A stretch of DNA of 64,000 nt, from IMG/VR virus record IMGVR_UViG_3300020186_000013, positions 144,146 to 208,145 of that record. One strand, written 5' to 3'. The position numbers and the translations under genes were made by a program. Below the pieces are notes generated by a model, which was given only the letters and a program-made list of their open reading frames with translations, did not search any database and had not been told where the DNA came from. Positions 1-64,000 of the stretch are shown piece by piece (positions within the stretch are counted from its first letter, which is position 1; every line of letters begins with the position of its first letter).

Positions 1-1627
1 CTGCGTTCGTAAGTGGTAGTGCTTGAGTGAGCATCCGAGACGCCATAGCGACCCGTTGCCCTTTGACCATGCTCTTGAGCGGGACCATGTTGCCCAGGGG
101 CGAGAAGGCATTCTCAAAGTGGGGCAACTCGAATTGGACTTCGTTGCGTGGGACATATGCGATCTTGCCTCCCTTCATGACCGGGATACGTTTCGCGGTC
201 GACGCCAGTCCGCCGGGGAACGCGATCGCCGCCTCGGCCAGGTCCTGGGGGCTCTTCCAACCAAGCCTACCCGTCCTAACGTCCCGGAACTCGGAGTACA
301 TGCGACCGTCGCCGCCTTTTCGTGCCCCCCGAGCCATGTTCAGGTCGATGCCAACGCGGAAACTCTCGGGCGTCCGCAAGGGGTCCATGAACCCCATATG
401 ACCGGGCTGCACGCTCCGGGCGTCGTCGGGAACCGACTCCATCGACGGGATGCCGCCTTCACCCAGGCGGGTGATCCGGCTCTGCTTGTCGAACACCTCG
501 GCAGGGTTGATCTCTTCGATCGCCTGGCCCAGGCCAGAGCCCAGGAGCGTCTGCTCGATTTGCCGGGTCAGTGCCCCTGACGGCATGTCTTTCAGGTGTC
601 CCTTCATGCTCATCTTGTGAAACAGCATCTTCTGGACGCGACCGTGGTCGCGGGCCACCCGCTCGGAGATCAGGTCCTCGGGACCCAGCACGGTCTGGAA
701 GTGCGGGGCGTCCCGGTCGTCGACTTCGTCCTCGCCCCGACTGACGGCCAAGAGCTTCTTGGTTGCCGCCAGGATGGTGTCCTTATTCATCCGGGTGTGG
801 GGGTGTTTGAGCGTGTACTTGGTGACCTCGGGGTCGACCTCCATGTCCTCGAACTTCTTGACCAGGGCCAGGCGACGGTGCTGCTCGTCTGGGTTGTCCC
901 GGTCGACCTTACTCAGAATCTTGTTCTGGAGCTTGGTCAGTACCCCGCCCTCAGACTTGAGCATATTGCTCTGGTACAGCTCGGACCCCCAGTGCTCATA
1001 CAGCTCTCGGTCGGTCGTACCCATCGCCTTCAGGAGCGGCAGCAACGGCATCTCAGCTTGGCCGATCTTGATCTTGAACACGCCCTTGGCCGGATCGAGC
1101 AGGTAACGGTGGGAGACGCCCTTGCCGGGCAGGATGTTGGCGTGGGACTCCAGCTCACCGTTGTCCTTGCGACGGGTGAAGACACCGGGCATGAGCCGCT
1201 GCTGGTGGTTCAAAGTGTAATCGTTACCGCCGTGGACAAACGTGCCCATGTTCGTCAAGTGAGGGACGCGGGCGATAACCTGCTCACGGCGATCGACGAG
1301 AGCACCCGTGGCGTTGTCGGTCAACTCCCACGTGCCCTTCATGCGGCGGGCCAGGGTGCCGCCAGTCAGGAGGGCTTGCTTCCGTTGGTCGATACTGAAG
1401 TGGTCAGGGTCGATGTACTCCGGACTGTGGAGCCGGAGAGTGTGCCGGACGTTGGAAACCGGCTGAATGCCCTGAGCCGCCTTCAGGACGTTGCCGTAGA
1501 TGTTCTGCCGCGTCTTGACGTGGTCGCCAAAGTCGCGGATGTGGGACTCCGGAAGCACGGGCGGCGGTGGCGGCGTGCTGCCGGGCAGGAGGGACGGACC
1601 CTTATCGGGGATGAGACTGTCAGGCAT
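1..1627 (-). CDS. rpoB: Phage-encoded DNA-directed RNA polymerase beta-like subunit, N-terminal ~540 aa (runs off window start)
   Basis: Manually translated open minus frame from ATG 1627 (MPDSLIPDKG...) to base 1 with no stop. It contains RpoB-like blocks VPHLTNMGTFVHGGNDYTLNHQQRLMPGVF, INPAEVFDKQSRITRLGEGG...ARSVQPGHMGFMDPLRTPESFRVG and SPLGNMVPLKSMVKGQRVAMASRMLTQALPL. Confidence 0.9.
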   Translation of the reverse strand, partial: MPDSLIPDKGPSLLPGSTPPPPPVLPESHIRDFGDHVKTRQNIYGNVLKAAQGIQPVSNVRHTLRLHSPEYIDPDHFSIDQRKQALLTGGTLARRMKGTWELTDNATGALVDRREQVIARVPHLTNMGTFVHGGNDYTLNHQQRLMPGVFTRRKDNGELESHANILPGKGVSHRYLLDPAKGVFKIKIGQAEMPLLPLLKAMGTTDRELYEHWGSELYQSNMLKSEGGVLTKLQNKILSKVDRDNPDEQHRRLALVKKFEDMEVDPEVTKYTLKHPHTRMNKDTILAATKKLLAVSRGEDEVDDRDAPHFQTVLGPEDLISERVARDHGRVQKMLFHKMSMKGHLKDMPSGALTRQIEQTLLGSGLGQAIEEINPAEVFDKQSRITRLGEGGIPSMESVPDDARSVQPGHMGFMDPLRTPESFRVGIDLNMARGARKGGDGRMYSEFRDVRTGRLGWKSPQDLAEAAIAFPGGLASTAKRIPVMKGGKIAYVPRNEVQFELPHFENAFSPLGNMVPLKSMVKGQRVAMASRMLTQALPLTNA

Positions 1628-1645
1628 TCCGTTGCCCCTAACGAG

Positions 1646-2743
1646 TTACGCGACCGGCTGTTGGTCCGCCGACGAGTGGGCGATCGGCTCCGGTGTGGCG
1701 AAGATCTCGGTCGGGGATTGGTTGAACTTGCGACGGTCGCGACGCTGGAGGGCCTTCTGCAAGACAGCCGAACGGCTTCGCTTCCGCATCTTGTCGTACA
1801 CGACGGCCCCAGTCAGCAGGCTCGACAGACCGGCGTACATGCCGTACCCGCCCATGGCCTGGCCGAGGACGTTAGAACTTCCCTGGCCGAGATAGTCGGA
1901 TAGAGCAGCCTGTTTCTCGACGAAAGCGTCATACAGCCGATCAAGGGCCTCGTCGAGGGCCTTCTTCTCGCCCCACTTGTGACCGCAAGAGTTGCACGCC
2001 CCGCTGTACGGGTCACCCTCCATGCTCGCACCGCATTTCGGGCAGTCCTCGCCCTTGAACGTGTGGTCGCCGGCAGACTTGGCCACGGCCTTGGGCTTGT
2101 CGTACTGCGATAGCAGAGCGTCGTGGAACTCCTGGCGGGCCGAATCGAGGGCCTGCTCGCGTTCCGTCTTGCGACGACTTTCCATCACCGCGTCGACGCC
2201 CTTCCAGCCGAGGCCCAGACCGCCAAGACCGCCGGCCAGCATCGACAGACCGTACCACGGGATGCCGCCCTTGGTCGTCGCGTCACCGCCGAGTAACCAC
2301 GGGACCGGGGTGGCCTCCTTGTCCATGGCTGCCTTCCTCTTCGGCACGTCCTCGTCTTCTTCCTCGGCCGGGATCGGCAGGGGCAGCATCGCCGACCCCG
2401 CCGTACTCCGTGCCCCGGCCATGTTCTGGCGAAGCATGTGGTGCAAGCCGACCGCCCCTCGGGCACCGGCCCCGACGCCGAGGCCGATCCCGAGGATCTT
2501 GCCGACGTCGCCCATCGCGGACTCCCGCAACGCCGTGTTCTTGGCCTCGCTTATGGCCTGGCTGATCACGAGCTGCTGGGGGGTCGGGGCCGAGCCAGTG
2601 AGCGAGTCCAAGGCCCCACGGCCCAGGTCGACGACGGGCTTGGCGGCGGCTCCGATGGCGTCGCCCACGGCCCCGAGGAAGCCCTCTTTTTGCATCTCCT
2701 CGCGGACCTTACTGAGCACCGACTGGCAGGTTAGGCTGTCCAT
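1646..2743 (-). CDS. Gly/Ala-rich K-x-A-motif protein with hydrophobic GxxxG helices and an inserted CxxC...CxxC Zn ribbon; putative virion internal protein
   Basis: 365-aa ORF; motifs MQKEG-FLGAVG, MDKEA, AKSAG, EKKA, EKQAA; glycine-zipper helices; CPKC...CNSC. Virion role is inference. Confidence 0.6.
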   Translation of the reverse strand: MDSLTCQSVLSKVREEMQKEGFLGAVGDAIGAAAKPVVDLGRGALDSLTGSAPTPQQLVISQAISEAKNTALRESAMGDVGKILGIGLGVGAGARGAVGLHHMLRQNMAGARSTAGSAMLPLPIPAEEEDEDVPKRKAAMDKEATPVPWLLGGDATTKGGIPWYGLSMLAGGLGGLGLGWKGVDAVMESRRKTEREQALDSARQEFHDALLSQYDKPKAVAKSAGDHTFKGEDCPKCGASMEGDPYSGACNSCGHKWGEKKALDEALDRLYDAFVEKQAALSDYLGQGSSNVLGQAMGGYGMYAGLSSLLTGAVVYDKMRKRSRSAVLQKALQRRDRRKFNQSPTEIFATPEPIAHSSADQQPVA

Positions 2744-3110
2744 TGACCAACTCCATTTGTCCGGCCGTCATGAACGGTGCCCGGTTACCGTCTTCCATGA
2801 AGTATTCGACCCACTCGACGTAGACCATTATCTGGGCGGCGTCGTACTGCCGCTTAATGTGGATGCACTGGAACCACCCGTTGGCGATCCCGTCGAGTAC
2901 CTCCAAATACTTCTTATTCTGGTCCGGGTCGGTCGTGTCGAAGTGACCGTTGTGAGGGTCGGCCACCTTGACGGTCTTGTCTTCCCACTCGTCTGAAGTA
3001 TACATCGGGGACGATTGGCCGCGAAACGGCATGCCGTCCTCGGTCGCCCGCCCCCAGTGCACCTTCTGGCCGTTGTGCTCCGTTCGGTTGCTGAACTTGA
3101 TCAGGCTCAT
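2709..3110 (-). CDS. Hypothetical protein (133 aa)
   Basis: ORF with coding-like codon usage in a continuous minus-strand run. Confidence 0.7.
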   Translation of the reverse strand: MSLIKFSNRTEHNGQKVHWGRATEDGMPFRGQSSPMYTSDEWEDKTVKVADPHNGHFDTTDPDQNKKYLEVLDGIANGWFQCIHIKRQYDAAQIMVYVEWVEYFMEDGNRAPFMTAGQMELVNGQPNLPVGAQ

Positions 3111-3119
3111 CTGACGTCC

Positions 3120-3512
3120 TTACAGGAACATCCGCCCGCCACGACTCTGCTTAGCCTGCTGCAACCGCCGAATCGCCTGCTGCCGGCGGACCTTGGCAGC
3201 TTCGGTACGGTAGGTGTCGATGACCTCGCGGTCCTTGATGTCGGCGACGTCCTTGTCGGTCACGTCCGTGGCCTTGGCCAAACCGGCCCCGGCGATGCCG
3301 CCCAGGATCGGCGGGGCGGCAAGGGCCAGAGGCACCCCGACGCTGCCGACGAGCTGCGTCAACGCCGTGGCGGCGTCACCGACGGCCCCGAACAACGCGA
3401 GCTTGTCCATCGCGGCCTTGACCGCCCCCGCCATTTGTTGGGCGGTCATCCCGTGCTCGACGCACCGGGCCACGAACCCGACCTTGAATGCTTCCCGTGC
3501 AGTCAGTGGCAT
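3120..3512 (-). CDS. Small K-x-A-motif protein with shared 'FVARC..HGMT.QQM..AV' leader and a glycine-rich hydrophobic helix
   Basis: AAGGAGG SD upstream; MPLTAREAFKVGFVARCVEHGMTAQQMAGAVKAAMDKLA-LFGAVG. Confidence 0.7.
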   Translation of the reverse strand: MPLTAREAFKVGFVARCVEHGMTAQQMAGAVKAAMDKLALFGAVGDAATALTQLVGSVGVPLALAAPPILGGIAGAGLAKATDVTDKDVADIKDREVIDTYRTEAAKVRRQQAIRRLQQAKQSRGGRMFL

Positions 3513-3560
3513 TTGGCCGTCCTCCTTGACAGCTAAGAAAAGGATCTCACCCCTGAATAG

Positions 3561-3758
3561 CTACCGGACCATCACGGGGCCGGCAGACACCGCACCGAAC
3601 AACACCAATCCCAGGATTAGCACGCAGAACCACGGGATCAGACAATAGACGCCAAAGTTCAGTCCGTTGAATGCGGCCCCTCGTGGTTCACGAAGCCTGC
3701 ACCCAGCAGGCAGCCAGAACATCATCAGTACGACCCAAATGATGACCCAAATCGTCAT
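3561..3758 (-). CDS. Small two-TM membrane protein
   Basis: AAGGA SD before ATG 3758; two hydrophobic stretches (IWVIIWVVLMMFW; CLIPWFCVLILGLVLFGAV). Confidence 0.65.
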   Translation of the reverse strand: MTIWVIIWVVLMMFWLPAGCRLREPRGAAFNGLNFGVYCLIPWFCVLILGLVLFGAVSAGPVMVR

Positions 3759-3781
3759 AGCGTTCCTTCGGAGCGGTAAGG

Positions 3782-4174
3782 TCACATGATCCCGTTTCCG
3801 CCGGAAACGCAGACCGTCGTCGGCTGCCGGCGACGGAGGTCGCGGCAGGCCGAAGCGTCGTCCGGCATGCCCTGCTCCTGGGCCTTCCGAGCGATGTACG
3901 CCGCTTTGTCGGTAATGTTCTGCATGTAGCTCTTGAGATCGGCGTCGGCACCACGACCGGGCGTGTCCGCCGAGTTACCAAGCATCTGGCTCAAGGCCAG
4001 CGTGTGCCGCAAGAACTCGCGAACGGACAGCGTCTCGTACGAGTTGTCGAGGGAGTCTTCGCAATGGATCAAGCCCCGGTCCGCCCAGAAGCGAACCGAG
4101 CGGTTGATGCCTTCCTTGGTCTTGCCCTGAATGATCAAGACGTCGTGACCGAAGGTGCCAATCTCGATGGTCAT
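3782..4174 (-). CDS. Hypothetical protein (130 aa)
   Basis: AGGAG SD; coding-like ORF. Confidence 0.7.
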   Translation of the reverse strand: MTIEIGTFGHDVLIIQGKTKEGINRSVRFWADRGLIHCEDSLDNSYETLSVREFLRHTLALSQMLGNSADTPGRGADADLKSYMQNITDKAAYIARKAQEQGMPDDASACRDLRRRQPTTVCVSGGNGIM

Positions 4175-4301
4175 CCCTGACTCCTAGAAACCAGAATCTA
4201 ACTCAGAACTCGCCCAGCAGGATCTTGCGACGGACGACCGGGTCGAGCGGCAGGAGTGCCAGACCGAACCCGGTGTCGATGATCTCGTAGTCCGCACCCC
4301 T

Positions 4302-4727
4302 TCAGTAGGGTGTGAACGTCGGCGTCGCGTCCGCCGTCGCGGACGGCTTGGCGACCAGCATGCCGGTCAGTGCATCATAAGCCTGGCCGATGATTGCCGG
4401 AAGGGCACGCTCGATGGCAGGCCCGATGAACGTGTTGAAGATGAACGGGTGGCCGATCGCCGTCGCCAGGTAGCTCTGGATCGACTGCTTGTAAAACGCC
4501 ATCGTTGCGTCGATGACGATTTGCCTTCGGTCCTCGGGCGACGCACCGACAACCTGCCCAGCCAAGTTGGTAACGGAACCGATGAACTTCGTCAGGATGC
4601 CGACCCAGTCGACAGCCGGAAGGACCGTCCCCGGTTCCGTCACGAACATGGGCACGGTGGAACCGTAGTGAATCAGAGCCTTGTCGATCTCGGGTTGCAA
4701 CTGCGTGTACAGCGGGGTCACCATCAT
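4302..4727 (-). CDS. Hypothetical protein (141 aa), amphipathic helical
   Basis: AGGAG SD before ATG 4727; the longer track ORF overlaps the upstream gene. Confidence 0.7.
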   Translation of the reverse strand: MMVTPLYTQLQPEIDKALIHYGSTVPMFVTEPGTVLPAVDWVGILTKFIGSVTNLAGQVVGASPEDRRQIVIDATMAFYKQSIQSYLATAIGHPFIFNTFIGPAIERALPAIIGQAYDALTGMLVAKPSATADATPTFTPY

Positions 4728-4735
4728 GGGATCTC

Positions 4736-5875
4736 CTAGTGAAACAGTTTCGGCACAACTGACCCGATGAGGCCGAGAGCGGCGACACCCTTGCCGATTT
4801 GGCTGAAGGTGTAGGGCGTGCCGACCACCTGGTTTAGCACCGCTCCGACCCAAGCCCCAGTAAGGTAATCTTTCCCCGCGTTCATTGCTAGTTGACCTAG
4901 CTGCCCGCCCGTGACGTGTCCGGGACTGCTCCGCTCGTCAGGCAGTTGCTGGGCCGCGTACATGGCCCCCATCGTCGTCGCGGCGAGGTCCGGTGACGCC
5001 CCCGACTCCCACAGCGTCTGACCGAGGGCGTTGATGTTGACGTCGTACGGCGTGCGGTGCCGATGGTCGCCGCCGCCGAACATGTCCCCGAACGCCCGCT
5101 TTACAAACGAGTCGCAAGCACCCTTGTAAGCATCGCCCACCTGTGGGGCGAGCAGGTGCTTGTTCGAGAACTCTTGGCTGTACTCTTCGGTCTGTGGGCG
5201 GCTGGTGCCGGCGAGTCGGCTTTCCAGGAGACTCGGCCGATCGAACTTAGGCGAGTCCGACAGCTGCTCGATCGGTGGGGTATCCAGCGGGTGCGGGTCG
5301 AGGAGGGAGTGGCCGGTCGCATGATTGGCGTACGCCCAGGCAGCACCGGGAGCCGCACCCGCCAGAGCACCGAGAATGGCTCCCGTCCGCTTCAATTTCT
5401 TGCCGTACTTGTGCGGCATTAACGCTTCAGCCAGAGAGCCAACACCATAACCAAGACCACCGCCCACCAATCCGGTCGTAAGCATCGCAGCCAAAGGACT
5501 CGGGGCGTTAGGGATTCCACCGGGGTAGGTTCCTGGGAAGAAGTTGAGGAGTTCACCGGCCCGCCGCAGCGTCTCGCTGTAGGCGACCTTGACCCAATCG
5601 CCACCCGTGGCCTCATCCCGAGTCAGGTAAGTCTCCCGCACGTGATCGGCACCGACCGCCCGCTCGGCGGCACGCTTACACCGCAGGGCATCAGGCCGAT
5701 GGAAGTCGATAGACGTACGCGGGAACAGGGCGACCTGATCGCGGTCCGGGCTATAGAAGTAATCGACGGGGTACTTGGTGAAGATCGACGCTGCCGCCTG
5801 CTTCACGTCCCAGCACGGTGCCGCCGTCTTCACGACCCAGGCATCCAGGCGGGGGATCACGTCTTCCCAATCCAT
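4736..5875 (-). CDS. Gly-zipper K-x-A-motif protein (putative virion internal protein)
   Basis: 379 aa; VKTAA, VKQAAA, VKRA-FGDMFGGG; TGLVGGGLGYGVG and GAILGALAGAAPGAAW helices. Confidence 0.65.
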   Translation of the reverse strand: MDWEDVIPRLDAWVVKTAAPCWDVKQAAASIFTKYPVDYFYSPDRDQVALFPRTSIDFHRPDALRCKRAAERAVGADHVRETYLTRDEATGGDWVKVAYSETLRRAGELLNFFPGTYPGGIPNAPSPLAAMLTTGLVGGGLGYGVGSLAEALMPHKYGKKLKRTGAILGALAGAAPGAAWAYANHATGHSLLDPHPLDTPPIEQLSDSPKFDRPSLLESRLAGTSRPQTEEYSQEFSNKHLLAPQVGDAYKGACDSFVKRAFGDMFGGGDHRHRTPYDVNINALGQTLWESGASPDLAATTMGAMYAAQQLPDERSSPGHVTGGQLGQLAMNAGKDYLTGAWVGAVLNQVVGTPYTFSQIGKGVAALGLIGSVVPKLFH

Positions 5876-5893
5876 GGGCAGGGCTCCAATGCG

Positions 5894-5922
5894 AAGAGGT
5901 CGGGGTTGACCCCCGACCTCTT
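5894..5922. terminator. 12-bp perfect inverted repeat between nrdJ and the next gene (terminator or processing hairpin)
   Basis: AAGAGGTCGGGG-TTGAC-CCCCGACCTCTT; a TTGAGC-N18-TATGAT promoter-like string lies just upstream on the minus strand. Confidence 0.5.
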
Positions 5923-5958
5923 ATCATACTCGGTTTCCGTCTGCGGGCTCAACCGGTA

Positions 5959-8286
5959 CTACAGCTCACACTTGTCCCCGCTGCACGCATACGTCCGAGA
6001 ACCCGTGGTGGTGTCGACCTCCTCGTACCGTGGCAGCTTCGCCCAGTCGATGACCGGGAACTTCGCAGCCAGCTCGTTGTACTGCTCCTCGGTGACCACC
6101 TCGTTGGGAGCCGCCTTGTAGCTGCCGTTGTCCCACGGCAGGAAGGAGATGCCCGTAATCTCGTCGAAGTGCTCCCACACCCACGTGCCAACCGCAGGCC
6201 ACTCATGGTCCTTGACGTAGATCGTCACCGAGCAAGAGTGATCCGCCCAGTGCCGTTTCCACAGCAACCAGTTCTCCAGCTGCTGCATGGCCGTCACGTC
6301 TTCGCGGAGGGTGCAGCCCTCGGGGTTCTTCTTGATCCACGAGAACGCGACCAGGGACGGGTCTTCGGGGGCCACCTCCCACGGCACGCCCGACTCCTTG
6401 AGGAACTTGCACATCGGGGTGTGCATCGACTCGCGGGTCCGACGGATCTGGTGGCGACCGAACCGTGGCGACAGACCCGAGCCGCAGTCGAAGAACACGG
6501 CCGAGTCGCCGCTGGGCTTCACGGTGGTGTCGGCTGCCGACCGGTTGATGCCGAACCGTTTGGCCAGCATCTCGTTCGTCTCGGTCACGATCTGCTTGAG
6601 GGCCGTCAGCAGTTCCTCGCGACCGGGAGCACCCGGCTGGAGCAGCGGACAGTCCGCGTGGCCGGTGATGTCGACGCCGAGCAGCCGCTCCTCGTCGCAG
6701 TTCTTCTTCCAGTCCTTGCGGATGTACTGGAAGTTGGTGCAGCACGACTGGAGGGTGCCGAAGTAGGTCGCCGCCCGCACCTTCTCCATCAGCGTTTCCT
6801 TCGTGTCCTCCCGGCGGGCAACGGCGATCGAGAGGTTGCAGAACTGGAACGGCCGGAGCACGATTTCCGCACACGGGTTGCATCCGAACTTCCAGTTCTT
6901 GCGGCGGGCCGGGCGGTGTTTGCGGCACGCCTCGCGGTTGAAGATGCCCCGCTCCCCGGACTTCGACTTCACGAGGGCCAGCCACTCGTCCATGAAGTCC
7001 TCGACCGGGGGCTTCTCGTTGTACGCGGCCGAGTTGTTGGCCATCGACAGGAAATCCCGATCACGCCACCACTCGCCATGCTTGGCGTGCCGCATGTTGC
7101 GGCTGTTCAGGTCGGAGATGGAGATGCAGGACGCACGCCGTACGCCGCCCACCTGGACGATCTTGCCGATCATGCAGCAGATGCAGTGGACATCGTAATC
7201 CGACAGGCGGCGACCCTGAGCCGCCAAGATGACGCCACGCACGAACGTCAGGAGCTGGACGAGGGATTCCGGACCTGACGCCCGCCCACCCTTGGTAATC
7301 AGGCGTGTGCCCGCCTTCCGCACGTCGTTCGTGTCGAACTCCACGTCCTCGCCCGAGAACCACTTTGTGATCCCGAACAGCAAGGCGTCGCACCACCCCT
7401 CGGTGGAATCCTTGACCTTGTACTTGTACTTCTTGGCGTGCTTGCCCTTCCCCTGCCGCTTGACGCGGGGGAGATCGTCAACGTAGTCGGTCTCGACCGA
7501 GAAGCCGCCGCCGGTGCCCTGCATGAGGATGTAGAGCAACTCGGCAAACGAGAAGAGATCCTTGATCGGGTGGTAGGCACAGTTGTAGGCACCGACGTGG
7601 CACCGTTCGAGGGCAGGACCGGCCATCTGCACGACACGCATCGCGGGGCTGGACTTCAGCTCGAACATCATCTTGCGGAGCCAGACGACCTCCTCGGACT
7701 TGAGGTGGCCGAACTGCGGGATGGTGCCGAACCAGTCGAAGACGCGGTTGTTGCACTCTTGCCACGTCTCGCGGCGGTTGTCCTTCTCACGCCACCGGGA
7801 GAACTTGGAAAGGAACTGGTAATACTGGAGCGGGCTGGGGAAGTGCTGGGCGTCTTCGGTGATCGCCTCAGTAACGTGGGCCGGGATCGGCCGTTCCTCG
7901 CGAGTCTTACGACGCTCCTCGCGGTAAAGCGTGTAGTGCTCGGCAGCTTCGGCCAAGCCGTCCGCCCACAACTGAGTAATGACGGCCCGCTGCACCTCTT
8001 CGATCGTCATCGCCGACACGCTCTGGGCGGCGAAGTAATTCACGACTCTGACGGTGACGGCCTCGACCGTGTCGTGCGAGTCGTCAGGCGTGACGTTGAG
8101 TCCGTTTTGAAAGCAGCGGGTGACGGCGTGGCGAATCTTGGTACAGTCGAACGGCTCGGTGCGGCCGTCGCGTTTGGTGACCTTCCAGTCCTGGGACAAA
8201 ACTTCCGGGGTGAGCGTCTTGCCGTTAGCGTCCTGACGGCTCTGGTAATTACGACGCGACGACGCACTTGCAACGCCATGACTCAT
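5959..8286 (-). CDS. nrdJ: Class II (adenosylcobalamin-dependent) ribonucleotide reductase with N-terminal ATP cone
   Basis: VTKRDGRTEPFDCTKIRHAV ATP cone; GGVRRASCIS, GCNPCAEIVLRPFQFCNLS, TTVKPSG; C-terminal ACSGDKCEL CxxxxC; GGAGG SD before ATG 8286. Confidence 0.95.
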   Translation of the reverse strand: MSHGVASASSRRNYQSRQDANGKTLTPEVLSQDWKVTKRDGRTEPFDCTKIRHAVTRCFQNGLNVTPDDSHDTVEAVTVRVVNYFAAQSVSAMTIEEVQRAVITQLWADGLAEAAEHYTLYREERRKTREERPIPAHVTEAITEDAQHFPSPLQYYQFLSKFSRWREKDNRRETWQECNNRVFDWFGTIPQFGHLKSEEVVWLRKMMFELKSSPAMRVVQMAGPALERCHVGAYNCAYHPIKDLFSFAELLYILMQGTGGGFSVETDYVDDLPRVKRQGKGKHAKKYKYKVKDSTEGWCDALLFGITKWFSGEDVEFDTNDVRKAGTRLITKGGRASGPESLVQLLTFVRGVILAAQGRRLSDYDVHCICCMIGKIVQVGGVRRASCISISDLNSRNMRHAKHGEWWRDRDFLSMANNSAAYNEKPPVEDFMDEWLALVKSKSGERGIFNREACRKHRPARRKNWKFGCNPCAEIVLRPFQFCNLSIAVARREDTKETLMEKVRAATYFGTLQSCCTNFQYIRKDWKKNCDEERLLGVDITGHADCPLLQPGAPGREELLTALKQIVTETNEMLAKRFGINRSAADTTVKPSGDSAVFFDCGSGLSPRFGRHQIRRTRESMHTPMCKFLKESGVPWEVAPEDPSLVAFSWIKKNPEGCTLREDVTAMQQLENWLLWKRHWADHSCSVTIYVKDHEWPAVGTWVWEHFDEITGISFLPWDNGSYKAAPNEVVTEEQYNELAAKFPVIDWAKLPRYEEVDTTTGSRTYACSGDKCEL

Positions 8287-8385
8287 GGCATCTTCCTCCG
8301 ACAAATTGGGGATGGGAACAAAACACCAGTGCCGACCTGTCCCGCGATTCCTTCCGGACAGACCTACCGCACCCGCATCCTCGAC

Positions 8386-8838
8386 CTACTTCAGCCAGAC
8401 CGTACCCCGCACGGGGTCGACGGCGTATGACGCAGGTTCGTCGGGTGGCGGCAGGTTGAACACACGCAACAGAACGTGGTTCCCGGCGAACGACCCTTGG
8501 ATCAAGACCTCGGGACCGTCCATATCACCATTGTAGAGAGTGGGTGCAGACCAACCCACTTTCTCGACCACCGACATCGCCGACAAAATGCGGGTCACAT
8601 CGAGGCAAAAGCCGGACACGCAGCGGTGCCCGTCGTTGGCCCCGCCCCGCCATTCGTTGGGCGTGGGGAACACGGAAACCATCCAACCAGGAAACGAGTT
8701 ATGAGGGTTGGTCGGCTCCCACAGACGATACCCCAAGGGGCCGATAAAGCCCAGAGGGGTCATGGCTGAGAGGACGGTCTCGACCAGGGCGTCCACCCAC
8801 TTGGGGGGCTCGCAGGTGTGGATCTCGAACACACTCAC
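8386..8838 (-). CDS. Hypothetical protein (150 aa)
   Basis: Coding-like ORF. Confidence 0.7.
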   Translation of the reverse strand: MSVFEIHTCEPPKWVDALVETVLSAMTPLGFIGPLGYRLWEPTNPHNSFPGWMVSVFPTPNEWRGGANDGHRCVSGFCLDVTRILSAMSVVEKVGWSAPTLYNGDMDGPEVLIQGSFAGNHVLLRVFNLPPPDEPASYAVDPVRGTVWLK

Positions 8839-8851
8839 GGCGTACTCACGG

Positions 8852-10372
8852 TTACTCGGAGCTTCCCTGCCCCTGGACTTTTTGTTTCTTGTGCCTACGG
8901 GCCGTACTCAAAATCGACGGACCGAACTCACCAAGTCGGACACCGTTGAACGCCCGGTTGTCCCAGTACACATCGGCCATGACCTTGCCGCTGGAACCAG
9001 GAGGCTGGTCGGGGTTCTCGTTGATGTGGTCAAAGGGGATGCCATGCTCCTCCATCCACGTCTCGATCAACTTCGGGTTGTTGCGAACCGTGAAGATGAT
9101 AATCCGAACGCCCGCTTCGTGTAAGAGCTTCATCCACTTCTTCGCCCCGCGACGGGGCAGACCGATGAAGTCCGGGTCATGCGGCTGCTTCTCCTCGGCC
9201 AGCGTCCCGTCGAGGTCAACGGCCACCGAGAACCGGCGTTCCTTGTAGTCGGCAGCCGTCTTGTCGGCGTAGTGGTTGATGACCTTGACGGACGGATCAG
9301 ACCGCCACCGGGGAAGGTACGCCTTGTAGATCTGAGTGCCGACCTTGGCCTTGGCCACCCGCTGCTTCCGCCACTCAAGCTCGTCGAGGCCCATGGCCTT
9401 CGGGTTGTACTTGCTACTCGACCGGTCGCGGGTCAATCGCTGCTCGACGAGGCGATCAAGCGGCGTGTCGATGAGGTGCCGCTCGTGGGCCTTGCGCAAC
9501 TCAGGATCACCGTGCATGAGCTGCACGCCCTCAATGATCGACGGCACCTTGGCCTTCCGGATCGCATCCTCAACGAGCTTGCGGTTGTTCAAGCGACGCA
9601 TGGCGTTCTTCTCTTCGGGGTCGAGGTGAGACACCTCCATGCCCTTCCACTGCTTCCACAACGGGTGGGCGTCGAGTGATACATGAGGCATCTTGTTTTC
9701 GCCCGACAACTTCTTGGCGTAGGTCGTCTTGCCTGCCCCCGAGAAACCTGTGACGAGGATGTGCTTCAAAGCTGGCGGCAGCCCCTTCAGGTGCTTGAGC
9801 ACCTCCATACGCTTCGCGTTCGCTGCCACCAGCGTCGGACTCAGGCCGTCCTGCTTCGACATGGCCATGGCTTCGTCAATGTCGTAAAGTCCCACGCCCT
9901 TGCGGGACACCGGCTCAACCAGCTTGTTACCGTGGGGCTCGCCCAGATCGCCGACGAAGTAGTGCGTCCGGGAACCCCGGTAGGTCTTGGCCCGCTCGGC
10001 CTGCTTTTTTCCGCTGTAGGGCGGCGACCAGTCCAACTCGTGCGGGTCGAATGGAAGAGGTCGGGGGTTGTGGACGTGGTATCCGCTTTCTTCCGCGAAC
10101 TCGCGGACCGCAGCCGTCGCCGGGTCTTCACCAGGGTCGATGCCGCCACCGAACGTCAGGAAGTTGCCAGCGTCAGCGAGACCCCCGAAGATTTTGCCGT
10201 CCTTCATGGCAAACATCTCGGCACGATCGCGGTACGGCTTCGGGTTGCTTTCTTGCGTGACGCCAGGCAGACTGGTACTCAGAGCCGCCAACGCAGCCTT
10301 CGTCAGGCTGAGGCGGTCTTCCGGGACCCGTGGGGCCAGAATCCGCAAGATCGGATCTTCGGACTCAAACAT
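8852..10372 (-). CDS. Nudix hydrolase - P-loop kinase - HAD phosphatase triple fusion (C-terminal two-thirds is PNKP-like in architecture)
   Basis: Nudix box GGGIDPGEDPATAAVREFAEESG; Walker A GFSGAGKT; HAD motif I VAVDLDGTLA, FTVR, and ADVYWDNRA. Confidence 0.85.
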   Translation of the reverse strand: MFESEDPILRILAPRVPEDRLSLTKAALAALSTSLPGVTQESNPKPYRDRAEMFAMKDGKIFGGLADAGNFLTFGGGIDPGEDPATAAVREFAEESGYHVHNPRPLPFDPHELDWSPPYSGKKQAERAKTYRGSRTHYFVGDLGEPHGNKLVEPVSRKGVGLYDIDEAMAMSKQDGLSPTLVAANAKRMEVLKHLKGLPPALKHILVTGFSGAGKTTYAKKLSGENKMPHVSLDAHPLWKQWKGMEVSHLDPEEKNAMRRLNNRKLVEDAIRKAKVPSIIEGVQLMHGDPELRKAHERHLIDTPLDRLVEQRLTRDRSSSKYNPKAMGLDELEWRKQRVAKAKVGTQIYKAYLPRWRSDPSVKVINHYADKTAADYKERRFSVAVDLDGTLAEEKQPHDPDFIGLPRRGAKKWMKLLHEAGVRIIIFTVRNNPKLIETWMEEHGIPFDHINENPDQPPGSSGKVMADVYWDNRAFNGVRLGEFGPSILSTARRHKKQKVQGQGSSE

Positions 10373-10401
10373 TGACTTGTCCCCTTTTGGGGTGATAAGC
10401 T
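10372..10401 (+). promoter_or_regulatory. Possible sigma70-like promoter for csrA
   Basis: TTGACT-N18-TAAGCT with a TG extended -10, upstream of the only plus-strand gene. Confidence 0.35.
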
Positions 10402-10443
10402 AACCACGCCTCGGAAACGCTGACAACTCGAAAGGAGTCGATC

Positions 10444-10638
10444 ATGCTCGTACTTTCACGCAAGGCCGGCGAGAAGATCCACATTGGCGACAACATCGTG
10501 TTGACCATCGTCGAGGTTCGCGGCAACAAGGTTCGCCTCGGCCTCGTGGCCCCGGCCGACGTTGCCGTGCACCGCGAAGAGGTCTTCGAGGCGATCAAGG
10601 CGTCGCAGGCGAACGCAGAGGTCGCGGCCCGGAGCTAG
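10444..10638 (+). CDS. csrA: Carbon storage regulator CsrA/RsmA
   Basis: MLVLSRKAGEKIHIGDNIVLTIVEVRGNKVRLGLVAPADVAVHREEV is a canonical CsrA sequence; AAGGAG SD. Confidence 0.95.
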   Translation: MLVLSRKAGEKIHIGDNIVLTIVEVRGNKVRLGLVAPADVAVHREEVFEAIKASQANAEVAARS

Positions 10639-11186
10639 TCCGAGTCCGCCTTGCGGGTGCCGTTGCGACCGAGAACGCCGCGACGGCGAACCGCACACGT
10701 GATGTGGAAGTCGTACTCGCCCCCTTTGGGGCGAGACGACAGCCCGTAAGACCGCCGCAGCTTCTGAAGTTCCGGTGAGTGGATCGTTGTAAACCACACC
10801 TTCTCCACGCCCGGCCACCCGTCAGGCTCCACTTCCTTCAGCCTCCCCAGCGTGTACGTGAACTGCTTGCCACGCTCCGTGATCTTGTCGACGCCGCCGA
10901 TCTCCTCGACCTCTTCCTTGCGGATGACCGAGATGTGAGCGTTGAACGGCTGGTCGCCGTGGCCCGGCGGCAACTCGACGCCCGGCTCCCTCATAGACTT
11001 GAAGATGCCTCGCACCATGGCGTTGGGCACGGTGAGCATGATCCAGCCGCCGGGCGTCGCGTAGAGCGTCCCCGCCAGGTTGTACACCGGGACAGGGACA
11101 CCAGCCTCCTTGACAAACCGCTGGCCCAGGATGAAAGCAACCCGCTGGTGCACAGCGGGGCCGTTCGACACAGATAGCAGCGACAC
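10635..11186 (-). CDS. 2H phosphoesterase-family protein
   Basis: Two H-x-S/T motifs (AHISVI, FHITCA) about 85 aa apart; N-terminal leader ends in FVKEAG. Confidence 0.7.
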   Translation of the reverse strand: MSLLSVSNGPAVHQRVAFILGQRFVKEAGVPVPVYNLAGTLYATPGGWIMLTVPNAMVRGIFKSMREPGVELPPGHGDQPFNAHISVIRKEEVEEIGGVDKITERGKQFTYTLGRLKEVEPDGWPGVEKVWFTTIHSPELQKLRRSYGLSSRPKGGEYDFHITCAVRRRGVLGRNGTRKADSD

Positions 11187-11195
11187 GGTAGCCTC

Positions 11196-11636
11196 CTACT
11201 TAACGGTCGGCACGACGGTGAAGTACAACGTGAGGGCGGCGATGACGGCGGTGACGATCATACCGAGTACGCCCGCGACGATCTGCCCCCGTGACACGAT
11301 CTTGGCCGTGTTCATGCCGTTGAAGTGTTTGTTGAGCTGGGTGATTCCGGTGGCAAGGTTGGCCAGGCTGTGCTGGATGAGGATGTGCTCAGTCTCAAGG
11401 TGGGACATCCGCTGCATGAGGGACGGCTGGCCGTTGCCGTCGCGGACGATTACCAACAGACTGGCGATGCTGTCATTAAGGGTGATCTGACTCTGTTGCA
11501 TCTGACCCACGCACGCCGCCATCTTCACCTCGGCCGAGTGTGCGTCACGAAGGTCCTCCCGGAGTTGATCGACCGAGACCGTGAGCGTCTCCATGCCGGC
11601 GGTCAGTTTGATGATGGACTGTTCGGTAGCGTTCAT
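11196..11636 (-). CDS. Coiled-coil protein with C-terminal TM helix (holin/XhlA-like topology)
   Basis: Heptad-rich N-terminus; GQIVAGVLGMIVTAVIAALTLYF hydrophobic tail. Confidence 0.55.
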   Translation of the reverse strand: MNATEQSIIKLTAGMETLTVSVDQLREDLRDAHSAEVKMAACVGQMQQSQITLNDSIASLLVIVRDGNGQPSLMQRMSHLETEHILIQHSLANLATGITQLNKHFNGMNTAKIVSRGQIVAGVLGMIVTAVIAALTLYFTVVPTVK

Positions 11637-11918
11637 CTGCAACTCCGTTTGCAGTTCGGGGCGAAGAGAGTGTCGTCGGCCGTGCTTGCCTCCCAGGATC
11701 GCCCACTCTGGGTCCAACGCCTCACCTCTTGCGAGGCTGGGCAACACGGTGGCTTAGCGGCGTTCCACCGATACCTCCAGGCACCCGGCCTTTCCGCCAC
11801 GGTGCCCTTACCTCGGGTTTACGGCAGTCCCTGCCAACCCACGCTTACCTGCCGACGCCAGCAGCAAGGCAAGCACGACCGACGACACCCGCATTATCAA
11901 GGCAATCGTGCTTCAAAA

Positions 11919-12203
11919 TCAAGCCGGAGGAGCTTTGCGGGCAGGCACAGACACTCGGTGACCGGTGAACTCGCGGGCCTTGTGATATTTCCGGCCACAC
12001 TCGCAGCGGGCACTGAGTGTCGCCAGGGCACGATCGACACTCTGCTGCGTGTGGCTCCAAACGGGGCCTACGACCGTTTCCGCCCACTGACACTGCACGT
12101 ACACGCAGATTTGTTTGACCTTCTTCTCGTTTAGAGCTGACGCGAAGTGCACCGAAGCGGGGGCGACGAACTTGGACTTCTTCCGTGGTCGAAGGGGTGG
12201 CAT
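11919..12203 (-). CDS. Hypothetical basic protein with Cys/His residues
   Basis: AGGAG SD; VQCQW...RCECGRKYH. Confidence 0.55.
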   Translation of the reverse strand: MPPLRPRKKSKFVAPASVHFASALNEKKVKQICVYVQCQWAETVVGPVWSHTQQSVDRALATLSARCECGRKYHKAREFTGHRVSVPARKAPPA

Positions 12204-12216
12204 TATTTCCTCCGTG

Positions 12217-12426
12217 TTAGCCGTTAATGTCGTCGAGCGGCTTACCCTCTATGGCTCGGTTGTAGCCCCGACGCCACGCTCCGCGACGTTGCCGTTGTAC
12301 GCCCTGGCCGATCTTGTACGGTTGATCGTTACGACCGGCCAGGGCGTCTTCGTACCCTCGACGGTAGCACGAGAAGAGATGCTTCTGCCAGCGAAACTTG
12401 GCGTCGCGTGGGTGTACCTTGGACAT
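12217..12426 (-). CDS. Ribosome modulation factor (Rmf)-like protein
   Basis: YRRGYEDALAGR..QPY.....QRRGAWRRGY resembles the Rmf pattern RGYQAG..GR...CPY....R..WLGGW. Confidence 0.55.
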   Translation of the reverse strand: MSKVHPRDAKFRWQKHLFSCYRRGYEDALAGRNDQPYKIGQGVQRQRRGAWRRGYNRAIEGKPLDDING

Positions 12427-12444
12427 TGGCGGTGCCTATGAAAA

Positions 12445-12479
12445 TTGACCGGCCGGGTAGTCATTACCCGGCCGGTCAA
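12445..12479 (-). terminator. Rho-independent terminator
   Basis: 15-bp perfect IR TTGACCGGCCGGGTA/TACCCGGCCGGTCAA followed by TTTT on the minus strand. Confidence 0.7.
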
Positions 12480-12521
12480 CCTGGTGTCCTCCGTCCCCGG
12501 AGGACTTGATCGGACGGGGAT

Positions 12522-12830
12522 TTACTTCGCCTTCTTGGCCTTCTTCCCCTCGTCCGTGATCTGATAGATCTTGTGGATGCTACTGGTCTCCGGATCGCTG
12601 CTCTCACCCGTCACGGACAACCACCCCTTCTTCGTGCAAGACTCGACCGTCTCGCGGTCGGCCTTGGCACCAGCGACGGCCGTTCCCTTCGCCGTCTCAA
12701 CCGTGGTAGCCGACTTGGGCTTACCGTCCTTGGTCACAGTCCGAACACTGATCCGTCGTCCGCCGGCAATCACGTCCAAGATCGCCTTCTGCTTTGGTGT
12801 CGGTTTGGACACCTTCACTGTCGTCGCCAC
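12522..12830 (-). CDS. Small basic winged-helix-like DNA-binding protein
   Basis: GGAGG SD before GTG 12830; PTPKQKAILDVI...KKGWL...YQITDEGKKA. Confidence 0.55.
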   Translation of the reverse strand: MATTVKVSKPTPKQKAILDVIAGGRRISVRTVTKDGKPKSATTVETAKGTAVAGAKADRETVESCTKKGWLSVTGESSDPETSSIHKIYQITDEGKKAKKAK

Positions 12831-12930
12831 GCTATCCTCCATCAGTTGTAACACGTCGCAGCGGACACGCCAAGTGTCCGCGTAAACAAAGCGAGGGCGA
12901 TCGTACACCGCCCCGCCGATCCGTTGAAGC

Positions 12931-14721
12931 TCAGTCGTCTTCTTTTTTCAGTTTGATGATCTTACGCGGCAGTCGCTCCATCTTCTTGTGGAACGCCTCA
13001 CGGGCCTTTTCCTTCCGCTCTTCGATCGCCTTCTTGTGGGCCTTATCGCTCATCGCCTCCTTGAGTGACTCCGACAACGGGGCCGCGACCGGGGTGACGC
13101 TGCTGCCGCCGACGTACTGCTGGGGCGTGGCCACGTGGGTGACCTTGATGGGGGTCGTCGAGAAGACCACATTCGCCAGGAAGGACGTCAGCAGGACAGA
13201 CGAGTGCTCGCTCAGTGGGGCCTTCTCGTCGAGGAAGTCCCGGAAGTTCTTGCCGATCTCCTCGACGACCTGTTCCGCTTCGTAGTGGGTCTTGCCCGGC
13301 ACCACGCAGCACCGCGTCAACTGAGCCAGGTACGCAAAGTTCTTCTTGAGCAGCGGCAGCAGGAAGGCCACCTGAGCCCGGATCTTGTCGTAAGTGTCGA
13401 GCTGCTCGGCCACCTTCTTCGCTGCCTCAATGATCTTGGCAGGGTCCTCAGACGGCGGCGGACCCTTGGGCAGCGTCCGCGTCTCGGGCACCCCCGCGAA
13501 CAGGAACGCCATCAGATCGTCCGGCATGTCGGCCTTGTCGATCAGCTTCTCGGCAAAGCGCTTCTTAATCCACGGCGACACGATGAACTTCTCCGGCGGC
13601 TTGACCGTGGTCATCGTCACCGGCTTGGCGGGCGGGTTCTTCAACTCCTCCGTGCTCTTGGCGTGCGTCTTCGACATCGTCAGAGCCTCGGTCAGCGTGA
13701 CGCCCATGGTCGAGCAAATGGCACTGAGGTGCTTCTTCTCTTCATCGGTCAACGCGGCAATGGTCGCCGCGACGAGTCCGCCCATGTCCGCAGGCACGTG
13801 GTACGAGGACGGGATCACAGGCCCCAGTGCGATCTCGGGCTCCTCGGTGCTCGGGGGCAGCTTCAGCTTGTTCTTCTCGGCCCACTTCTGGACCTCGGTG
13901 CTAAACTTGACGGGCGTGACCTGGTTGTGGGCACCCGGCACCAGCCGCATCAGCTGGTCGGTCATGATGACCAGGTTGTACTCCAGGGACTGCTTCTCCT
14001 TGGGCGTCTCGGCCTTGTCGCGTGCCGAGTACAGCTTGGCGATGCCGTCTTGCAGATACTTCTGCTTCTTGGCCCGAGCTTCGAGGGACATGTCGACGAC
14101 GGCTTGCGGCTCCTTGCCAGCCTTGCGACTGGTCAGCTCGACCGTGAACGCCGCTGCCCACTCCTGGTTGACGCGACAGCCGCACGGGTTGAGAGTGTAC
14201 GTAAGAACCGGAATCTGCTCGATCATCGGCGACCCGGAGTCGATGTCGATCTGCCCGTTGGGCAGGGGGTACGCCTCCTTGCCGCCGTCGAGACAGCGGA
14301 CACGCTGGCAGCAACTCGGGCAAGTAATGTGGGGCTTCTGGGCCAACGCCTTCTCGTCGGCGATCGAATCAAACAGCATGTGGTCTGGCCTCTTCCCGCC
14401 GACGTACCTCTTTTTGACCCCGCCCTCCCTGTGTGGGTCATTCCCAGGTCCCGACCGGCCGGAGTAGATGTCTTCGCGGTCGTCCAGCCCGCCGGTCGCT
14501 TTGGCCCCGTAGCCAACGTCCTGCTTCATGGCGGTGGGCGATTCACTAGGTACTATTGTAAGTTCGTGACTTGCTTTCTGGCACTCCATGCCCCCGGCGA
14601 CGGCGAGGAGGTAGGAGTCGTAGGCGTCATCGGCGGGCTTCCTGCCCTCGGTCACCGTCGCGATCTTGGCGAGCATGGACGCCCGGAGATTCTGGAACTT
14701 GGCGGCGGACTGTGAAAGCAT
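12931..14721 (-). CDS. Hypothetical protein (~596 aa) with Cys cluster
   Basis: GGAGG SD before ATG 14721; CPSCCQRVRC...PCGC. Confidence 0.75.
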   Translation of the reverse strand: MLSQSAAKFQNLRASMLAKIATVTEGRKPADDAYDSYLLAVAGGMECQKASHELTIVPSESPTAMKQDVGYGAKATGGLDDREDIYSGRSGPGNDPHREGGVKKRYVGGKRPDHMLFDSIADEKALAQKPHITCPSCCQRVRCLDGGKEAYPLPNGQIDIDSGSPMIEQIPVLTYTLNPCGCRVNQEWAAAFTVELTSRKAGKEPQAVVDMSLEARAKKQKYLQDGIAKLYSARDKAETPKEKQSLEYNLVIMTDQLMRLVPGAHNQVTPVKFSTEVQKWAEKNKLKLPPSTEEPEIALGPVIPSSYHVPADMGGLVAATIAALTDEEKKHLSAICSTMGVTLTEALTMSKTHAKSTEELKNPPAKPVTMTTVKPPEKFIVSPWIKKRFAEKLIDKADMPDDLMAFLFAGVPETRTLPKGPPPSEDPAKIIEAAKKVAEQLDTYDKIRAQVAFLLPLLKKNFAYLAQLTRCCVVPGKTHYEAEQVVEEIGKNFRDFLDEKAPLSEHSSVLLTSFLANVVFSTTPIKVTHVATPQQYVGGSSVTPVAAPLSESLKEAMSDKAHKKAIEERKEKAREAFHKKMERLPRKIIKLKKEDD

Positions 14722-14776
14722 GAGGGGCCTCCCTTTCGGTGGCCCCTCAGTTAGAAACCAGCTTCTAGGAGCCGCG

Positions 14777-15163
14777 TCACTCCACCTTATCGTCTTCGTC
14801 ATCCTGCGTCAGGGCCAACATGGGGATGATCGCCATCGCGAGCTGGAAGAAGATCTTGATGATCGCCATGATCCCGTCCTTGTGGGCAGCCCACCACGTG
14901 GCCAGACGACCCTTGCCGGTCGGAGGCGGGGGCACCTCCTCCAGCATCTTGAGCAGCTGTGGCTGCTTGGCGATCTCCGCGTTGGCCGCTTCGTCCGTCG
15001 CCTGGGCCACGGCCCGCCGAGCCTGCCGTCGGGAGATCTGCTCTTTCTCGACGAGGTCATTGACGGCCCCACGTCGACCCATCAGCATCAGAATGCCGCG
15101 AGCCGGGGCACCGGGTACGTCCAGGAGGTTCAGGGCCATCGGGTCTGCTTCTTCCACGATCAC
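14777..15163 (-). CDS. Hypothetical protein with C-terminal hydrophobic helix
   Basis: GIMAIIKIFFQLAMAIIPML followed by an acidic tail. Confidence 0.7.
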   Translation of the reverse strand: MIVEEADPMALNLLDVPGAPARGILMLMGRRGAVNDLVEKEQISRRQARRAVAQATDEAANAEIAKQPQLLKMLEEVPPPPTGKGRLATWWAAHKDGIMAIIKIFFQLAMAIIPMLALTQDDEDDKVE

Positions 15164-15648
15164 TCCTTGGTTGCGGTAAAGTGCTCTTCGAGTGCAGCCT
15201 TAGCGGCTGCCTCCTGCTGATCGACCTCGGCGAGGGCGGCGACGAACCGCTCCTCGTACTGTTCCTGACGGACGATCTTAGTGTCGACCATGAGTTTGAC
15301 GAGGGCAAGGATGTTGGCGGACGTCGACCGGTAGTGGTCCTTGAGCCGCTTGACCTCGTCGCGGGTCAGGGCCTGTTCGTCGGCAACCGGCTCGTCGGTC
15401 TTGCCCACAGGGACGTTGGCGGCTTGCAAGAGTCGGAGGGCGTCAGCGACGTACGAGTAGCAGCCGATCATCTTGACGACGCCGGTCTTGGCGTCCTTGA
15501 GCGGATAGGACGCAGCCAGACACGGGTAGTGCTGTGGGCCGTTGCCCCAGCCCACCGCGTGGGGGTCGACGCCGACGCCCGAGGCCAACGTCTTGCGGTA
15601 GTTGTCCCAGTCGTCGGCGTTGTTCAGGAGCGTCCAGTTCGTCGCCAT
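15160..15648 (-). CDS. Hypothetical protein (162 aa)
   Basis: Coding-like ORF with stop/start overlap to its neighbour. Confidence 0.7.
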   Translation of the reverse strand: MATNWTLLNNADDWDNYRKTLASGVGVDPHAVGWGNGPQHYPCLAASYPLKDAKTGVVKMIGCYSYVADALRLLQAANVPVGKTDEPVADEQALTRDEVKRLKDHYRSTSANILALVKLMVDTKIVRQEQYEERFVAALAEVDQQEAAAKAALEEHFTATKE

Positions 15649-15649
15649 C

Positions 15650-15877
15650 TCATACCTTCTGGTTTCGCACAGCCCACGCGGCGATGCCCGCCTTGGTGAG
15701 GCTCAGCTTCTTGCGGACGCGGGCGGCGTACGTGCGGACAGTTTCGTACCCAAGGTCCAGCTCGTCAGCGATGTGCTGGTAAGTCTTCCCTTCGGCGATC
15801 CCTCGCACCACGGCCAGCTCGCGATCCGACAGTTCCTTGTCGGAAGCCACATCGTTCTCCAATAGAGCTGCCATCAT
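15650..15877 (-). CDS. Stand-alone LuxR/GerE-type HTH regulator
   Basis: LSDRELAVVRGIAEGKTYQHIADELDLGYETVRTYAARVRKKL; ATGA coupling to the upstream GT gene. Confidence 0.85.
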   Translation of the reverse strand: MMAALLENDVASDKELSDRELAVVRGIAEGKTYQHIADELDLGYETVRTYAARVRKKLSLTKAGIAAWAVRNQKV

Positions 15878-16761
15878 TGGGAAAGTAACTCCGTAACCCG
15901 CTCCACCTTGTCGTTCGGCTCGCCGACCGGGTAAAGGTCGTCGGGCCACGGCCGGTTCGGGGACGCCTCGTAGGCGATGGCGTCGGAACCGCTGATGGTG
16001 AGTGTGGGTGCATCCCAACGGTAATGAAATGCGAGGAGTTCGTCAATCTTGGCCTTACGGTCTGAGGCCATGATCCAGTCCCGCTTCCGGGCGTTGGGGG
16101 CAGCCGTTGCGATCTGCCGGTGCTGCTCATACCCGCGACCGTTGTCGCCCCGGACGCCGACGATGTGGTGGAACGGCAAACCAGGCACCGTCGCCAGGCG
16201 GACCCGGCTTTCGCCCAGCTTCCGCACCAGGTCGACCAGAGGCTGCTCGCGGTTGCTGTACGAGACCTCGGGCCACAGTTCCCTGCGGCCCATGAGCGTC
16301 GAGATGGCCCCCCGCTCCTCGGGGTGACCGGTGGGGTTCTGGTAGTTGACGAAGAACAGCTCGTGCGAGTCATAGAAGTAGTAGAGGCTGTCCTCCAACA
16401 TCGTCATCGCCTCGGGTACGGTCAGCTGCCGCTTCATCTGGTCCCGGAGACGGTACTCGTGGTTCTGGTTGTCGTCGTCCCAGATCGCCAGGTACTCGCC
16501 GTAGGACATCGCCATCGCGTGCACGACGCCCTCGCACCCGACTCGGACCGATCGCTTATAGACACGGATCTTCACGTCGTGGGGGAGGTTCATGTACATC
16601 CACGACCGAATACCGTCCACGTAGGAGGCGTCGTTGGCGACGATCACCAACTCCTTGTTGGCATAGGACTGACCCTGGAAGTTCAGGATCGCCCGCTGGA
16701 GCAAGCCCCAGCGGTCGGGCTTGCTGACGCACATGCAGCTCACAAGAGGCTCGTCGGACAT
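15874..16761 (-). CDS. Glycosyltransferase, GT2-like
   Basis: PLVSCMCVS...AILNFQGQSYANKELVIVAND...GEYLAIWDDD. Confidence 0.8.
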   Translation of the reverse strand: MSDEPLVSCMCVSKPDRWGLLQRAILNFQGQSYANKELVIVANDASYVDGIRSWMYMNLPHDVKIRVYKRSVRVGCEGVVHAMAMSYGEYLAIWDDDNQNHEYRLRDQMKRQLTVPEAMTMLEDSLYYFYDSHELFFVNYQNPTGHPEERGAISTLMGRRELWPEVSYSNREQPLVDLVRKLGESRVRLATVPGLPFHHIVGVRGDNGRGYEQHRQIATAAPNARKRDWIMASDRKAKIDELLAFHYRWDAPTLTISGSDAIAYEASPNRPWPDDLYPVGEPNDKVERVTELLSQ

Positions 16762-16770
16762 GTCCACTCC

Positions 16771-17355
16771 CTATGCGACCCCGCTGACGACCAGCGAGTC
16801 GGCCATGTGTTTCGTCTCTTCACTCTCCCGGAGGTCCAGGGCTTCGATGGAGTTGACCCGAACCATGCGGGAATTGCGAGAGCACTTTGTCCAGTTCGCC
16901 GTCCGGTGAGCAATGATCCCGTCGACCCGAACGTCCACGTCACAAAGGTCGAACTTGCTGACCCCCATGTCGACGTACGCCTGCTTACGGAGCGTGGTAA
17001 CGGCGAGGTCCACCTTGGTGTGCTTCAAGTGCTCCAGACACTCCTCGGCCCGGATCAGGTCCATGAACGGCGTGCAGGCGTTGATGAGGACGGCCGATGC
17101 GTGCTTGCCTTGGCGGGCATGGCCGGCCAAGATCTCGTCCCACTTCGAGTCGTCCTTCTCAGGGAGGGAGACGAACAGGTTGGCGTCGAGGAGTTCCTGG
17201 CACTGGGGGAGGTACTTCTCGAACGTCACGCAGGCGACGCGGCCAACGCCACGGACCTCGGAGATCTTCTTGAAAACTCTCTCCACGACAGGGAGGGAGC
17301 CGAGCCAGGTGAAGACGACGGGGTCAAGGGCAAGGACGCAGGCGAGGGTCGACAT
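16771..17355 (-). CDS. Divergent acylneuraminate cytidylyltransferase (NeuA)-like protein
   Basis: VLINACTPF...AEECLEHL...DLAVT and RVNSIEALDL resemble NeuA LQPTSP...ai.ll...dsvvs and DIDT..D; the N-terminal PARGGSK motif is absent. Confidence 0.4.
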   Translation of the reverse strand: MSTLACVLALDPVVFTWLGSLPVVERVFKKISEVRGVGRVACVTFEKYLPQCQELLDANLFVSLPEKDDSKWDEILAGHARQGKHASAVLINACTPFMDLIRAEECLEHLKHTKVDLAVTTLRKQAYVDMGVSKFDLCDVDVRVDGIIAHRTANWTKCSRNSRMVRVNSIEALDLRESEETKHMADSLVVSGVA

Positions 17356-17357
17356 TA

Positions 17358-18014
17358 TTACTCCATTGATTTCGGGGGAGGTGGTCGCGGTCGGGGCGGC
17401 TTACTTTCTTTAGGCCGATCCCGTTCGCGTCGCTCGATTTTGCCGTTCACGTGGTAGACGGTCGAGGCCCCGTCTTCGTTCAACACAACAAGTCTGTCTG
17501 CGGCGGTGAAGGTGATGACCAGGCCCTTGGGAATGTCTACAACGCCGTCGTCGAGTACCACCAGTTGGCCCAGCCCCTCCTTCTGCGTGACGACCGGCGT
17601 CGACGAGCGTCGCAACCGCTCCCCGATCCGTTTGTTCAGTTCTCTCTCGTCGGGCAAGGCGGCTTGCGTGCGGTCAACCAACTCCTGTCGGCCGTCGGGG
17701 CCGTCGAGGTAACTGGTCCCATCGGGGTTGACGACAACGGAGTAGCCCGGTGCCCCCGCGATCAGGGTGCGGCGAGGCTGAGGTTTCAAATCGTCCCGGA
17801 CTTCCCGTGGCATTGACGCCACGGGCAAGGACAGGGCGAAGGGTGCGGTGGTTCGAGGCTCGGGAATCCGTTCCCTCGGTGGCTGTCGCGGCTCGGGCGT
17901 CCGTTCGGCGTCGGGCAACCCCACGACCAGTAGGGTGACCATCCCGCCGAGACCGCCCGAGATCAGCACGCCGCAGAAAAGAACGGTCCAGAGGTTGGAC
18001 CGTTTACGCCTCAT
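17358..18014 (-). CDS. Membrane-anchored hypothetical protein
   Basis: N-terminal TM (LWTVLFCGVLISGGLGGMVTLLVVGL) followed by a Pro-rich linker. Confidence 0.7.
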   Translation of the reverse strand: MRRKRSNLWTVLFCGVLISGGLGGMVTLLVVGLPDAERTPEPRQPPRERIPEPRTTAPFALSLPVASMPREVRDDLKPQPRRTLIAGAPGYSVVVNPDGTSYLDGPDGRQELVDRTQAALPDERELNKRIGERLRRSSTPVVTQKEGLGQLVVLDDGVVDIPKGLVITFTAADRLVVLNEDGASTVYHVNGKIERRERDRPKESKPPRPRPPPPKSME

Positions 18015-18811
18015 TAGAAGAGATCCTCCGCAGCGAGGTGCTGCCGAACGATGCTGGGGCCGGACTTGAGCAGCTCATCGTAGTTGATGATCCGCTCCTG
18101 CATGGAGCGGTTCCGCAAGCGGCGGATGTTGGGACGCGGGATGCGACGCGGTGACAGGTCGAGGAACTCGAACACCCGCTGCATCTCACTCTCGAAGTGC
18201 AGAGTCAGATCCTTGTACCGGACGAGGAGCTGGTCCTCGCTGCTGGCCTGGACCTTGGCCCGTGTCGACTCCCAGTCCCACACGAAGGCCGTCAGCTCAG
18301 CCGAGTCAAGGCGAATCGCTGAAGGGCGGACGTGGGACAGAGGTTCGCCGCCGCCGACGAACCACCGCTGGGTCTTCTCGGCCTGCTTCTTCGACACGAA
18401 ACAAGCAATCGGGTTACGGAGGACGTGGACGACACAGAAGTCGCCCTCGTGCGTCCGCTGCTTGAACAGGTCGTACAGCTCGTACTGTCGCACCGCCGCG
18501 TACGGGGTACGGACGCCGATCACCCGTTCGTCGTGGAGCGGGTTGTCGAACACCTGGTTGGCCAGGTAGCGGTTAGGATTGGTCTCGGGCGTGAACCACT
18601 CGGGCAGCCGAGCGGGGTCCCGCGTCGGGCCGAAGTATTCCTCGTGGGACGCCCGACGGATCGCCTCACTCGGGTTGAACAGGTTAAGGTGGCAAACCGC
18701 CTCCCCAAGCTGATTGATGACGCCCTGAACAACCGCCGCACCGCTCCGCACCTCGCCGACCAGGGCGAAGTTGAGGACAGTCGCCGGTCGTTTGGACGAA
18801 GACGCTGACAT
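18014..18811 (-). CDS. Stf0-like sulfotransferase-fold protein
   Basis: FALVGEVRSGAA..., VVHVLRNPIACFVSKKQAEKTQRW, VRYKDL....ESEMQRVFEFLDL. Confidence 0.7.
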   Translation of the reverse strand: MSASSSKRPATVLNFALVGEVRSGAAVVQGVINQLGEAVCHLNLFNPSEAIRRASHEEYFGPTRDPARLPEWFTPETNPNRYLANQVFDNPLHDERVIGVRTPYAAVRQYELYDLFKQRTHEGDFCVVHVLRNPIACFVSKKQAEKTQRWFVGGGEPLSHVRPSAIRLDSAELTAFVWDWESTRAKVQASSEDQLLVRYKDLTLHFESEMQRVFEFLDLSPRRIPRPNIRRLRNRSMQERIINYDELLKSGPSIVRQHLAAEDLF

Positions 18812-18889
18812 GGCACTTAACATCCTTCAAATCTCCGTGAAGGTAGTGGACTCGCCCTGGCATACTAGCCGTGGCAGTTGATACAAAAC

Positions 18890-20050
18890 TCAGACGACAG
18901 GTGCAGTCCTTACACCCGTCACGAGATCCGTCTCGTCCACAACCCTCTTGGTCGCCTTCAACCCCAATCCGTAGGTGTCGCACAACGCGGTCAGGTACGC
19001 CACGTCCGCGTCCCCGAACCCGCAGTAACCCTTGTACTCGGGACCGCCGAAGGCCCCCATGAACTCCTCCTGGGGCCGTCGGTTGCGGTCGTAGTAGAAC
19101 CCGACCGACAGCATGTGGGCCGGCAGCACGTCGCCGACGAGCACGCCCACGGCCGGGACCGGTGCGTTGTCGATGACGACCCGCTTGTGAGCGGAGTGCT
19201 TCTTCCAGAACTCGGTCAGCTCGTCGTCGGCGTCCTCGTCGTACCGCTGGTGACTCCGCACGTGGAGCATCGTCGTGCTAATCCCGTTTTCGTCCTCGTG
19301 CAGGAAGATCGTCGACGTCTTGATGTTGATGCGGACCTGCCGCTTGAGCATCGTCGTCAGCGAGTCCGTGCGGAGGGCCATCTGGTACATGAGCCGCATC
19401 GGGTGCGAGTTCTCATCGTCCTCCCAGTTGGCGATGTAGTCCCCCGTGGCGATCTTGAGCCCCTCGTTTCGCATCGCCCCGTAGCCCATGAGTGGCACAC
19501 GGTGCTCGGTAATCTCGGGGTGGTCCCACGGCACCACGATCGTCGGCAGGGACACCTCCTTCGTGACGCCGTTTGCGTCCGTGGTGGTGACGACCTCGGG
19601 CACCGGGTCGATGCCGTTGATAATGATGAGTTGCTTGCGGGGGTAGACCTGCTTGAGGAAGCAGGTGACGGCCTGCCGGGCGTGGTTCACCCGACGCGGG
19701 TCCTTGATGACCATCAGGGCCGTGACCATCGGCTGCCGCACCGACGGGGGCGGCAGGTTCGCCCGAGGTGAGGCAGCCACCGTTGGAACTGGCCGCTCGG
19801 TGAGGGCAGCCACACGCGGGACCACGGCGGACTCTTCGGGCAGCGACTCGACCTGGGTGACCCGTCGCTCAGACTTCGGGGCATCCGGTATTGACGATGA
19901 GGCCATGATCGTGCCGGGCTTGATGGCCGGGACGACCCCCAGTCTCTCCTGCTCCTTCTTCTTCTCCAGCATCGCCGCGAGTTGTTCAGAACTCATGGCC
20001 TGCAAAAAGGCTTCCATGGGCAGACGTGCGGTCGCTTGAGACGTAGACAT
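18890..20050 (-). CDS. Glycosyltransferase, GT2-like, with low-complexity N-terminus
   Basis: PMVTALMV...AVTCFLKQVYPRKQLIIIN...YGAMRNEGLKIATGDYIANWEDDE. Confidence 0.75.
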   Translation of the reverse strand: MSTSQATARLPMEAFLQAMSSEQLAAMLEKKKEQERLGVVPAIKPGTIMASSSIPDAPKSERRVTQVESLPEESAVVPRVAALTERPVPTVAASPRANLPPPSVRQPMVTALMVIKDPRRVNHARQAVTCFLKQVYPRKQLIIINGIDPVPEVVTTTDANGVTKEVSLPTIVVPWDHPEITEHRVPLMGYGAMRNEGLKIATGDYIANWEDDENSHPMRLMYQMALRTDSLTTMLKRQVRINIKTSTIFLHEDENGISTTMLHVRSHQRYDEDADDELTEFWKKHSAHKRVVIDNAPVPAVGVLVGDVLPAHMLSVGFYYDRNRRPQEEFMGAFGGPEYKGYCGFGDADVAYLTALCDTYGLGLKATKRVVDETDLVTGVRTAPVV

Positions 20051-20200
20051 CTTGTCTCCGACAGGGATGACTCACCAAACAGTTGATTGGGCAACATTAC
20101 CCGAAAAGGGGACACCCGGCAAGCGAAGTTGGCCTGATAAGTGCGTTAAGCCCTCATTTGAGAGCTCAACCAACGGCTTAACGCAAAAACGCACGAGAGC

Positions 20201-20878
20201 TTACGCCTCGGCGGATTTCGGCATTTCCACTGGGAACTCACAAAAACCAGGCGAAACGCGAGGCTCACGAGGCACACCCTCCTCATCGGCGTACACGGCC
20301 TTGGCAGCGTCCACGTCGAGTTGAGCACTGTACTTCTCCCAAGCGAGAACCTTGGCCTCCATTTCGGGTGACAACATGGTCTCACCGGGTTCGACGGCGA
20401 TGTCAACCTGCGGCAGCTTCTGCTTACACTGACGCACAGCGTAAACGTCATGTCCGGAGACGAGGGGCTCGGGGTGGTGGGTAGTGTCGACCGTGATGTC
20501 GCCGCCCATCGCTTTTTCGAGCCTGGTCACGGGCCGAGCGTGGATGCTCGCGTCACCATCGTCTTTCTTGTAGGACACGACCATCGGCCCCACTTCCACG
20601 CCGTGAACGAGTGTGGAACTGTGTCCCGCGTCAGCCTGCTTGACGGCGTACTGCATCGCCTGCTGGAGGCCGAAGTGCGGGTTGTGGATGGTCGCAATGC
20701 CGTCCCGCACCATGGGCTTAGGCTCGGCCTCTTCGAGGTCGTGCGGCAGTTGCACTGGCACCCGCTCGACAGTCGGCAACTCGGGCACGCGGAGCAGCCC
20801 CAACGTGCGGTAGACCGCCAGCACGCACAGCACCGCCAAGCACAGCAAGATCCCGGTAAGGATCACGGTAACGTCCAT
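20201..20878 (-). CDS. Membrane-anchored hypothetical protein
   Basis: GGAG SD; N-terminal hydrophobic helix VILTGILLCLAVLCVLAVY. Confidence 0.7.
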   Translation of the reverse strand: MDVTVILTGILLCLAVLCVLAVYRTLGLLRVPELPTVERVPVQLPHDLEEAEPKPMVRDGIATIHNPHFGLQQAMQYAVKQADAGHSSTLVHGVEVGPMVVSYKKDDGDASIHARPVTRLEKAMGGDITVDTTHHPEPLVSGHDVYAVRQCKQKLPQVDIAVEPGETMLSPEMEAKVLAWEKYSAQLDVDAAKAVYADEEGVPREPRVSPGFCEFPVEMPKSAEA

Positions 20879-20904
20879 ATGCGACTCCAATGGGTAAAAG
20901 AAAG

Positions 20905-20931
20905 AACGGCCCCAGCTTAGCTGGAGCCGTT
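20905..20931 (-). terminator. Probable rho-independent terminator
   Basis: AACGGC-CCCAGC-TTA-GCTGGA-GCCGTT near-perfect hairpin followed by CTTTCTTTT on the minus strand. Confidence 0.55.
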
Positions 20932-21050
20932 CGTGTGGTCGAGTCAGGTGAGGACAAAAGACAACGAGTCTATCTCGGCCGTCATTCCCAGTGGTGTAAC
21001 TTAGGGTTTTCGTGACAGTAACCGAGAATCCTCACCTGACCCTTATCGGG

Positions 21051-21923
21051 TCACACCTTTACGGTGCGGGCGATGGCTTGTCGCGTCTCGGACAGGCCGT
21101 TCTTCGCCGCCGGTGTGTTGGTGAGGCACTCCAAGATCTGCCACTCCTCGGGGGTCGGTGGCGGGTCGAACGTGCGGAGGTGAGTGGTCACCTGGTCCCA
21201 AACCTTCCATTGGCCCTGGAGGTCGGCGATCGGGATCGTGCACTTGGACGTCGGTCCGAAGGCCACGTCGGACTCGACGATGCGGATACGAGGGGGCTCG
21301 GCCATGACTGCCTTCCATTCTTGGGTGTTGGGGTTGCACCCGTTCGCCACGTAGTCCTTCACCGCCCGGATCTGGTTCTCCCAGTAGGCGATGAACTCGG
21401 CTGCGGCCTCGGGTGTGGCGGACGCCATGCGGCGGCTGGCAGGGGTGTCGTCGGAGCAGCCGCCGTACGGCGACCGGAGGAAGAAGATGGTCTCCTGGGT
21501 CTTGTCGGGCCAGCACTCGGTGTCGAAGCCGACTTCCCGGAACGTGTCCTTGACGATCTTCTTACCGGGGCAGCCCTCGACCGCGATGCTCGTTATCTCG
21601 TCCGGCACAGTGGTAGTCTCCAGGCACTTTTGGTGGGCGAACTCTTCGCCGTAGTTGAACACGAACACGCCCTTAGCCTGATACGATCCTCGGCAAACCC
21701 GACAGACGTTGAGGAGCTGAGCCTCCTTGACGCTGAGTGTGCCGGTCATCCTCGCCAGGCACGCGGCACGAAGCTCTTTCATCTTCGCACGCATGTGGGC
21801 CAGCTGGTCCTCGTGCGTGTGGTACGCCGCACGAAGCCACTTCAGGGCTTCCTTGTCGCCGTACTTGAGCACTCGCTCGATCTGCTCGTTGGCCTGCTTG
21901 ATCTCTTCGTCTGTGCGTGGCAT
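21051..21923 (-). CDS. Hypothetical protein (290 aa)
   Basis: Coding-like ORF; CRVC...HQKC metal-binding-like motif. Confidence 0.7.
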   Translation of the reverse strand: MPRTDEEIKQANEQIERVLKYGDKEALKWLRAAYHTHEDQLAHMRAKMKELRAACLARMTGTLSVKEAQLLNVCRVCRGSYQAKGVFVFNYGEEFAHQKCLETTTVPDEITSIAVEGCPGKKIVKDTFREVGFDTECWPDKTQETIFFLRSPYGGCSDDTPASRRMASATPEAAAEFIAYWENQIRAVKDYVANGCNPNTQEWKAVMAEPPRIRIVESDVAFGPTSKCTIPIADLQGQWKVWDQVTTHLRTFDPPPTPEEWQILECLTNTPAAKNGLSETRQAIARTVKV

Positions 21924-21931
21924 GGAGTTGA

Positions 21932-22005
21932 ACCCACCGGCGGGACTCGAACCCGCATAATCCCGCTTAGAAGGCGGTCGCTCTACGCGATTGAGCTACG
22001 GGAGG
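21932..22005 (-). tRNA. tRNA-Arg(UCU)
   Basis: Cloverleaf: GCTC/GAGC D stem, anticodon loop CTTCTAA, T arm GCGGG-TTCGAGT-CCCGC; no encoded CCA. Confidence 0.9.
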
Positions 22006-22009
22006 ATAG

Positions 22010-22081
22010 TCGGGGTGGCAGGACTCGAACCTGCGACTTCATGGTTATGAGCCATGCGAGCTGCCTCTGCTCTACACCCCA
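22010..22081 (-). tRNA. tRNA-Met(CAU), initiator-like
   Basis: TGGGGTG/CACCCCG acceptor stem with U1.G72; GAGC/GCTC D stem (A11:U24); CATGG-CTCATAA-CCATG; GCAGG-TTCGAGT-CCTGC. Confidence 0.9.
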
Positions 22082-22207
22082 ATAGTACGTCTGCTGCATC
22101 CAAGGACTACAGCAGACGCCCTGTGGCCACGCTGGCGATCCTTCGCCACCGCGACAGCGGAGAATCTACCCAAGGCGGTAGACCCGCACAAGTCCAAAAG
22201 CCAGTTT

Positions 22208-22441
22208 CTACACCTTCATCGCGACCTTCTTCGCTTCCTTGATCATCGCGTCGATGACGGTGTCTAGCCGCTTGTGCAAGTTGCACCGCAGACGCGGGTG
22301 GTCGATCACGGTCGGCGTCATCGACATCACCTGGGACGACTCGACGTCGGAGCACTTCTCAGCCCGCCCGTCGAACGTGACCACGTACACCTCGCACTTG
22401 ACTAGGACCGTTGCCATTTTGATTTCGTCGGCGTTGAGCAT
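22208..22441 (-). CDS. Small hypothetical protein
   Basis: Coding-like ORF from ATG 22441. Confidence 0.55.
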   Translation of the reverse strand: MLNADEIKMATVLVKCEVYVVTFDGRAEKCSDVESSQVMSMTPTVIDHPRLRCNLHKRLDTVIDAMIKEAKKVAMKV

Positions 22442-22446
22442 GGTGA

Positions 22447-23232
22447 CTACTTCTCTGGTGTGATCGACTCCTTTGCTAATGTAGGCCCGCTGACGTGTTC
22501 CAACCACACCTGATACACCGCCAAGACGGTTGCCAGCCGAACGCCGGGCCGATTGTTGAAGTACGTGTAGTCGTCGTGGTGGGCCGGGTTCCACCGGCTG
22601 TTCTGCAACGCCCCGCCGTCCTGGGTGCCGTGGCCGATGTGGTGTACGACGCTGCCGCAGTCCGTAGTCTCGTCCGTAAATAGCTGCATGTCCCGAAACA
22701 GCGACGACAGGAAGTAGGCAGCGAAGTAGTTGCCGTCGGTGACGTTACGGACGTGCTCGGTCTCACGGAACACGGACCGGAAGAACTCGGGCGTCACCCG
22801 CAGCCAGTCGAGGTCGACGACGCCAAAGTTGAACCAGTTGGGCCAGTAGTCATCACCGCCGTGGTTGCCCATCCACGTGCCCGCGTGCTTGCCCCTGTTG
22901 CTTAACTCGGACACGAACCGACACACTTCTCGCTTATCGAGCAAGACCATGTCGTCGTGCATGAGTAAGGCGTACCTGGCATCGCTCTTGATGGCCGCTG
23001 CGAGGCCCAGCAGGTTGCCCATGACGTGGTGCAGGTTGACCTGCGTCCACAGGTGGGTGTTAAGGCTGTCCGCTTCCTTGGTCGGCGGGCCGTTGGACCC
23101 GAGCGGGTCGTTGTCGACCACGATCGTCTGCATCGACCCGCACGTGGACTTGAGGGCCAGGTCCAGGTACTTGCGGCCAGGCTTGTACTCCCCGGCCGCG
23201 ACGATCACTACTGCCATCTCATCCCACGTCAT
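22447..23232 (-). CDS. GT-A-fold (GT2-like) protein
   Basis: VVIVAA...IVVDND...GLAAAIKSDARYALLMHDDMVLL. Confidence 0.6.
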   Translation of the reverse strand: MTWDEMAVVIVAAGEYKPGRKYLDLALKSTCGSMQTIVVDNDPLGSNGPPTKEADSLNTHLWTQVNLHHVMGNLLGLAAAIKSDARYALLMHDDMVLLDKREVCRFVSELSNRGKHAGTWMGNHGGDDYWPNWFNFGVVDLDWLRVTPEFFRSVFRETEHVRNVTDGNYFAAYFLSSLFRDMQLFTDETTDCGSVVHHIGHGTQDGGALQNSRWNPAHHDDYTYFNNRPGVRLATVLAVYQVWLEHVSGPTLAKESITPEK

Positions 23233-23968
23233 CCGGCACCTCGACGGTCATGTCACGCATGTACTTCCGACTCTTGACCCCGGCATAGGGGTCCCACACA
23301 GAGCCGAAGTCGATCAAGGACAGCCGCTGCCCCGCCCAGGCGTGCATCTCATGGATCAGGAGCTTGGCGGGCATGCCTGCCGAGAACGACACCACGCTCC
23401 CCACGGGTAGCGACTCGGTCGCCGCCTTGACCTCACGCAGCAGGTGGTCGCGGGAGATGTAGCTGTTCTTCGGGGGGACGGTGATGAACTCCCGGTAGCC
23501 CAGGAACTTCTTCAGGCGGGAGAGGTGCGGAGGACCAACCATCACCAGGGGCACGGACCGCAGGGCTTCGAGCATCGGGCCGAACGTCCTCGCCTGGGAG
23601 GCGTTGTGGAACACGTCGGCGTCGATCCAGTCGAGCACGTTCAGGTAGTTCTGGTCGATCCAGGATTCGATGCGGCCGTCGAACACGCGGCGGGCAAGGC
23701 CCTGGAGGCCGAGCACATAGGGCGGCTTGGCCAGCAGGACGTTCTTCAGTTCGGCACCCATCTGCGGGAAGTACCGGTGGCCGTCGCAGTTCTGGCCACG
23801 GTCCCGGCCGAAGACGGAGTACCATTCTCCGTCGCCCCACCGGCTGAAGGTCACCGGCTGCCGTGCTACAACCTTCGCCACAAACTCTTCCAGCGGTCGT
23901 TCCTTGACCTGCATGAGTATCACCTGATGAGGGGCCACTGGGGGCTTGACGGCCTGAGCCGCATCCAT
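23219..23968 (-). CDS. GT-D-fold glycosyltransferase (DUF1792-like)
   Basis: PVTFSRWGDGEW signature; SFSAGMPAKLL and LIDFGSVWD; the true start may be ATG 23914. Confidence 0.7.
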   Translation of the reverse strand: MDAAQAVKPPVAPHQVILMQVKERPLEEFVAKVVARQPVTFSRWGDGEWYSVFGRDRGQNCDGHRYFPQMGAELKNVLLAKPPYVLGLQGLARRVFDGRIESWIDQNYLNVLDWIDADVFHNASQARTFGPMLEALRSVPLVMVGPPHLSRLKKFLGYREFITVPPKNSYISRDHLLREVKAATESLPVGSVVSFSAGMPAKLLIHEMHAWAGQRLSLIDFGSVWDPYAGVKSRKYMRDMTVEVPDDVG

Positions 23969-24621
23969 TGCCCCATTTTACCCCACTCCGGCATCTGGTG
24001 CAGAGCAGGAGCCTGTCGCACCCGCGTGATCCGGGTCAGCGTCCGCACGATCAGGTGCGGATATGCGGCCTTGATGACGTCGATCCCGCCCTGCTCCCGG
24101 TCGAGGACCGCGATCACCGCCGACGGGAAGACACGCTCGCTCCGCTCCAGCTTCTGGAGGGCCTGGATCGTCGAGCCGCCCGTGGTGATCACGTCCTCCA
24201 GGAGGACGCAGGCGTTGGTCCGCTTGTTCTCCGTCTTGAACTCCACGCCCGAGTACGCCGACCCGCGAACGAGTGCGTCCTCGCCGTCCACCGAGCGAGC
24301 CGTGCCGTGAGCCTTGGCCTCCATGCGAACGATGAGGGCGGGCAGCAACTGCCCGTACTCCCACGCCACCTGTGACACGCCCGACGCCAAGGGCACCGCC
24401 CCGACGGCCACACCGGCGAAGCAGTCGATGTCGTGCACGCCCGCCAGGGCCTCGCGGCACGTCGCCACCATCAAAGCTCGACCGGCACACGGGTGCAGCA
24501 ACGCCGTCTTGACGTCGATGTACTCGGTCGACTTCAGGCCCGACGCCAGGGTGAAGTCGCCCGTCTTATAGGAGTAGTGCTTCAACAGGGCGTCGATGAG
24601 GGTGCGTTCGTCTTCCGTCAT
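23920..24621 (-). CDS. pyrE: Orotate phosphoribosyltransferase
   Basis: GDFTLASGLKSTEYIDVK, GVAVGAVPLA, VRMEAKAHG, PRPP-binding VLLEDVITTGGS; GGAG SD. Confidence 0.9.
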   Translation of the reverse strand: MTEDERTLIDALLKHYSYKTGDFTLASGLKSTEYIDVKTALLHPCAGRALMVATCREALAGVHDIDCFAGVAVGAVPLASGVSQVAWEYGQLLPALIVRMEAKAHGTARSVDGEDALVRGSAYSGVEFKTENKRTNACVLLEDVITTGGSTIQALQKLERSERVFPSAVIAVLDREQGGIDVIKAAYPHLIVRTLTRITRVRQAPALHQMPEWGKMGQWMRLRPSSPQWPLIR

Positions 24622-24650
24622 GGCGTCTCCACAGTGAGTAAGTGGGTGAT

Positions 24651-25043
24651 TCATTGCGGGATGGGGAGGTGGGCGTAGGCAAACCCCTTGACACCGGCCT
24701 CGGCCAGCACCCGCTGGGTCTGCTCGGTTTCCGCCCACTCCTTGGGTGGGTCGGAGACACCGGCGTCCACGTCCTGCCGCGTTATCACGTTCGCGGCCAG
24801 TTCGAGGCTACGCCGGAACCTGGCGACCAGCTCGTCAATGGTGCCGATCCACACGTCGTGTAGGACGTTGATCGTCTTCTCGCAGGCATCGGTGTCGGTG
24901 TCCTTCAGCGAGCAGAGCTTGACCTCCACCTTCCGACTGCACGACTGCGTAATCAGGATCTTGTCCTTCAGCGGGAACAGACTGGCACCGCCCCCCATGC
25001 AGAACCGGGTGGTGTCGATGTTTGGTTTCTTCGCGGGCTCCAC
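24651..25043 (-). CDS. Hypothetical protein (130 aa)
   Basis: Coding-like ORF. Confidence 0.65.
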   Translation of the reverse strand: MEPAKKPNIDTTRFCMGGGASLFPLKDKILITQSCSRKVEVKLCSLKDTDTDACEKTINVLHDVWIGTIDELVARFRRSLELAANVITRQDVDAGVSDPPKEWAETEQTQRVLAEAGVKGFAYAHLPIPQ

Positions 25044-25051
25044 GGGAACTC

Positions 25052-25282
25052 CTACTCGGCTCGGGTAATGATGACGTCGCAGTCGTCGGCCTCGATCAAG
25101 ACGTCATTCACGGGGATAAGAAGTCCGAGGTGGGCTTGCACGCCGAAGGCCGTCGCCTCGAACTTCACGGACTGGATCGGATGGGCGATGGGGACGCCGT
25201 TGAGTTCGATCGTCGCCTTGCCGTCCTTGATGACGAGCTTGAACGAGTCTGCCACGGCGTCTCTCCAGGGGGTGTCAGTCAT
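25052..25282 (-). CDS. Small hypothetical protein
   Basis: Coding-like ORF. Confidence 0.6.
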   Translation of the reverse strand: MTDTPWRDAVADSFKLVIKDGKATIELNGVPIAHPIQSVKFEATAFGVQAHLGLLIPVNDVLIEADDCDVIITRAE

Positions 25283-25652
25283 TGCTGCGTTCAACGTAGA
25301 CGGCGAGGATGTCGTCCTCGCGGACGATGATGGTGTTCTCGCAGCCGGGGACTTCCACGCCCGCGTACCGGGTGTACAGGACGTGCTGGCCGGTCTTCAC
25401 CGCGATCGGCTTGACCGTCCCATCGGCCAGCGTGCGGCCGGGGCCAATCACGAGGACAGTGCCCATCGACGGCTTGTCCCGAGCCCGATCCGGCAGCAGG
25501 ATGCCGCCGGGCGTCTTCGTGACGGCCTCATCGGTCAGGATAACCACGCGATCGTCCAGCGGGTCCACGAACGGTTCCTTCTTCTTGACCGGAGAGTCGG
25601 CCGTCTTGGGCGTCTTTTCCAACTCGTGTTTAAGATCGAACGTCTTGGCCAT
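25275..25652 (-). CDS. groES: Co-chaperonin GroES with N-terminal extension
   Basis: PLDDRVVI...KTPGGILLPDRARDKPSMGTVLVIGPG...VKTGQHVLYTRYAG...IVREDDILAV. Confidence 0.95.
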   Translation of the reverse strand: MAKTFDLKHELEKTPKTADSPVKKKEPFVDPLDDRVVILTDEAVTKTPGGILLPDRARDKPSMGTVLVIGPGRTLADGTVKPIAVKTGQHVLYTRYAGVEVPGCENTIIVREDDILAVYVERSND

Positions 25653-25694
25653 GTTGCACCCGAGGTTGGTTGGTGCGTCCCTGCGAAACGAAGT

Positions 25695-25732
25695 CGGCTA
25701 CCGTGCCTTCCAGTGTCGGAGCATGGTAGCCG
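25695..25732. terminator. Hairpin between the membrane-protein gene and groES
   Basis: CGGCTACCGTGC...GCATGGTAGCCG 12-bp stem (one G.U) in the intergenic region. Confidence 0.4.
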
Positions 25733-25753
25733 GTGATATTCATAACGGCCAGA

Positions 25754-26353
25754 TCACTTGTCCTTCATGTCCATGGTCAGCTCGATCTCCTTCTCAACCG
25801 TCATCTTCTCTTGGAGCTTTGCCTGCTCCTCCCTCATCAGCTTGCGTTCGACCTCGTAGTCGAGCGGCTCCATCGTCGCGACGGCCGCGTTGCGTGCGTC
25901 CCAGCCCCTCTTCATCCCCCGGTACTCGGTGTTAAGTGCCTCCCAGTTCTTTCGGAGAGCGTCAAGGTCCGCCGATGTGCCCGTGAACAACTGGGGCGGC
26001 GTCACGATCAAGGTCAGCATCCGGTTGGTCTCTTCGACCAGCGGGACGAGGTCGTCCGGCGTCTCCAGCCACTTCTTGTGGTCCGCGACGAACACGGCCA
26101 GCATCTCGGTGTTCTTGTTCACCGCAGCCACCAACTCGTCTTCTTCCTCGTCCTCGACAGCCGGAGGCGTTTCCACGACCGGCCAGCCCCAGAACAAGGC
26201 CGTCACGCTGTCGGTCAGCAGCCGCAGCAGGCTGTGGACGAAGATGCACCCGAGGATCGTGAGCACGAAGCCCGCGACGATGACGATGCAACTGAACAAC
26301 ATCTGCGTCGAGGCGTTCCACTTGGAGAACGCCTCCATCCATTGGTCCTGCAT
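25754..26353 (-). CDS. N-terminal TM plus coiled-coil hypothetical protein
   Basis: MLFSCIVIVAGFVLTILGCIFV hydrophobic helix; GGAGAG SD. Confidence 0.7.
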   Translation of the reverse strand: MQDQWMEAFSKWNASTQMLFSCIVIVAGFVLTILGCIFVHSLLRLLTDSVTALFWGWPVVETPPAVEDEEEDELVAAVNKNTEMLAVFVADHKKWLETPDDLVPLVEETNRMLTLIVTPPQLFTGTSADLDALRKNWEALNTEYRGMKRGWDARNAAVATMEPLDYEVERKLMREEQAKLQEKMTVEKEIELTMDMKDK

Positions 26354-26418
26354 TACGCTCTCCGGGGGTTCAAAGGCGGTCCACAATCTTGACGGGTTTG
26401 TCGGTGTCGACGGCACGG

Positions 26419-26904
26419 TCAAAACATCACGCGGTAGCGGGGACCACGGAGGATGTAGAGGTTCTGGGGCAACGTCGCGAACGGCATGCTGATGCTGACG
26501 ACGTCGATCGTGTATCGCTTCTGCAACCACCACTGGAACCCGCGACGGAGGATCTCGTGGGCGACGGTACGCTTGGCCCGGTCCAGAGCCGACTCCCTGG
26601 CCACGAAGGAGCCGCCCGTCATCTGCGTGCGAATCGCGTCCCTGAACGTCTCCCGCAGCAAGTCCTTGTCGCCCACCAGCCGCAGGGCCGCAGCTACCTT
26701 CGGCTCTTCCCACTCGTCGAACCGGTCGGCAAGCACCATCGCCGAGAACTCCAGCTTGCCGTCCCACAGCTTAGCCAGCTCCTCGCCCACCCACGGGTCG
26801 TCGGCCCACATCGGGGCAATCGGCTGGTCGAGTACGTACCCCGCGAGAGCTGCATCAAGTGTGCGTTGCACGGCCGCGACCGTAGTCTCCACTTCGGTGC
26901 TCAT
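26419..26904 (-). CDS. Hypothetical protein with a degenerate TIGR02996-like segment
   Basis: AMVLADRFDEWEEPKVAAALR resembles the L(I/V)YADWLEExG..raefiR pattern. Confidence 0.55.
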   Translation of the reverse strand: MSTEVETTVAAVQRTLDAALAGYVLDQPIAPMWADDPWVGEELAKLWDGKLEFSAMVLADRFDEWEEPKVAAALRLVGDKDLLRETFRDAIRTQMTGGSFVARESALDRAKRTVAHEILRRGFQWWLQKRYTIDVVSISMPFATLPQNLYILRGPRYRVMF

Positions 26905-26906
26905 GG

Positions 26907-27269
26907 TCACTCCGGCTTCTTCGTGGGGTGGGGGTACGTCCGGGCGTGGATCTTGTCGGCCCAGTCGGCCGCATCCTTGCGGACATCGGGGTTGCGAGAC
27001 TTCCAGTCGCCTAGGTGCCCAATCCACAGGTGGTGAGTCGGGCACAGGGTGACGAAGTTGTCGCGTTCGAGTTCCTTGCTCGGGTCCCAGCTGACGGGCA
27101 TGACGTGGTGAACTTCGACGTTCTCGCGGTTGCCGCAGGCGGCACACCTCGGGTTGTCCTTCAACCAAGCCGCCCGGTACGACGGCCACTTGCCCGACCG
27201 GGCGACCAGCAACTCGATCTGGGGCCGCGTTGGTCCCAGGCCGACGACACGCAAGAGAAGTCCGATCAT
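26907..27269 (-). CDS. HNH endonuclease
   Basis: PRCAACG...VEVHHVMP...DNFVTLCPTHH. Confidence 0.9.
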   Translation of the reverse strand: MIGLLLRVVGLGPTRPQIELLVARSGKWPSYRAAWLKDNPRCAACGNRENVEVHHVMPVSWDPSKELERDNFVTLCPTHHLWIGHLGDWKSRNPDVRKDAADWADKIHARTYPHPTKKPE

Positions 27270-27295
27270 GGTAACCTTCCGTGGTTATCGCCCAC

Positions 27296-27667
27296 TCACC
27301 GCACGAAGATGTGCATGTAGCGGCGTCCGTCCCGTCCCAAGGCCCAGGCCGCTCCCGCAAAGCGGTAGCGGTCGTAGGTACAGCAGGCACCCCAGCCGAG
27401 GTGCGGTGGCCATGCGGCACAACCAGCGGCGGACGCCGATGTGCTGACAGGCAAGGCCGTGAAATCGTTGGCGGTGTGGCCCTGGATCAGTCGGGCGGCT
27501 CGGAAGTCGGCGATGTTCTTGGCCCCCGCCGTCAGGTTGGGGTCCTCGATAAACGGCGGGAGGCCACGTGCGGCCCGTGCGGCGTTGACCTCTGCAAGGG
27601 CGTCGTCGGCGGCGAGGCTGATCGACGCGGTCACCACGCACACGATGAGGGTAGCGATCCAACGCAT
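27296..27667 (-). CDS. Secreted CAP/SCP-like domain protein (divergent)
   Basis: Signal peptide MRWIATLIVCVVTASISLA; ALAEVNAARAARGLPPF..DPNLTAGA. Confidence 0.65.
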   Translation of the reverse strand: MRWIATLIVCVVTASISLAADDALAEVNAARAARGLPPFIEDPNLTAGAKNIADFRAARLIQGHTANDFTALPVSTSASAAGCAAWPPHLGWGACCTYDRYRFAGAAWALGRDGRRYMHIFVR

Positions 27668-27680
27668 TCTTCGTCTCCTG

Positions 27681-28853
27681 TCACTCGGGAACAGGTGGCC
27701 TCGGCCGAGGGAACACGTCGTTCTTCTCATGCGGCATCGGGGCCACCTCCACTTGCCTGAACTCAGCCTTCTTACCGGGGATGAGTCCACGCTTAATGGC
27801 TTCTTCCTCGCTGATCCGTTCGAGGCCACGCTTCTTCAGCTCCTCGTCGGACAGCTTCTCCAGCTCCTTCGGGTCGAGGGAGTTGGCGAGCGGCATCCGC
27901 ATTGCCTTCAGCATCCACTCCGCTTCACTCACCTTCTTGGTAGTGCCGTCGAGCAAGAATAGCAAGAACTGCCCGTCCCGCAAGGGCACGGCCAACCTCA
28001 CCTGGTGGAGGTCCTGGGCCTTGTATACCACACCGCCGTCAGACGCCCGACGGATACATATCGGCTCGCCCGTGGGATCGAAGCCCGAAGCGTTCATGAA
28101 CACGACCAGGGGGAAGTCGGTGTCCTTAATCAGGGCCTTGTACGGGGCAAGACGATCGGGCTGCTGAGCGTTGTCCTCGGCCGTGATGTAGGCGGCGGCG
28201 AGACCGTCGGCCGGGACCTCGGTGCCGTTGACGTAGGTGTACCGCACCAGGCCGTGCCGCTGGTCGAAGTCGACCGTGATCTTAGGCTCCTCCTCGAATG
28301 GCTGCACCTTCCAGGTGGCCATCGACGTCTGGCCGGAGATCTTGTCGTACAGCGGGGAGCCGAGACGTTTGTCCCGGAAGAAGAACGCCAGCAGGATAAT
28401 GACGGGCACGGACAACAACCACCGCAGCCAACGCGGCCACTTCTTGGGCTCGGGCAGGCCGAGTTCCTTGACCACTTCCTTCGCGGCCCCCGCGACCTCT
28501 TCGGGAGTCTTGGGGTTGTAATAGTTGGGCTTCTTCTTGTCGTCAGGCACGTCCGTGTCCTCCTCAAAGCTGGTTTCTACATCCCTGTACCGGCTCGCAA
28601 GCACCGAGACCACGCGGTCCGACCGGCCGAGGGCGATCACGACATCGTTGTACCCGAGAGCCCCCTGCACGGTCCCGATCTGGGCGTGGATCAGGTCCAG
28701 TTCAGCGTCCGACGGCGGCGGGTCGAGGAACGTCAACGCTGGACCGATCGACGGCCAGTCCTCGCGGCCCAACTCGAAAATGTCATACGGCAGACCGTTG
28801 ACGACTACCGAATAGCAGGTGATGACGATACGCCCGGCGATGCTGTCGTGCAT
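27681..28853 (-). CDS. Membrane-anchored hypothetical protein (possible internal GTG start near 28550)
   Basis: TM WLLSVPVIILLAFFF; strong internal GAGGAGG SD before VPDDKKK. Confidence 0.65.
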   Translation of the reverse strand: MHDSIAGRIVITCYSVVVNGLPYDIFELGREDWPSIGPALTFLDPPPSDAELDLIHAQIGTVQGALGYNDVVIALGRSDRVVSVLASRYRDVETSFEEDTDVPDDKKKPNYYNPKTPEEVAGAAKEVVKELGLPEPKKWPRWLRWLLSVPVIILLAFFFRDKRLGSPLYDKISGQTSMATWKVQPFEEEPKITVDFDQRHGLVRYTYVNGTEVPADGLAAAYITAEDNAQQPDRLAPYKALIKDTDFPLVVFMNASGFDPTGEPICIRRASDGGVVYKAQDLHQVRLAVPLRDGQFLLFLLDGTTKKVSEAEWMLKAMRMPLANSLDPKELEKLSDEELKKRGLERISEEEAIKRGLIPGKKAEFRQVEVAPMPHEKNDVFPRPRPPVPE

Positions 28854-29743
28854 TCGGCTAACTCCTTGCCGAGGGTCTCGCGAACTTCAATGTTCTTGGC
28901 CCACGCCGCCAGCAGGATGCGGGGATCGACCCCGAGCTTCCTCGCCTCGTGGATCAGGCTGTTGATGTCCTTGGGCAGACACGCACCGCCGAAGCCGAGT
29001 TCGCCGTCGTGGCCCGGCACGTCCCAGTGGGTGTCGCCCATCCGACTGTCAAGACACGCCACACTGATCGTCCGGGCGTAGTTGATCTGCGTCGCATCAC
29101 AGATCTGGCGGATCTCGTTGGCGAAGGCGACCTTGGTAGCGAAGAAGGCGTTGGTCGCCATCTTCACCATCTCCATGACCTTGGCCTCGTCGACGCAGAT
29201 GGCGGCAAACGGGAACGCCTTGGAGTAGATGGTCTTGGCCGTCCTCATTCCCTCATCGAGCATGCCGCCCAGAAGAACGTGCTTCTGGTCGAGGAACTCC
29301 TTGACAGCAGTCTTGGCCGAGGAAAACTCAGGGTTGAACACCACGTCCAAGTTGCGGTACTTGGCGTTCAGGGCGTCCGTCGTGCCCGGCGGCACGGTCG
29401 ACTTCAGGAGAACAGTGCGTCGTGCGGTCGGCAGGCTGTGGGCGTTCAACTGGGCACAGACCTTGTGCACGATCGACGTGTCACAGCTGCCGTCCGGGTT
29501 CATGGACGTCGGGACGCACACGAAGACCGGGCCGTGCCGCAGAACGGCCATCATGTCCCCGACCGACGGGAACTCAGACTTCGTGGGGTCGGTGTCGTAC
29601 CGATACAGGCGGTAGTGGCCGTAAAACCCCGCCGCCACCGCGTACCCAATGATGCCGTACCCAACGATACCGAGCATGGTGTGCCGCCGCTGAATCTCAT
29701 AAGTCGCGGAGAAGTCCTTCGTCCAGCCGGGGAAACTGTCCAC
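28805..29743 (-). CDS. ugd: UDP-glucose/GDP-mannose dehydrogenase family, short form lacking the C-terminal domain
   Basis: GIVGYGIIG, FVCVPT, KSTVPPGTT, FNPEF, EMVKMATNAFFATKVAFANEI, catalytic GFGGACLPKD. Confidence 0.9.
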   Translation of the reverse strand: MDSFPGWTKDFSATYEIQRRHTMLGIVGYGIIGYAVAAGFYGHYRLYRYDTDPTKSEFPSVGDMMAVLRHGPVFVCVPTSMNPDGSCDTSIVHKVCAQLNAHSLPTARRTVLLKSTVPPGTTDALNAKYRNLDVVFNPEFSSAKTAVKEFLDQKHVLLGGMLDEGMRTAKTIYSKAFPFAAICVDEAKVMEMVKMATNAFFATKVAFANEIRQICDATQINYARTISVACLDSRMGDTHWDVPGHDGELGFGGACLPKDINSLIHEARKLGVDPRILLAAWAKNIEVRETLGKELAECTTASPGVSSSPAIR

Positions 29744-29752
29744 GATGATCTC

Positions 29753-30157
29753 CTAGCTATCCGCCCGCAAGACGTTGAGGGCGTCTTCAATGTGAAACGC
29801 CGCCTGTTTCGACTTGGCGTCGGTCTGCTCCCGCGACCGTGTACGGTCGAGCAGGATGGCTAACAGGGCCTCGTCGGTGAGGCCGTGGGTGCCCTCAGAC
29901 CGGAACTCCAGCACCGTCTGGGACAGCGATTCATCCGAGCTCAAGTGGGACGGCTGGGCACACGGCTTGGGTGGGGTGTCAGGGCCGCTTGGCGGGGCGT
30001 CCGGGTTGCCCGGCTTGTCGTCGGTGCTGAGCCTGGGCACCGACACGCGATACGTGCCAGGCTGTAACGCCTCGACCGTGACGTGCTCGTTGTCACCGCG
30101 ACCAACGCGGTGAGTAGTGATCTCGCGGGCGAGCCAGCAGGCTTCGGGAGCGACCAT
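29753..30157 (-). CDS. Tad1/Acb2-like nucleotide-signal sponge candidate
   Basis: VLEF....THGLTDEALLAILLDR...AAFHIEDALNVL resembles, from memory, the Tad1 core HGVIDSDLLEIVRDR...ALTHVEEALMW. Confidence 0.5.
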   Translation of the reverse strand: MVAPEACWLAREITTHRVGRGDNEHVTVEALQPGTYRVSVPRLSTDDKPGNPDAPPSGPDTPPKPCAQPSHLSSDESLSQTVLEFRSEGTHGLTDEALLAILLDRTRSREQTDAKSKQAAFHIEDALNVLRADS

Positions 30158-30208
30158 GTTGTTCCTCCAGGGGTGACAGGTGGGCAGAGAAAAGGATACT
30201 CAACCCGG

Positions 30209-31012
30209 TCACGAACCGCCAGCCGGACGCTGCTGCGGCTGTCCCGGCTCTCCAGGGGCGTGGCAGTGGACAACGTCACCGGGCTTGAACAATTGCCAGA
30301 CGTAGCAGGGCCGCAGGCTGCCCACAAGGTACTGCTTGTACCAATCCCGCCAATGGATGCAATCGCCCTCGTGACCGGGGTACTGCAACATCGCCTCTCC
30401 CCCATTCTTCACCTTACGCTCGAACTGGGCATAGCTGCGGAGCGGGTAGTGGTGCATCTCCAATGCCGGACTCGTGACGACGTCGCCGGTAAGCCCCTCG
30501 ACGGCGTGCAACCCCTGGGCCACGTGGACGAACATCGACGGCCGGTGGATCACACGCGGGTGGTTGTCCTGGAGCACGCAGAACGGGAAGTCCTTCGGGT
30601 CGAACGGACCAACTCGGTCGGGCTCACCCTGCACGGGCTTGTGAATCCACGTCCGACCCCGGTCGAGGAAGACCGTAGACACGTTCGCGGGCACGGTCTC
30701 CAGGTAGGAGAGGTGCCCCCAGAACTCGTCGGCGTCCAGGTGCATGACCCAGTCGGGCTTGTACCTCTGGGCGATGTACTTCGCCAGCCCCGTGATCCAC
30801 TTCGACTGCTCGTAGGTGTGGTTGGGTTGATCGAACACGTCGAGGACATGGGGCCACTTCCACTGCAACTCGTCGAGCAACTCCCTGGTCCCGTCCGTGC
30901 TGCCGTTGTCCATGATGACGAAGCCGTCCACCCCGCGTTCGTGGTGGTGGCGGATATTGGCCTCGACGATCTCGACCTCGTCCCGGACGAGGAGGGTGGC
31001 GACGATCTTCAT
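30209..31012 (-). CDS. Glycosyltransferase GT2 (Glyco_tranf_2_4-like)
   Basis: VRDEVEIVEANIRHH...GVDGFVIMDNGSTDGT...DWVMHLDADEFW. Confidence 0.85.
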   Translation of the reverse strand: MKIVATLLVRDEVEIVEANIRHHHERGVDGFVIMDNGSTDGTRELLDELQWKWPHVLDVFDQPNHTYEQSKWITGLAKYIAQRYKPDWVMHLDADEFWGHLSYLETVPANVSTVFLDRGRTWIHKPVQGEPDRVGPFDPKDFPFCVLQDNHPRVIHRPSMFVHVAQGLHAVEGLTGDVVTSPALEMHHYPLRSYAQFERKVKNGGEAMLQYPGHEGDCIHWRDWYKQYLVGSLRPCYVWQLFKPGDVVHCHAPGEPGQPQQRPAGGS

Positions 31013-31341
31013 TGGTTCAGCTTGCCTTCTGGGCCGGGAGGCTTGTTGCAGTTTTCGAGTGCCGCCTTCAAAAAGTCGGCCGACGTCTTCTCGTTGTCGA
31101 CGATGCGGAACTGCTTCTTCACCTCGCAGAAGAACGCTTCGGCACTGGCCGTGTCGGACGCACCCAGGTGCATCCACTTCGCCTGCCACACCTTCCAGTC
31201 CAGAAAGAACGTGTGGATGAGAGCATGGGCCTCGAATGACGCCAATGTGAACTGCTGGTCGTGGTCGGCGTGCTTCGCCTTCGGGGGCATGTCCTTACCG
31301 GCGACCGGCGGGTACAAAGCGTACGGGTTCGTCGAACTCAC
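31009..31341 (-). CDS. Hypothetical protein (110 aa)
   Basis: Coding-like ORF coupled to both neighbours. Confidence 0.65.
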   Translation of the reverse strand: MSSTNPYALYPPVAGKDMPPKAKHADHDQQFTLASFEAHALIHTFFLDWKVWQAKWMHLGASDTASAEAFFCEVKKQFRIVDNEKTSADFLKAALENCNKPPGPEGKLNQ

Positions 31342-32243
31342 GTCGACTCCTTCGCAAGGCGTGCGACGCGGTCCCGCAGGTACTCGACCGAGTCGTGGAC
31401 GGTGAGGGTCTCCCAGCCCGGACAGCCAGGGCCGACGATCGCGGTCACCAGGAACGGATCAGACGTCATGCAGGCTCGTAGCATGAGCCGCTGCCACGGC
31501 CGGTCGTGGCTATCGAGGACGAGCTTCAGCTTGTAGTCCGGCACGGCCAGTCGCTTCTCGGCAGCACGAGCTTCGATCGCGACCTGTCGCAGGCCCTTCT
31601 TGTGCAGCTCCTTCATCCGCTCGAACGACTGCTGTTGCCGATTGGCGGGCAGACCGACGCCGAACCAGTTCTGCCGCACCTCGCCGAAGTGCGTCACGCG
31701 GAAACCGAGATCGACCCAACGGGCCTTGGGCCACTTCTCCAGGAACTCCACGTCGTAGTTGCCGGCGTGGGAGTGCCACGTGTCGAACATCGGCCAGCAC
31801 TGGCACGCCGGATCATTGGCGTTCCACATCTGGAAATACCCGTACGGCCACGGGTCGTGGTCGACAATCAGCTTGCCCTTCTCGTCATACCGGCGGGCAC
31901 CGGCGATCGTGCCGGGCTTGAAGTTCTTCTCGGCGATCTTCCGCCAGTTGGTCTGAGGCATGATGTCGGAGTCGAAGTGCAGGACGTGGGCGTGGGGGTC
32001 CATCGCGGCGTAGGCGACGTTAAGGGCGGCACCCTTGTTGAATGCGGCACCGAACTTGCCGAAGACGTCCGTGGTCACCACCCGGATTCGACGGTACTTA
32101 TTGCACACGTCGATGACGGTCTTATCCTCGGGCTTGGTCACCACCGTTAGGCTGTCGAGGGTGTCCATCCAGATCGGGAGGGACTGCCGCAGGTAGTTGG
32201 CGTAGACGGGGCCGACGCAACACGTGAAGGCATCAATTTCCAT
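31338..32243 (-). CDS. GT-A-fold glycosyltransferase
   Basis: FNKGAALNVAY...VLHFDSDIMP; PYGYFQMW; YDVEF. Confidence 0.75.
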   Translation of the reverse strand: MEIDAFTCCVGPVYANYLRQSLPIWMDTLDSLTVVTKPEDKTVIDVCNKYRRIRVVTTDVFGKFGAAFNKGAALNVAYAAMDPHAHVLHFDSDIMPQTNWRKIAEKNFKPGTIAGARRYDEKGKLIVDHDPWPYGYFQMWNANDPACQCWPMFDTWHSHAGNYDVEFLEKWPKARWVDLGFRVTHFGEVRQNWFGVGLPANRQQQSFERMKELHKKGLRQVAIEARAAEKRLAVPDYKLKLVLDSHDRPWQRLMLRACMTSDPFLVTAIVGPGCPGWETLTVHDSVEYLRDRVARLAKEST

Positions 32244-32925
32244 TGGGCTTCCTGGCAACGCAGTACAAGAAGTTTTCGTGCTCGACGACCTTCTTCATAA
32301 CGATCTTGACGTCCTCAAACCCCAACCGCGTCAGCACGTAGCGGAGGGAGTCGGCGGTGTAGAACCACAGGTGGTCGGGGTTCGTCAAGTCCGTATCGTC
32401 GGGCACGATAAGATACAGCGGACGGCCCGGTGCGAGCAACCGGTACATCTCTCGCAGGGCTCCCGGCGAGTCCGGCATATGCTCGGCGGCGTGAGCACAC
32501 AGCACCAACTGGGCCTGCCCGGTGGCTGCCGCCTCCAACTCCTCGAAGCACCGGTTCTCCATGTGCACGTGGTGGTTGTCCCGCATCCACTGAGCCGCCC
32601 ACGGGTCGGGCTCGAAGCCGACGTAGCTGTAGCCAAGCGACTTCAGGTGACTCACGTACGGGCTAACCCCCGTGCCGATCTCAACGGCCATGCCGCCGCC
32701 CGGCGGGGCGGGCGGCAGCTTACCGAGGGCACCCGTCAACTCTTCAAGGTACTTGCCCGGACAGAACGTCCCGTTGACCAGCGAACCCAAGCTCTCGTAA
32801 TACACCTGTCCCCCCGACGGGTGGTCCCGCCGGTACTGAACATGGTGGGCACACTTCTTCACCGACTTGGTCGCGTACCAAGTCGGGTCGGGAGTAGTGA
32901 CGCAGCCGCAGGGGTGCTTGGTCAT
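32233..32925 (-). CDS. Class I SAM-dependent methyltransferase with N-terminal Cys/His motif
   Basis: VEIGTGVS, YVGFEPD, LVLCAHAAEHMPDSPGALREMYRLLAPG..LYLIVPD. Confidence 0.85.
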   Translation of the reverse strand: MTKHPCGCVTTPDPTWYATKSVKKCAHHVQYRRDHPSGGQVYYESLGSLVNGTFCPGKYLEELTGALGKLPPAPPGGGMAVEIGTGVSPYVSHLKSLGYSYVGFEPDPWAAQWMRDNHHVHMENRCFEELEAAATGQAQLVLCAHAAEHMPDSPGALREMYRLLAPGRPLYLIVPDDTDLTNPDHLWFYTADSLRYVLTRLGFEDVKIVMKKVVEHENFLYCVARKPNGN

Positions 32926-33866
32926 TTGATTGCCGAGTTCTCGATGTAGTTCGTGACCAACTTCAACGTCTTCGCGGCCGGTGCCGTGTCGAGGGTGATG
33001 AGTTCCACCCGGCGGTTCTTGTCCTTGGGCTTGTAGATGCCCGCGTGGGTCTGGCTGACCTCCTCGAACTCGCCGTCGCAGGCCAGTTGCCCGAACCGTC
33101 GCAGAGGAACACCGCACCGGTGACAGTGAAACTTCACCTGCTTGGCAAACGCCTCGATGCTGGAACGCCACCACCCCTCCACGATCGGCACGCCCAGGTC
33201 GGGCCACTCAGGGTCATCGGCGTGCAACATCGCCTGGGCACCCATGATCTCGCACAGGTAACCCCGCAGGCCCCGGCCCGGCACGGCACAGATCATGGCC
33301 GACCAGTTCTGGTTGACGTCGCAGTTGGCGATCATCTCCCACCGCTTGCCCTCGTCGGGCTCGACGTCCATCATCGCCACGAACGGCGGCGAGTGCCGGG
33401 AGTCCGTGTCGTGGCCCTTGAGCTGCTTGCGACACTCCGGCCAGTCCCGGTAGAACTCGTCGTACGCAACCTGGTCCATGTGGACGTTCAGGTTGCTGAC
33501 CTCGGGGTTGAACGTGATGCGGGCAGCCTTGCCCTTCCCGAACAGCTTGTTGCACCACAGCCCGCACTGCTCCTGGGGGATGTGCTTGCGGAGGATGGTG
33601 CACAGCTCCTCGAACTTCGGGTGCATCGCCGGGTTGCCGCCGAAGATGCCCACGACCCCGAAGTAGTCCTTGAGGCTGACCACGGCCTGCTCGAACTCCT
33701 CGGTGGTGATGTAGACGTTCTTGCCGCCGAGGTTGCTCCCCTGCGTACAGCCGAAGCACTGCTTGTCGCAGGCACGGGTGATGTGGATCTGGAGGATGCC
33801 GTTACGCCAGCACTTCCGCTTCATGCTGGGCGTCACCATCTTCGCCAAGGCTTCCTGCTCGGTCAT
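32922..33866 (-). CDS. Radical SAM enzyme
   Basis: IHITRACDKQCFGC (CxxxCxxC); GIFGGNPAMHPKF; Cys-rich C-terminus (LCE...CHRCG). Confidence 0.85.
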   Translation of the reverse strand: MTEQEALAKMVTPSMKRKCWRNGILQIHITRACDKQCFGCTQGSNLGGKNVYITTEEFEQAVVSLKDYFGVVGIFGGNPAMHPKFEELCTILRKHIPQEQCGLWCNKLFGKGKAARITFNPEVSNLNVHMDQVAYDEFYRDWPECRKQLKGHDTDSRHSPPFVAMMDVEPDEGKRWEMIANCDVNQNWSAMICAVPGRGLRGYLCEIMGAQAMLHADDPEWPDLGVPIVEGWWRSSIEAFAKQVKFHCHRCGVPLRRFGQLACDGEFEEVSQTHAGIYKPKDKNRRVELITLDTAPAAKTLKLVTNYIENSAIK

Positions 33867-33885
33867 GTCTCACTCCGTTGAGGGT

Positions 33886-34500
33886 TCAGTAATCCGCCGT
33901 CGGTCGAACGTACGACGGCGGCGGGTCGGCGGACTTTGGGTAGAACAGCTTATCCTGTTCGTGCATGACCCGGAAGACCGCTCGGATGGCGTCGACCGGG
34001 ACGCCGTCGTACACCATCACGATCGCCACCCGTCGGGACACCCGGCGGTACTCGGCGTACGACCGCGTGTCGTTGTACAGCACGCACGTCAGCGGCACGT
34101 GCTTCCAGTACCGGGTCTGCTCCAGGTAAGGCTTGAACGTCGCCGAGGCCCACCGGAACACGAAGGTCGACTTCTCGTCGTAGCACTTCTTCTCGACGTT
34201 GTACCACAGGGCGTCGATGTAGGGGAAGTCCGCGAACTCCGCGTCGACCAGGGCCTCGGCCGTCAGCCACCGCCTCCCGTTGAGCCGGTTGATGACGCAG
34301 ACCGCCCGCATCCGCACCTCGGCGTCCTCGCTAGTCGCCGCCGCGTGCTTGAGCTTGGCGACCACCGCCTCGCCCCGGTACATCAGGTCGGCCGTCGCCC
34401 GCTCGCGGACGCGGTACTCCTTGTCGCCCAGTTCGACAATCAGGCGGTCGACAGGGTCTACGTGGATGGCCAGCACTACGGCCAAGATGAAACCGATCAT
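33886..34500 (-). CDS. Signal-peptide protein with a planctomycete-type HEAT-like repeat
   Basis: MIGFILAVVLA; LIVELGDKEYRVRERATADL...SEDAEVRMRA. Confidence 0.65.
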   Translation of the reverse strand: MIGFILAVVLAIHVDPVDRLIVELGDKEYRVRERATADLMYRGEAVVAKLKHAAATSEDAEVRMRAVCVINRLNGRRWLTAEALVDAEFADFPYIDALWYNVEKKCYDEKSTFVFRWASATFKPYLEQTRYWKHVPLTCVLYNDTRSYAEYRRVSRRVAIVMVYDGVPVDAIRAVFRVMHEQDKLFYPKSADPPPSYVRPTADY

Positions 34501-34513
34501 TGGCGGTCCTCCG

Positions 34514-34981
34514 TTACACACCTTTCACTCCCCGAGGATGCAGTATGCGGTGCACCCGCTTGAGCTGTTTAACCATCTTCGGGATCTCGTGTTGCTCTAG
34601 GGTGACCCGTCCTTGCGTCACACTACTGGTGTAAGTCACAGCCCAATCAGCCCGTGGCATACTCTTGTTCGGGACCGTACCGTCGTACAGCGTTGCCAGC
34701 AGCTTGTCGATGAACGCGGCGATGGCTTGACCACTACCGTCACCCACAGTGAAGCGGACCCACGCAGAATCGCGTTCTCGGTCCCAACCAGGAAACCTCT
34801 CGCCTTTCTTCGGTCTGAGCATTTCCGCCATGGTCGGTGTTCGCGTGCCCTGACAGGAGTAGAGAGTGGCGACCTCTGGGAACAACAACAGAGCTTTAAC
34901 CAGAGGGGCAATCAACACGTCGACAGGGGATCGTACGGTGACCAGGATAGTCGGGTGTTCTTTCTTCACAACGACTCGCAT
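34514..34981 (-). CDS. Hypothetical phage protein (VD..IAPLV..L...V.TLYSCQG motif)
   Basis: Coding-like ORF. Confidence 0.6.
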   Translation of the reverse strand: MRVVVKKEHPTILVTVRSPVDVLIAPLVKALLLFPEVATLYSCQGTRTPTMAEMLRPKKGERFPGWDRERDSAWVRFTVGDGSGQAIAAFIDKLLATLYDGTVPNKSMPRADWAVTYTSSVTQGRVTLEQHEIPKMVKQLKRVHRILHPRGVKGV

Positions 34982-34990
34982 GGTGTGGTC

Positions 34991-35782
34991 TCAGGAGATT
35001 GGTCCGCCGTTGCGGACGATGATCTTCGGGTCTGCCTTCGTCTGCTCCAGGAGCTTCCTGTTCTGGGGGATGCGATTGATCTGCATCTGGCACTTCGGGT
35101 GGTCCATGTGGTAGACCGTCGGGTCGGTGAGCACCCGGTAGCGGACGCCCGCCCGGAAGCACCGCAGGCCGAACTCCTGGTCCTCGGCACCCGAGCCAAG
35201 CATCTCCTCCCACATGCCGCCGACGGACTTGGCGATTGCAGTGGGTAAACCCAGGTGGCACGTCCACAGGTAGCCCTGGATCTCCCACTTGTTATCCCGC
35301 ACCAGCTCGGCCATCCGCCGCTGGTGCTTGGCCTCGTGCCGCTGCTCGGGCCGAGCCGGGACCAACCGCTTGATGTCGGCCAGGTGCCGGTCGGTGAGCT
35401 GCTTGACAACTTCGAGGGCCACGAACCGACGGAAGCCAATGACGCCACCGTTGCCCCCGACGGTCGCGTGGCGGGCCACCAGGTCAGCCGGGCACAGGCA
35501 ATCGTCGTCGACGATAAGCAGGCGAGGTGCCTCGGAGTGCTTGATGCCGACATTGCGGGTCGCGGCGGCTCCGCACGGCTGGTGGCCGGGCTCGCGAGTC
35601 CAGTGGTGCTGGATGCGGAGCCGGTTCTTGAAGCGTTCGACGAGTTCAATCGTACTTGTGTCGCCGCCGTCGTTTACCACATGAACCTGGAAGTCCTTCT
35701 CCGACTGGAGGGCTAGGCTCTTGAGAGTCTTCTCCAGATAGAAGTTCTTCTTGTGCGTCGCGATGACCACGGAGACCTTCAT
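34991..35782 (-). CDS. Glycosyltransferase GT2 with GT7C-like C-terminus
   Basis: VSVVIATH...LALQSEKDFQVHVVNDGG...AAATRNVGIK...LLIVDDDCL; GAEDQEFGLR. Confidence 0.9.
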   Translation of the reverse strand: MKVSVVIATHKKNFYLEKTLKSLALQSEKDFQVHVVNDGGDTSTIELVERFKNRLRIQHHWTREPGHQPCGAAATRNVGIKHSEAPRLLIVDDDCLCPADLVARHATVGGNGGVIGFRRFVALEVVKQLTDRHLADIKRLVPARPEQRHEAKHQRRMAELVRDNKWEIQGYLWTCHLGLPTAIAKSVGGMWEEMLGSGAEDQEFGLRCFRAGVRYRVLTDPTVYHMDHPKCQMQINRIPQNRKLLEQTKADPKIIVRNGGPIS

Positions 35783-35957
35783 AGCCGACCTTCTTGTAGC
35801 CCAACGCCTTGGCGACGTTGAGGACGTCGATGAACGACGGGAACCGCACCTTCTTCTCGACCATGAAGCGTCGCACCGCCTGCATGAACTCGATCTCGTC
35901 GGGCGTGTACTCCGAGCCGACGGAGGTCTTGCTCAGCCCGTGGTTGGCGTCCGCCAT
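35646..35957 (-). CDS. Small planctomycete-like conserved protein (Y..DE.EFM.A......RFPS..DVL......GY); the 3' tail overlaps the next gene
   Basis: EYTPDEIEFMQAVRRFMVEKKVRFPSFIDVLNVAKALGYKKV; family recalled from planctomycete genomes, not searched. Confidence 0.55.
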   Translation of the reverse strand: MADANHGLSKTSVGSEYTPDEIEFMQAVRRFMVEKKVRFPSFIDVLNVAKALGYKKVGYEGLRGHRDAQEELLSGEDSQEPSPPVGEGLPGSCGKRRRRHKYD

Positions 35958-36517
35958 CACGCCCTCCAGCGAGTGACCCCGCCAGCCGTGTGCGTGAACG
36001 TCGAGGTGACCCCGCTGGCCAACTGCATCGACGACGGCGGCTGCCCAAAGACGACGCACCAGTAGATCCACCCCTTGGCCGACACGGCAACCCCAAATCC
36101 AACATTCCAGTAGGCGGGGTTGAGAATGTTGTTGCGGTGCGGCGGTGAACCGATCCAGTCCCGGAACACGGACGCGGGCGTCGTCTGCCCGGCGGCGATG
36201 TTCTCGCCGCACGAGCGGTACAGGTAGCCCGCCGTTGCAATGCGGTCGCTGACCACCGGCTCGCCCGGCAACTGGTGCGACATGCGGTCGGCCTTGGCCA
36301 TCGCGTCAGCGTGGACCTGGGCTGCCGTGCACAGCTTGCCGTTGAGCAACAGGATCGAGACGCGGCGTTCCGCCCGGTAGTCGTTGTGGAGAATGAGCAG
36401 CTTCGCCGCCGTCTCGTTGGCCGAGGGCGGTTGAGTCGGCCACGGGTTGGTGTTGGGAGGCAGTGGCTCGGGTCGCTTGCCGAAGAGAACCCAGGCAAAC
36501 CACTCACGCCACGTCAT
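35957..36517 (-). CDS. CAP (SCP/YkwD) domain protein
   Basis: HNDYRA...LCTAAQVHADAM...MSH...GENIAAGQ...WIGSPPHRNNILN...VGFG. Confidence 0.9.
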   Translation of the reverse strand: MTWREWFAWVLFGKRPEPLPPNTNPWPTQPPSANETAAKLLILHNDYRAERRVSILLLNGKLCTAAQVHADAMAKADRMSHQLPGEPVVSDRIATAGYLYRSCGENIAAGQTTPASVFRDWIGSPPHRNNILNPAYWNVGFGVAVSAKGWIYWCVVFGQPPSSMQLASGVTSTFTHTAGGVTRWRA

Positions 36518-36551
36518 GCTGTTGTCCACGTTCGCCTCCTTGCGAGTTAGA

Positions 36552-36902
36552 TCAGCAACTCTTGAACTCTCCGTCGACGAGGTGCCCGTGCCAGCCGCAG
36601 CAGCCTTTGCACAGGATCGACGGAGACAGCGTTAGCGTGGAAGGATCTTCCAGTGACCCCTTCACGGCGTCCCAGCTCGGCGGGGGCTCGGGCTTGGGGT
36701 GCCCGACAATAATCCCGCCCACGTCGCCGCACCCAGGACAGGCGAAGGTGAGGAAGCCCCCACGACCCTGGTCGGGGTGACCCTCGCACGACCCCGGCTC
36801 GGCGTACCGCTGAGCCATCAGATCCTTCTCGGGATCGTCGTCGGGTGACTTGACGACGATCGCCCTGACAGTTCGTTTCACGTCGACGAGCGGACGTTCC
36901 AT
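36552..36902 (-). CDS. DUF6527-like Cys/His protein
   Basis: FACPGCG...TLTLSPSILC..CCGWHGHLVDG. Confidence 0.6.
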   Translation of the reverse strand: MERPLVDVKRTVRAIVVKSPDDDPEKDLMAQRYAEPGSCEGHPDQGRGGFLTFACPGCGDVGGIIVGHPKPEPPPSWDAVKGSLEDPSTLTLSPSILCKGCCGWHGHLVDGEFKSC

Positions 36903-36940
36903 GTCAACTCCTTATGGGAACCAGAGTCACGGCCAGCTCC

Positions 36941-37720
36941 TTATAGGCCGGTCACCCACTTCAGCCAGAACTTGCACTGGCTAAAGTGTAGGACGATCGT
37001 CTCGGGCTCGCGGGCGTGCCACTTAGCCACCTCCGTGTCGAGCCAGGTGTGCATGTCGGTGGAGGCCGGGTCGTCCGTCCCGACGATCCGGTTCCACCCC
37101 GGACGGTCAAGGACGCGGTGGCCGTAGTCCCGCTTCCGCAGTGCCCAGATCAACGCCCCTTCGTCCTGCCACGTCACCAGCTGCCTCGCCCGGCCGACCG
37201 TGCCCTCGTGGCACATCCGCGTCCACTGCATGAGGAGGTCGGCGTCACGATCAGGGTCGAGACCAACCACGCCGTTGTTGGGCGGGTAGGGGATCTCGTG
37301 CAGGACGGGGAACAGCTCGTACAGTGAGGGGTCATTAGGTAGCGGGTAGGCCGTGTCGTACGTGTGACGCACCGCAAACGACCCGTTAGCCGCCAATTCA
37401 TCCAGGATCGCGTCTAAGGGCCTCAAAATGACGCAATCGGCATCCAGCCACAAACACTGGTCGAGGCCGCTGTAGGCCATCCAGACGGGCTTGTTCCAGA
37501 TCTGCCACAATTCATGCCCCACAGGAACCGCCAGGAGGCAGTCGTGGGGCTTGGGCTTCACGGTCACGCCACGGCGTCGCAGCCACTCTCCCTGGGTATC
37601 CGTCAGGCCGAGGTCGGTTACAACGACCGAGGTTGCAGGCGAGTTACCCGCAAGGGAGGTGACCAGGCACTGGAGCGGCCGGAAGTATTCCGAGTCGGCC
37701 GCTGTCACGACACCACGCAT
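36941..37720 (-). CDS. GT-A-fold glycosyltransferase (GT8 / nucleotide-diphospho-sugar transferase-like)
   Basis: VVVTDLGLT, WNKPVW, CLWLDADCVILRPLD, PNNGVVG, WQDEGALIW. Confidence 0.75.
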   Translation of the reverse strand: MRGVVTAADSEYFRPLQCLVTSLAGNSPATSVVVTDLGLTDTQGEWLRRRGVTVKPKPHDCLLAVPVGHELWQIWNKPVWMAYSGLDQCLWLDADCVILRPLDAILDELAANGSFAVRHTYDTAYPLPNDPSLYELFPVLHEIPYPPNNGVVGLDPDRDADLLMQWTRMCHEGTVGRARQLVTWQDEGALIWALRKRDYGHRVLDRPGWNRIVGTDDPASTDMHTWLDTEVAKWHAREPETIVLHFSQCKFWLKWVTGL

Positions 37721-37745
37721 GGGTACTCACTCCTAAAACCGGAAT

Positions 37746-38306
37746 CTAGATGTCGACGACCCAGCACGACCCCTTGACCGTCCGGTTGGGGAGCAGCTCG
37801 TCGACGGCCTTGATCACGCCGGGGTCCTCGGGCCGGTAGTCGTGGCCGCACAGCCAACCGCCGGACTTGACCTTGGGCATCCACGCCAGGATGTCGGCCT
37901 TGACGAAATCGTAGGTGTGGTCGCCGTCGATGAACACAACATCCTGGGAGCCGTCCGCGAATGTCGCTGCGGCTTGCACGCTAGAGAGCTGCATGGGGTG
38001 CACGTGCGAGCCGACGCCACCCTTAATCATGTTGTTGATAAACGCCGGGCACATGTCGCCGGGGATGTCGATCCCCCACGGGGCACTGTTGGTGGCCATG
38101 ATCCCGGTCCACGTGTCCACAGCGTAGATGGTGGGCTGCTTGCCGAGGTTGATGATCTCGACGGCCAAGAAGGCGGCACTGCGGCCGAGCCACGAGCCGA
38201 CCTCGACGACGCTGCCGTTGGCGGGCACCCGCCGGGCGATCTCCCGGTAGAGGTCGAACAGCGGGCCGTCCGAGAAACCCGGAATGGTCTCGAAGAAATG
38301 GTTCAT
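37746..38306 (-). CDS. Class I SAM methyltransferase (Methyltransf_24-like)
   Basis: VVEVGSWLGRS, VDTW, DVVFIDGDHTYDFVKADILAWMPKVKSGGWLCGHDY. Confidence 0.9.
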   Translation of the reverse strand: MNHFFETIPGFSDGPLFDLYREIARRVPANGSVVEVGSWLGRSAAFLAVEIINLGKQPTIYAVDTWTGIMATNSAPWGIDIPGDMCPAFINNMIKGGVGSHVHPMQLSSVQAAATFADGSQDVVFIDGDHTYDFVKADILAWMPKVKSGGWLCGHDYRPEDPGVIKAVDELLPNRTVKGSCWVVDI

Positions 38307-39424
38307 TAGTTTGAGATCCCCTCGAAAGTAACACACGCCTTCTCGCCGCCCAGCGGGATGTGGTGCTTCAACCAAATGCGGAGTTCGAGACCGATCGCAG
38401 AGTCCAGTTCCATGACCGACGTCGTCTGCCCGTACGAGAACCGGAACTGCATGCGTTGCTGCGTGATCCCCCGGCCGTTCGCCCCGACGATCACCGGGCA
38501 CAAGGGGAACGACCCCTGCGTGTAGTTGATCAGGTCGTCCGCATTCTTGAAATACTGCCGCGTCCCCGGCACTTCGAGCTTCGGCCCGGCAGGCTGCCCC
38601 AGTGCCTGCGGGTAGATGAACGCGGCCGTGATGATCGAGTCGTCGAACGACAGGTCCACGGAGATGTTCATCTCGAACGCCGTCAGCGTGAGCACCTTAC
38701 CGGCAGCCGGGGCGGCGATGAACGTGCTGCCGGAGTCCGCCGGGCTGTAGTGGTAGTCGCACGCGATCGCCAAGCCGTTCGCCGGGGCGGTGAAGAACGT
38801 GATGGTCCCGGCCGCGTAGTCGATCGTGTAGTCGCCGCCCGTGGCCATGCCGTACTCGCGTTCCGTCTTGACCACGCCGTCGACTCGGACCACGGGGACG
38901 TACGAGCCGTCGTCCGGGGTGAAGATGTAGTCCTCGTCCGAGATCTTGCCATGGCTCAGGTCGATGACGAACGGGTGATCCAGGTTGAACGTGACCGTGG
39001 AACCGTCTCCGGTTCCAACGGCCTCACCGCTGACCTCGACAGACTCCGTGAACCACGTCGTCTTGTCCGTGAAGTCCTGGGAGAAGACCATCGCCCGCGT
39101 GCCCACCGATACGGGCTTCTGCCAGACGAACTGCGGCGTCTCGAACGAGACCGACTGGATGTCGCCGGGCGTGGGCGTGTTGTCGTGGGCCGCGATCAAG
39201 CCGCCCTTGGGGTGCCCGGCTACGTCGTTATCGAGGATCGTCTTGTCGCCAGACGGGAGGGCATCCCTGAACAGCACAAGTACGTCGTCGCCACTCGTCC
39301 CGACGCTGTCGAGGGCGATGGAGATGGCCGATGCCCGGATCTCGGCGTCGAACTTCGACGGGTTGATCGCCCCGTCGGGGAAGTCATCGGCGATCGAGTA
39401 CGTGTACGTGGTTGGCGTGGGCAT
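38306..39424 (-). CDS. Probable virion/tail-associated structural protein
   Basis: GTGDGSTVTFNL and DYTIDYAAGTITFFTAPANGLAIACDY, a beta motif typical of tail/baseplate proteins. Confidence 0.55.
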   Translation of the reverse strand: MPTPTTYTYSIADDFPDGAINPSKFDAEIRASAISIALDSVGTSGDDVLVLFRDALPSGDKTILDNDVAGHPKGGLIAAHDNTPTPGDIQSVSFETPQFVWQKPVSVGTRAMVFSQDFTDKTTWFTESVEVSGEAVGTGDGSTVTFNLDHPFVIDLSHGKISDEDYIFTPDDGSYVPVVRVDGVVKTEREYGMATGGDYTIDYAAGTITFFTAPANGLAIACDYHYSPADSGSTFIAAPAAGKVLTLTAFEMNISVDLSFDDSIITAAFIYPQALGQPAGPKLEVPGTRQYFKNADDLINYTQGSFPLCPVIVGANGRGITQQRMQFRFSYGQTTSVMELDSAIGLELRIWLKHHIPLGGEKACVTFEGISN

Positions 39425-39978
39425 TAGTTAGTGACCTCCTGAACCAGCAAGGCTGCGTGCTCCTCAAGCGGTGCACCCGTGACCGGTCGAATCTGTCCGG
39501 TGTTCGCAGACACCTTCCACTGGATCTTGACGGTGTGACTACCGGCCGAGACGCTTGGGATGCGAAGCACCATGGCCCCGGAATCGGCGATGCTCGCCCC
39601 AGGCGGGCGGACCATGGCCCCCATGTACGACGTGCCGTCAAACAGGACACTGAAGCTGATCGCCCGGTTAGCACTTGAGTTGCTGGCACTGAACGTGAAC
39701 CAGATCAACAGGTCGCAGGCACCTGTGGTGAGCGTAAGGGTCACGCCGGTCAGGTCCGTGAACGTCGTCGACGTCGTCGTGGTGTCTGACGTTATCCGAA
39801 CGAACGCGGTCTGTATCGCGAGACTGAGGTTGCCGCCGTACTGCTGCCACTTGGAGTTGACGGCGTCGTAAACGTACGTCTTCCCGGTAGCCGAGTCGTG
39901 GTACGTCTGGCCCCCGACCGGTGAACCGGGGGCAGACGTACGCGACACCTCGTTGGTCGTACCGAGTTGCTTCGGCAT
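39424..39978 (-). CDS. Tail-fibre-associated protein
   Basis: SAPGSPVGGQTYHDSATGKTYVYD..NSKW; Thr-rich beta domain. Confidence 0.55.
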   Translation of the reverse strand: MPKQLGTTNEVSRTSAPGSPVGGQTYHDSATGKTYVYDAVNSKWQQYGGNLSLAIQTAFVRITSDTTTTSTTFTDLTGVTLTLTTGACDLLIWFTFSASNSSANRAISFSVLFDGTSYMGAMVRPPGASIADSGAMVLRIPSVSAGSHTVKIQWKVSANTGQIRPVTGAPLEEHAALLVQEVTN

Positions 39979-39991
39979 CTCTCACCCCCGG

Positions 39992-41269
39992 TTAGCCGAT
40001 CACAACAACGCGGTACTGGTTGGTCGTCGGTGCCACGGCGAACGTGACGTCGACGTTGTTGGCGTCCGTCACGACCCAGTCGGTGATCACGCCCGCACCG
40101 CCCGACACCGTGAACACCTGCACGATCACGTCCGTGGTGCCCAGTGCGTGGTTGACGGTGATCGTCGTGAGTGAGCCGTTGCCCACGCTGGCGGCGAACT
40201 TACCCGTGGCACCGAGGTTCGTGCGGGCACCGGCAGCCGTACCCGAGCCCGTGCCACCCCGAGTAACAGCGAGGTTGGCCTCACTCGACAGCGTGCCCGA
40301 GCCGTTGTTGATGACGACGTGGTCGGCCGTACCGTTGGCGATCTTGGTCCGAGCGATGGCTGCGGCCGTGGCGACCTCGGCGTTGGTCACGCCGAGGGCC
40401 TTGATGGAGAACGTGTTGCCCGTCAGCGTCAGCGAGACCTCGTCCGCGACGTAGGACGTGCCGGACGAGAACGTGATGAAGGTCAGCCCGTCCGTGCCCA
40501 CCACCGCCGAGCCGGTGTCGTTGGTGCAGACGAACGCCTTGTCGGCGTTGACCGTGCCCTTCTGGACCCAGAACGCGACCGACGCGGCGTCCGAGCCCGT
40601 GGGGAGGTCCGTCGCACGGGTCCAGGCACCCGCAGCGGCGACGTAGACGCCATCCTGCGACCCGGTCGACTGGCCGGTCGCCGCAACCCGCTCACCCGCC
40701 GAGACCGTGTAGCCGTCGATCGTGAGCAGGCCCGTGAGGGCGATGTTGGTCGTGGCGATGACGACGACGGGCTGGAGCCACTTGGTGCCGTTGATCAGGT
40801 TGTCGACATAGCTCTTGGTGACCGCGTCCGTGGCGTTGGTCACCGTGCCCGAGAGCGTCACACCCGACGAGCTGCCCGAGCCCGCGAAGGTGCCAATGCC
40901 CGCCGCGAAGTTGCCCGAACCGTCCCGGAGCACGATCGTCGAGGCCGTGTTCAAGGCGGTGGCGGCTGCGAGCTTGGTGAAGTCCGAGGACGACATGTAG
41001 CCGTTCTGGGAACCACTCGAAGCCTGCACCGTCAGGATCGGGGCGAGTGACGTGCCCGAGTTGGTGATCGGGGCCGTGACCGAGGTGCCCGTCGCCCAGA
41101 TGTCGTCGAGGCGGACCCAGCGGGAGCTGTTCCACAGGCGGAAGTAGCCGAGCACTGTGTCGTAGTAGATCTGGCCGACCACCGGCGAGCCGGGGGCCGA
41201 GGCCAGGTTCTGGACGCGAGCGTTTTGCAGCTCGTTCTGGTTCAGGTTGATGTTGTTGAGGAACAGCAT
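39992..41269 (-). CDS. Tail-fibre-like structural protein
   Basis: FLNNINLNQNELQNARVQNLASAPGSPVVGQIYYDT; DAVTKSYVD; ATTNIALTGLLTIDG; GVYVAAAGAWTRATD; ARTNLG. Confidence 0.7.
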   Translation of the reverse strand: MLFLNNINLNQNELQNARVQNLASAPGSPVVGQIYYDTVLGYFRLWNSSRWVRLDDIWATGTSVTAPITNSGTSLAPILTVQASSGSQNGYMSSSDFTKLAAATALNTASTIVLRDGSGNFAAGIGTFAGSGSSSGVTLSGTVTNATDAVTKSYVDNLINGTKWLQPVVVIATTNIALTGLLTIDGYTVSAGERVAATGQSTGSQDGVYVAAAGAWTRATDLPTGSDAASVAFWVQKGTVNADKAFVCTNDTGSAVVGTDGLTFITFSSGTSYVADEVSLTLTGNTFSIKALGVTNAEVATAAAIARTKIANGTADHVVINNGSGTLSSEANLAVTRGGTGSGTAAGARTNLGATGKFAASVGNGSLTTITVNHALGTTDVIVQVFTVSGGAGVITDWVVTDANNVDVTFAVAPTTNQYRVVVIG

Positions 41270-41296
41270 GCGAAAAGCCTCCGTGCTTTCGAGAAG

Positions 41297-41644
41297 TTAG
41301 TTGATGTAAGCCTTACCACCGAACGCCGCCGAGAACGTCACCGTGAGCTGGGCGTTGCTCACGTACCGCACCTCCCCGAAGACGAGCGTCCCGGCACTGT
41401 CGACGACGGAGACGGATGGGAATCTACCCAAATTGTGGTTCACGGTCCATACCGCCGCCGGGACGGCCTGCGTGTGGATGTACGAGACGTTGCCCCCGCC
41501 GCCACTCGCAACCAACGCGATCAGGTTGGCCAGGTTGAGCTGCGACGCATCGCCGTCGCCGGGCCTGTCCGTAGCGATGGAGACCTGCGTCGTATCGACG
41601 GTGTTGACATCGGGTAGGTCGCGGATTCGCGTCGCCTTGGCCAT
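41297..41644 (-). CDS. Small tail-associated beta protein
   Basis: YIHTQAVPAAVWTVNHNLGRFPSVSVVDSAG...LTVTFSAAFGGKAYIN; the same motif type ends the 39992 protein. Confidence 0.65.
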   Translation of the reverse strand: MAKATRIRDLPDVNTVDTTQVSIATDRPGDGDASQLNLANLIALVASGGGGNVSYIHTQAVPAAVWTVNHNLGRFPSVSVVDSAGTLVFGEVRYVSNAQLTVTFSAAFGGKAYIN

Positions 41645-41656
41645 TTCGTCCCTCGG

Positions 41657-44600
41657 TTAGGAGTGGCCCTCGCCCGTCAGACCCTGAGCGGCTTGACGGG
41701 CTTTGTTAGTCTGGTGATGGAGTTCATCGCGTGCGGGTGCTTGACCGCCAGTGAGCTTGTTCCAAGCGTCGGAGATGGCTCCGGGGTTCTGCTGGATGCG
41801 GGGATAAGCCGCCAAGCCCGCACCACCCGCCATTATCAGCGGGTTACCAGTCAGCATCCCGAGCCCGCCGAGACCCATACCGCCCAACGCCATTCCCCGC
41901 TGCCCGCCCGTCATGTTCTCGGTGTCGTACCCCAGAGCTTTCAAGAACGGGTTACCGACGTTACCCACCCGCTGGCCGATCTGGTACCGGATCTCCTGGG
42001 TCGGGTCGAACTGGCCCTCCTCGTTGAGGAAGCCACGCTCGTGCATGTACTTGTCCGCGTCCCGTGCTATGTTCGCCTGCAACGTCGGGTAGTCCTGCTC
42101 GATGAAGGTCTTCTTCAGGTCGTTGATCTTGTTGTCGACGTCGCCGGCGACCTGGTCATGCAGAGAACCATAGGCCGTTCCGCCCAAAGCAGCAGCCCCC
42201 GTCCCGAGCGTCAACCCCTGCCCCGCCCGGAAGCCGAGCTTCCTGGCCCCGGACAAACCGGCGGCACCGCTCTGGTATGCACCTTTGCCCCACAGGAAGT
42301 GCCCGGCACGACTAAACGGGTCCATGACGCCCTGACCCATCCGCGTCATCGCGTTCGACGGAGCCTCCAGGGCGGTCGTGACACCCCGACTCAGCATGCT
42401 AGGTTCCACGGGCGTCGTCCCCGCCGCTCGTGCCGCTGCGTTCGTCCGAACCAAAGACGAGTTGCGTGCAGCAGCGACGTTGCCCCCCAGGCCAGTCATC
42501 AAACCGGCTCGACTCAGGCGACGGCTCCACTTCTCAGGGTCGTTCGGGTCACCGTTACCTGTCATGTCGCCGAGCTGGTCCATGCCGAACCCGATATTGG
42601 TCCCGGCAAACGACTGAGCCAACGGACGCCACAGCGTCTGACCCGTCGCCGAGTTGCGGAATCCTCGGTTGCCCATCAACGCACCGCCGGCAATGCCCAG
42701 CGGATTGATCCTCCAACTTCGCCAGCCGCCCTCGGGTTGGCCAGTGGCCGGGTCAATCCCCGGACTACCAAGGGTGAAACTACCCTCCCCGCCGCCCATC
42801 GCGTTGGCCGTCATGTTGCCTTGCAAGCCACCGAAGGTCATCTGCATGCCACTACCGGACATGTTCGCCCGCGTTCGACCGGCGGCAGTCGCCGCACGGG
42901 GGAGCGTGGCAGCCTCGGTGATGTTGAGACCCGAGTTGTCTTTACCGTGTGTTGCCGGACGCGGAGACACGATCTTCGGACCCATACCCGGCGTCGGAGC
43001 ACCCCGTGTGCCGGTCCGCATCAAGGGCTTGGTCGACGACGCACCAGGACGGACCAGTCCGCCCAGCCACTTCGCACCCGACACCAGGGTCTCCTTGCTG
43101 GGCCAGACGGCGTCCTTCTCGAACGCCTGCTTCTGCCCGAACATGCTGCCTAGGCCCTGGGCCATCTGCTGCCCGCCCATCATCGACCAACCCGACGGGG
43201 CGTACTGCGACGCCAGCTGCTGAGCCGACCCGGCAGCCTGCTCATTGGCCACCTCGGACGTTGCCTTCATCGACTTCGGACCGGTGATGGACATCGGCGG
43301 CGGGGCCAGCGACGCCGCCCCGGTATTCTTGTTGACGCTGACCTCACCCATCCCCTGCGGGTGTGTCGCCTGAGCCACCTGGGTCTTCTGACTCACCTGA
43401 TTCTTGCCCGTCGGCAGCGTACCGGGGGACGGAGCGGTCGGTGCGGTCTTGGGCTTCTCCTGCTTGCCGCCCACCATCTTGTCGAAGCTGTCGAGGAACG
43501 CGAGCTTCTTGAGGCCGGCAGCAAGCTCAGCGTGCACCTGAAGGCCGTAGTTGGTCCCGACCCGGTCCACGGCGGACTTGATCTGCGACAGACCGAGGCC
43601 CTTCTGACGACAGTGGTCAAAGAACGACTCGGCGAACGGCGTCATGTCCATGCCGCCTTTGTCGAACCCAGGTAGTCGCGGCCCGGTGTACGGGACCGGA
43701 GGAACAGGTTGTTGCTGCCCGAAGTTGGCAGGCAGACGCGACCCGGTGTACGGGACCGGAGGAACAGGTTGTTGCTGCCCGAAGTTGGCAGGCAGACGCG
43801 ACCCGGTATACGCCGGCACAACGTGCTGTGGCACCGGCTTAGCCTGGGGCATCGGCTGGGCCTGCGGTTGTGGCTGGGCCTGCGGTTGTGGCTGCTGGGC
43901 GGCGTTGGTGACCGGTGCCGCTAACTGCGGAGCAATGTTGCCGACGACGCCAGCCGTTTCAGATGGAGGGGCTTGCGTGGGATCGGCCAGAGCGTTCTGA
44001 ATTTGGCTAGAAAGTTGCCCGCCCAGGGTGAACTTGTTGACGTATCCGAGCCCACGGTATAAGGGGTACTTCTCTTCGTTCTGCTGAGCGTTGTACGCGG
44101 CATTGCCGATCGCGTACGGCAATTTGTTGCTCACATCATCAATGTTGGTCGGGTTCGACTTCGCCAGGGCCATCGCCCCACCAGCCCCCAAAAGTCCAGC
44201 ACCGGTAACACCCGCAGCCTGGGTCACTCCACCCATGGTCTTGTCGAAGCCCTTGAGACCATACCCGACAGCCTGTTGCCCTCGACCGAGAACGGCCCGC
44301 CCGCCACCCTGAGCCACGTTCGCGGCACCACGGGTAAGCATGCTGTTCTGGATCGGCTGAGTGAACGGCCGAGTCAGGGGCGTCGACAGGGTGTTCTTTA
44401 CGGTCTTGACGGCCTGCACAAGCGGGTGAGCCAAGCGGTTGGTGTCGAGAGCGTGGACGCCTCGGCTCAACATCGACACACCAGGGACGCCATCCATCAT
44501 GCCCGGCAACTGGTGGGTCTGGGCCAACTGCTCCTTGGTCGCCCCCGCCGCAACCCGAGACTGCATATCGGCCCGGTTCATGAGAGGCTTGACAGTCCGG

Positions 44601-46924
44601 GAGTCGAACAGCTTGGTGCCTTGGAGCTTGCCGCCCTGGCCGTAGCCGCCCATGGTCTTGGCAAACCCGGCTGCCCCGCGTCCCATTAAGCCGCCAACAC
44701 CACGAACAAGGGCACCAAAGTACGCTCGTTTCTCAAGGTCCTTCCGCTGACAGTGGTCGAAGAACGCTTTAGCGGCTGGAGTCATATCACTTCCCCCCTT
44801 GGCGAGTCCCGGCACTGTCGGCACGTGTGGTCGGATGAACCCAGGAACTTCCTGTCGGGCCGCGTCCTGTTGCTGTTGAAGCCGCTGCACCGCCCCTTGG
44901 CGAGCGTCGTCGATCGCCTTGTTGCCTGCTTGCTGCACGGAGTCGGCAGTCTCGTTGCCTACCTGTCGAGCGGAATTGGCCCACGCCTGCCCGCTCGTCG
45001 TGCGACCTAGCATTTGGTTGATGATCACCTGCTTGGCCACGGACTGCTTGGCCGCTTCTTGTTGCTGCCGAATACGCTGCATCGCTTCCTGCCGAGCAGT
45101 GTCGAGAGCCTCGCCACCCGCCTGCTGTGCGGACGAGGCCAGCGTCTGTACGCTCTTCTGAGCTATCCTCCCCTGTTCCTGGGCCATCAGCCGAGACGCC
45201 TCCTGGGCCGACATCCCTCCGCTCACCCTCTGAGCCCACGCCTTCGCAGCCGGGTGCGACATAGCCCCAGCAGCTTCCGGCGACTCGGCCACAGCCTTGA
45301 GGTTGAATTTCGGCTGAGCCGCAGCCAAACGAGGGTACAGGTTGGCTGCGGCGGTCATCTTGGCCGCGTCTTGCGGCGACTTCCAGGTCGACCAATTCAG
45401 CATGTCGGACACGGCGGGCACGTCGAGGGCACCCTGCACCCTGTTGCTTTTCATCGCAGCAGCCACCAGCGGCTCAGCCCTGGCGGCGTTGTTGTCCCCG
45501 ATCGCGTTGCCGAGGTGCGTGCGAACCGAGCGGTTCTGGAGCTCCTGCAACGCCTCGGGCGGGTAGTATTCGTGGCCGGTCCTCGTCGGCAGGCCGTGCT
45601 CATGGAACTGATTCTTCGAGAACGTCTGCGATCGGGCGATCGGGCTAACAGCCCGGAGCAGCCGCTGGCCCGTCGGGCTGTTGACGTTGGCCTCATAGTT
45701 CTGCTGGAGGGCTGGCAGCCGCTTGCGGACTTCCTCCTCCATGATCTGCTCGGTCGGGGCCGGCGTATAGTCGGCAAGGTTGCGGATCACCCCCTGCATG
45801 ATGTTGCCGCCCGCCGTGAAGTTGCCGATCCGCTTCATCACGTTGTTGACCGGGTTCTCGTTCGCCTGCACCATGCTGTTGTGGGCGGCGTTGCCGACGG
45901 TATACGGGAAGTTCCGCTTCCCCGCAGCCCGACCAACCTCGGCAATGTCGGACTTGTCCGTCAAGCTGTCCCATATCGCGGGGAGCGGATTGTCCCGTAA
46001 CTTGGCAATCTCGCCGTTCGGGTCCACCGTGTTGTACGGGTCAACGGCTCTCGTGAACCTCTGGAGGTTGTTAGCCGGGGCGTGCCACAAGGCATTCACC
46101 CCGCTGCCGAGGGCCACGCCCGCACCACCGAAGCCGACGATCTTGGTCGCAGCCCCGAGAGCCTTGTCGGCCCCCATGAGACCGTACCCGCCCGCCTGCT
46201 GTGCCCGACCCAGGATCGCCTTGCCTCCACCCTGGGCCACGTTCGTAGCACCACGGGCGAGCAGATTGTTCTGGATCGGGGTCGTGAGTGGGCGAGTTAA
46301 GGGCGTACCCAGCAGGTTCTTGGTCACGTTGGCCGCGTGCATGAACGGGTGCGTGAACCGGTTGCGGTCGAGGTAATTGAGAGCCTTGTTGGTCACCCCA
46401 ACACCAGGGATGCGGGACCAATTGCCTGGTAGCTCATGGGTCGCAGCGAGTTGCTCGCGAGTCTGCCCCGCCGCCAAGCGGGCGTTCATCCCCGGTCGAC
46501 GCAGGAACGGCTTCACCGTCGTCGAGTTGAACATGGTCTCGCCACGGAGGTTGCCCCCCTGACCAAAACCAGCGAGGTCCCGCACGTACGCCTTGCCGCC
46601 GTGGACCTGGGCGTCGCCCACGGCCTTCGCACCCGACCGGGCCACCTGGTTGACCTTGTCCGCCGCCTGGAAGGGTGCCTTCACCACGGCCTTGGTGCCC
46701 TGCCCGAACATCCGGGCCGCAGGACGGCCAATGCCGTTGAACAGGCCCACAGCACCACGGCCAAGGGCACCGAAGACGGCCTCCTTCTCCAGCCCCTCAT
46801 TCAGCTCGGCGTACACCTGCTCGCCGAAACGAAGGCCCACGCCGTCAACAGCCTCTTTGATCTGTTGCGGCGTGAGTCCCTTGTCACGGCAGCGGGCGAA
46901 GAATGCCTCGGCAAACGGCGTCAT
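41657..46924 (-). CDS. 1756-aa modular Gly/Ala/Gln-rich K-x-A polyprotein (putative virion internal/ejection protein)
   Basis: GAGG SD before ATG 46924; three MTP-leader modules; internal duplication of ~200 aa; many GxxxG helices. Confidence 0.75.
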   Translation of the reverse strand: MTPFAEAFFARCRDKGLTPQQIKEAVDGVGLRFGEQVYAELNEGLEKEAVFGALGRGAVGLFNGIGRPAARMFGQGTKAVVKAPFQAADKVNQVARSGAKAVGDAQVHGGKAYVRDLAGFGQGGNLRGETMFNSTTVKPFLRRPGMNARLAAGQTREQLAATHELPGNWSRIPGVGVTNKALNYLDRNRFTHPFMHAANVTKNLLGTPLTRPLTTPIQNNLLARGATNVAQGGGKAILGRAQQAGGYGLMGADKALGAATKIVGFGGAGVALGSGVNALWHAPANNLQRFTRAVDPYNTVDPNGEIAKLRDNPLPAIWDSLTDKSDIAEVGRAAGKRNFPYTVGNAAHNSMVQANENPVNNVMKRIGNFTAGGNIMQGVIRNLADYTPAPTEQIMEEEVRKRLPALQQNYEANVNSPTGQRLLRAVSPIARSQTFSKNQFHEHGLPTRTGHEYYPPEALQELQNRSVRTHLGNAIGDNNAARAEPLVAAAMKSNRVQGALDVPAVSDMLNWSTWKSPQDAAKMTAAANLYPRLAAAQPKFNLKAVAESPEAAGAMSHPAAKAWAQRVSGGMSAQEASRLMAQEQGRIAQKSVQTLASSAQQAGGEALDTARQEAMQRIRQQQEAAKQSVAKQVIINQMLGRTTSGQAWANSARQVGNETADSVQQAGNKAIDDARQGAVQRLQQQQDAARQEVPGFIRPHVPTVPGLAKGGSDMTPAAKAFFDHCQRKDLEKRAYFGALVRGVGGLMGRGAAGFAKTMGGYGQGGKLQGTKLFDSRTVKPLMNRADMQSRVAAGATKEQLAQTHQLPGMMDGVPGVSMLSRGVHALDTNRLAHPLVQAVKTVKNTLSTPLTRPFTQPIQNSMLTRGAANVAQGGGRAVLGRGQQAVGYGLKGFDKTMGGVTQAAGVTGAGLLGAGGAMALAKSNPTNIDDVSNKLPYAIGNAAYNAQQNEEKYPLYRGLGYVNKFTLGGQLSSQIQNALADPTQAPPSETAGVVGNIAPQLAAPVTNAAQQPQPQAQPQPQAQPMPQAKPVPQHVVPAYTGSRLPANFGQQQPVPPVPYTGSRLPANFGQQQPVPPVPYTGPRLPGFDKGGMDMTPFAESFFDHCRQKGLGLSQIKSAVDRVGTNYGLQVHAELAAGLKKLAFLDSFDKMVGGKQEKPKTAPTAPSPGTLPTGKNQVSQKTQVAQATHPQGMGEVSVNKNTGAASLAPPPMSITGPKSMKATSEVANEQAAGSAQQLASQYAPSGWSMMGGQQMAQGLGSMFGQKQAFEKDAVWPSKETLVSGAKWLGGLVRPGASSTKPLMRTGTRGAPTPGMGPKIVSPRPATHGKDNSGLNITEAATLPRAATAAGRTRANMSGSGMQMTFGGLQGNMTANAMGGGEGSFTLGSPGIDPATGQPEGGWRSWRINPLGIAGGALMGNRGFRNSATGQTLWRPLAQSFAGTNIGFGMDQLGDMTGNGDPNDPEKWSRRLSRAGLMTGLGGNVAAARNSSLVRTNAAARAAGTTPVEPSMLSRGVTTALEAPSNAMTRMGQGVMDPFSRAGHFLWGKGAYQSGAAGLSGARKLGFRAGQGLTLGTGAAALGGTAYGSLHDQVAGDVDNKINDLKKTFIEQDYPTLQANIARDADKYMHERGFLNEEGQFDPTQEIRYQIGQRVGNVGNPFLKALGYDTENMTGGQRGMALGGMGLGGLGMLTGNPLIMAGGAGLAAYPRIQQNPGAISDAWNKLTGGQAPARDELHHQTNKARQAAQGLTGEGHS
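43682..43812. repeat. In-frame 60-bp tandem repeat (two identical copies plus a partial) encoding YTGSRLPANFGQQQPVPPVP
   Basis: Lines 43681 and 43741 are identical after their first base. Confidence 0.95.
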
Positions 46925-46932
46925 GTCCGTCC

Positions 46933-49122
46933 TCACGCAAGTCGACTGAGTATCGCACCCTCGGCGATGAAGTTGGCGATGTCGAGGTCAACGGCGTCCT
47001 TCTCGGCCACGGGAGGGTCGTACGCGGCCTCGTCGGCACGGCGTCGCTTGGCGTCTATGGTCTTCTTGAACAGGCCCTCGTCGCCGCCGCAGGCGTACCA
47101 GTCGTCCATCCCCTCCTTGGAATGGAGGCCGTGCATCCCGCCCGCCATGATCCCGGCGGCACCCATGGTCGTGTCACGGTTGAGATCGTTGTTCACCACA
47201 GAGTCTGCGAGGTAGTCGTGCCTGTTGGCCCCCTTGGGAGACCGCCGCATGATCTCCTCCAGGTCCTCGTTGTTGGCCTTGCGGCTCAGGTACGCCAACG
47301 CACCCGTGATGCCCGCACCACCGAGACCGCCGATGGCTGCTCCCGTGCCGCCGCCAAGGTGAGCACCCAGGGCCGCACCGCCGAGACCGCCGAGGATGCC
47401 GGCACCAACGCCCTGCTTGGCCGGGGAGGCCATCATCTCGGGAATGGGCGTGGCATAGCTCTGGAAGATCTTGGGCAGCAGCCGGGACTTACCCTGGTCG
47501 ATCTGAGCCGTCTCGTCGGCGTCGAACTCCCGTGCGGACTTGTGCCGGCCCTTGAACGGGTTCGGCTCCTCCTTGGGCTTCTTCTTCAGGTAGTCGCCCA
47601 CTGAGGCCCACGCCTCCTGGCCCTGCATGTAGTGGTCGGGCTTGTGCTGGTACGACAGGTGCGTCCCCTCGCCCGTCGCCGTCACGGCCTTGCCCTTGTT
47701 GTCTTGGGCTGCGGACTTGAGCAGGAGCACGATCGCCCGGATGTCGAAGCTCCGCTTGTTAATCTCGTTGGCAGCGACGTCCTTGACGCCGGCCTGCTTG
47801 AGGATACCGGCCTCCTTGAGCAGCTGCCGGATCACGGTCACCCGGTCGGACGCCTGCTTCTTCTTGGCCAGGTGCTCTTCGACCTCACGGTCAGACTTCT
47901 CATCGGCCGACTCCATCTTGTCGCCAATGACAGGAGTCGCAGCGTGGTAACCCGCCACACCGCCGAGCCCGCCACCGGCAAGGCTGCCGAGGAACGTCGC
48001 AAGCGGCCCGCCACCCATGTGGTGCGACAGCAGGGCACCCGACGCTGAACCAAGACCAACACCGGCACCCGTGGAGATGCCACGGGCAGCACCGCGTGCG
48101 GCACCCATCGCCATCCGGCCCTTGGCGTGGCCGTAGCCTGCCCCGGCCACGCCACCGATACCGGCACCCTGCAATGCACCGCTGATGCCCGATCCCGCCG
48201 CGTAGCCGAGGGCCGCACCCAGGGGCATCTCGGCCTGCTTGTCTAGAATCTGGCTTTTAGATCCGCCGTCGGACGCCTCGGCCATCATGCCCATTCCCAT
48301 GCTGTCGTTCTTCAGGTCCTCCCGAGCGGCAGCCTGACCGACCGGACGACGGTTCTTCATGTTGAGCAGCCGCATCACGCCGTGGCGGATGTTCTGGCGG
48401 CGGTGCACCGGCGGCGGTGGCGGCGGGTCCTGCGGCGAGGTGCCAGGAACCGGCTGTCCGGGAGGCGGCTGGCCCGGTGCCACCGGCTGTCCGGGCATCG
48501 GGGGAGGCGGCATCGGTGGTTGGCCGGGGGGAGCACCCGGAGGGGGAGCCATGCCCGGAGGAGCACCCGGAGGGGGAGCCATGCCCGGAGGAGCACCCGG
48601 AGGGGGAGCCATGCCCGGAGGAGCACCAGGCGGCGGACCGGCCATCGGAGGACCAGCTGGAGGCGGTGCCAGGCCCGCAGCCTTTTTACTAAAAGCGGAT
48701 TTCTCGGCGAAAAGGGGTCGCCCGGTGTCGAGGGCCGTCCCAGGGTTCGTCGCCGTGGGTGGGTTAGGTCGGAGCGTGCGTACATTCCGGCTCTTGGCCT
48801 TGGAAGAACGCACCGGTCCCCCGTTGGGAACCGACTGAGCGGCCTTCATCTGACCCACAATCCGGGCCACCGCATCCCGAATGCCCTTTCCTGCCGCCCC
48901 GCTCGCCTGCTTCTGGGCCTGCTGGGCCGCAGCCTGAATGCCGCCGACCGTTGCGTTCGGTTGGGGGCGTGCGGCGATAGACTTGATGGGGTTGTTCTGG
49001 GCAGGCTTGCCCGCACCGGAGAGCATCTTGCTCAGGCCCATGCCCGGAAGACCGCCCATTCCCGACTGCTGCCCGCCGAGGACGATAGGACTCGGCTGAG
49101 CACCAAGAGCTTGCTTGTTCAC
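46933..49122 (-). CDS. 729-aa low-complexity K-x-A-motif protein with Pro-rich repeats and glycine zippers
   Basis: GGAGG SD before GTG; about a dozen K-x-A sites by eye (NKQA, QKQA, EKSA, KKAA, DKQA, KKQA, LKEA, LKQA, LKSA, HKSA, EKDA). Confidence 0.75.
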   Translation of the reverse strand: MNKQALGAQPSPIVLGGQQSGMGGLPGMGLSKMLSGAGKPAQNNPIKSIAARPQPNATVGGIQAAAQQAQKQASGAAGKGIRDAVARIVGQMKAAQSVPNGGPVRSSKAKSRNVRTLRPNPPTATNPGTALDTGRPLFAEKSAFSKKAAGLAPPPAGPPMAGPPPGAPPGMAPPPGAPPGMAPPPGAPPGMAPPPGAPPGQPPMPPPPMPGQPVAPGQPPPGQPVPGTSPQDPPPPPPVHRRQNIRHGVMRLLNMKNRRPVGQAAAREDLKNDSMGMGMMAEASDGGSKSQILDKQAEMPLGAALGYAAGSGISGALQGAGIGGVAGAGYGHAKGRMAMGAARGAARGISTGAGVGLGSASGALLSHHMGGGPLATFLGSLAGGGLGGVAGYHAATPVIGDKMESADEKSDREVEEHLAKKKQASDRVTVIRQLLKEAGILKQAGVKDVAANEINKRSFDIRAIVLLLKSAAQDNKGKAVTATGEGTHLSYQHKPDHYMQGQEAWASVGDYLKKKPKEEPNPFKGRHKSAREFDADETAQIDQGKSRLLPKIFQSYATPIPEMMASPAKQGVGAGILGGLGGAALGAHLGGGTGAAIGGLGGAGITGALAYLSRKANNEDLEEIMRRSPKGANRHDYLADSVVNNDLNRDTTMGAAGIMAGGMHGLHSKEGMDDWYACGGDEGLFKKTIDAKRRRADEAAYDPPVAEKDAVDLDIANFIAEGAILSRLA
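48531..48630. repeat. In-frame 30-bp tandem repeat x3 (GAPPGMAPPP)
   Basis: agggggagccatgcccggaggagcacccgg repeated. Confidence 0.95.
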
Positions 49123-49155
49123 TGTTCGCCCTCCGTGGCGTGGTCTTTTTCTTAG

Positions 49156-49202
49156 CCGTCAGGCACAGGTGGATTGTACCTGACGGTGGTTTGGTGTGAC
49201 AG
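49156..49202 (-). promoter_or_regulatory. Hairpin containing a TACAAT -10-like box upstream of the large K-x-A gene pair
   Basis: CCGTCAGG...CCTGACGG 8-bp IR; CTGTCA-N18-TACAAT on the minus strand. Confidence 0.4.
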
Positions 49203-49207
49203 AGGGA

Positions 49208-49531
49208 TCATCCGTGTGCGAACAGGTGCCCGCCAAGGAACGCCATGAACAGCACCAGCCCCCAGTACGTCCGTATCAGCCAGCAGATACCTAGGGTGGC
49301 GAACACTCCACCCACAACCAGTGCCGGTTGCTCCTCCGTGGCCGTCCACACCTGCCGACTGATCGTGGGCTGGTTGAGAGCCCACACCAGGTAGATGTCG
49401 TAGAGGATCGCCAGCACGGTAATGAGGAGCGTGATACCGGCGAGCAGGGGCTGGTTACGCAGCACCCAATCACTGGTGCATCGGTAGCGGCCACGTGGCT
49501 TGTCGGTGCGGGTGCAGTATTCGGGCGTCAT
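49208..49531 (-). CDS. Small multi-TM membrane protein
   Basis: GGAGG SD; two to three hydrophobic helices. Confidence 0.7.
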   Translation of the reverse strand: MTPEYCTRTDKPRGRYRCTSDWVLRNQPLLAGITLLITVLAILYDIYLVWALNQPTISRQVWTATEEQPALVVGGVFATLGICWLIRTYWGLVLFMAFLGGHLFAHG

Positions 49532-49589
49532 ACGACCTCCTTGTCGTTGTGATGTGTACGCCCCGACTATACCACGCACACTGAAGCGA

Positions 49590-50168
49590 CTACGACTTCT
49601 TCTTCTTGTAGTACGACTTGCGTGGCGGCAAAGGTTTCGGCGGCGACCTACCCGCAAACCGATTTTTCTTCGCAATCGCGGCTTCGCCCTGACGTTCCGC
49701 CTGGGCCACCGCACGTGCAACGGCCTGGGCCACCGCACGTGCAACGGTCTGGGACACTTCTCGATTAAGCTCGGCACGACACCGATAACAACGCTTCGAG
49801 AAGGTCTCATCCAATCCCGCCAGTGACACGCCGGGATGTTGTCTGAAAAACTCCTCGGCACACCCAGCAGCACTCGCGTCGGTGAAAACAGGCTTATTGC
49901 ACTTTACGCACTTACGGGGGAGCAGGTGCAGTACCGCGTGGTGCGTCGGGCACACGACAATGAGTTCATGGTCACGCTCATCCCCTATATGGGCGTACGT
50001 CAAGTGGTGCACCTGCAAGCACCGCGTGGTCCGACAACGTCCGATCCCGACAAGATAAGAGTCGTACTGACACCGGTTCCTCGCACGAAACAAGGCGGCT
50101 TTCTTCTTCTTGGCCCACGCATCACTCAGCAAGTAGGCCGGGTAGTCGAACTTGGTTTTTACGGTCAC
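49590..50168 (-). CDS. HNH endonuclease
   Basis: YPAYLLSDAWAKKK..AL.RARNRC...LQVHHLTYAHIGDE.DHELIVVCPTHH; 24-bp repeat (AVARAVAQ) at 49701-49748. Confidence 0.85.
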   Translation of the reverse strand: MTVKTKFDYPAYLLSDAWAKKKKAALFRARNRCQYDSYLVGIGRCRTTRCLQVHHLTYAHIGDERDHELIVVCPTHHAVLHLLPRKCVKCNKPVFTDASAAGCAEEFFRQHPGVSLAGLDETFSKRCYRCRAELNREVSQTVARAVAQAVARAVAQAERQGEAAIAKKNRFAGRSPPKPLPPRKSYYKKKKS

Positions 50169-50221
50169 GGGCAAGACTCCAAGTAAGGGTCTAGCCGTCC
50201 TTAGCGAAACGTGACGTCCTG

Positions 50222-50707
50222 TCAGACAGTACACGGCGTCGTCGAAGCACACCGGTTGGCACCGTGCTCGTGTGCGTCCACGCCGCCCTGCATCTTCATC
50301 TCGCACCTCTGGCTCCCGCAGGACGGGAAGTACACGCGGTTCAAGTACAGCTTGGTCATGTCCTTGCCGCACACGAAGCACGCACGGGGCTTGGGCTGGT
50401 GCAGTGCGTAGGGCGGGTCGCACGGCCTGGCCGTCCAGAAGTGCTCCCTAAGCGTCTCGTAGGGGAGCACCACGATGTCAGAGTCCGTACGCCTGTCGAA
50501 CTCCCGAGCAAAGTGCGTCATCACCACCACACACGGGAACACCGCGTGCTCGGGGTCGGCCGGGCAGTGACGGGTGACGTGGGTGTGGTTGGGGGGCGTG
50601 CCGTCGGGGAACACGTCCAGTGCTGCGAGCAACTCCTTTGAGGTGTTGCAGACGATGATCTTGCGGGAAACGACGTGCATCCTGTCCTCCGTGTCGATGT
50701 CGGGCAT
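50222..50707 (-). CDS. Hypothetical protein with C-terminal CxxC...CxxxxC
   Basis: ACFVCG...SCGSQRC; GGAG SD. Confidence 0.65.
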   Translation of the reverse strand: MPDIDTEDRMHVVSRKIIVCNTSKELLAALDVFPDGTPPNHTHVTRHCPADPEHAVFPCVVVMTHFAREFDRRTDSDIVVLPYETLREHFWTARPCDPPYALHQPKPRACFVCGKDMTKLYLNRVYFPSCGSQRCEMKMQGGVDAHEHGANRCASTTPCTV

Positions 50708-50709
50708 GG

Positions 50710-50913
50710 TCATTTCTTGTTGGCTAACAGTGGGATGTCGGTGACTAGCTTCTTACCGCAGAACATGCAGTACCTGACGGGGATGGACTTCTCCTGCCCC
50801 ATGTGCCACCCTGGCGTCTTCACGTCCTTGTCATTCCGGCACGGGACCAACCAGATGATGTGGTGCTTGACGTCGGGGCAGCAGGTCGGGTGGTCGAATC
50901 GGTCGGGGGTCAT
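50710..50913 (-). CDS. Small Cys-rich hypothetical protein
   Basis: TCC...YCMFCG; TAATG coupling. Confidence 0.65.
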   Translation of the reverse strand: MTPDRFDHPTCCPDVKHHIIWLVPCRNDKDVKTPGWHMGQEKSIPVRYCMFCGKKLVTDIPLLANKK

Positions 50914-51098
50914 TACTTGCGGTCCTCCTCGTTGAGAATGGCGAAGCCGACTGTCTCGTACGCAAAGATCGACAGCGGGAAGTGCTCCCGCTTCACGTAC
51001 ATGGTAGTCTCCGTGAGCGTGGTGACCGGTCACGGGGACAAGTCCAGCTCGTCGATCGGGTGCGTGTCGTGCATCGCCTGCGAATAGTTGTAGTTCAC
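50913..51098 (-). pseudogene. 62-codon frame with an in-frame TGA at codon 23 (pseudogene, readthrough, or two mini-ORFs)
   Basis: VNYNYSQAMHDTHPIDELDLSP*PVTTLTETTMYVKREHFPLSIFAYETVGFAILNEEDRK*; coupled to both neighbours. Confidence 0.45.
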
Positions 51099-51316
51099 TC
51101 TTTGCGGTACTCCTCGGTCTTGCCCGCCGCCATGCAGTCGAAGTACCGGGAGCAATTACCCAGGAACTTCTCCTTGGGTAGCAGCTTGGGGTCGTACGGG
51201 ATGCCTAAGAGTACACCGATCTCGCGGTACACGTCCAGCCAGCAGACGTCGTCGAACTCCTGGGCCAGCATCTTGCGGCACGCGGCCTCAAGGGCTTGGT
51301 GGTCAACAGTCATCAT
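51095..51316 (-). CDS. Small hypothetical protein
   Basis: AAGGAG SD; coding-like. Confidence 0.7.
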   Translation of the reverse strand: MMTVDHQALEAACRKMLAQEFDDVCWLDVYREIGVLLGIPYDPKLLPKEKFLGNCSRYFDCMAAGKTEEYRKE

Positions 51317-51326
51317 GGACTCCTTG

Positions 51327-52355
51327 TTAGCCGAGTCGCTTGGTGGGCGACTCCTCTTTGATGATTAACGTCATCTCCCGCACGGATAAGAGCATCGACA
51401 CGCCACACTCGACCCTGGTTACAACCTGAGTAATGATAGGGTGCCGTCGACTCACGTCGTCGAACAGGTCTTCCAGCACGCCCATCGCCACGGTGCCGTA
51501 CAGGCTCTTGTTGGCACACCTGACGGCCGCGTTGACGCAAGTCGGAATGACGGCGTCCCGCTCGTACCCCCAACCGTACTCCGACGTGAACGGGGTCAGG
51601 GTGACACGGGCTCGCGTCAGCTCGTCGATGCCGGCCAGGTGCAGGGCGAACTCTTCAGCCGTCGTTAGCGTGTCCTTGATCAACCCCGCTGAGTGTGCAA
51701 AGGTCTGACTGAACACCGCATCGACCAGCTCGTGAACGATATCTCGGGGCGGCAACCGGTCACTACTGATGCAGTCTTGAAACTGCTTACGCTGCTCCGG
51801 CGACAACTTGATAACGTCCGGCAGCCTGTTCATGATCGTTATCGCCGAGCGGACCAAGCTGGCCAAAAACTGCGGACTACGGATGGTGATGAGCCGGCGA
51901 GTAGGCAGAGCGGACTTGTACCTCTCCGGGTCGTATACCCAACTCAGCCTCCGGACCATCTCGATGACGAACAGCCGCTTGACCCACTCGGGTTTAACGT
52001 CCGCCAGCTCGTTGTCGATGATCTGGAGAGGATCATCGAGGTCGTTCAGCTCGGCACCGGTGCTACGACGTTGCTCGGAGTCCATGACCCATTCCCGCAC
52101 CTCGACGGCCTTGTCCCCGCCGTCGAGGTCCAACGACCGGAGCCGGCGGCGGGCCTTCGCCCACCACCTGACCCGAGCCTCGGCGTGGAACCGGCTCTGT
52201 TCGGCCAGGAGGTCGGCGTACACCAGCAGGGGCGTGTCGTCGTCGGGGCTGTCACGCACGGCCTGCCGCATGCCGATCTCGGTGTCGGTGCGGATGAATC
52301 CGTCGGCCAGCATGCCCTGACGCTTCATGCCGGACTTCTTGTCGTACGTGTTCAT
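51327..52355 (-). CDS. TIGR02996-like domain protein
   Basis: AVRDSPDDDTPLLVYADLLAEQ matches the Gemmata-type TIGR02996 pattern P.DD..RL.YADWL.E. Confidence 0.7.
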   Translation of the reverse strand: MNTYDKKSGMKRQGMLADGFIRTDTEIGMRQAVRDSPDDDTPLLVYADLLAEQSRFHAEARVRWWAKARRRLRSLDLDGGDKAVEVREWVMDSEQRRSTGAELNDLDDPLQIIDNELADVKPEWVKRLFVIEMVRRLSWVYDPERYKSALPTRRLITIRSPQFLASLVRSAITIMNRLPDVIKLSPEQRKQFQDCISSDRLPPRDIVHELVDAVFSQTFAHSAGLIKDTLTTAEEFALHLAGIDELTRARVTLTPFTSEYGWGYERDAVIPTCVNAAVRCANKSLYGTVAMGVLEDLFDDVSRRHPIITQVVTRVECGVSMLLSVREMTLIIKEESPTKRLG

Positions 52356-52433
52356 ACGAGTCTCCAGAAACGAACAAGCGGAGGGGGTATATTACCCACT
52401 CCGCTCGAAATCAGGCAGTCCACGCAAGTGGTA

Positions 52434-54293
52434 TTACTTGCGGCCGAGCTGACTGCCGCCGAGCCCGCCCATCGCCGCACCACCCGCCCCCAACAAACCC
52501 GGCAGGTAGCCCACGAGCTTACGCAGGAAGCCGGCCCTGCCGCCACCACCACCGCCAAGGTTCAAGGCGGCACGCGGCCCGCCATGCACGCCAGACCCGC
52601 CTCCCATCTTACCGGCAGGGAACGGTTGATTCTTGGTCAACAAGCCTGCCCGCCGGGCCGTCGGGTTGGGCATCGGCTTGGGCGGTGCCATCATGGTCTT
52701 TCCGAGACCATAACCGGCACCGCCGGCAGCGATACTGCCAATCATCGCACCCGGTGCATTCATGTCGTCGCCCATCTTCTGGAACATGTGGCCCGCATCC
52801 TTCATCGGCCCCATCATGCTCGCCGAGCCCTTCGTGTCGCCGCAGTCCTCGTTGGCCCGCTTGTGGGCATAGTTCGTCGCGGCCTTGCACAGCTCGTGGG
52901 CCAGGATGCCCCGTGCCTCGCCGTGCAGGTGAGGGAAGGCGACCTTGATGGCCTTGGTCAGCTGGTTGCCCGACACGATCTCAGCCTGGAGGCGTCGAAC
53001 AGCCCCACGCTTCTCCAGTGGCATGAGACGCACCACCTCATTGAGGTAGCCGTCCATGCAGTCCCGTGCGACCTTGACCTGGTACTTGGCCACCTTAGTG
53101 AGGATGACCCGCTTGACGGCCCGCTGAAGTTGATTGTCCGAGGCTTGCTTCTTCTTCTTGCGACCCTTGACAGCCTTGTACGCACCGTACCCGAGTGCAC
53201 CGGCACCAAGGGCGGCAGCCAGGGGGCCGAGCAGCCCCATGCCGCGACCCGGAGCCGCCTTGGCGGCGGGCACACCCTCACCCGTTGGGGTGGACGTCAG
53301 GCCCTCGGCCGGCTTCGGCACAATACCGCTCTGGCTCTGGCCCGACAGCTTGGCAGTGATGTCGCCAAGCGATTTGGGCAGAAAGCCCGATGCTCCGCTC
53401 AACTCACGCGGAGGAGGGGCCAGTGCGGGCGAGTTGCCGAGGAACCCGTCCACGGGCTCGGGCTTCTGGGGGAGCATTCCGCTGAGCCGGGACAACGCCC
53501 CACGCTGCGGGCCGGCAAGACTCTCGGGCCGACTCGGAATCAGCCCGGTCAGTTCGTCACCGGCCGTCTTGCCCTCTCGCTTCTTGCGGGTCATGCGGTG
53601 GCCGAGGTACGCACCGCCGCCGATCAGACCCGTGGCGAGCAGGGCCTGCATGGCCGGAGACATCCCGCCCCCGCCGCCAGCGGCAGCAGCACCACCAGCG
53701 GCGGGATCACCGGCTGGGTTACCCGCATTGGGCGTGGCCGCATCGGCCGGGTCGGGCTTGGACACGGAGACGTCGGACGGCGGTCCGCCGAGATCCAGGC
53801 CGGCTCCAGGGGCAGGCGTGGCAGCTGGACCGCCCTTACCCTTGAAGGGGACACTCAAGATGCCCGCCCCAGCACCGCCGAGAATCCCTAACGAACCGAG
53901 CCCGACCCCGAGCTTGTTCCTGGCCAACCAGCTGGCCGGCACCGGAGGGGCAGCGAGCTTCACCAGCTCATTGAACGCCTGGGGGTCCGCGTAAGCATTC
54001 TTGCAGAACGCCGCCAAGGGCATCCGGCAGACGCCCGCCAGGTGCTGAATCTCGTCGCGATTGAGGCCGCTGTCGGCGGCGAGCTTGTTGACGTATGGTG
54101 CCTCGGCAGCCGCAGCGGCCAGGGCGGCGATCTTGCTCATCGAAACCTCCGTGTTTGAAGAAGCGGACTTCTCGTCGTTACCGACGCGATCGGGTAGGGC
54201 CTTGATGTTCGGGGTGTGGTCGGCCCACCGCTTGGCCGTTGCCGGCTTTTGCGAAAACATCCAGCGTTGCTGGGCCTTGGACTTGAAAGGCAC
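52434..54293 (-). CDS. 619-aa Gly/Ala/Pro-rich K-x-A-motif protein with an N-terminal PFKSKAQ module
   Basis: GGAGG SD before GTG 54293; EKSA, SKIA, NKLA, VKLA, GKTA, KKQA, CKAA, HKRA; five glycine-zipper helices. Confidence 0.75.
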   Translation of the reverse strand: MPFKSKAQQRWMFSQKPATAKRWADHTPNIKALPDRVGNDEKSASSNTEVSMSKIAALAAAAAEAPYVNKLAADSGLNRDEIQHLAGVCRMPLAAFCKNAYADPQAFNELVKLAAPPVPASWLARNKLGVGLGSLGILGGAGAGILSVPFKGKGGPAATPAPGAGLDLGGPPSDVSVSKPDPADAATPNAGNPAGDPAAGGAAAAGGGGGMSPAMQALLATGLIGGGAYLGHRMTRKKREGKTAGDELTGLIPSRPESLAGPQRGALSRLSGMLPQKPEPVDGFLGNSPALAPPPRELSGASGFLPKSLGDITAKLSGQSQSGIVPKPAEGLTSTPTGEGVPAAKAAPGRGMGLLGPLAAALGAGALGYGAYKAVKGRKKKKQASDNQLQRAVKRVILTKVAKYQVKVARDCMDGYLNEVVRLMPLEKRGAVRRLQAEIVSGNQLTKAIKVAFPHLHGEARGILAHELCKAATNYAHKRANEDCGDTKGSASMMGPMKDAGHMFQKMGDDMNAPGAMIGSIAAGGAGYGLGKTMMAPPKPMPNPTARRAGLLTKNQPFPAGKMGGGSGVHGGPRAALNLGGGGGGRAGFLRKLVGYLPGLLGAGGAAMGGLGGSQLGRK

Positions 54294-54348
54294 GGGCACC
54301 CCTCCATGGATGTCCTTATGTTCGCAACTTCCGGCACCAAACACAAGC

Positions 54349-54372
54349 CGGCGTGGGGACGGCCCCACGCCG
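54349..54372 (-). terminator. Probable terminator hairpin
   Basis: CGGCGTGGGG-ACGG-CCCCACGCCG perfect 10-bp stem; GCTTGTGTTT follows on the minus strand. Confidence 0.55.
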
Positions 54373-54395
54373 ATCTAGAAACTGGAATCTACGTC

Positions 54396-55193
54396 TCAGC
54401 CCGCCGGAGCATCGAACCCACCGACCAGCTCACCCGGCTTAGCTTCCGCCGCCTTCTTGGCCCGCCGCTCGTCGATGAGCTGTTGCACATTGGGCGGGAC
54501 CGGGGGCTTGATGCACGCATGGATCAGTCGCATGTACTTGCCCATGAACGCCTTCATGGGCTCACTGTGGGGATGGCCGTCCTCCCGCCTGCCGGGGATG
54601 ACCTGACGGACGATCCCCTTCATGAGTTCGACGAACGGCCCATCGCCGCCATGGTTGTCCCCGAACTTGGCGTACAGGCCGTCAAGGCCGTCAGTCAGCA
54701 CCATGTTGACGAGCTGCTTCACCTGGTTGGCGAGCAACGTGCACACAATGCCGTCCGTGAAACCCTGACCCTCAACGATCTCGACCGGCGTGTGGATCAT
54801 GACGGGCAGGATCGTGCCGTCGTCCCACTCCAGCATGTATAGGAGCTTGGTCGAGGCCAGTGTTCGCTTGGGCATGGCCCGCGTTGCGGTGACAATGGCG
54901 TTCCACACCGGAGCCAACGCCTGCACGGCACTCGGTGAATGGCTCAGAGCCTCGATGTAGGTGAATACCTCGGGATGCAGCTTCAGCCGGGTCTGCATCT
55001 CGTCGGTGTCGATTGAGACGACATGCCCTTGCAACCACCCCAGGAACGCCTCGGGGTTGATGACGTGCCGGTGGACGTCGGGAACTTCCTCGTCCTTGCA
55101 GTAAGCATCGAAAAAGTGCGTCAACGCCAGGGTCACCTGACGGTCCCGCTCAGGACTCGGCTGACTGAAGTCCATTTCGTCGCTACTCGGCAC
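54396..55193 (-). CDS. Hypothetical protein (265 aa)
   Basis: Coding-like ORF. Confidence 0.7.
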   Translation of the reverse strand: MPSSDEMDFSQPSPERDRQVTLALTHFFDAYCKDEEVPDVHRHVINPEAFLGWLQGHVVSIDTDEMQTRLKLHPEVFTYIEALSHSPSAVQALAPVWNAIVTATRAMPKRTLASTKLLYMLEWDDGTILPVMIHTPVEIVEGQGFTDGIVCTLLANQVKQLVNMVLTDGLDGLYAKFGDNHGGDGPFVELMKGIVRQVIPGRREDGHPHSEPMKAFMGKYMRLIHACIKPPVPPNVQQLIDERRAKKAAEAKPGELVGGFDAPAG

Positions 55194-55539
55194 GGTCGCA
55201 CTCCCTCTGGGAAGGCCAATCCGGGTTGCCGGCCTTCTCGTACTTCAGCTCGTTGGGGGTTAAGACACGCATGCCCAACATGCGGGCCAGTTTGTGCAGG
55301 TCCTCGGTCTCGTAGACGGCGTACTGCTGCTTGTGGGCGAACATGCCCTCGCGGCCGAACCGGTCATCCACGAAGAGCTTGCCGTGGTCGTCGCTCTCGG
55401 GCAGGCAGTCCGCTTCGAGCCAGTCCACGCCGCACGGACCGCCGTGCACGAACAGACCGGACGAGTAGCACGGCTTCCACTGGGAGTAGACCGTGCCCTC
55501 GGGCATGCTCATCAGTTCGTCGCGGGAGACGATTCGCAT
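55183..55539 (-). CDS. Hypothetical phage protein (MRIVSRDELMSMPEGTVY)
   Basis: TGATG coupling; coding-like. Confidence 0.7.
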   Translation of the reverse strand: MRIVSRDELMSMPEGTVYSQWKPCYSSGLFVHGGPCGVDWLEADCLPESDDHGKLFVDDRFGREGMFAHKQQYAVYETEDLHKLARMLGMRVLTPNELKYEKAGNPDWPSQRECDRAE

Positions 55540-55925
55540 CAGATGATCCGGAGTTCTTCGGACTTCTTGACGCCGTCCATGCCGGGCTGGGATTCGCCGG
55601 TGGTCACGTGCACCGCCCCGGAGTCCTGCATGGTGCCCGCCACCTTGCTGCTCGGGCTGATCGTGCACCGCACGTGGTTAGACAGCTGGAACCCGTGGTT
55701 GCTGTCCACGGGAAAGAACTGCACGGGGCGGTTCTTATCGAGGTACGCCACAGCGAACTTAATGAAGTCGTTCGCGGACGGCGGCTTGGCGTTCTTGTCC
55801 GGCTTGATGCCGTGCTTCATGCGGGCCTCGTCCACGTACGCCTGGAACTCCTTAGTAAGGAGGGCGATGAGGTGGGGTAGGTCCTCGGTGGCCGGGTTTG
55901 TGTGGTAGATCGAGTCGCCAAACAT
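55539..55925 (-). CDS. Hypothetical protein (128 aa)
   Basis: Coding-like from ATG 55925. Confidence 0.65.
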   Translation of the reverse strand: MFGDSIYHTNPATEDLPHLIALLTKEFQAYVDEARMKHGIKPDKNAKPPSANDFIKFAVAYLDKNRPVQFFPVDSNHGFQLSNHVRCTISPSSKVAGTMQDSGAVHVTTGESQPGMDGVKKSEELRII

Positions 55926-55965
55926 CCTGTTCGCCCTGGTTCGTGGTTGGTAGTGTCTGCGGCCT

Positions 55966-56280
55966 TCAGCCCTTCTTCGGCTTCTTCGGGTGCATCGCCG
56001 GATACGCGAGCGGAACCACCTCGACCTCATCCATCAGTGCCGCGATGGACTTCTCCATGGACGAGAGGGGCGGCGGGTTGTCCTTGATCCGCTTCGACCG
56101 CTGGGCCAGCTTCGCCTGAAGGATGGCGATGTGGCCCTCCATCTCGGACTTCAGGAACGCGACGATCTGTTCGTCGGTCCAGTCGTTGCGGGCGACGTTA
56201 GGGGAGTGCAAGTTACTGCACTCTCCGTCCGCCCAGCTGATGTGCACCATCAGCGAGATCTGACAGAGGTCGGGTTCCAT
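55966..56280 (-). CDS. Hypothetical protein (104 aa)
   Basis: TAATG coupling to the tubulin gene. Confidence 0.65.
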   Translation of the reverse strand: MEPDLCQISLMVHISWADGECSNLHSPNVARNDWTDEQIVAFLKSEMEGHIAILQAKLAQRSKRIKDNPPPLSSMEKSIAALMDEVEVVPLAYPAMHPKKPKKG

Positions 56281-57620
56281 TAGTCCTGTACACCCAAGAA
56301 AGAGGCCACGCCTTTGGGGCTCGACGCGGTGTCGAGCATGCCCTTCTTCCCGAGTTCGGCCAGCCGGTCGAGTGGCGGGTCAAGCTCGGAAATCATCGTG
56401 TAGCACTGTAGCCCAGGCTCGGCACCCAAGTAAAGGCCACGGTGGATGACGGTGGGCACCTTCTTGCTGTACGCCGACCCGATCAAGCGGTCGAGCTGCG
56501 TGAACCCGGCGTCGAAGTAGTCGAGGCTGAGACTGTCAAGCACGTCCTGGCTGCCCACAAACAGGCACGCCGCCTTCTTGCCCCGCTTGAGATCGACCGT
56601 GGCCAGGACGTTGTTGGTCAAGTCCTCGCGGATGCGAGTCGAGATGTCCGCCGGGGTGTTGATCGACTCCACAGGTATGTCGGCCGCACCGAGTACCACC
56701 ACGCCGCCGTCGAGGAGCTGGGCGAACTCCGCACGGTCGAACGTGATGAACTCGCTGTGCACGGCGGCGAGCTGGTTGAACAAGTGGAACAGCTGACTCA
56801 CGGTCTCGTTGGCCGTGGCGTGCAGGCGGGTCATGCCCGGCTTGTACAGCTCATGGATGCGGGCGTTGTCGATGATCAGCATCGGGCTGACCTTCATGTC
56901 CAGGAGGGTCTTGAACGTCTGCACAGCATTCTTCGACACCTGCTGCCCCTCGGTCGTCGGCGGCAACGACACGATACAACCAACCCTCGGGGGCTTGCCC
57001 TTGCTCTCCATGTACTTGCGGGCCAGGTCGACCAGAATCGGCGTCGTGCCGCTGCCAGTCCCACCACCCAGCCCAACACAGATCAGAGCGTAGTCCGGCG
57101 AATTGCCCCACGACCGTGTCATGAGGTCCCACACTTCCTCCTCACGCCCGCGAAGGCTGTTGGCAGCGAAGATGGGGTCCTTGGCGGCACCACCCACGGC
57201 CAGGTTGAGCTTGGGGATGGGCTCGGCGATACCCGCGAAGTCCATATCGGTCGTGTTCATCACCGCCACGCGGCGGTAGCCAAGCTGGTAGAAGGCGTTG
57301 GCGATGCGACTGCCGCCTTGGCCGGTGCCCAGGAACGCCATGTTGAAGGCCACGTCGTAACCGAACTCATCGTTGACCACGACCTGCTTGACGGCCTGCT
57401 GGCGGGACGAGGGGCTCAGCGACTTGGCCACGTTGGTCGGCGTCGGGCTGCCCGCACGCGGCGGAATCATGACCTTGGGGGCGATGGCACCCGTCGCCGG
57501 GGCCATAACCTTCGGGGCGACGCTCCGGGTCACCACCGGCTTGTTGCCCACGGCCTTGCCCGCAGCGGCTGCCTGCTCGGCGACCTTCTGCATTTCCTCT
57601 TCCGTCGGTTTCTCAGCCAC
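56280..57620 (-). CDS. Tubulin/FtsZ-superfamily GTPase (PhuZ/TubZ/CetZ-like) with low-complexity N-terminal extension; alternative start 57695
   Basis: FLGTGQGGSRIANAF, VMNTTDMD, GGAAKD, signature GLGGGTGSG, IIDN, T7-like loop TFDRAEF; AGGAGG SD before GTG 57620. Confidence 0.9.
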   Translation of the reverse strand: MAEKPTEEEMQKVAEQAAAAGKAVGNKPVVTRSVAPKVMAPATGAIAPKVMIPPRAGSPTPTNVAKSLSPSSRQQAVKQVVVNDEFGYDVAFNMAFLGTGQGGSRIANAFYQLGYRRVAVMNTTDMDFAGIAEPIPKLNLAVGGAAKDPIFAANSLRGREEEVWDLMTRSWGNSPDYALICVGLGGGTGSGTTPILVDLARKYMESKGKPPRVGCIVSLPPTTEGQQVSKNAVQTFKTLLDMKVSPMLIIDNARIHELYKPGMTRLHATANETVSQLFHLFNQLAAVHSEFITFDRAEFAQLLDGGVVVLGAADIPVESINTPADISTRIREDLTNNVLATVDLKRGKKAACLFVGSQDVLDSLSLDYFDAGFTQLDRLIGSAYSKKVPTVIHRGLYLGAEPGLQCYTMISELDPPLDRLAELGKKGMLDTASSPKGVASFLGVQD

Positions 57621-57727
57621 CACATCCTCCTTGTTGGCGGGCGATGGAGGACCTTTTGGGAAATCCCGCCAGCCCATCTCGCCGTTCCGCATCATGGTGA
57701 TTCGTTCCTCTCCGAAGAGGCAGTAGA

Positions 57728-58792
57728 CTACCCACCCACGCCCCAAATGGTCAACCACAGGTCGGCGAATGCTTTGCGGTTGACAGATAAAGGCCAGTCG
57801 CCCGACTGGAGGCGAAACAACTTGGTCTTGTCCGTCAGGGCGGCGATCGCGGTGGTGAGGAACTGCACGCTGCTGGGTGCGGCCACGGGTGCCTGCATCC
57901 AATTGGCCCCTAACTCGCACGGCACCAAGACGCCGTTGTAGTTGTTGGTGATGAGTTCTGAGAACGGAGCCACGTCGTACGTGATCACGGGCAGACCGCA
58001 GGCGTGTGCCCGCGTCGCGACGAGGCCGAAGTCTGCCCTCACGGACGGGATCAGGCACCAATCGTGCGTCTGCATCACATGCGTCTGCTCAACCATGGAT
58101 GTCGGATAAAGCACCATCAGCCGCCCCTGCCACACAGCCACCAAGCCCTGAATCCGTCCCCGATCTCGCTTCGACCAAGTCTTGGTGCACATAAGCGTCA
58201 CGCGGCTGTGCTCGACCTGTTCGAGGAGCTGATTGACAATCCGCAGTGTCATCAGCCCGCACTCGTCGATACAGTGCGTGTCGCACGCCACCAAGAGCTT
58301 AACCCCGCCGCTGCCACTCAGACCCTCGTGCGGTGTCAACGTAAGACCGGAGTCCCACCGGCCCCACGTCAGTACCTTGTCGTCGGGCACCTTATCCTTG
58401 AAGATGTGTGTCCGCACCAGGTGGTGACACAGCTTGGTCGGGCACACGATAGTGTCGAAGCCACCGGCTACGAACCCCTTGGCGTCAAGTGTCAAATGGT
58501 GCCAGGACGGGACTAAGATGTGCTTGGCCTTGTCCGACACGAGTGTTGCCATGTCGTGGTACTCTTCGTCGCACACGAACCACACACAACGGGAAGCGGT
58601 ACGAACGGCCAAGTACAGGCCGTTGTCCCGGCCGCTGACAACGTGCTTGTCCCAGTACGGGTGAATGCCTTGCTCGTGCACGCCCAAGGCAACGAGCTTA
58701 ACGTCAATGCCGGCGGCGACACCGAGGTCGGCCAGGCGGATCGCCGCCATAGTGACCTCGTTACGACCGTAGGGGGTCAGGATGGTGATCAT
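57728..58792 (-). CDS. GT4-like (GT-B) glycosyltransferase with divergent catalytic motif
   Basis: LIPSVRADFGLVATRAHACGLPVITYDVAPFSELI....NGVLV. Confidence 0.75.
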   Translation of the reverse strand: MITILTPYGRNEVTMAAIRLADLGVAAGIDVKLVALGVHEQGIHPYWDKHVVSGRDNGLYLAVRTASRCVWFVCDEEYHDMATLVSDKAKHILVPSWHHLTLDAKGFVAGGFDTIVCPTKLCHHLVRTHIFKDKVPDDKVLTWGRWDSGLTLTPHEGLSGSGGVKLLVACDTHCIDECGLMTLRIVNQLLEQVEHSRVTLMCTKTWSKRDRGRIQGLVAVWQGRLMVLYPTSMVEQTHVMQTHDWCLIPSVRADFGLVATRAHACGLPVITYDVAPFSELITNNYNGVLVPCELGANWMQAPVAAPSSVQFLTTAIAALTDKTKLFRLQSGDWPLSVNRKAFADLWLTIWGVGG

Positions 58793-59466
58793 CGGCCGTC
58801 TCCGTGATTAGTGTGCTTGTGAAACACGAAGTACGGCGAGTTGTCCCGGCAACCCAATAGCTCGCCCCACGGCGTGCCGAACTTCCACGAGGTGTAGGGA
58901 AAGCTGATCTGATCCCGCAGGCTGTGCTTCTGGATCTGATCCCACCAGAACGTGCTGAACTCGACCACGTCGGGATAGTTGTGTCGGACGAGGCAGGCGG
59001 TCTCGGCCAGGCCGTAGGACGGCGGGAACCCGTTGAACTTGTACTCACTGACTTGCTTCTGCATCACCTCGACCGAGTCCTTGCGGAACTTGGTGCACGC
59101 CACGAACTCGGAGTACGCACAGTTGCGATGTGGGTGCTTGAACGTGGCGATCTCACGCGGCCCGGTGATTGAGTCGAGGATAGTCGAGATGGGCGTGCGT
59201 GACTGGAGGCAGGCGTCGATCCAAACCCAGCAGTCGTAGTCCGGGAGCAGCTCGTGCACCATCACCTTATGGTAGCGGGCGGTGCGTCGCGAGCTGCCGG
59301 GGTGCCGCCAAGCTAAGGGGCGGGCTTGCCACGGGGCAGGGAACCCGTGGTCGTGGTCCGTGAACACGAAGTGGTCGACCCCGACCTCTTCACGCCACTC
59401 GTACAGCGGGGACCTGAGCCGATCTGTGATCGAGCCAAACAGTCCCGTGTATACCGCTACACGCAT
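58789..59466 (-). CDS. DUF616 (TOD1/MUCI70-like) glycosyltransferase-domain protein
   Basis: VYTGLFGS.TD, FVFTD, ARYHK, WVWIDA, FKHPHRNCAYSE, ETACLVR, RDQISFPY. Confidence 0.85.
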   Translation of the reverse strand: MRVAVYTGLFGSITDRLRSPLYEWREEVGVDHFVFTDHDHGFPAPWQARPLAWRHPGSSRRTARYHKVMVHELLPDYDCWVWIDACLQSRTPISTILDSITGPREIATFKHPHRNCAYSEFVACTKFRKDSVEVMQKQVSEYKFNGFPPSYGLAETACLVRHNYPDVVEFSTFWWDQIQKHSLRDQISFPYTSWKFGTPWGELLGCRDNSPYFVFHKHTNHGDGR

Positions 59467-59496
59467 GGCAGACCTTCTTCCTTGAAGGGGTGTGAA

Positions 59497-60249
59497 TTAG
59501 GGACGTGGCAGCGAGTTGTCCTCTTTCTCGTTGGCGGGGGTAACAAACGACTTCACCATACACAGCACTGTCGGGTTCACGGCACGCAAGCGGCGATACG
59601 CCCCCGCACGCCCGGCCTCGGACATTGTCACCACCTCGGCCGCGATTTCCTTAGCGATCGCCAGGAGGTGCCGGACACCTACTTCCTCCCGGCCGTGGGC
59701 AATCTTGCTCAACCGGTCCAGCAAGTCCTTTCGTACCAGGTTCCAACCTGTCTCCAGGTCGCTAACCTTATCGTCCTTGGCAGGCATACCCAAGTCCAGC
59801 ATCACGGCAACGCCGTCGATCACCATCATGCCCTCGCCGACACACACGGTCTGCGACACCGTGTCGCCCTCAGCAGCGGTGAGCGTCTGGAACCGGGCCT
59901 TGATCGGGGCCTGCTTCGTTTGCTCCCGGATGGCGTCTTCGAGGACCTTTTCATTCCGCTCCCTGTGCCCCATCTTGCGTGGCGGCTCTTCCTTCTTTGT
60001 CGGAGGCTCGGGCAACTTGGCGGGCCGTTCGGGGGCCACGGCGGGCGTCCAGTGCGTCCACCGCATCGTGTCCGGGGCACACATGTCGCCGAACGTGTAG
60101 TTGTACTTGGTCGCGAGCAAGTTGCCGGTCGATGGGTAGTCATGCACGATCGAACGCACGCGGACGAGGTCAATCTCCCCGTGCCGGGAGATCGCCCAGT
60201 AGTACCCCGGATACTTCGGCTCGTCGGTGGACCAGACAGTCGCAGACAT
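59497..60249 (-). CDS. Hypothetical protein (250 aa)
   Basis: TGATG coupling; coding-like. Confidence 0.7.
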   Translation of the reverse strand: MSATVWSTDEPKYPGYYWAISRHGEIDLVRVRSIVHDYPSTGNLLATKYNYTFGDMCAPDTMRWTHWTPAVAPERPAKLPEPPTKKEEPPRKMGHRERNEKVLEDAIREQTKQAPIKARFQTLTAAEGDTVSQTVCVGEGMMVIDGVAVMLDLGMPAKDDKVSDLETGWNLVRKDLLDRLSKIAHGREEVGVRHLLAIAKEIAAEVVTMSEAGRAGAYRRLRAVNPTVLCMVKSFVTPANEKEDNSLPRP

Positions 60250-61061
60250 CACGTCACCTTTCGGAACCACTTGCCCCGCTTGTACCGCTCTCCTCGGGTA
60301 GCAGCACGGTAGTGAAATACAAACGAGCCGGGCACCACGGCGGTCTTGAGACCCGCCTTGTGCCACCGTCCTTGCAGCTCGTCCTCGTTGAGAGTCATCA
60401 GCGGGGTCGGGTTGGGTCGACCCTTACTGTTCCACGGGTTGGAGGGCTTGAACACGTGCTCCTTGTCGAACGCATTCTGCCACCACACGACCGTCTTGGC
60501 CATCATGCAGAAGCCGTTGACCGACGAGAGCACCACGTTGTTAAAGTGCCTCTTGTAGAGAATCTCCGCGATGCCGTCCAGGTACTCGGGACTGTCGTTG
60601 AGGTGGTAGCCCAGCAGGTACTTGTCGACCTCCTGACGTCCCTCGGCCGTGATACCGGGGGCGTTCGACACGGGGCCGACCAGAGCGTAGCCCTTGTCGA
60701 GCCAGTGGACCAGGGACGTCGTCCACCCCCTAGTGAACAGCACGTCACTGTTCGTGCAGCAGGCGAACTCGAAGTTGAGTAGGCGAGCCGCCCGCAGACC
60801 CTCGTTCCAGGACCGGGTTAGCCCGCCATTGTCGGGAAAGCCGAGGTACATGAAGCGGGTCTGGTACTCCTTGGCGACCTCGGCCAGAAGCGGGTGCGGT
60901 CCGTTCTCGTTGTACTTGTAGCGGTCGAGCATCTCGGGGCTGGCGTCGTCAACGACCATTACGGCGGCGTCGGGCGTCGTCCGGAAGAGGGACTCGCACG
61001 CCGCCGCCGCATAGTCGAACTGCCCGTAGGTCGGGATGATGACCAGGAATCTGGGTTGCAT
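60249..61061 (-). CDS. Glycosyltransferase GT2
   Basis: VIIPTY...VMVVDDAS...NGGLTRSWNEGL...CCTNSDVLFT..W...GPVSN...VNGFCMM...FVFHY. Confidence 0.9.
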   Translation of the reverse strand: MQPRFLVIIPTYGQFDYAAAACESLFRTTPDAAVMVVDDASPEMLDRYKYNENGPHPLLAEVAKEYQTRFMYLGFPDNGGLTRSWNEGLRAARLLNFEFACCTNSDVLFTRGWTTSLVHWLDKGYALVGPVSNAPGITAEGRQEVDKYLLGYHLNDSPEYLDGIAEILYKRHFNNVVLSSVNGFCMMAKTVVWWQNAFDKEHVFKPSNPWNSKGRPNPTPLMTLNEDELQGRWHKAGLKTAVVPGSFVFHYRAATRGERYKRGKWFRKVT

Positions 61062-63010
61062 CACTGACCTCCACCCCCGCCGCCCTGCTGCATCTGGGCC
61101 ATGGCCTGGTTACCCGCCTGGCTCTTTGTGTCCCGACGGATCTGGTCCATGCGGGCGGTGACCAGGCTATGCAGAACCTGGTTACCCTGCTTGAGCTTAC
61201 GAAGCTCAATGTCCTTCTCGCCCTCGGGCCTCCCAAGCAAACCCTGAGCAATCGTGTCTGCCGCCGCCATCATGTCCTGCGGAGTCTGGGGAACATTCGG
61301 CGACAGCTGCTGCATGTACTGCGTGACAGGACCAGCCATGCTTCCTTGCATAGCAGTAGCAGCGTCAGGGGCGGCACCACCAGGAGCACCACCGCCGCCT
61401 CCACCGCCAGCACCGCCGGGAGGAGGACCGCCACCAGCACCAGCAGACCCGCCTCCCTGAGCAGGAGGCTGACCTTTTGCAATTTGTTGTGCAAAGCCCG
61501 CTTGCTCCATTTCTTCCTGAGTGCGGCTCTGGATCTCGGACTGAGTCCGGGACTCCTCGGCCATTTGCTTCTGCTCTTGAATCCAGTCGTACCCCAGGGC
61601 CGACAGGGCACTGGTCCCCGACAGCTGCTGACTCATCATGAGCTGGAGGGCCGACATCTGCTTCTGCATGTCGTCGGCGATGGTGACCCGCTTCAGGATC
61701 GCGTCCACCGTCTCCCACGACAGGATCTGACCGACCTGCTTGACAATCCACTGGAGGGCCGAGTTGCAGTCGTGCACCAGGTGGTGCCACGTGCTCTCGA
61801 ACAGCCGCAGGGCCACCGGGGCCGTCTGAAGCTGGAGGGAGCCCTTGTACAGTTCCACAGGCGTGCCGGCGTCATTGAGCAGGGTCTCCATGCCCTGATC
61901 CATCAGCTCACGCGGGGCGAGCTGGTTGGCCTCGGCCCCGAGCATCTGGTAGTTGACGGGGAACGGCAGCACCTGCCACGACGCAGGATCGCGGCGGCGA
62001 CGCTTGATCATCGACTGGACCTGGCCCCGGAAGTCGCCGCCGTTGTACATCATCAGCGGATCTTGGGCGATGCCACCCGTCGAACTGCTGCCCTGGCGGG
62101 CACCCGGTGTGATGAGGCGGAACGGAATGACGTAGTCGAGGGCAATGGCCTCGTTGAAGCGGTGCAAGACCTGGACGTACCAGATCTGGCGGAAGTTCGA
62201 GATGATCCGGGGGATACCCCAGCCCCGGTTGAGCACGCCCGCGAGGGTCGGCTCTTTCATGTGGTAGATGGTGTCGTCGTTAAATCGGAACAGTTGGTTC
62301 TTGTGAATGGCGTCCAAGACCTGCTTGGGCACCCGTTCAAGATGGAACAGGTTGCCCTGGCGGACGGCTCGCTTGTACTCCTCGGGGATACGCCAGAGGT
62401 AGTGACATTCGTGCGTGTACGGGTCATGGAGGAGTTCGATCTCGTGCGGGTTCCACCGCTTGACCTTGATCTTGGTCTCTTCGTCATCGGCCTTGTCGTC
62501 GATCCGCCACTTGCCCCGGTAGCCGCCGCCCACCTTGCACTGCGGGCACGTGGCCGTGAAGTCCGGCATGTTGAAGGCGAACCCGAACGCGGCGTTCTCC
62601 ATCACCACCTTGAGCGGGTAATGGGCACCGCACTTGGGGCACCCCAGGAACCGCTTGAAAGGCACGATGACCGAGCTGAACGAGTTGCCGTAGCACATCC
62701 GGTCGCGGAGGAGGTTCTGCAACACCGTCATGATGTCGAGGGTGTCGTCGAGGAAGCCATCCCACTTCTTCTTCTCGTCGTCACTGACGTTGCGGATCTC
62801 CACGTCCGTGAGGAAGTAGGAGATGATCCGCTCCATCGCCATCCGGTAGGTGCCGAAGATCGAGTAGATGTACTCGCACCAGTACAGTGCGTTCCGCATC
62901 GTACCGGGGACGGCGAGAGACGAGACGTCGAGGAAGGGATCTGGGAACTGTTCGCCGCCTCCCACGCCGGAGAAGCGAGCGAACTGACCGCGAAGTGTAG
63001 CAGATCCCAT
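61061..63010 (-). CDS. Probable portal protein with Zn-ribbon insertion
   Basis: Portal-like pattern: RDRMCYGNSF, RWNPHEI, IYHMKEP....GWGIPRI, EAIA...IPFRL, QVLPFPVNYQMLG; helical Gln/Gly-rich C-terminal tail; CPKC...CPQC insert. Confidence 0.65.
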   Translation of the reverse strand: MGSATLRGQFARFSGVGGGEQFPDPFLDVSSLAVPGTMRNALYWCEYIYSIFGTYRMAMERIISYFLTDVEIRNVSDDEKKKWDGFLDDTLDIMTVLQNLLRDRMCYGNSFSSVIVPFKRFLGCPKCGAHYPLKVVMENAAFGFAFNMPDFTATCPQCKVGGGYRGKWRIDDKADDEETKIKVKRWNPHEIELLHDPYTHECHYLWRIPEEYKRAVRQGNLFHLERVPKQVLDAIHKNQLFRFNDDTIYHMKEPTLAGVLNRGWGIPRIISNFRQIWYVQVLHRFNEAIALDYVIPFRLITPGARQGSSSTGGIAQDPLMMYNGGDFRGQVQSMIKRRRRDPASWQVLPFPVNYQMLGAEANQLAPRELMDQGMETLLNDAGTPVELYKGSLQLQTAPVALRLFESTWHHLVHDCNSALQWIVKQVGQILSWETVDAILKRVTIADDMQKQMSALQLMMSQQLSGTSALSALGYDWIQEQKQMAEESRTQSEIQSRTQEEMEQAGFAQQIAKGQPPAQGGGSAGAGGGPPPGGAGGGGGGGAPGGAAPDAATAMQGSMAGPVTQYMQQLSPNVPQTPQDMMAAADTIAQGLLGRPEGEKDIELRKLKQGNQVLHSLVTARMDQIRRDTKSQAGNQAMAQMQQGGGGGGQ

Positions 63011-63049
63011 TGAAGGACCTCCATGTCCGTGTTGTGATCTGCCCGAGGC

Positions 63050-63220
63050 TTACTGCTTTGGCGTCTCAGCGGCCTTCTCGGCCATCTTGCTCAGCGTGTC
63101 GTGGCCGCACCCCTGGTGCACGTGGCCGCACTTCTGATCCGCCGGCTGGTCGGCAGCCTTCTTCTCGTCGGGCTTGGGTGCTTCGCCCTCGCCCGAGCAA
63201 ACTCCAGTCTTCTCCATCAT
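63050..63220 (-). CDS. 56-aa protein not in the ORF track (MMEKTGVCSGEGEAPKPDEKKAADQPADQKCGHVHQGCGHDTLSKMAEKAAETPKQ)
   Basis: GAGGAG SD; manually translated; immediately upstream of the portal gene. Confidence 0.7.
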   Translation of the reverse strand: MMEKTGVCSGEGEAPKPDEKKAADQPADQKCGHVHQGCGHDTLSKMAEKAAETPKQ

Positions 63221-63247
63221 AACCTGCTCCTCTGTGTACGGACTACA

Positions 63248-64000
63248 TCACTTCACGTCTTCGTAGTCCAGGGTCTCGACGTCGTGCTTGACCAACACAA
63301 CGTGGTCGAACACGCCTTGAGGGTACGAGAAACCCATCGAAGACACAACGAAGGTCTTCTTCAGGTGCGGAACGTGCAGCTTGATCTGCTTGATGTCGAG
63401 ATCCGGCGGCTCGTACTGCTGGCCGTCCTCGTACCGCGTGTCGTACACCAGGGCGATGCAGTTCTTGCTCTCGATCACGTCGTGGTAGAACGCCGACTGC
63501 TTGCCCGTCTCGGGAAACTCGAAGAACACCCGGCGGCGGGCCTTGAGACCGATCGGACCGGTGATGTACGGCAGACCGAGAGTCTCGAAGCCGACAATAA
63601 TCCCGTCCCGGTGATCGTCCGCCAGTTCGTCGAGGTGCTGGTCGCGATCGCGGCTGCGGTCATCGTCGTCGCGGCGGTGATCGCGGGCCGCACGGACCGA
63701 GTCCTCAAAAACTGGCTTCTGAGAGTCGGCAGCGTACGGGTTATCATCGCCGACCTTCCTGCGAATGACCGACTTCGCCGGAGCCATACGAGGGCGTGGG
63801 TCAGCCGGACGGGTCGACAGCTCAGGCGACGGGCGGGACTCGTGAGATTGTCGCGGGGCCTGCTCGACGGCCCCGACCCGCTGGTTGAGCGTCTGCATGC
63901 CCTGGGCCAACTGCGACAACAACGCGACCAGGTTGGGGTCGGTTTGTGGCGGCGACGGCGGGGCGTACTGCGGCGGCGGTGCATACTGCGGCGGGGGCGG
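63248..64000 (-). CDS. Hypothetical protein, 5' partial (enters from the right edge), with PPPQYA repeats
   Basis: Open frame continues past the track start at 63922 to the window end. Confidence 0.7.
   Translation of the reverse strand, partial: PPPPQYAPPPQYAPPSPPQTDPNLVALLSQLAQGMQTLNQRVGAVEQAPRQSHESRPSPELSTRPADPRPRMAPAKSVIRRKVGDDNPYAADSQKPVFEDSVRAARDHRRDDDDRSRDRDQHLDELADDHRDGIIVGFETLGLPYITGPIGLKARRRVFFEFPETGKQSAFYHDVIESKNCIALVYDTRYEDGQQYEPPDLDIKQIKLHVPHLKKTFVVSSMGFSYPQGVFDHVVLVKHDVETLDYEDVK

What the first reader, a model, noticed from the sequence alone, without database searches (positions are those of the whole stretch)
1646..54293. Dispersed family of modular proteins delimited by a recurrent K-x-A motif: candidate protease-processed virion cargo/ejection system
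Seen: at least six otherwise unrelated low-complexity genes (1646, 3120, 4736, 41657, 46933, 52434) carry K-x-A at apparent module boundaries: MDKEA, EKQAA, DKLA, VKTAA, VKQAAA, VKRA, LEKEA, LEKRA, LKKLA, EKDA, NKQA, EKSA, DKQA, NKLA, VKLA, GKTA. The hexamer KKQASD occurs in two different genes. The motif typically follows a basic patch and precedes a glycine-zipper helix or a new domain. Established: large phages such as T4 (gp21) and phiKZ (gp175) mature head proteins by cleaving after short repeated motifs, which there end in Glu. Inference: K-x-A is the cleavage and/or packaging signal of a head-maturation protease, defining polyproteins of internal head/ejection proteins. Caveat: K-x-A arises by chance in Ala-rich proteins and I only counted by eye.
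Basis: partly seen in the sequence, partly recalled or inferred. Interest (0 to 1): 0.85.

Follow-up and report, generated by a model that had tools for sequence, protein, structure and literature searches.

The report
Probable head-protease cleavage motif K-x-A
The lysine-x-alanine motif seen in six odd proteins of this giant phage is real and conserved, and it also marks the capsid protein's leader and fills the scaffold-like genes beside a capsid-maturation protease homologue, so it is most likely that protease's cutting signal; I found no description of such a specificity.

Summary
The window is the last 64 kb of a 208-kb jumbo-phage contig. All six genes and every quoted motif are present. 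K-x-A occurs 53 times against 31.5 expected, and KA, KxxA and AxK are not enriched. Only three of the six genes are enriched individually. The genes are not unrelated, because they share modules. The "basic patch / glycine zipper" context holds for only a minority of sites.

Several sites are invariant in 8-15 orthologues at 35-50% identity. The decisive evidence lies 12-23 kb outside the window in the same genome. There, a homologue of annotated capsid-maturation proteases, scaffold-like proteins and the major capsid protein form a head module. In that held-out module K-x-A-x-D occurs 27 times against 1.9 expected. The capsid protein carries exactly one copy, invariant in about 80 relatives, at the junction between its variable leader and its conserved body. 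Tail-like and metabolic genes show no excess.

Best reading: K-x-A(-x-D) is the recognition site of the head-maturation protease, and the six window proteins are its substrates inside the head. Cleavage itself is not shown. This would be a new specificity within a known kind of system.

The parts
1646..2743 (-). g1646: 365-aa protein with three glycine-zipper segments and a basic tail. Conserved K-x-A sites are K222 (2072-2080) and K277 (1907-1915). A window-specific zinc-ribbon insert is flanked by K-x-A sites.
   Evidence: K277 is exact in 6/8 orthologues, plus 2 with the relaxed pattern [KR]-x-[AGS]. K222 is exact in 4/8.
3120..3512 (-). g3120: 130-aa protein made of the N-terminal leader module (3396-3512), which ends in D-K-L-A (K37, 3396-3404), then a glycine-zipper hairpin and a basic tail.
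   Evidence: K37-x-A39 is kept in 9/9 diverged orthologues. The AF2 model is poor (pLDDT 57.6) and places K37 inside a predicted helix.
4736..5875 (-). g4736: 379-aa protein with an 18-residue N-terminal leader ending in V-K-T-A (5822-5875). Conserved sites are K67 (5669-5677), K96 (5582-5590) and K259 (5093-5101).
   Evidence: K259 15/15, K96 15/16, K67 13/15, K16 8/15 orthologues. Whole-protein enrichment 6 against 2.0, p=0.009.
41657..46936 (-). g41657: 1759-aa fusion of three paralogous units (A = residues 5-716, B = 717-1095, C = 1096-1759). The real start is probably the ATG at 46924.
   Evidence: The relative L005 has a 1109-aa version without unit B. The core domain (residues ~120-430) recurs in SNF2-helicase/NUDIX multidomain proteins P0031 and P0032.
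46778..46924 (-). Leader module A of g41657 (residues 5-53). It has an internal K-E-A-V-D site and ends in L-E-K-E-A.
44723..44800 (-). K-G-G-S-D boundary plus the short leader module B of g41657, which ends in L-E-K-R-A.
   Evidence: The same K-K-G-G-S-D string ends the RNA polymerase beta-prime C-terminal protein outside the window.
43499..43660 (-). K-G-G-M-D boundary plus leader module C of g41657. It has an internal K-S-A-V-D site and ends in L-K-K-L-A.
46933..49122 (-). g46933: 729-aa Gly/Ala/Pro-rich protein with 15 K-x-A sites against 6.9 expected. Its KKQASD (47845-47862) is the best match in the window to the head-module consensus.
52434..54368 (-). g52434: 644-aa protein (608-619 aa by other gene calls) with 16 K-x-A sites against 7.2 expected. 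It carries KKQASD at 53136-53153 and an N-terminal FKSKAQQRWMF motif (phrog_1375).
61061..63010 (-). Portal protein (context). It places g52434, g46933 and g41657 between the portal and the fibre genes.
   Evidence: feature score 0.92-0.93 and TM 0.5-0.57 to portal families; tblastn to the Arash 'portal protein', E 9e-53.
39992..41644 (-). Adaptor (g41297) plus fibre (g39992) cassette directly downstream of g41657 (context).
1..1627 (-). 5' part of the RNA polymerase beta-subunit gene, which runs off the window start (context). The g4736-g1646 cluster lies directly upstream of the phage RNA polymerase genes.

Best explanation
K-x-A, with optimum about [F/M/L]-[E/Q]-K-Q-A-S-D, is the recognition site of this phage's head-maturation (prohead) protease.

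The candidate enzyme is a 502-aa protein encoded about 18 kb beyond the low-coordinate end of the window (contig 124,596-126,104). Its N-terminal 250 residues are homologous to annotated capsid-maturation proteases. Its C-terminal half is itself packed with the motif.

Proposed sequence of events in the prohead (all inferred):
1. The protease removes the ~30-residue leader of the major capsid protein.
2. It chops the scaffold-like proteins into small pieces.
3. It trims leaders or modules from internal head proteins.

The six window proteins carry the same motif with the same flanking preferences, and several carry it at the end of a shared N-terminal leader. They are therefore read as substrates: proteins built into the head and matured there, and probably delivered to the cell with the DNA and the phage RNA polymerase.

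Shown: motif enrichment, spacing specificity, positional conservation, location in the capsid protein, and homology of the protease candidate. Inferred: that the bond is cut, where it is cut (after the Ala, by analogy), virion residence of the six proteins, and their ejection.
For: (1) In the six proteins K-x-A is 53 against 31.5 expected and is spacing-specific. K-x-A-x-D is 13 against 1.7 and hydrophobic-x-K-x-A is 23 against 7.0, while the other 61 window proteins show no excess.

(2) Conservation: K in K-x-A is kept in 68% of orthologue cells against 37% for other lysines (Fisher p = 5e-4). K-x-A is the 4th most conserved of 75 residue pairs, and KxxA is kept in only 11%. Single sites reach 15/15, 15/16, 13/15 and 9/9.

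(3) Held-out head module of the same genome: K-x-A 58 against 24.4 (z 7.4) and K-x-A-x-D 27 against 1.9 (z 19). The excess is concentrated in the 544-, 502-, 493- and 148-aa proteins, and a further 143-aa protein just downstream of the capsid gene has 5 against 1.4.

(4) Across 65-79 IMG/VR relatives, K-x-A is 2.2-3.5 times the expected count in orthologues of those proteins and 0.8-1.0 times in the 344- and 174-aa neighbours.

(5) The 312-aa protein is the major capsid protein: tblastn gives 30% identity and E 2e-30 to Arash gp226, annotated 'major capsid protein', and the Foldseek hit list consists almost entirely of HK97-fold capsid proteins. It has exactly one K-x-A-x-D. K29 and A31 are invariant. 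Column identity is 0.55 before the site and 0.85 after it. The Arash capsid protein has K-E-A at the aligned position.

(6) Protease candidate: tblastn/BLASTP hits to phage G gp19 (E 1e-9 and 1e-15), which PMC12484599 calls a head maturation protease; to Gordonia phage genes annotated 'capsid maturation protease'; and to Arash gp222. Invariant residues include N75, N77, D79, H103, S164 and D226. In relatives, inteins sit after residues 73, 103 and 166, that is, at these motifs.

(7) A position weight matrix trained only on head-module sites scores the flanks of K-x-A sites in the six higher than those in the other window proteins (Mann-Whitney p = 1e-4). KKQASD is the top hit.

(8) Tail-like and other downstream proteins are at chance.

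(9) Phages with a homologous protease show the same pattern. In Arash, gp220, gp223 and gp225 are enriched. In phage G, gp19 and gp21 are enriched. In Mycobacterium phage ScoobyDoobyDoo, gp89 and gp90 are enriched and its capsid protein has K-L-A at residues 46-48.

(10) Precedent for short X-x-X cleavage motifs and N-terminal targeting leaders in T4, phiKZ and SPN3US: PMC5694885 and PMC10052503.
Against: - No cleavage data exist for this phage or its relatives. The Arash supplement holds no peptide-level data.
- The protease candidate could not be tied to T4 gp21 or HK97 gp4 by hhalign or hmmsearch, nor to any Pfam or PDB sequence family. Its label therefore rests on other people's annotations and on motif order judged by eye.
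- g41657, g1646 and g3120 are not individually enriched.
- Distant homologues P0030-P0038 show no count excess: 32 against 34.
- The phage G capsid protein has no K-x-A at all.
- In the poor AF2 model of g3120, K37 lies inside a helix rather than in a loop.
- The extended patterns were derived after seeing the data from the six proteins. The held-out module and the other 61 proteins do control for this.
- Paralogous modules make some sites non-independent.
- K-G-G at the g41657 module borders coincides with Shine-Dalgarno-like DNA, so those two may be relics of gene fusion.
Confidence: 0.6

Rival explanations
1. K-x-A(-x-D) is an assembly or targeting motif that is not cut. For example, it could be a short contact motif by which scaffold, capsid leader and internal proteins bind one another or the shell interior (a packaging signal), or a recurring helix-capping element of scaffold-type helices.
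For: The motif occurs in the capsid leader, in scaffold-like proteins and in putative cargo, which are exactly the set that must co-assemble. In the AF2 model of g3120 the site is inside a helix. No cleavage is shown.
Against: A pattern of two fixed residues with a free middle residue (x = Q, R, T, N, E, D, L, V at single conserved sites) is the form expected for a substrate lying as an extended strand in a protease. It matches the form of the T4, phiKZ and SPN3US sites. The motif also fills the C-terminal half of the protease homologue and follows directly after its catalytic domain in three lineages, as with the autocleavage described for phiKZ and SPN3US.
Confidence: 0.2
2. The motif is the head protease's site in the head module, but the six window proteins are not head proteins. 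They would be membrane proteins of the infected cell, and their K-x-A sites would persist through shared ancestry of short modules and helix-rich composition.
For: Enrichment in the six (1.7-fold) is much weaker than in the head module. Three of the six are not enriched on their own. They share modules. They have many glycine-zipper, membrane-like segments. None matches a known virion protein family beyond weak hits.
Against: Their sites are conserved far above other lysines. Their flanks match the head-module matrix. g52434, g46933 and g41657 lie between the portal and the fibre genes. g4736-g1646 lie next to RNA polymerase genes, whose homologues are the most abundant virion proteins by spectrum count in Arash (PMC10585845). 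The RNA polymerase beta-prime C-terminal protein carries the same kind of extension. Arash gp224, a glycine-zipper protein with K-x-A sites, was detected in virions.
Confidence: 0.14
3. Chance: K-x-A arises from Lys/Ala-rich composition and selective reading.
Against: Local-shuffle z of 4.4-4.6 with spacing specificity. Held-out z of 19 for K-x-A-x-D. Clade-wide persistence. Invariant columns.
Confidence: 0.03

Closest known systems
T4 gp21 prohead protease with its L/I-x-E sites and the capsid-targeting leaders of internal proteins
   Same: A three-residue site with a free middle position. Many sites in scaffold/core proteins. An N-terminal propeptide on the capsid protein. Short N-terminal leaders on internal proteins. 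Gene order protease-scaffold-capsid (PMC5694885; T4 record).
   Different: Here the last fixed residue is Ala and the first is Lys, rather than Glu and Leu/Ile. There is no detectable profile similarity of the enzyme to gp21. The enzyme carries a zinc ribbon and a 250-residue motif-rich tail.
phiKZ gp175, 201phi2-1 and SPN3US gp245 (MEROPS S80) processing of head and ejection proteins at S/A/G-x-E or A-x-E
   Same: A jumbo phage with its own multisubunit RNA polymerase, many processed head and ejection proteins, paralogous families of internal proteins, and C-terminal autoprocessing of the protease.
   Different: A different motif. No sequence relationship was detected to phiKZ-like proteins in PHROGs. 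Processing here is predicted, not measured.
Phage G gp19, Arash gp222 and the actinophage (Myrna-like, Gordonia) 'capsid maturation protease' family
   Same: Direct sequence homology of the 250-residue N-terminal domain, including the N-x-N-G-D, H, V-S-M and F-[DE]-x-S motifs and the zinc ribbon. K-x-A is enriched in neighbouring genes.
   Different: I found no published cleavage specificity for this family. The phage G capsid protein lacks the motif. The labels are annotations, not assays.
Herpesvirus assemblin, which cuts (V/L/I)-x-A before Ser (from my own knowledge, not tested here)
   Same: Ala as the last fixed residue, a free middle residue, and scaffold plus protease self-processing in a capsid of the same lineage.
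   Different: Lys rather than an aliphatic residue at the first fixed position. No homology test was done.
Large polyvalent proteins of phages (the class in which domains such as Pfam InPase occur; that link is from my own knowledge)
   Same: The core domain of g41657 recurs fused to an SNF2 helicase in P0031 and P0032, and also to NUDIX in P0031. An InPase-domain gene lies next to P0031.
   Different: The window proteins carry no recognisable enzymatic domain. K-x-A is not enriched in those distant proteins.

Membership tests
Prohead-protease processing system of the T4/phiKZ kind | A short recurrent motif strongly enriched in scaffold/core proteins | tested here: met
   the 493-aa protein has 14 against 4.6, the 544-aa 15 against 6.0, the 148-aa 5 against 1.3. 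K-x-A-x-D is 27 against 1.9. The pattern holds clade-wide.
Prohead-protease processing system of the T4/phiKZ kind | The same motif at the end of an N-terminal propeptide of the major capsid protein | tested here: met
   One K-x-A-x-D at residues ~25-33 in 79 of 80 orthologues. K29 and A31 are invariant. The leader is less conserved than the body. That the leader is actually removed is not shown.
Prohead-protease processing system of the T4/phiKZ kind | A protease gene in the head module | tested here: met
   The 502-aa gene lies two genes upstream of... more precisely, upstream of the scaffold-like and capsid genes, and is homologous to annotated capsid maturation proteases. Catalytic activity is untested.
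Prohead-protease processing system of the T4/phiKZ kind | Cleavage after the motif shown by N-terminal sequencing or mass spectrometry | not testable with these tools
   No peptide-level data in the Arash supplement.
Prohead-protease processing system of the T4/phiKZ kind | Motif ends in Glu | tested here: not met
   The fixed residues are Lys and Ala.
T4 gp21 / HK97 gp4 protease families | Profile-level sequence similarity | tested here: not met
   hhalign probability below 1% against both. hmmsearch finds no hit. No Pfam peptidase family among 25 members. No PDB sequence hit.
T4 gp21 / HK97 gp4 protease families | [DN]-x-[DN]-G-D, N-H, V/M-S and D/E-x-S-x-V-x-x-P-A motifs in that order, with invariant His and Ser | tested here: inconclusive
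   Judged by eye against gp21 and gp4 sequences fetched. The residues are invariant and are intein insertion points.
HK97-fold major capsid protein (the 312-aa protein outside the window) | Homology to an annotated or solved capsid protein | tested here: met
   Arash gp226, E 2e-30 (tblastn) and 8e-39 (BLASTP). The Foldseek top ~40 hits are nearly all capsid proteins, but the best E is only 2.8e-3 on a model with pLDDT 54.
Portal protein (g61061) | Similarity to portal families | tested here: met
Tape measure protein (considered for g41657) | Match to tape-measure families | tested here: not met
   No Pfam or PHROG tape-measure hit. The gene is followed by a fibre cassette. Its Gly/Pro/Gln-rich stretches, seen by eye, look unlike a long helix. 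Helicity and flanking tail chaperones were not tested.

The most novel reading that the evidence does not exclude
The motif defines the whole set of matured head-internal proteins of a large, mostly uncultured clade of 150-235-kb phages. That set would include glycine-zipper proteins encoded beside the RNA polymerase genes, and an RNA polymerase beta-prime fragment with the same kind of extension. After ejection these membrane-active proteins would anchor the injected polymerase and DNA at a membrane to form an early transcription site. The protease family shared with phage G, Arash and Myrna-like mycobacteriophages would have a Lys/Ala specificity that I found no description of.
Probability: 0.2. 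Interest if true: 0.85.

Novelty: new variant of a known kind. Interest (0 to 1): 0.68.

Why it matters
If K-x-A(-x-D) is the cleavage code, the head-internal and ejected proteins of a whole clade of jumbo phages can be predicted from sequence alone. That clade has at least 109 IMG/VR contigs, and its more distant cultured relatives include Arash. Almost none of their genes match known families.

It would add a Lys/Ala specificity to the Glu-ending motifs known from T4 and phiKZ. It would also give a biochemical handle on a protease family that is so far named only by annotation.

The idea can be tested directly in cultured phages of Salmonella, Mycobacterium smegmatis and Bacillus.

Tried and rejected
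- **Nucleotide and protein searches of GenBank phages with g41657:** no match.
- **g51327 as an anchor for finding relatives:** it has no homologues.
- **g46933 homologue search:** only close relatives and low-complexity hits.
- **The search for related loci with alignments A1 and A5:** A6 found only the source contig.
- **The fibre gene as an anchor:** it fetched 80 unrelated phages that share a promiscuous adaptor+fibre cassette.
- **Pfam and PHROGs on nearly all window genes and on the head module:** no capsid or protease family.
- **g59497 as a protease candidate:** nothing.
- **The 868-aa downstream protein as a capsid candidate:** nothing.
- **AF2 of g3120:** too poor to place the site.
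- **Counting K-x-A by eye in distant homologues:** it looked convincing but was at chance when counted properly.
- **A DNA-level motif:** rejected, since codon usage at the sites equals the background.
- **The amphipathic-helix explanation:** rejected, because no other lysine-hydrophobic pair at that spacing, and no other window protein, shows the effect.
- **Signal peptidase or rhomboid-type sites:** considered from memory and not pursued. Many sites are far from hydrophobic segments and the hydrophobic position does not fit.
- **Literature search:** no paper describing a K-x-A prohead cleavage motif was found.


Full report
**What the window is.** It is the last 64 kb of IMG/VR contig UViG_3300020186_000013, which is 208,145 bp long; window position x corresponds to contig position 144,145 + x. 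The GC content is 63% and all genes lie on the minus strand. Recognisable genes are:
- a portal (61061-63010);
- several glycosyltransferases and a tubulin-like protein;
- a fibre cassette (39992-41644);
- a ribonucleotide reductase and a NUDIX/kinase protein;
- at the low-coordinate end, the start of a multisubunit RNA polymerase beta gene.

Most genes match nothing in Pfam or PHROGs. The nearest cultured phages are Salmonella phage Arash and Vibrio phages D69, D148 and D181, with 25-28% portal identity.

**The observation.** The six ORFs and all quoted strings are there. Pooled, K-x-A occurs 53 times against 31.5 expected. When residues are shuffled only within 15- or 30-residue windows, it remains the third most over-represented of about 970 residue pairs (z 4.4-4.6). 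KA, KxxA, AxK and RxA are flat. The other 61 proteins of the window are at chance. Codon usage at the sites is ordinary.

Position-specific counts sharpen the motif. A hydrophobic residue sits at -2 (22-23 against 7-11 expected), Glu at -1, Asp at +4 (13 against about 2), and Phe or Tyr at +3.

Four points in the finding need correction:
- Only g4736, g46933 and g52434 are enriched on their own.
- The six are not unrelated. g41657 is three tandem paralogous units. Each begins with a D-M-T-P-F-A-E... leader module that ends in L-E/K-K-x-A, and g3120 starts with the same module. Hexamers are shared among g1646, g3120 and g41657, and between g46933 and g52434.
- The 'basic patch before, glycine zipper after' context applies to a minority of sites.
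- Distant homologues that looked motif-rich by eye were at chance when counted.

**Conservation.** Orthologues of g1646, g3120 and g4736 were recovered from related 85-235-kb contigs, from shorter metagenome fragments and from the protein search. They are about 35-50% identical. Site by site:
- In g3120, K37-x-A39 is kept in 9 of 9.
- In g4736, K259 is kept in 15/15, K96 in 15/16, K67 in 13/15 and K16 in 8/15.
- In g1646, K277 is kept in 6/8, plus two with the relaxed pattern.

The middle residue varies freely. Lysines inside K-x-A are conserved in 68% of orthologue cells against 37% for other lysines. K-x-A is the fourth most conserved of 75 residue pairs, whereas KxxA is kept in only 11%. 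Some listed sites are not conserved: g1646 K137 and K260, and g4736 K25.

The relative L005 lacks unit B of g41657, and the deletion falls exactly at the K-K-G-G-S-D / M-T-P junction. The DNA before the internal ATGs looks like a ribosome-binding site, so g41657 is best seen as a fusion of tandem paralogues. However, the same K-K-G-G-S-D string ends an RNA polymerase subunit elsewhere in the genome. It is therefore also a protein-level element.

**The decisive evidence lies outside the window.** I walked downstream on the same genome. After the RNA polymerase genes there is a block that no library recognises. In order it encodes proteins of 544, 428, 502, 493, 148, 174 and 312 aa.

The motif had been defined on the window only, so this block is a held-out test:
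- K-x-A is 58 against 24.4 expected (z 7.4).
- K-x-A-x-D is 27 against 1.9 (z 19).
- The control spacings are flat.
- The excess is confined to the 544-, 502-, 493- and 148-aa proteins.
- A further 143-aa protein just downstream of the capsid gene has 5 against 1.4.

The 312-aa protein is 61-89% identical in 80 IMG/VR contigs (30-235 kb, most above 100 kb). It matches the Arash 'major capsid protein' at E 2e-30 and the phage G major head protein. Its fold-search hit list is made almost wholly of HK97-fold capsid proteins, though on a weak model.

This capsid protein carries exactly one K-x-A-x-D. K29 and A31 are invariant. The site lies where a poorly conserved leader (column identity 0.55) meets a highly conserved body (0.85). 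Arash has K-E-A at the aligned position despite only 30% overall identity.

Across 65-79 relatives the excess of K-x-A persists in orthologues of the 868-, 544-, 502-, 493- and 148-aa proteins (2.2-3.5-fold). It is absent from the 344- and 174-aa neighbours. Most genes downstream of the capsid gene, including a 940-aa and a 158-aa protein that may be tail parts, are at chance.

**The protease candidate.** The N-terminal 250 residues of the 502-aa protein are highly conserved. Invariant residues include N75, R76, N77, D79, H103, S164, four Cys residues that look like a zinc ribbon, D226, P233 and A234.

tblastn finds Arash gp222, the Vibrio phages, phage G gp19 (E 1e-9; BLASTP 1e-15) and over 200 actinophage genes. 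Some of the actinophage genes are annotated 'capsid maturation protease'. A recent study of phage G calls gp19 a head maturation protease (PMC12484599).

In relatives, inteins interrupt this gene after residues 73, 103 and 166. Those positions are next to the N-R-N-G-D, N-H and V-S-M motifs. From general knowledge, inteins typically sit at functional cores.

By eye, the order and spacing of these motifs resemble T4 gp21 and HK97 gp4, whose sequences I fetched. But hhalign, hmmsearch, Pfam and PDB sequence searches give nothing. Membership of those families is therefore not established.

The C-terminal half of the protein holds most of its 18 K-x-A sites. A K-x-A-S site follows the catalytic domain at aligned positions in this phage and in phage G, and a similar site occurs in the mycobacteriophage. 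This recalls the C-terminal autocleavage described for phiKZ gp175 and SPN3US gp245 (PMC5694885).

**Linking back to the six window genes.** A position weight matrix trained only on head-module sites has the consensus roughly F/M/L-E/Q-K-Q-A-S-D. With K and A themselves excluded from scoring, it scores the flanks of K-x-A sites in the six well above those in the other window proteins (Mann-Whitney p = 1e-4). Its best hit in the window is the KKQASD of g46933.

Several of the proteins carry the motif at the end of a conserved N-terminal leader:
- 18 residues in g4736;
- about 20 residues in g1646 orthologues;
- about 21 to 50 residues in g3120, in the g41657 units, and in a 250-aa protein downstream of the polymerase genes.

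Genomic context also fits head-internal proteins. g52434, g46933 and g41657 lie between the portal and the fibre genes. g4736-g1646 abut the RNA polymerase genes. In Arash, the polymerase subunits are the most abundant virion proteins by spectrum count, and a glycine-zipper protein with K-x-A sites (gp224) is also in the particle (PMC10585845).

**Mechanism proposed.** The head-maturation protease recognises K at the third position and A at the first position before the cut; this placement is by analogy and is not shown. It would remove the capsid leader, degrade the scaffold-like proteins and its own tail, and trim leaders or modules from internal proteins. Those internal proteins include the six window proteins, which would then be delivered with the DNA.

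The rivals are a non-cleaved assembly or targeting motif, a non-virion role for the six, and chance. I weight them at 0.20, 0.14 and 0.03.

**Comparison with known systems, and novelty.** The architecture is that of T4 and phiKZ/SPN3US head maturation. The motif is different, ending in Ala with Lys two residues before it, where the known phage motifs end in Glu. The enzyme belongs to a family known only from annotation. I found no paper describing such a specificity. I therefore rate it a new variant of a known kind, directly testable in cultured relatives.

Noticed in passing
window 1-1627 and beyond (L009:14249-19514; L004:11635-17304): The RNA polymerase beta gene of the source phage ends in an intein-like N-fragment, and the beta-prime gene begins with an intein-like C-fragment. 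A 134-193-aa ORF lies between them. In the relative L004, beta and beta-prime form one 1889-aa ORF with Intein_splicing and LAGLIDADG hits. This may be a split or disrupted intein joining two polymerase subunits.
   Followed up: partly
L123, L132, L134, L184, L192 (orthologues of L118:5730-7238): Inteins of about 260-400 aa are inserted at three different points of the capsid-maturation protease homologue: after residues 73, 103 and 166 of the reference. Two sit in one gene in L123 and in L192.
   Followed up: partly
window 39992-41644: The last ~60 residues of g41297 and the first ~55 residues of the fibre g39992 form a cassette junction shared with at least 80 otherwise unrelated IMG/VR phage contigs. 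This looks like a widely exchanged adaptor-fibre joint.
   Followed up: partly
window 44786-44800 and 43646-43660: The codons for K-G-G before the internal Met of g41657 units B and C read as Shine-Dalgarno-like DNA 7 nt upstream of an ATG. Internal translation starts or recent gene fusion are both possible. The annotated GTG start at 46936 is probably wrong, and the ATG at 46924 with a GAGGA upstream is the likelier start.
   Followed up: partly
window 56280-58061: A tubulin/FtsZ-like protein (471 aa by other gene calls) lies a few genes downstream of the portal and has no PHROG match to the phage tubulin PhuZ. The overlapping ORF start in the window is probably too long.
   Followed up: no
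window 15874-20050, 28805-31189, 34991-35782, 57728-61064: An unusually large number of glycosyltransferase-like genes (at least seven) plus a UDP-glucose dehydrogenase. Three of them lie directly after the portal gene. They may serve virion or DNA glycosylation.
   Followed up: no
window 54240-54300 (g52434 N-terminus): An F-K-S-K-A-Q-Q-R-W-M-F motif matches phrog_1375, a family of unknown function. Gene callers disagree on the start of this gene (608, 619 or 644 aa).
   Followed up: no
window 1958-2060 (g1646 residues ~228-262): A C-x-x-C ... C-x-x-C zinc-ribbon insert is present only in the window's copy of g1646. It is bracketed by two K-x-A sites and absent from all eight orthologues.
   Followed up: partly
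P0031, P0032 (L007): The conserved core of g41657 (residues ~120-430) occurs inside 1444-1536-aa proteins behind an SNF2 helicase, and in P0031 ahead of a NUDIX domain. An InPase-domain gene lies next to P0031. These look like large multidomain proteins of the kind that phages deliver into cells.
   Followed up: partly
L116:12036-15872: An RNA polymerase beta-prime C-terminal fragment is fused to a ~700-residue low-complexity extension with a glycine-zipper segment. The extension ends in V-M-K-K-G-G-S-D-W-L-S-L-L-R.
   Followed up: no
window 63050-63220: A 56-aa ORF lies between a P/Q-rich 472-484-aa gene and the portal. It has four K-x-A sites, including D-E-K-K-A-A-D, the second-best match in the window to the head-module consensus.
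   Followed up: no

What the first reader, a model, noticed from the sequence alone, without database searches (positions are those of the whole stretch)
3120..3512. Shared Cys-containing leader domain links a 130-aa gene to the giant protein 38 kb away
Seen: FVARCVEHGMTAQQMAGAV...DKLA (3120) aligns with FFARCRDKGLTPQQIKEAV...EKEA and FFDHCRQKGLGLSQIKSAV...KKLA (41657). The pattern is F-x-x-(R/H)-C-x-x-x-G-x-(T/G)-x-x-Q-x-x-x-A-V, always ending at a K-x-A site. Inference: a reusable targeting or pro-peptide, such as a head-packaging signal, removed on maturation.
Basis: partly seen in the sequence, partly recalled or inferred. Interest (0 to 1): 0.65.

Follow-up and report, generated by a model that had tools for sequence, protein, structure and literature searches.

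The report
Single-cysteine helical domain reused in jumbo-phage proteins
A 130-residue membrane protein and a 1,755-residue modular protein of an uncultured jumbo phage share a small, previously undescribed helical domain built around one invariant cysteine; the domain is widespread in related phages, but nothing shows that it is a cleaved packaging signal.

Summary
The N-terminus of the 130-aa gene (3120-3512, minus strand) is homologous to three segments of the giant ORF (41657-46936, minus strand), one of them truncated. Profile-profile P is 7e-8 to 7e-10, and shuffled controls score far lower. It is a folded domain of two or three helices with the motif F-x3-F-x3-C-x3-G-L-[ST]. No Pfam, PHROG or NCBIfam model covers it. 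It was found in 561 protein clusters. Most are orthologues of the small protein, a core gene always sitting three genes upstream of the phage RNA polymerase. The domain also occurs in 1-3 copies in large Gly/Pro-rich proteins. The domain cysteine is the only cysteine in these proteins: 3 of 3 in the 1,759-residue giant. Most copies are followed by a Gly-rich hydrophobic segment. Internal, tandem and C-terminal copies exist, and no prohead protease was found, so the cleaved-leader reading is unproven. The giant looks like three cistrons fused in frame. Each internal copy starts at an ATG preceded by a strong Shine-Dalgarno-like site. My best guess is a docking or cross-linking module for membrane-active, probably virion-associated proteins.

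The parts
3120..3512 (-). Small gene, 130 aa (P0002): N-terminal domain, Gly-rich linker, one hydrophobic helix, acidic stretch, basic C-terminal helix
   Evidence: ORF with GC3 0.85 and an AAGGAGG Shine-Dalgarno site. 19 homologues. AF2 helices 5-19, 24-55, 68-81 and 97-124 at low confidence.
3393..3512 (-). Domain copy in the small protein (aa 1-40). F9, F13, C17 and G21 are invariant or nearly so.
3270..3353 (-). Hydrophobic Gly/Ala/Pro-rich segment of the small protein (aa 54-81, PLALAAPPILGG...)
   Evidence: Kyte-Doolittle 19-mer up to 1.65. Invariant A66, P67, P68, G71 and G75.
41657..46924 (-). Giant gene, 1,755 aa from the ATG. Module A is aa 5-717, module B aa 718-1097, module C aa 1098-1759 (P0001 numbering).
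   Evidence: Independent contigs from four other samples reproduce it with a few SNPs and no frame-breaking indel.
46775..46924 (-). Domain copy 1 (aa 5-54), three-helix form, at the true N-terminus
   Evidence: AF2 pLDDT 80, helices 3-15, 19-33 and 35-54.
44723..44785 (-). Domain copy 2 (aa 718-738), truncated. Helix 1 with the Cys is kept and joins directly to LEKRA-YFGAL.
43496..43645 (-). Domain copy 3 (aa 1098-1147), three-helix form, heading module C
   Evidence: 61% identity to copy 1 over 51 aa
44786..44805 (-). In-frame junction before copy 2: AAGGGGGG-N7-ATG, translated as KGGSD-M
   Evidence: Best anti-SD pairing of all 61 in-frame ATGs in the ORF, -11.0 kcal/mol
43646..43665 (-). 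In-frame junction before copy 3: AAAGGCGG-N7-ATG, translated as KGGMD-M. The relative P0021 has AAGGGAGG at this place.
   Evidence: Fourth best of 61 ATGs, -7.1 kcal/mol
43669..43812 (.). 60-nt tandem repeat, 2.4 copies, encoding VPPVPYTGSRLPANFGQQQP at the end of module B. Copy number varies between samples.
   Evidence: TRF. A contig in run X5 lacks one in-frame unit, and other assemblies break here.
46933..49122 (-). Upstream 729-aa Pro/Gly-rich gene. Its homologue is fused in one ORF to the domain plus module C in relative G001.
1646..5875 (-). Conserved cluster around the small gene: 379-aa Gly-zipper protein, 130-aa, small gene, 133-aa, 365-aa, then RNA polymerase beta
   Evidence: The small gene, its two flanking genes and RNA polymerase keep this order in all six jumbo-phage records; the 365-aa and 379-aa genes matched in three of five relatives. 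Two distant contigs have the same layout by gene size and order.

Best explanation
The shared segment is a small autonomous helical domain, not a peptide tag. It has two helices in the small-protein subfamily and three in the large-protein subfamily. Its motif is F-x3-F-x3-C-x3-G-L-[ST]-P-x-[QE].

I propose that it stays on the mature proteins. There it would act as a homotypic or common-partner docking and cross-linking module, with its solitary invariant cysteine as the working residue, for example through a disulfide or a metal bridge. It would tie together membrane-active Gly-zipper proteins of this phage clade: the core 130-aa single-pass protein encoded beside the RNA polymerase genes, and the modular giant protein encoded in the portal-side structural region.

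The giant gene looks like three cistrons fused in frame. Each module keeps its own Shine-Dalgarno-like site, ATG and domain. Internal initiation could therefore yield nested products that each begin with the domain.

Shown here: the homology, the family size and architectures, the predicted fold, the sole-cysteine pattern, the following hydrophobic segment, the synteny, and the Shine-Dalgarno-like junctions. Inferred: the docking or cross-linking function, the virion or ejection association, and use of the internal starts.
For: - Homology.
- Family size: 561 clusters at 50% identity. 163 of 178 scored copies are N-terminal, and 8 proteins carry 2-3 copies.
- Fold: three helices, pLDDT 80.
- Conservation: C in 148 of 150 sequences, G in 148, F in 145 and 148.
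- Sole cysteine: the domain cysteines are the only cysteines in P0001 (3 in 1,759 aa, against a proteome frequency of 1.45%), P0021, P0133, P0167, P0147 and P0146. 133 of 159 small members have exactly one Cys.
- Hydrophobic follow-on: 142 of 177 copies are followed within 70 aa by a Gly/Ala-rich hydrophobic 19-mer, against 14 of 114 control windows.
- Internal, tandem and C-terminal copies exist.
- Junction ATGs rank 1st and 4th of 61 for anti-SD pairing. The relative's junction is AAGGGAGG.
- The small gene keeps its place beside RNA polymerase in 8 contexts.
- The homologous RNA polymerase beta subunit is the protein with the most spectra in virions of phage Arash (PMC10585845).
- The portal lies on the same strand, about 14 kb upstream of the giant.
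Against: - There is no direct evidence of binding. The complex prediction of giant leader with small N-domain gave no verdict (score 0.00).
- The fold search found only generic helical bundles.
- Cysteine scarcity is partly expected in low-complexity Gly/Ala/Gln/Pro-rich proteins.
- F, F and C lie at i, i+4 and i+8, so the Cys could simply be a core-packing residue.
- Most counted copies are orthologues, so the statistics on what follows the domain are not independent.
- Virion association rests on a relative with about 30% identity that lacks the domain.
- G002 and G003 have the small protein but no large protein with the domain.
Confidence: 0.4

Rival explanations
1. Cleavable N-terminal propeptide or capsid-targeting signal. 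The domain directs the proteins into the prohead and is removed at the K-x-A/G site by a maturation protease.
For: - 163 of 178 copies are N-terminal.
- The boundary motif E-K-x-[GA] is fairly conserved.
- T4 internal proteins offer an analogy: diverse proteins share only a capsid targeting sequence (PMC3012670).
- The giant lies in the portal-side region.
- If the giant is a polyprotein or uses internal starts, every copy could be N-terminal.
Against: - C-terminal, tandem and Met-less internal copies exist.
- At 35-55 folded residues it is much larger than the short shared capsid targeting sequence of T4 internal proteins.
- It is the most conserved part of a 130-aa core protein.
- No S77 or S78 protease was detected.
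- K-x-A is not universal.
Confidence: 0.17
2. Mainly an evolutionary footprint. The domain is the ancestral N-terminal cap of a family of Gly-zipper membrane proteins. The giant arose by tandem duplication and loss of stop codons. The domain has a local structural role next to the hydrophobic segment and no shared partner or targeting role.
For: - Modules A and B are paralogues (33% identity, E 5e-57).
- Junctions look like former intergenic Shine-Dalgarno-ATG regions.
- Module composition differs between relatives: P0021 has A+C, while G001 has the upstream gene fused to domain plus C.
- Copy 2 is truncated yet the ORF is maintained.
Against: - The sole cysteine is conserved at 99%.
- The domain recurs in otherwise unrelated large proteins and at C-termini. 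Both facts point to a function of the domain itself.
Confidence: 0.25
3. A nucleic-acid-binding helix-turn-helix or TALE-like hairpin that tethers these proteins to the packaged DNA.
For: The profile matches the TALE repeat junction C-x3-G-L-T-P-x-Q-[VI], summing to 30 bits (E 4e-6) over eight repeats. The positions of G, L, [ST] and [IV] resemble a classical helix-turn-helix turn (my own knowledge).
Against: - Each TALE repeat contributes only 2.5-6 bits on a 12-mer, and no single stretch passes.
- A proteasome beta subunit matches the same capping motif.
- The giant's copies are net acidic, as the sequence shows directly.
- No Pfam helix-turn-helix, SAP or HeH family was hit.
Confidence: 0.06
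4. Chance resemblance of short helical segments.
For: Single-sequence phmmer does not connect the two proteins.
Against: Reciprocal profile hits, hhalign P down to 7e-10, shuffled controls, and intermediate sequences such as the G004 564-aa ORF.
Confidence: 0.01

Closest known systems
Capsid targeting sequence (CTS) of phage T4 internal proteins
   Same: A shared N-terminal element on otherwise unrelated proteins of one phage. T4's diverse internal proteins have only a conserved CTS, which encapsidates them into the scaffolding core (PMC3012670).
   Different: The T4 CTS is a short peptide removed by the prohead protease (my own knowledge). Here the element is a 35-55-residue folded helical domain with an invariant Cys. 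It also occurs internally, in tandem and at C-termini. No protease was found and no packaging was shown.
Processed ejection and inner-body protein paralogues of giant phages (phiKZ, SPN3US)
   Same: A jumbo phage with its own multisubunit RNA polymerase and large proteins of unknown function near the head genes. SPN3US-type heads carry a mass of ejection proteins, and several head proteins are cut by the prohead protease (abstracts of PMC5694885 and PMC7411985).
   Different: No sequence relation was found, no T4-like protease was detected, and the boundary motif K-x-A/G is not the Glu-based site of those proteases (my own knowledge).
In-frame nested genes with internal initiation (lambda C/Nu3, T7 gene 4A/4B)
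   Same: One ORF with internal Shine-Dalgarno-ATG sites that could give products sharing a C-terminus (my own knowledge of those systems; the sites here are).
   Different: Use of the internal starts is not shown here. They may be relics of gene fusion.
TALE repeat junction and generic helix-capping hairpins (HTH, SAP, HeH)
   Same: The local motif C-x3-G-L-T-P-x-Q-[VI] at a helix-turn-helix junction.
   Different: Only a 12-residue match. There is no repeat array, no RVD loop, no family-level score, and the F-x3-F half is unmatched.

Membership tests
T4-type capsid targeting sequence or cleaved propeptide | Strictly N-terminal position on the precursor | tested here: not met
   Internal, tandem and C-terminal copies exist in P0096, P0133, P0147, P0149, P0167, G001 and G004, although 163 of 178 copies are N-terminal.
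T4-type capsid targeting sequence or cleaved propeptide | Removal by a prohead protease at a conserved site | not testable with these tools
   No S77 or S78 protease was detected. K-x-[AG] is only moderately conserved. Virion proteomics is needed.
T4-type capsid targeting sequence or cleaved propeptide | Carrier proteins are packaged in the head | not testable with these tools
   There is no cultured relative with the domain.
TALE or TALE-like repeat proteins | Tandem array of 33-35-residue repeats matching over the full repeat length | tested here: not met
   Only a 12-15-residue match per repeat at 2.5-6 bits, and 1-3 dispersed copies per protein.
Any curated protein family (Pfam, PHROGs, NCBIfam) | Score above the family threshold | tested here: not met
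   Searches gave no hit over the domain.
Tape measure or tail-associated protein (considered for the giant) | Family match, or a position between tail chaperones and the distal tail protein | tested here: inconclusive
   Only weak Gly-rich matches to phrog_1047 for the upstream gene and P0096. A marginal DUF2460 hit lies three genes downstream. No other tail genes were recognised.

The most novel reading that the evidence does not exclude
The domain is a new class of single-cysteine, redox- or metal-dependent homotypic connector. It would cross-link a set of injected, membrane-inserting proteins of jumbo phages that package their RNA polymerase. The small core protein would act as the membrane anchor, and the multi-copy giant proteins as the scaffold of an ejection conduit or early-infection compartment.
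Probability: 0.12. Interest if true: 0.7.

Novelty: new variant of a known kind. Interest (0 to 1): 0.45.

Why it matters
Large uncultured phages are full of giant low-complexity proteins that no method can name. This domain gives a handle on some of them. It is a compact, easily recognised module found in 561 clusters, and it links such giants to a small core gene that always travels with the phage RNA polymerase genes. The single conserved cysteine offers a clear mutational test. If the domain mediates assembly or cross-linking of injected membrane proteins, it would help explain how these phages deliver their polymerase and DNA. If it is only a fusion footprint, it still documents how giant phage genes grow: by in-frame fusion of tandem paralogues that keep their ribosome-binding sites.

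Tried and rejected
- Family scans of the small protein, the giant, their neighbours and diverse family members against Pfam, PHROGs and NCBIfam gave nothing over the domain.
- tblastn of P0002 and P0147 against 50,697 phage records gave no match.
- Phage Arash, the nearest cultured relative by RNA polymerase, lacks the domain.
- Single-protein pattern scans of viral contigs failed. Only a six-sequence alignment worked.
- The word-index search found just one homologue of the giant. A second search with module C added only P0170, a gene call cut short at a contig break in the tandem repeat.
- The ESM Atlas gave no lead.
- Foldseek against the PDB found nothing. VIA-align gave only generic helical bundles with Z up to 6.2.
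- Complex prediction with the giant leader and the small N-domain gave no verdict (score 0.00). This is not evidence either way.
- The AF2 model of the whole small protein has low confidence (pLDDT 57).
- The TALE similarity was rejected as evidence of homology.
- S77 and S78 prohead proteases were not found.
- A lipobox reading of L-A-R-C was rejected by eye. There is no signal peptide, and Arg sits at position -1.
- The GTG start at 46936 was rejected in favour of the ATG at 46924.
- A scan of prokaryote genomes found only two MAG contigs, so no host could be named.

Full report
**Source.** The window is the last 64 kb of a 208,145-bp IMG/VR virus record with 62.5% G+C, estimated 93% complete by CheckV. 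Near-identical sequence occurs in six or seven microbial-mat metagenomes. The closest cultured phages by the RNA polymerase beta subunit are Vibrio phage D69 and Salmonella phage Arash, at about 30% identity. This is therefore an uncultured jumbo-phage lineage.

**The observation.**
- The minus-strand ORF at 3120-3512 encodes a 130-aa protein, P0002.
- The minus-strand ORF at 41657-46936 encodes 1,759 codons, P0001.
- The true start of the giant is the ATG at 46924. It lies 8 nt after the TGA of the upstream gene and follows a GAGGA site. A relative is called the same way.
- The giant holds three copies of the motif: aa 5-54, aa 1098-1147, and a truncated copy at aa 718-738.

**Significance of the similarity.** The similarity is too weak for single-sequence phmmer. 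Every profile test confirms it:
- An HMM of the two full giant copies ranks the small protein first among the phage's other proteins (E 1.1e-3).
- An HMM made only from 19 small-protein homologues finds the giant as the first non-orthologue in six genomes (E 1.6e-4).
- hhalign gives 94.6-96.5% probability and P 7e-8 to 7e-10. One hundred column-shuffled controls reached at most 19, against 37-47 observed.
- A 564-aa ORF in relative G004 carries an intermediate sequence that both profiles hit.

**What the element is.** The alignment of 150 copies shows F, F, C and G conserved in 145-148 of 150 sequences. The consensus is R-E-A-F-K-V-G-F-L-A-R-C-A-E-E-G-L-T-P-E-Q-I...V-K-x-A.
- AlphaFold2 with this alignment predicts three helices for the giant's copy (3-15, 19-33, 35-54; pLDDT 80).
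- The small-protein subfamily lacks the roughly 15-residue third-helix insertion. It is modelled as a two-helix hairpin that runs on into the linker, at low confidence.
- Structure searches return only generic helical bundles.
- No Pfam, PHROG or NCBIfam model covers it.
- A PDB profile search hits TALE repeats, but only through the 12-mer C-x3-G-L-T-P-x-Q-[VI], at 2.5-6 bits per repeat. A proteasome subunit matches the same capping motif. I treat this as local resemblance, not homology.

**Distribution.** The domain profile finds 561 clusters at 50% identity with E up to 1e-3 among 1.84 billion representatives.
- Most hits are proteins of 120-150 aa with the domain at residue 1-3.
- Ten of the best 150 are longer and instructive:
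  - P0096, P0133 and P0149 have two copies.
  - P0147 has three copies in 266 aa, including one at the C-terminal end.
  - P0167 has one copy at each end of 1,071 aa.
- Of 178 scored copies, 163 are N-terminal, 14 internal and 1 C-terminal. Two apparent internal copies (P0145, P0155) probably reflect miscalled starts.
- Within the six related genomes, each has the small protein. Only G000, G001 and G004 also have a large protein with the domain.
- Cultured phages lack it. Only two MAG contigs among 185,579 species genomes carry it.

**Two further regularities.**
- The domain cysteine is essentially the only cysteine in these proteins.
  - The giant has 3 in 1,759 residues, all in the domain copies, against a proteome frequency of 1.45%.
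  - In P0021, P0133 and P0167, both cysteines lie in domain copies.
  - P0147 has three cysteines, one in each of its three copies.
  - 133 of 159 small members have exactly one cysteine.
- 142 of 177 copies are followed within 70 residues (median 18) by a hydrophobic 19-mer rich in Gly and Ala. Only 14 of 114 control windows show this. These counts are dominated by orthologues.

**Context of the small gene.** It lies in a tight co-directional cluster: 379-aa Gly-zipper protein, 130-aa, small gene, 133-aa, 365-aa, then RNA polymerase beta. The small gene, its two flanking genes and RNA polymerase keep this order in all six genomes. The 365-aa and 379-aa genes matched in three of the five relatives. 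Two distant contigs show the same layout by gene size and order. In Arash, the homologous polymerase subunit is the protein with the most spectra in purified virions (PMC10585845). This hints, but does not show, that the cluster is virion-related.

**Context and build of the giant.**
- It lies about 14 kb downstream of the portal gene (61061-63010; E 1e-60 to the Arash portal), on the same strand. An Ig-like virion protein and a marginal DUF2460 protein follow it.
- Modules A and B are paralogues (33% identity, E 5e-57). Module C shares only the domain with them.
- The relative P0021 has modules A and C only.
- In G001 the homologue of the upstream 729-aa gene is fused to the domain plus module C. 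In G002 it is fused without a recognisable domain.

**The junctions.** Each internal copy begins at an ATG preceded by a Shine-Dalgarno-like run: AAGGGGGG before copy 2, AAAGGCGG before copy 3, and AAGGGAGG in the relative. These runs translate as K-G-G-x-D-M. Among the 61 in-frame ATGs of the ORF, the two junction ATGs rank first and fourth for predicted anti-SD pairing. Both are stronger than the median annotated start. The giant thus looks like an in-frame fusion of three cistrons, and internal initiation could still give nested products. Contigs from four other samples confirm the sequence. The only length variant is one in-frame unit of a 60-nt tandem repeat just before copy 3.

**Interpretation.** The reusable-module idea is right. 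The cleaved-leader idea is untested and sits poorly with several facts: the non-N-terminal copies, the size and fold of the domain, its conservation within a 130-aa core protein, and the lack of a recognisable prohead protease.

My preferred model is a retained docking or cross-linking domain whose single cysteine is functional. It would join membrane-active, probably virion-associated proteins. This is an inference. The one complex prediction gave no verdict.

The main rival is that the domain is chiefly a footprint of duplication and fusion, with a local structural role. Propeptide and DNA-binding readings remain possible at lower odds.

Noticed in passing
window 56280-58061 (-): A 593-aa protein with a tubulin/FtsZ GTPase-domain match (PF00091, 42.7 bits against a cut-off of 33; Tubulin_2, 27.2 bits). 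It may be a PhuZ-like phage tubulin in a phage that also encodes its own multisubunit RNA polymerase.
   Followed up: no
window 61061-63010 (-): Portal protein: 25% identity and E 1e-60 to the Arash portal gp204. PHROGs and Pfam both missed it.
   Followed up: partly
window 2-1627 (-), running on beyond the window start: RNA polymerase beta-like subunit (Rpb2 domains 2 and 3), 1,038 aa in the full record, followed upstream by a 582-aa piece. In relatives the gene is fused or interrupted. L064 has an intein (Intein_splicing, LAGLIDADG) in a 1,889-aa beta/beta' fusion, and G004 has a 2,511-codon ORF.
   Followed up: partly
window 5959-8304 (-): A B12-dependent (class II) ribonucleotide reductase with an ATP-cone lies next to the conserved small-gene cluster.
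   Followed up: no
window 43669-43812: A 60-nt tandem repeat (2.4 copies, 95% match) inside the giant gene varies between samples; one contig has one unit fewer, in frame. It breaks most short-read assemblies, which explains the truncated 606-aa gene call P0170.
   Followed up: yes
window 48523-48677: A 30-nt repeat, about five copies, encodes PPGAPPGMAP in the 729-aa gene upstream of the giant.
   Followed up: no
window 1646-2743 (-): A 365-aa conserved neighbour carries Gly-rich hydrophobic stretches and a zinc-ribbon-like CPKC...CNSC motif. It also has an FLGAVGDA stretch resembling the LFGAVGDA that follows the domain in the small protein.
   Followed up: no
window 41297-41644 and 39992-41269 (-): The 115-aa protein and the very high-GC3 425-aa protein just downstream of the giant both match phrog_21918. 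The 425-aa protein also matches head-decoration, virion-structural and tail-fibre PHROGs, which suggests Ig-like modules.
   Followed up: no
window 28805-36529 (-): A run of sugar-metabolism genes (UDP-glucose dehydrogenase-like, two glycosyltransferase-like) and a sporulation-protein-like gene lies inside the phage.
   Followed up: no
L066 and L067 (MAG contigs): The only prokaryote-genome hits for the small protein are contigs binned into a Nanopelagicales MAG and a Nannocystaceae MAG. They are probably phage contigs, and no host could be inferred.
   Followed up: no

What the first reader, a model, noticed from the sequence alone, without database searches (positions are those of the whole stretch)
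8852..10372. Nudix + P-loop kinase + HAD phosphatase triple fusion punctuated by K-x-A sites
Seen: a short leader ending LTKAA, then a Nudix box, Walker A GFSGAGKT, then DKTAA exactly between the kinase and the DLDGT HAD domain. Established: kinase+HAD is the architecture of T4 polynucleotide kinase/phosphatase (PseT), which repairs RNA cut by host anticodon nucleases; Nudix enzymes remove nucleotide caps or signals. Inference: an RNA end-healing or nucleotide-signal-destroying polyprotein that may be packaged, cleaved and injected.
Basis: partly seen in the sequence, partly recalled or inferred. Interest (0 to 1): 0.6.

Follow-up and report, generated by a model that had tools for sequence, protein, structure and literature searches.

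The report
Modular phage enzyme cargo with cut-site junctions
An uncultured jumbo phage encodes one protein made of three phosphate-handling enzymes (Nudix, kinase, phosphatase), joined at a short Lys-x-Ala motif that also marks this phage lineage's head proteins, so it is probably packed into the capsid, cut apart and injected with the DNA.

Summary
Window 8852-10372 (minus strand) is one 506-aa ORF in a 208-kb phage from microbial mats. It reads: leader ending LTKAA, canonical Nudix box, P-loop kinase (GFSGAGKT), DKTAAD junction, capless HAD phosphatase (DLDGT).

The K-x-A sites are not significant in this protein alone (4 seen, 3.6 expected). They are strongly conserved by position in relatives: K.AA[DE] occurs 69 times against 4.7 expected, and K-x-A lies just upstream of 62-100% of module starts against a 24% background.

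The gene sits in a conserved slot (2H-SAK, CsrA, this gene, ~150-aa protein, RNR) where related phages carry different module sets and orders.

The same motif is concentrated in the head-protein block of this phage, and of its nearest cultured relative, Salmonella phage Arash, including the capsid protein's N-terminus. One relative is a portal-HAD fusion. Packaging and cleavage are therefore well supported indirectly, but not shown.

The T4 PseT analogy is only partly supported. The domain order matches, but the kinase resembles shikimate/gluconate kinases, the HAD is BT0820-type, and no sealing ligase was detected.

Verdict: a new variant of the known "polyvalent / Swiss-Army-knife" phage proteins.

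The parts
8852..10372 (-). Whole ORF, 506 aa (P0001): leader, Nudix, kinase, junction, HAD, basic tail
10292..10372 (-). N-terminal leader, residues 1-27, ending LTKAA (site 1 at 10292-10306). A divergent form of the leader M-x-[DE]-F-[DE]-x-L-x-x-[LF]-x-[VP]-P...K-phi-A-[DAG] found in 33 of 88 relatives
   Evidence: 76% identical in P0003, where it is joined directly to the kinase
9782..10237 (-). Nudix hydrolase module, residues 46-197; Nudix box at 10079-10147
   Evidence: Pfam NUDIX 3.6e-8. Profile against PDB: Ap4A hydrolase 5.8e-8, RppH 7e-7. Foldseek top hits RppH, Ap4A hydrolase and NudC. pLDDT above 90
9278..9766 (-). P-loop kinase module, residues 203-365; Walker A at 9725-9748. Near-invariant Asp234 (LD), E281-G282, R312 and R315
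   Evidence: Model pLDDT 93. VIA Z 11.9-10.8 to shikimate kinase, gluconokinase and uridine kinase. 584 distant relatives, mostly inside long multidomain proteins
9248..9265 (-). Junction motif DKTAAD, residues 370-375 (site 2), in a low-confidence linker between kinase and HAD
   Evidence: Codons vary synonymously between phages
8933..9229 (-). Capless HAD phosphatase module, residues 382-480. Motif I DLDGT at 9203-9217; motif II T428/R430; motif III K463; motif IV D471
   Evidence: phrog_1238 6.6e-21. NCBIfam BT0820 family 3.4e-10 and HAD-IIIA 7e-6. PDB 2obb 9.5e-12, 1xpj 2.4e-9, Pnkp1 2.6e-4. Invariant columns
8855..8932 (-). C-terminal helix and basic tail, residues 481-506
10635..11186 (-). 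Upstream neighbour: stand-alone 2H-SAK phosphoesterase with its own leader ending FVKEAG. The same domain is fused to HAD, InPase or Nudix modules in relatives
   Evidence: Pfam PF22547 1.1e-12. Fusions in P0074, P0027, P0086, P0087, P0090. Syntenic in L006 and L007
4736..5875 (-). Conserved 379-aa neighbour of unknown fold with N-terminal K-x-A-A sites (VVKTAAP, VKQAAA), kept in two related phages
   Evidence: No family or PDB match
8386..8838 (-). Conserved ~150-aa downstream neighbour, unknown function (part of the syntenic frame)

Best explanation
The ORF is one allele of a hypervariable 'polyvalent' (Swiss-Army-knife-type) cargo gene in a lineage of jumbo phages that package their own RNA polymerase. 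It strings together three catalytically intact enzymes: an RppH/Ap4A-hydrolase-like Nudix pyrophosphohydrolase; a P-loop kinase of the hydroxyl-phosphorylating shikimate/gluconate-kinase fold; and a capless HAD-IIIA phosphatase. An N-terminal leader and an inter-module junction each carry a Lys-x-Ala(-Ala/Gly) motif. The same motif marks the head-block proteins and the capsid protein's N-terminus in this lineage. I infer that it is the recognition site of the head-maturation protease. On that reading the leader addresses the protein to the prohead, the protease removes the leader and frees the HAD from the Nudix-kinase unit (no site separates Nudix from kinase here), and the enzymes enter the host with the DNA. 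I further infer that, together with the neighbouring 2H phosphoesterase, they remodel phosphate termini of RNA or nucleotide-derived molecules at the start of infection: 5'-ppp or capped ends to 5'-p (Nudix), 5'-OH to 5'-p (kinase), 3'-P to 3'-OH (HAD), and 2',3'-cyclic phosphate opening (2H). Shown: the domain identities and intact motifs, the module shuffling in a fixed genomic slot, and the positional conservation and head-block concentration of the motif. Inferred: cleavage, packaging and substrates.
For: Domains and catalytic motifs. Independent shuffling and reordering of the three modules with InPase, GNAT, 2H-SAK, LigD 3'-phosphoesterase, ligase OB, SNF2 and PAP2 partners. Fixed slot (2H-SAK, antisense CsrA, variable gene, ~150 aa, RNR, ~380 aa) in three phages, with backbone and modules equally diverged (45-60% identity). 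Junction motif: 69 against 4.7 expected; specific to Lys and not Arg; upstream of 62-100% of module starts. Synonymous codon variation shows selection on the peptide. Low pLDDT at the junction. Shared leader before different first domains. Packaging: P0089 is a phage portal (PF04860, 1.2e-20) with this HAD at its C-terminus; InPase-portal fusions and predicted virion packaging of InPase/NUDIX/GNAT polyvalent proteins are described in PMC5512222. Head link: K.AA occurs at 5.2 per 1000 aa in the head block g123 and g128-g134 against 0.68 elsewhere (p=6e-12). That block is syntenic with Arash Gp218-226, which virion MS detected. In Arash there are 13 hits in 2,845 aa of that block against 38 in about 53,500 aa elsewhere (p=2e-7), and the other multi-hit proteins are annotated structural. 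K-x-A aligns in the same column near residue 30 of the two capsid proteins, and at the N-terminus of g129/Gp222. Arash virion preparations contain RNAP, RNA ligases, pyrophosphatases, a phosphoesterase and a dNMP kinase. Precedent for short P3-x-P1 motifs and N-terminal propeptides in giant-phage heads: SPN3US AXE (PMC10052503).
Against: No protease gene was identified (Pfam S77 and S78 searches of the genome were empty), and no proteomic evidence of cleavage exists. The gene lies among early/metabolic-type genes (RNR, CsrA, RMF-like), not in the structural block. The first site (LTKAAL) lies in a predicted helix of moderate confidence and lacks the D/E that follows most junction sites. The leader HMM found no other carrier in this genome. 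Arash itself has no detectable homologue of this protein, and its authors caution that enzymes seen in virion preparations may be carry-over. Substrates are unknown: the kinase is not specifically Pnk-like, and no Rnl2, RtcB or ATP-dependent DNA ligase was detected, so a self-contained heal-and-seal pathway is not evident.
Confidence: 0.5

Rival explanations
1. Anti-defence nucleotide scavenger. The modules, whether or not cleaved and packaged, destroy host immune or stress nucleotides (cyclic oligonucleotides, ADP-ribose derivatives, Np4N, alarmones, NAD-derived signals) and do not act on RNA ends.
For: The Nudix module is nearest to Ap4A hydrolase, NudC and ADP-ribose pyrophosphatase as much as to RppH. 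The module pool is dominated by small-molecule phosphoesterases: InPase, inorganic pyrophosphatase, PAP2, and 2H with a weak Acb1 match. The kinase fold matches small-molecule kinases. No ligase was detected. Rapid module turnover in one slot is typical of arms-race genes. PMC5512222 proposes nucleotide-signal targeting for InPase/NUDIX polyvalent proteins.
Against: The capless HAD, and fusions of this HAD to a ligase OB domain and of the Nudix to a LigD 3'-phosphoesterase, point to polymer ends. phrog_505 'polynucleotide kinase' spans kinase plus HAD. A kinase has no obvious role in signal destruction.
Confidence: 0.3
2. Uncleaved cytoplasmic trifunctional enzyme. K-x-A-A is a structural linker, helix cap or docking element (or a tag for a host factor), not a protease site, and the protein works intact after early expression.
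For: No protease was found. The gene neighbourhood is non-structural. The first site sits in a predicted helix. The phi-phi-V-K-R-A form could be a beta-strand leading into the HAD fold.
Against: The motif precedes at least five unrelated folds (HAD, Nudix, kinase, InPase, 2H) and also occurs at the N-termini of the capsid protein and head-block proteins. The strict preference for Lys over Arg and the head-block concentration in two 30%-identical phages are hard to explain as a generic linker. The junction has low model confidence.
Confidence: 0.2
3. Nucleotide-pool housekeeping next to RNR: a MutT-like sanitiser, an NMP or nucleoside kinase and a nucleotidase that balance dNTP supply for replication.
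For: The gene is adjacent to a class II RNR in all three phages. The kinase has weak matches to adenylate, cytidylate, uridine and deoxynucleoside kinases. MutT models hit weakly.
Against: Housekeeping enzymes are not expected to shuffle with GNAT, 2H, SNF2, ligase and portal partners, nor to carry leaders and junction motifs shared with head proteins. The kinase's near-invariant Asp after the P-loop fits hydroxyl kinases better than NMP kinases (inference from the known shikimate kinase and T4 Pnk mechanisms, recalled from memory).
Confidence: 0.1

Closest known systems
Polyvalent proteins of phages and conjugative elements (Iyer, Burroughs, Anand, de Souza, Aravind 2017; PMC5512222)
   Same: Multi-enzyme polypeptides with highly variable domain combinations. 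The phage-type set includes InPase, NUDIX, GNAT and 2H. They are predicted to be packaged and delivered with the DNA, and portal fusions are known. Relatives of this ORF carry exactly those domains.
   Different: In the passages retrieved with my search terms, that paper proposes processing by embedded peptidase domains (MPTase). My term search of it found no HAD module ('had' occurred only as the ordinary word), no 'linker' and no Lys-x-Ala junction or common leader; I did not read the whole text. Here there is no embedded peptidase, and there is a short conserved junction/leader motif shared with head proteins.
'Swiss Army Knife' (SAK) RNA-repair proteins (source of the Pfam 2H-SAK / HAD_SAK names; Burroughs & Aravind 2016, recalled from memory, paper not held)
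   Same: Phage proteins that combine kinase, HAD, 2H and other end-processing domains. The neighbour gene and several fused relatives match Pfam 2H-SAK.
   Different: The HAD here did not match the HAD_SAK models at E<=1 and is BT0820-like. No ligase partner was found in the genome.
T4 polynucleotide kinase/phosphatase (PseT/Pnkp) and bacterial Pnkp1
   Same: N-terminal P-loop kinase followed by a C-terminal DxDGT phosphatase. phrog_505 spans both. Gordonia phage Bantam 'polynucleotide kinase' aligns over residues 199-463 at 26% identity. Pnkp1 phosphatase 2.6e-4.
   Different: The kinase is closer to shikimate/gluconate kinases, with T4 Pnk not in the top 50 fold matches. A Nudix module is attached. 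The kinase and HAD are independent modules separated by a conserved junction. No sealing ligase was detected.
Prohead-protease processing and capsid-targeting propeptides in T4, phiKZ and SPN3US
   Same: A short three-residue motif (T4 L/I-x-E and phiKZ S/A/G-x-E from memory; SPN3US A-x-E), N-terminal propeptides, many cleaved internal and ejection proteins, and virion RNAP.
   Different: The motif here would be Lys-x-Ala followed by Ala or Gly, resembling herpesvirus assemblin V/L-x-A|S (from memory) more than the glutamate motifs. The protease is unidentified and cleavage has not been shown.
BT0820 family HAD phosphatases (PDB 2obb; 1xpj)
   Same: Small capless HAD with all four motifs; best sequence match.
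   Different: The score is far below the NCBIfam equivalog cut-off (40 against 165 bits). Here the domain is a phage module fused to many different partners.

Membership tests
Nudix hydrolase superfamily | Nudix box G-x5-E-x7-R-E-U-x-E-E-x-G-U | tested here: met
   Residues 76-98 match exactly. Pfam NUDIX 33.9 bits against a cut-off of 21.1. REx2EE invariant in 25 relatives.
RppH / Ap4A-hydrolase subgroup of Nudix | Closest sequence and fold relatives; N-terminal (G/P)YR motif; aromatic residue 16-18 positions after the box | tested here: inconclusive
   Top profile hits are Ap4A hydrolase 5.8e-8 and RppH 7e-7, aligned from the PYRxR motif. Foldseek top hits are RppH and Ap4A hydrolase, but NudC and ADPRase score almost the same. 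Trp at +17 (sequence). NCBIfam RppH models score far below cut-off.
T4 Pnkp (PseT) family | Kinase domain N-terminal to a DxDxT phosphatase in one polypeptide | tested here: met
   Kinase 203-365, HAD 382-480. phrog_505 aligns residues 204-457.
T4 Pnkp (PseT) family | Kinase domain belongs to the polynucleotide 5'-kinase clade | tested here: inconclusive
   Profile against PDB and two fold searches rank shikimate, gluconate, uridine and adenylate kinases first, and T4 Pnk is not in the top 50-60. A near-invariant Asp 19 residues after the P-loop Lys is compatible with a hydroxyl kinase.
T4 Pnkp (PseT) family | Phosphatase domain of the PNKP type | tested here: inconclusive
   Pfam HAD_PNKP 13.4 bits against a cut-off of 27.6. 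Pnkp1 2.6e-4, mammalian PNKP 0.24, T4 5uj0 0.55. BT0820 family is the best match.
T4-type RNA heal-and-seal pathway | A partner RNA ligase encoded by the same genome | tested here: not met
   No PF09414 or PF01139 (RtcB) match, and no PF01068 (DNA ligase) match in the 93%-complete genome. The PF09511 search had no positive control.
HAD superfamily, capless IIIA / BT0820-like | Motifs I-IV (DxDGT; T/S; K; D/DD) and no cap domain | tested here: met
   Invariant D386, D388, T390, T428, K463 and D471 in 70 sequences. About 100-aa domain. HAD-IIIA 7e-6 and BT0820 3.4e-10, but below the equivalog cut-off. 2obb 9.5e-12.
Polyvalent proteins (PMC5512222) | Two or more unrelated effector domains in variable combinations, encoded by a phage, with hallmark domains such as InPase, NUDIX and GNAT | tested here: met
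Polyvalent proteins (PMC5512222) | Delivered into the host with the DNA (virion-packaged) | not testable with these tools
   Indirect only: the portal-HAD fusion P0089, and the motif shared with head proteins.
[quoted passage not shown] | Pfam SAK-type domains (2H-SAK, HAD_SAK) | tested here: inconclusive
   2H-SAK is present in the neighbour gene (1.1e-12) and in fused relatives. There was no HAD_SAK hit in this ORF at E<=1.
Substrates of a head-maturation protease | A short motif enriched in head proteins, present at the capsid protein N-terminus and after N-terminal leaders | tested here: met
   this phage and Arash; leaders.
Substrates of a head-maturation protease | An identified protease and demonstrated cleavage | tested here: not met
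   No S77 or S78 match. Cleavage itself cannot be tested with these tools.

The most novel reading that the evidence does not exclude
Lys-x-Ala followed by Ala or Gly is the cleavage code of a so far unidentified maturation protease in a deep, mostly uncultured lineage of RNAP-packaging jumbo phages (phage Arash is the nearest cultured member). The lineage has used this code, plus a short N-terminal address peptide, to build an evolvable 'beads-on-a-string' cargo gene: enzyme modules can be swapped in and out of one genomic slot, and each is released as a separate injected enzyme. If so, the injected proteome of these phages could be read directly from sequence.
Probability: 0.4. Interest if true: 0.75.

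Novelty: new variant of a known kind. Interest (0 to 1): 0.62.

Why it matters
Polyvalent phage proteins are thought to be first-strike weapons delivered with the DNA, but how they are addressed to the capsid and separated into working units is largely unknown. A simple sequence code shared by capsid, internal head proteins and a shuffling enzyme cassette would give a testable rule for predicting injected proteins in uncultured jumbo phages. It would also provide a portable targeting-and-release tag for loading cargo into capsids. Finally, it points to a concentrated pool of candidate counter-defence or RNA-end-remodelling enzymes (Nudix, kinase, HAD, 2H, InPase) to assay. Phage Arash is cultured and already has virion proteomics, so the cleavage rule is directly testable.

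Tried and rejected
- **Head genes by family models.** PHROGs and Pfam on 30 candidate proteins found none. Pfam Peptidase_S77, Peptidase_S78, Phage_capsid and Gp23 found nothing in the whole genome. tblastn of g130, g133 and g134 against cultured phages gave nothing useful. The two Atlas look-ups (g130, g132) returned only low-score leads for poorly structured proteins. The capsid and portal genes were finally found by BLAST against annotated Arash proteins.
- **g129/Gp222 as the protease.** This was considered but could not be tested: no PDB, Pfam or NCBIfam match.
- **Leader HMM.** An HMM of the N-terminal leader found no other carrier in this genome, and did not even recover this ORF's own divergent leader.
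- **Kinase word searches.** The kinase module alone found nothing, and the region search found only four proteins. I therefore used the exhaustive profile search once.
- **First composite alignment.** It was misaligned and was discarded.
- **Burroughs & Aravind 2016.** The paper is not held in the library; what I say about it is from memory.
- **DNA-level conservation of the junction (recombination hotspot).** Rejected, because the codons differ synonymously.
- **Generic Ala-rich linker.** Rejected, because R.AA shows no excess.
- **Arash homologue.** None was detected.
Full report
**1. What is there.**
The window is the last 64 kb of a 208,145-bp IMG/VR virus record (93% complete). Nine microbial-mat metagenome runs hold the gene.

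Positions 8852-10372 on the minus strand form a single 506-aa ORF.
- LTKAA at residues 23-27
- a textbook Nudix box at 76-98
- Walker A GFSGAGKT at 209-216
- DKTAAD at 370-375
- HAD motif I DLDGT at 386-390

Pfam and PHROGs confirm three domains.

**2. The three modules.**
- **Nudix (46-197).** A 25-sequence profile hits Ap4A hydrolase (5.8e-8) and RppH (7e-7), aligned from the N-terminal PYRxR motif. Foldseek on the AF2 model puts RppH, Ap4A hydrolase and NudC on top, with ADP-ribose pyrophosphatases close behind. It is a catalytically intact Nudix of the RppH/Ap4A-hydrolase kind, but the substrate is not resolved.
- **Kinase (203-365).** It is rare. Word searches found only five or six relatives, so I used the exhaustive profile search. 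That returned 584 relatives, mostly embedded in proteins of 300-2,400 aa alongside NUDIX, InPase, 2H-SAK, PAP2, LNS2/HAD and further kinase copies. With the deep alignment the domain folds at pLDDT 93. Sequence and structure place it with shikimate, gluconate and uridine kinases (VIA Z 11.9-10.8). T4 Pnk is not in the top 50. A near-invariant Asp 19 residues after the P-loop lysine, plus two lid arginines, fit a hydroxyl-phosphorylating kinase. That last step is inference from the known shikimate kinase and T4 Pnk mechanisms, recalled from memory.
- **HAD (382-480).** It is a ~100-residue capless HAD with all four motifs invariant in 70 relatives. The nearest matches are the BT0820 family (NCBIfam 3.4e-10; PDB 2obb 9.5e-12, 1xpj), then HAD-IIIA, then the Pnkp1 phosphatase (2.6e-4).

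**3. Modules shuffle in one fixed genomic slot.**
BLAST mapping of 89 relatives shows that the three modules occur independently and in different orders: kinase-Nudix-HAD in P0004; HAD-Nudix in P0025; leader-kinase-HAD, with a clean loss of the Nudix, in P0003. Partners include GNAT, InPase, 2H-SAK, a LigD 3'-phosphoesterase, a ligase OB domain, an SNF2 helicase, a weak C39-like peptidase match, and a phage portal protein.

In two related jumbo-phage contigs the neighbourhood is the same: 2H-SAK, CsrA on the opposite strand, the variable gene, a ~150-aa protein, class II RNR, a ~380-aa protein, and further on RNAP beta. Yet the variable gene reads leader-X-kinase-Nudix-Zn ribbon in one contig and GNAT-InPase-Nudix-Zn ribbon-HAD in the other. 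Backbone genes and shared modules are equally diverged, at 45-60% identity. So the slot is inherited vertically while its contents are rearranged.

The upstream neighbour in the window (10635-11186, minus strand) is a stand-alone 2H-SAK phosphoesterase (1.1e-12). The same domain is fused to these modules in other phages.

**4. The K-x-A sites.**
In this protein alone they are not significant: 4 observed against 3.6 expected. Across relatives they are.
- K.AA[DE] occurs 69 times against 4.7+-2.2 in shuffles. R.AA shows no excess.
- K-x-A lies 4-30 residues upstream of the start of HAD (62/82), InPase (28/32), Nudix (16/26) and kinase (5/5) modules, against a 24% background. A frequent extended form is phi-phi-V-K-R-A-A-D-D.
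- The distant kinase-bearing proteins show the same signature, for example EKTSSAKE and QKTAAADP just before the P-loop strand.
- Codons at the motif differ synonymously between phages, so the peptide is what is selected.
- The DKTAAD junction has low model confidence.

Thirty-three of 88 relatives also share an N-terminal leader (M-x-[DE]-F-[DE]-x-L-x-x-[LF]-x-[VP]-P ... K-phi-A-[D/A/G]) ahead of different first domains. This ORF has a divergent copy of it. The neighbouring 2H-SAK (FVKEAG) and the ~380-aa protein (VVKTAAP) have their own leaders of this type, conserved in all three phages.

**5. Link to the head.**
The phage encodes split multisubunit RNAP subunits. Its nearest cultured relative is Salmonella phage Arash, at 31% identity in beta'. 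Arash virion MS detected 116 proteins, including RNAP beta and beta', RNRs, two RNA ligases, pyrophosphatases, a phosphoesterase and a dNMP kinase. The authors caution that some of these may be carry-over (PMC10585845).

BLAST against Arash proteins identifies this phage's capsid protein (g125, 1.5e-36), its portal (window 61061-63010, 3.6e-62) and the virion protein Gp222 (g129, 7.6e-33). NCBIfam gives weak independent support for the capsid call.

The K.AA-rich genes g123 and g128-g134 form the block between the RNAP genes and the capsid gene. That block is syntenic with Arash Gp218-225. The motif rate is 5.2 per 1000 aa there against 0.68 elsewhere (p=6e-12).

Arash shows no genome-wide excess (51 against about 40 expected). 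But 13 hits fall in the 2,845 aa of Gp218-226 (p=2e-7), one of them at residue 27 of the capsid protein. There are none in the portal, the 1,525-aa RNAP beta, the helicase or the major tail protein. The other multi-hit proteins are annotated structural.

K-x-A aligns in the same column in the two capsid proteins (about residue 30), and also in g129/Gp222 just before the conserved core.

P0089, a portal with this HAD at its C-terminus, places the module inside a capsid in at least one phage.

**6. Interpretation.**
The most economical reading is that K-x-A followed by A or G is the recognition motif of this lineage's head-maturation protease. This would be analogous to the A-x-E motif and N-terminal propeptides mapped in SPN3US (PMC10052503), and to T4 capsid-targeting sequences. 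On that reading the ORF is a head-targeted cargo polyprotein, cut into a leader, a Nudix-kinase unit and a free HAD.

This is inference. No protease was found and cleavage is untested.

Function is less certain. Three things favour phosphate-end remodelling of RNA or DNA: the capless HAD, the ligase and LigD-phosphoesterase fusions, and the 2H neighbour. Three things keep destruction of nucleotide signals a serious rival: no detectable ligase, the small-molecule-like kinase fold, and the InPase/PAP2/Acb1-like partners. A variant worth testing is that Nudix and kinase stay fused because both generate 5'-monophosphate RNA ends, which would promote decay of host RNA. This is my own inference, from memory of published work on RppH and T4 Pnk.

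**7. Comparison and novelty.**

Not mentioned in the passages of PMC5512222 that my term search returned, and new as far as I could check:
- the conserved Lys-x-Ala junction and leader grammar
- its sharing with capsid and head-block proteins
- the single hypervariable slot in a conserved jumbo-phage backbone

I did not read that paper in full, and the 2016 paper was not available, so this novelty claim is limited. Membership in the T4 PseT family is not established. I rate the finding a new variant of a known kind, with interest about 0.6.

No alternative genetic code was used. Read laying was not called. The costly exhaustive search was used once, only after the word searches left the kinase open.

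Noticed in passing
window 10444-10638 (+): A phage-encoded CsrA homologue (Pfam CsrA 2.2e-24) lies antisense in the gap between the 2H-SAK gene and the cargo gene, overlapping the 2H-SAK stop by 4 bp. The same arrangement is kept in two related phages (L006, L007).
   Followed up: partly
window 12217-12426 (-): A 69-aa ORF has a weak match to ribosome modulation factor (Pfam RMF 2e-5, 25 bits, just under the 27.9 cut-off). Together with CsrA it suggests a translation-takeover cluster.
   Followed up: no
window 5959-8304 (-); L006 12284-17767: A class II (B12-type) ribonucleotide reductase with an ATP-cone. In the related contig L006 the orthologue is 1,827 aa and is interrupted by two intein/LAGLIDADG insertions.
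   Followed up: no
G000 124596-126104 (L002 6596-8104, -), outside the window: g129, the orthologue of Arash virion protein Gp222, has a strongly conserved core (YGxNRNGDxFxE ... HxNKD) and a four-Cys CxxPxDxCSxCGN...YC motif. It has no family or PDB match. It lies between the portal/RNAP genes and the capsid gene, and is a candidate for the missing maturation protease or scaffold.
   Followed up: partly
window 61061-63010 (-); G000 120895-121833: The portal (orthologue of Arash Gp204, 3.6e-62) and the 312-aa HK97-fold major capsid protein (orthologue of Gp226, 1.5e-36) are invisible to Pfam and PHROGs and were found only through Arash.
   Followed up: yes
G000 140507-145772 (partly window 1-1627, -): RNAP beta is split into two genes (g140 1,038 aa plus g139 582 aa), where Arash has one 1,525-aa Gp206, the most abundant protein in the Arash virion MS.
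   Followed up: partly
G000 2152-4269 and 14079-17552, outside the window: A ThyX gene carries Hint and LAGLIDADG (intein) matches, and a 1,157-aa protein fuses a uracil-DNA-glycosylase domain to a family A DNA polymerase.
   Followed up: no
P0085 (relative, 701 aa): One relative combines a 2H (LigT/Acb1-like) domain, this HAD and a weak Peptidase_C39-like domain. This hints that some members may carry their own processing peptidase.
   Followed up: no
window 39992-41269 (-) and 41657-46936 (-): A head-decoration-like virion protein (phrog_2647, 2e-36) with an FTKLAAA site at residue 99 lies next to a 1,759-aa ORF that has no family match.
   Followed up: no
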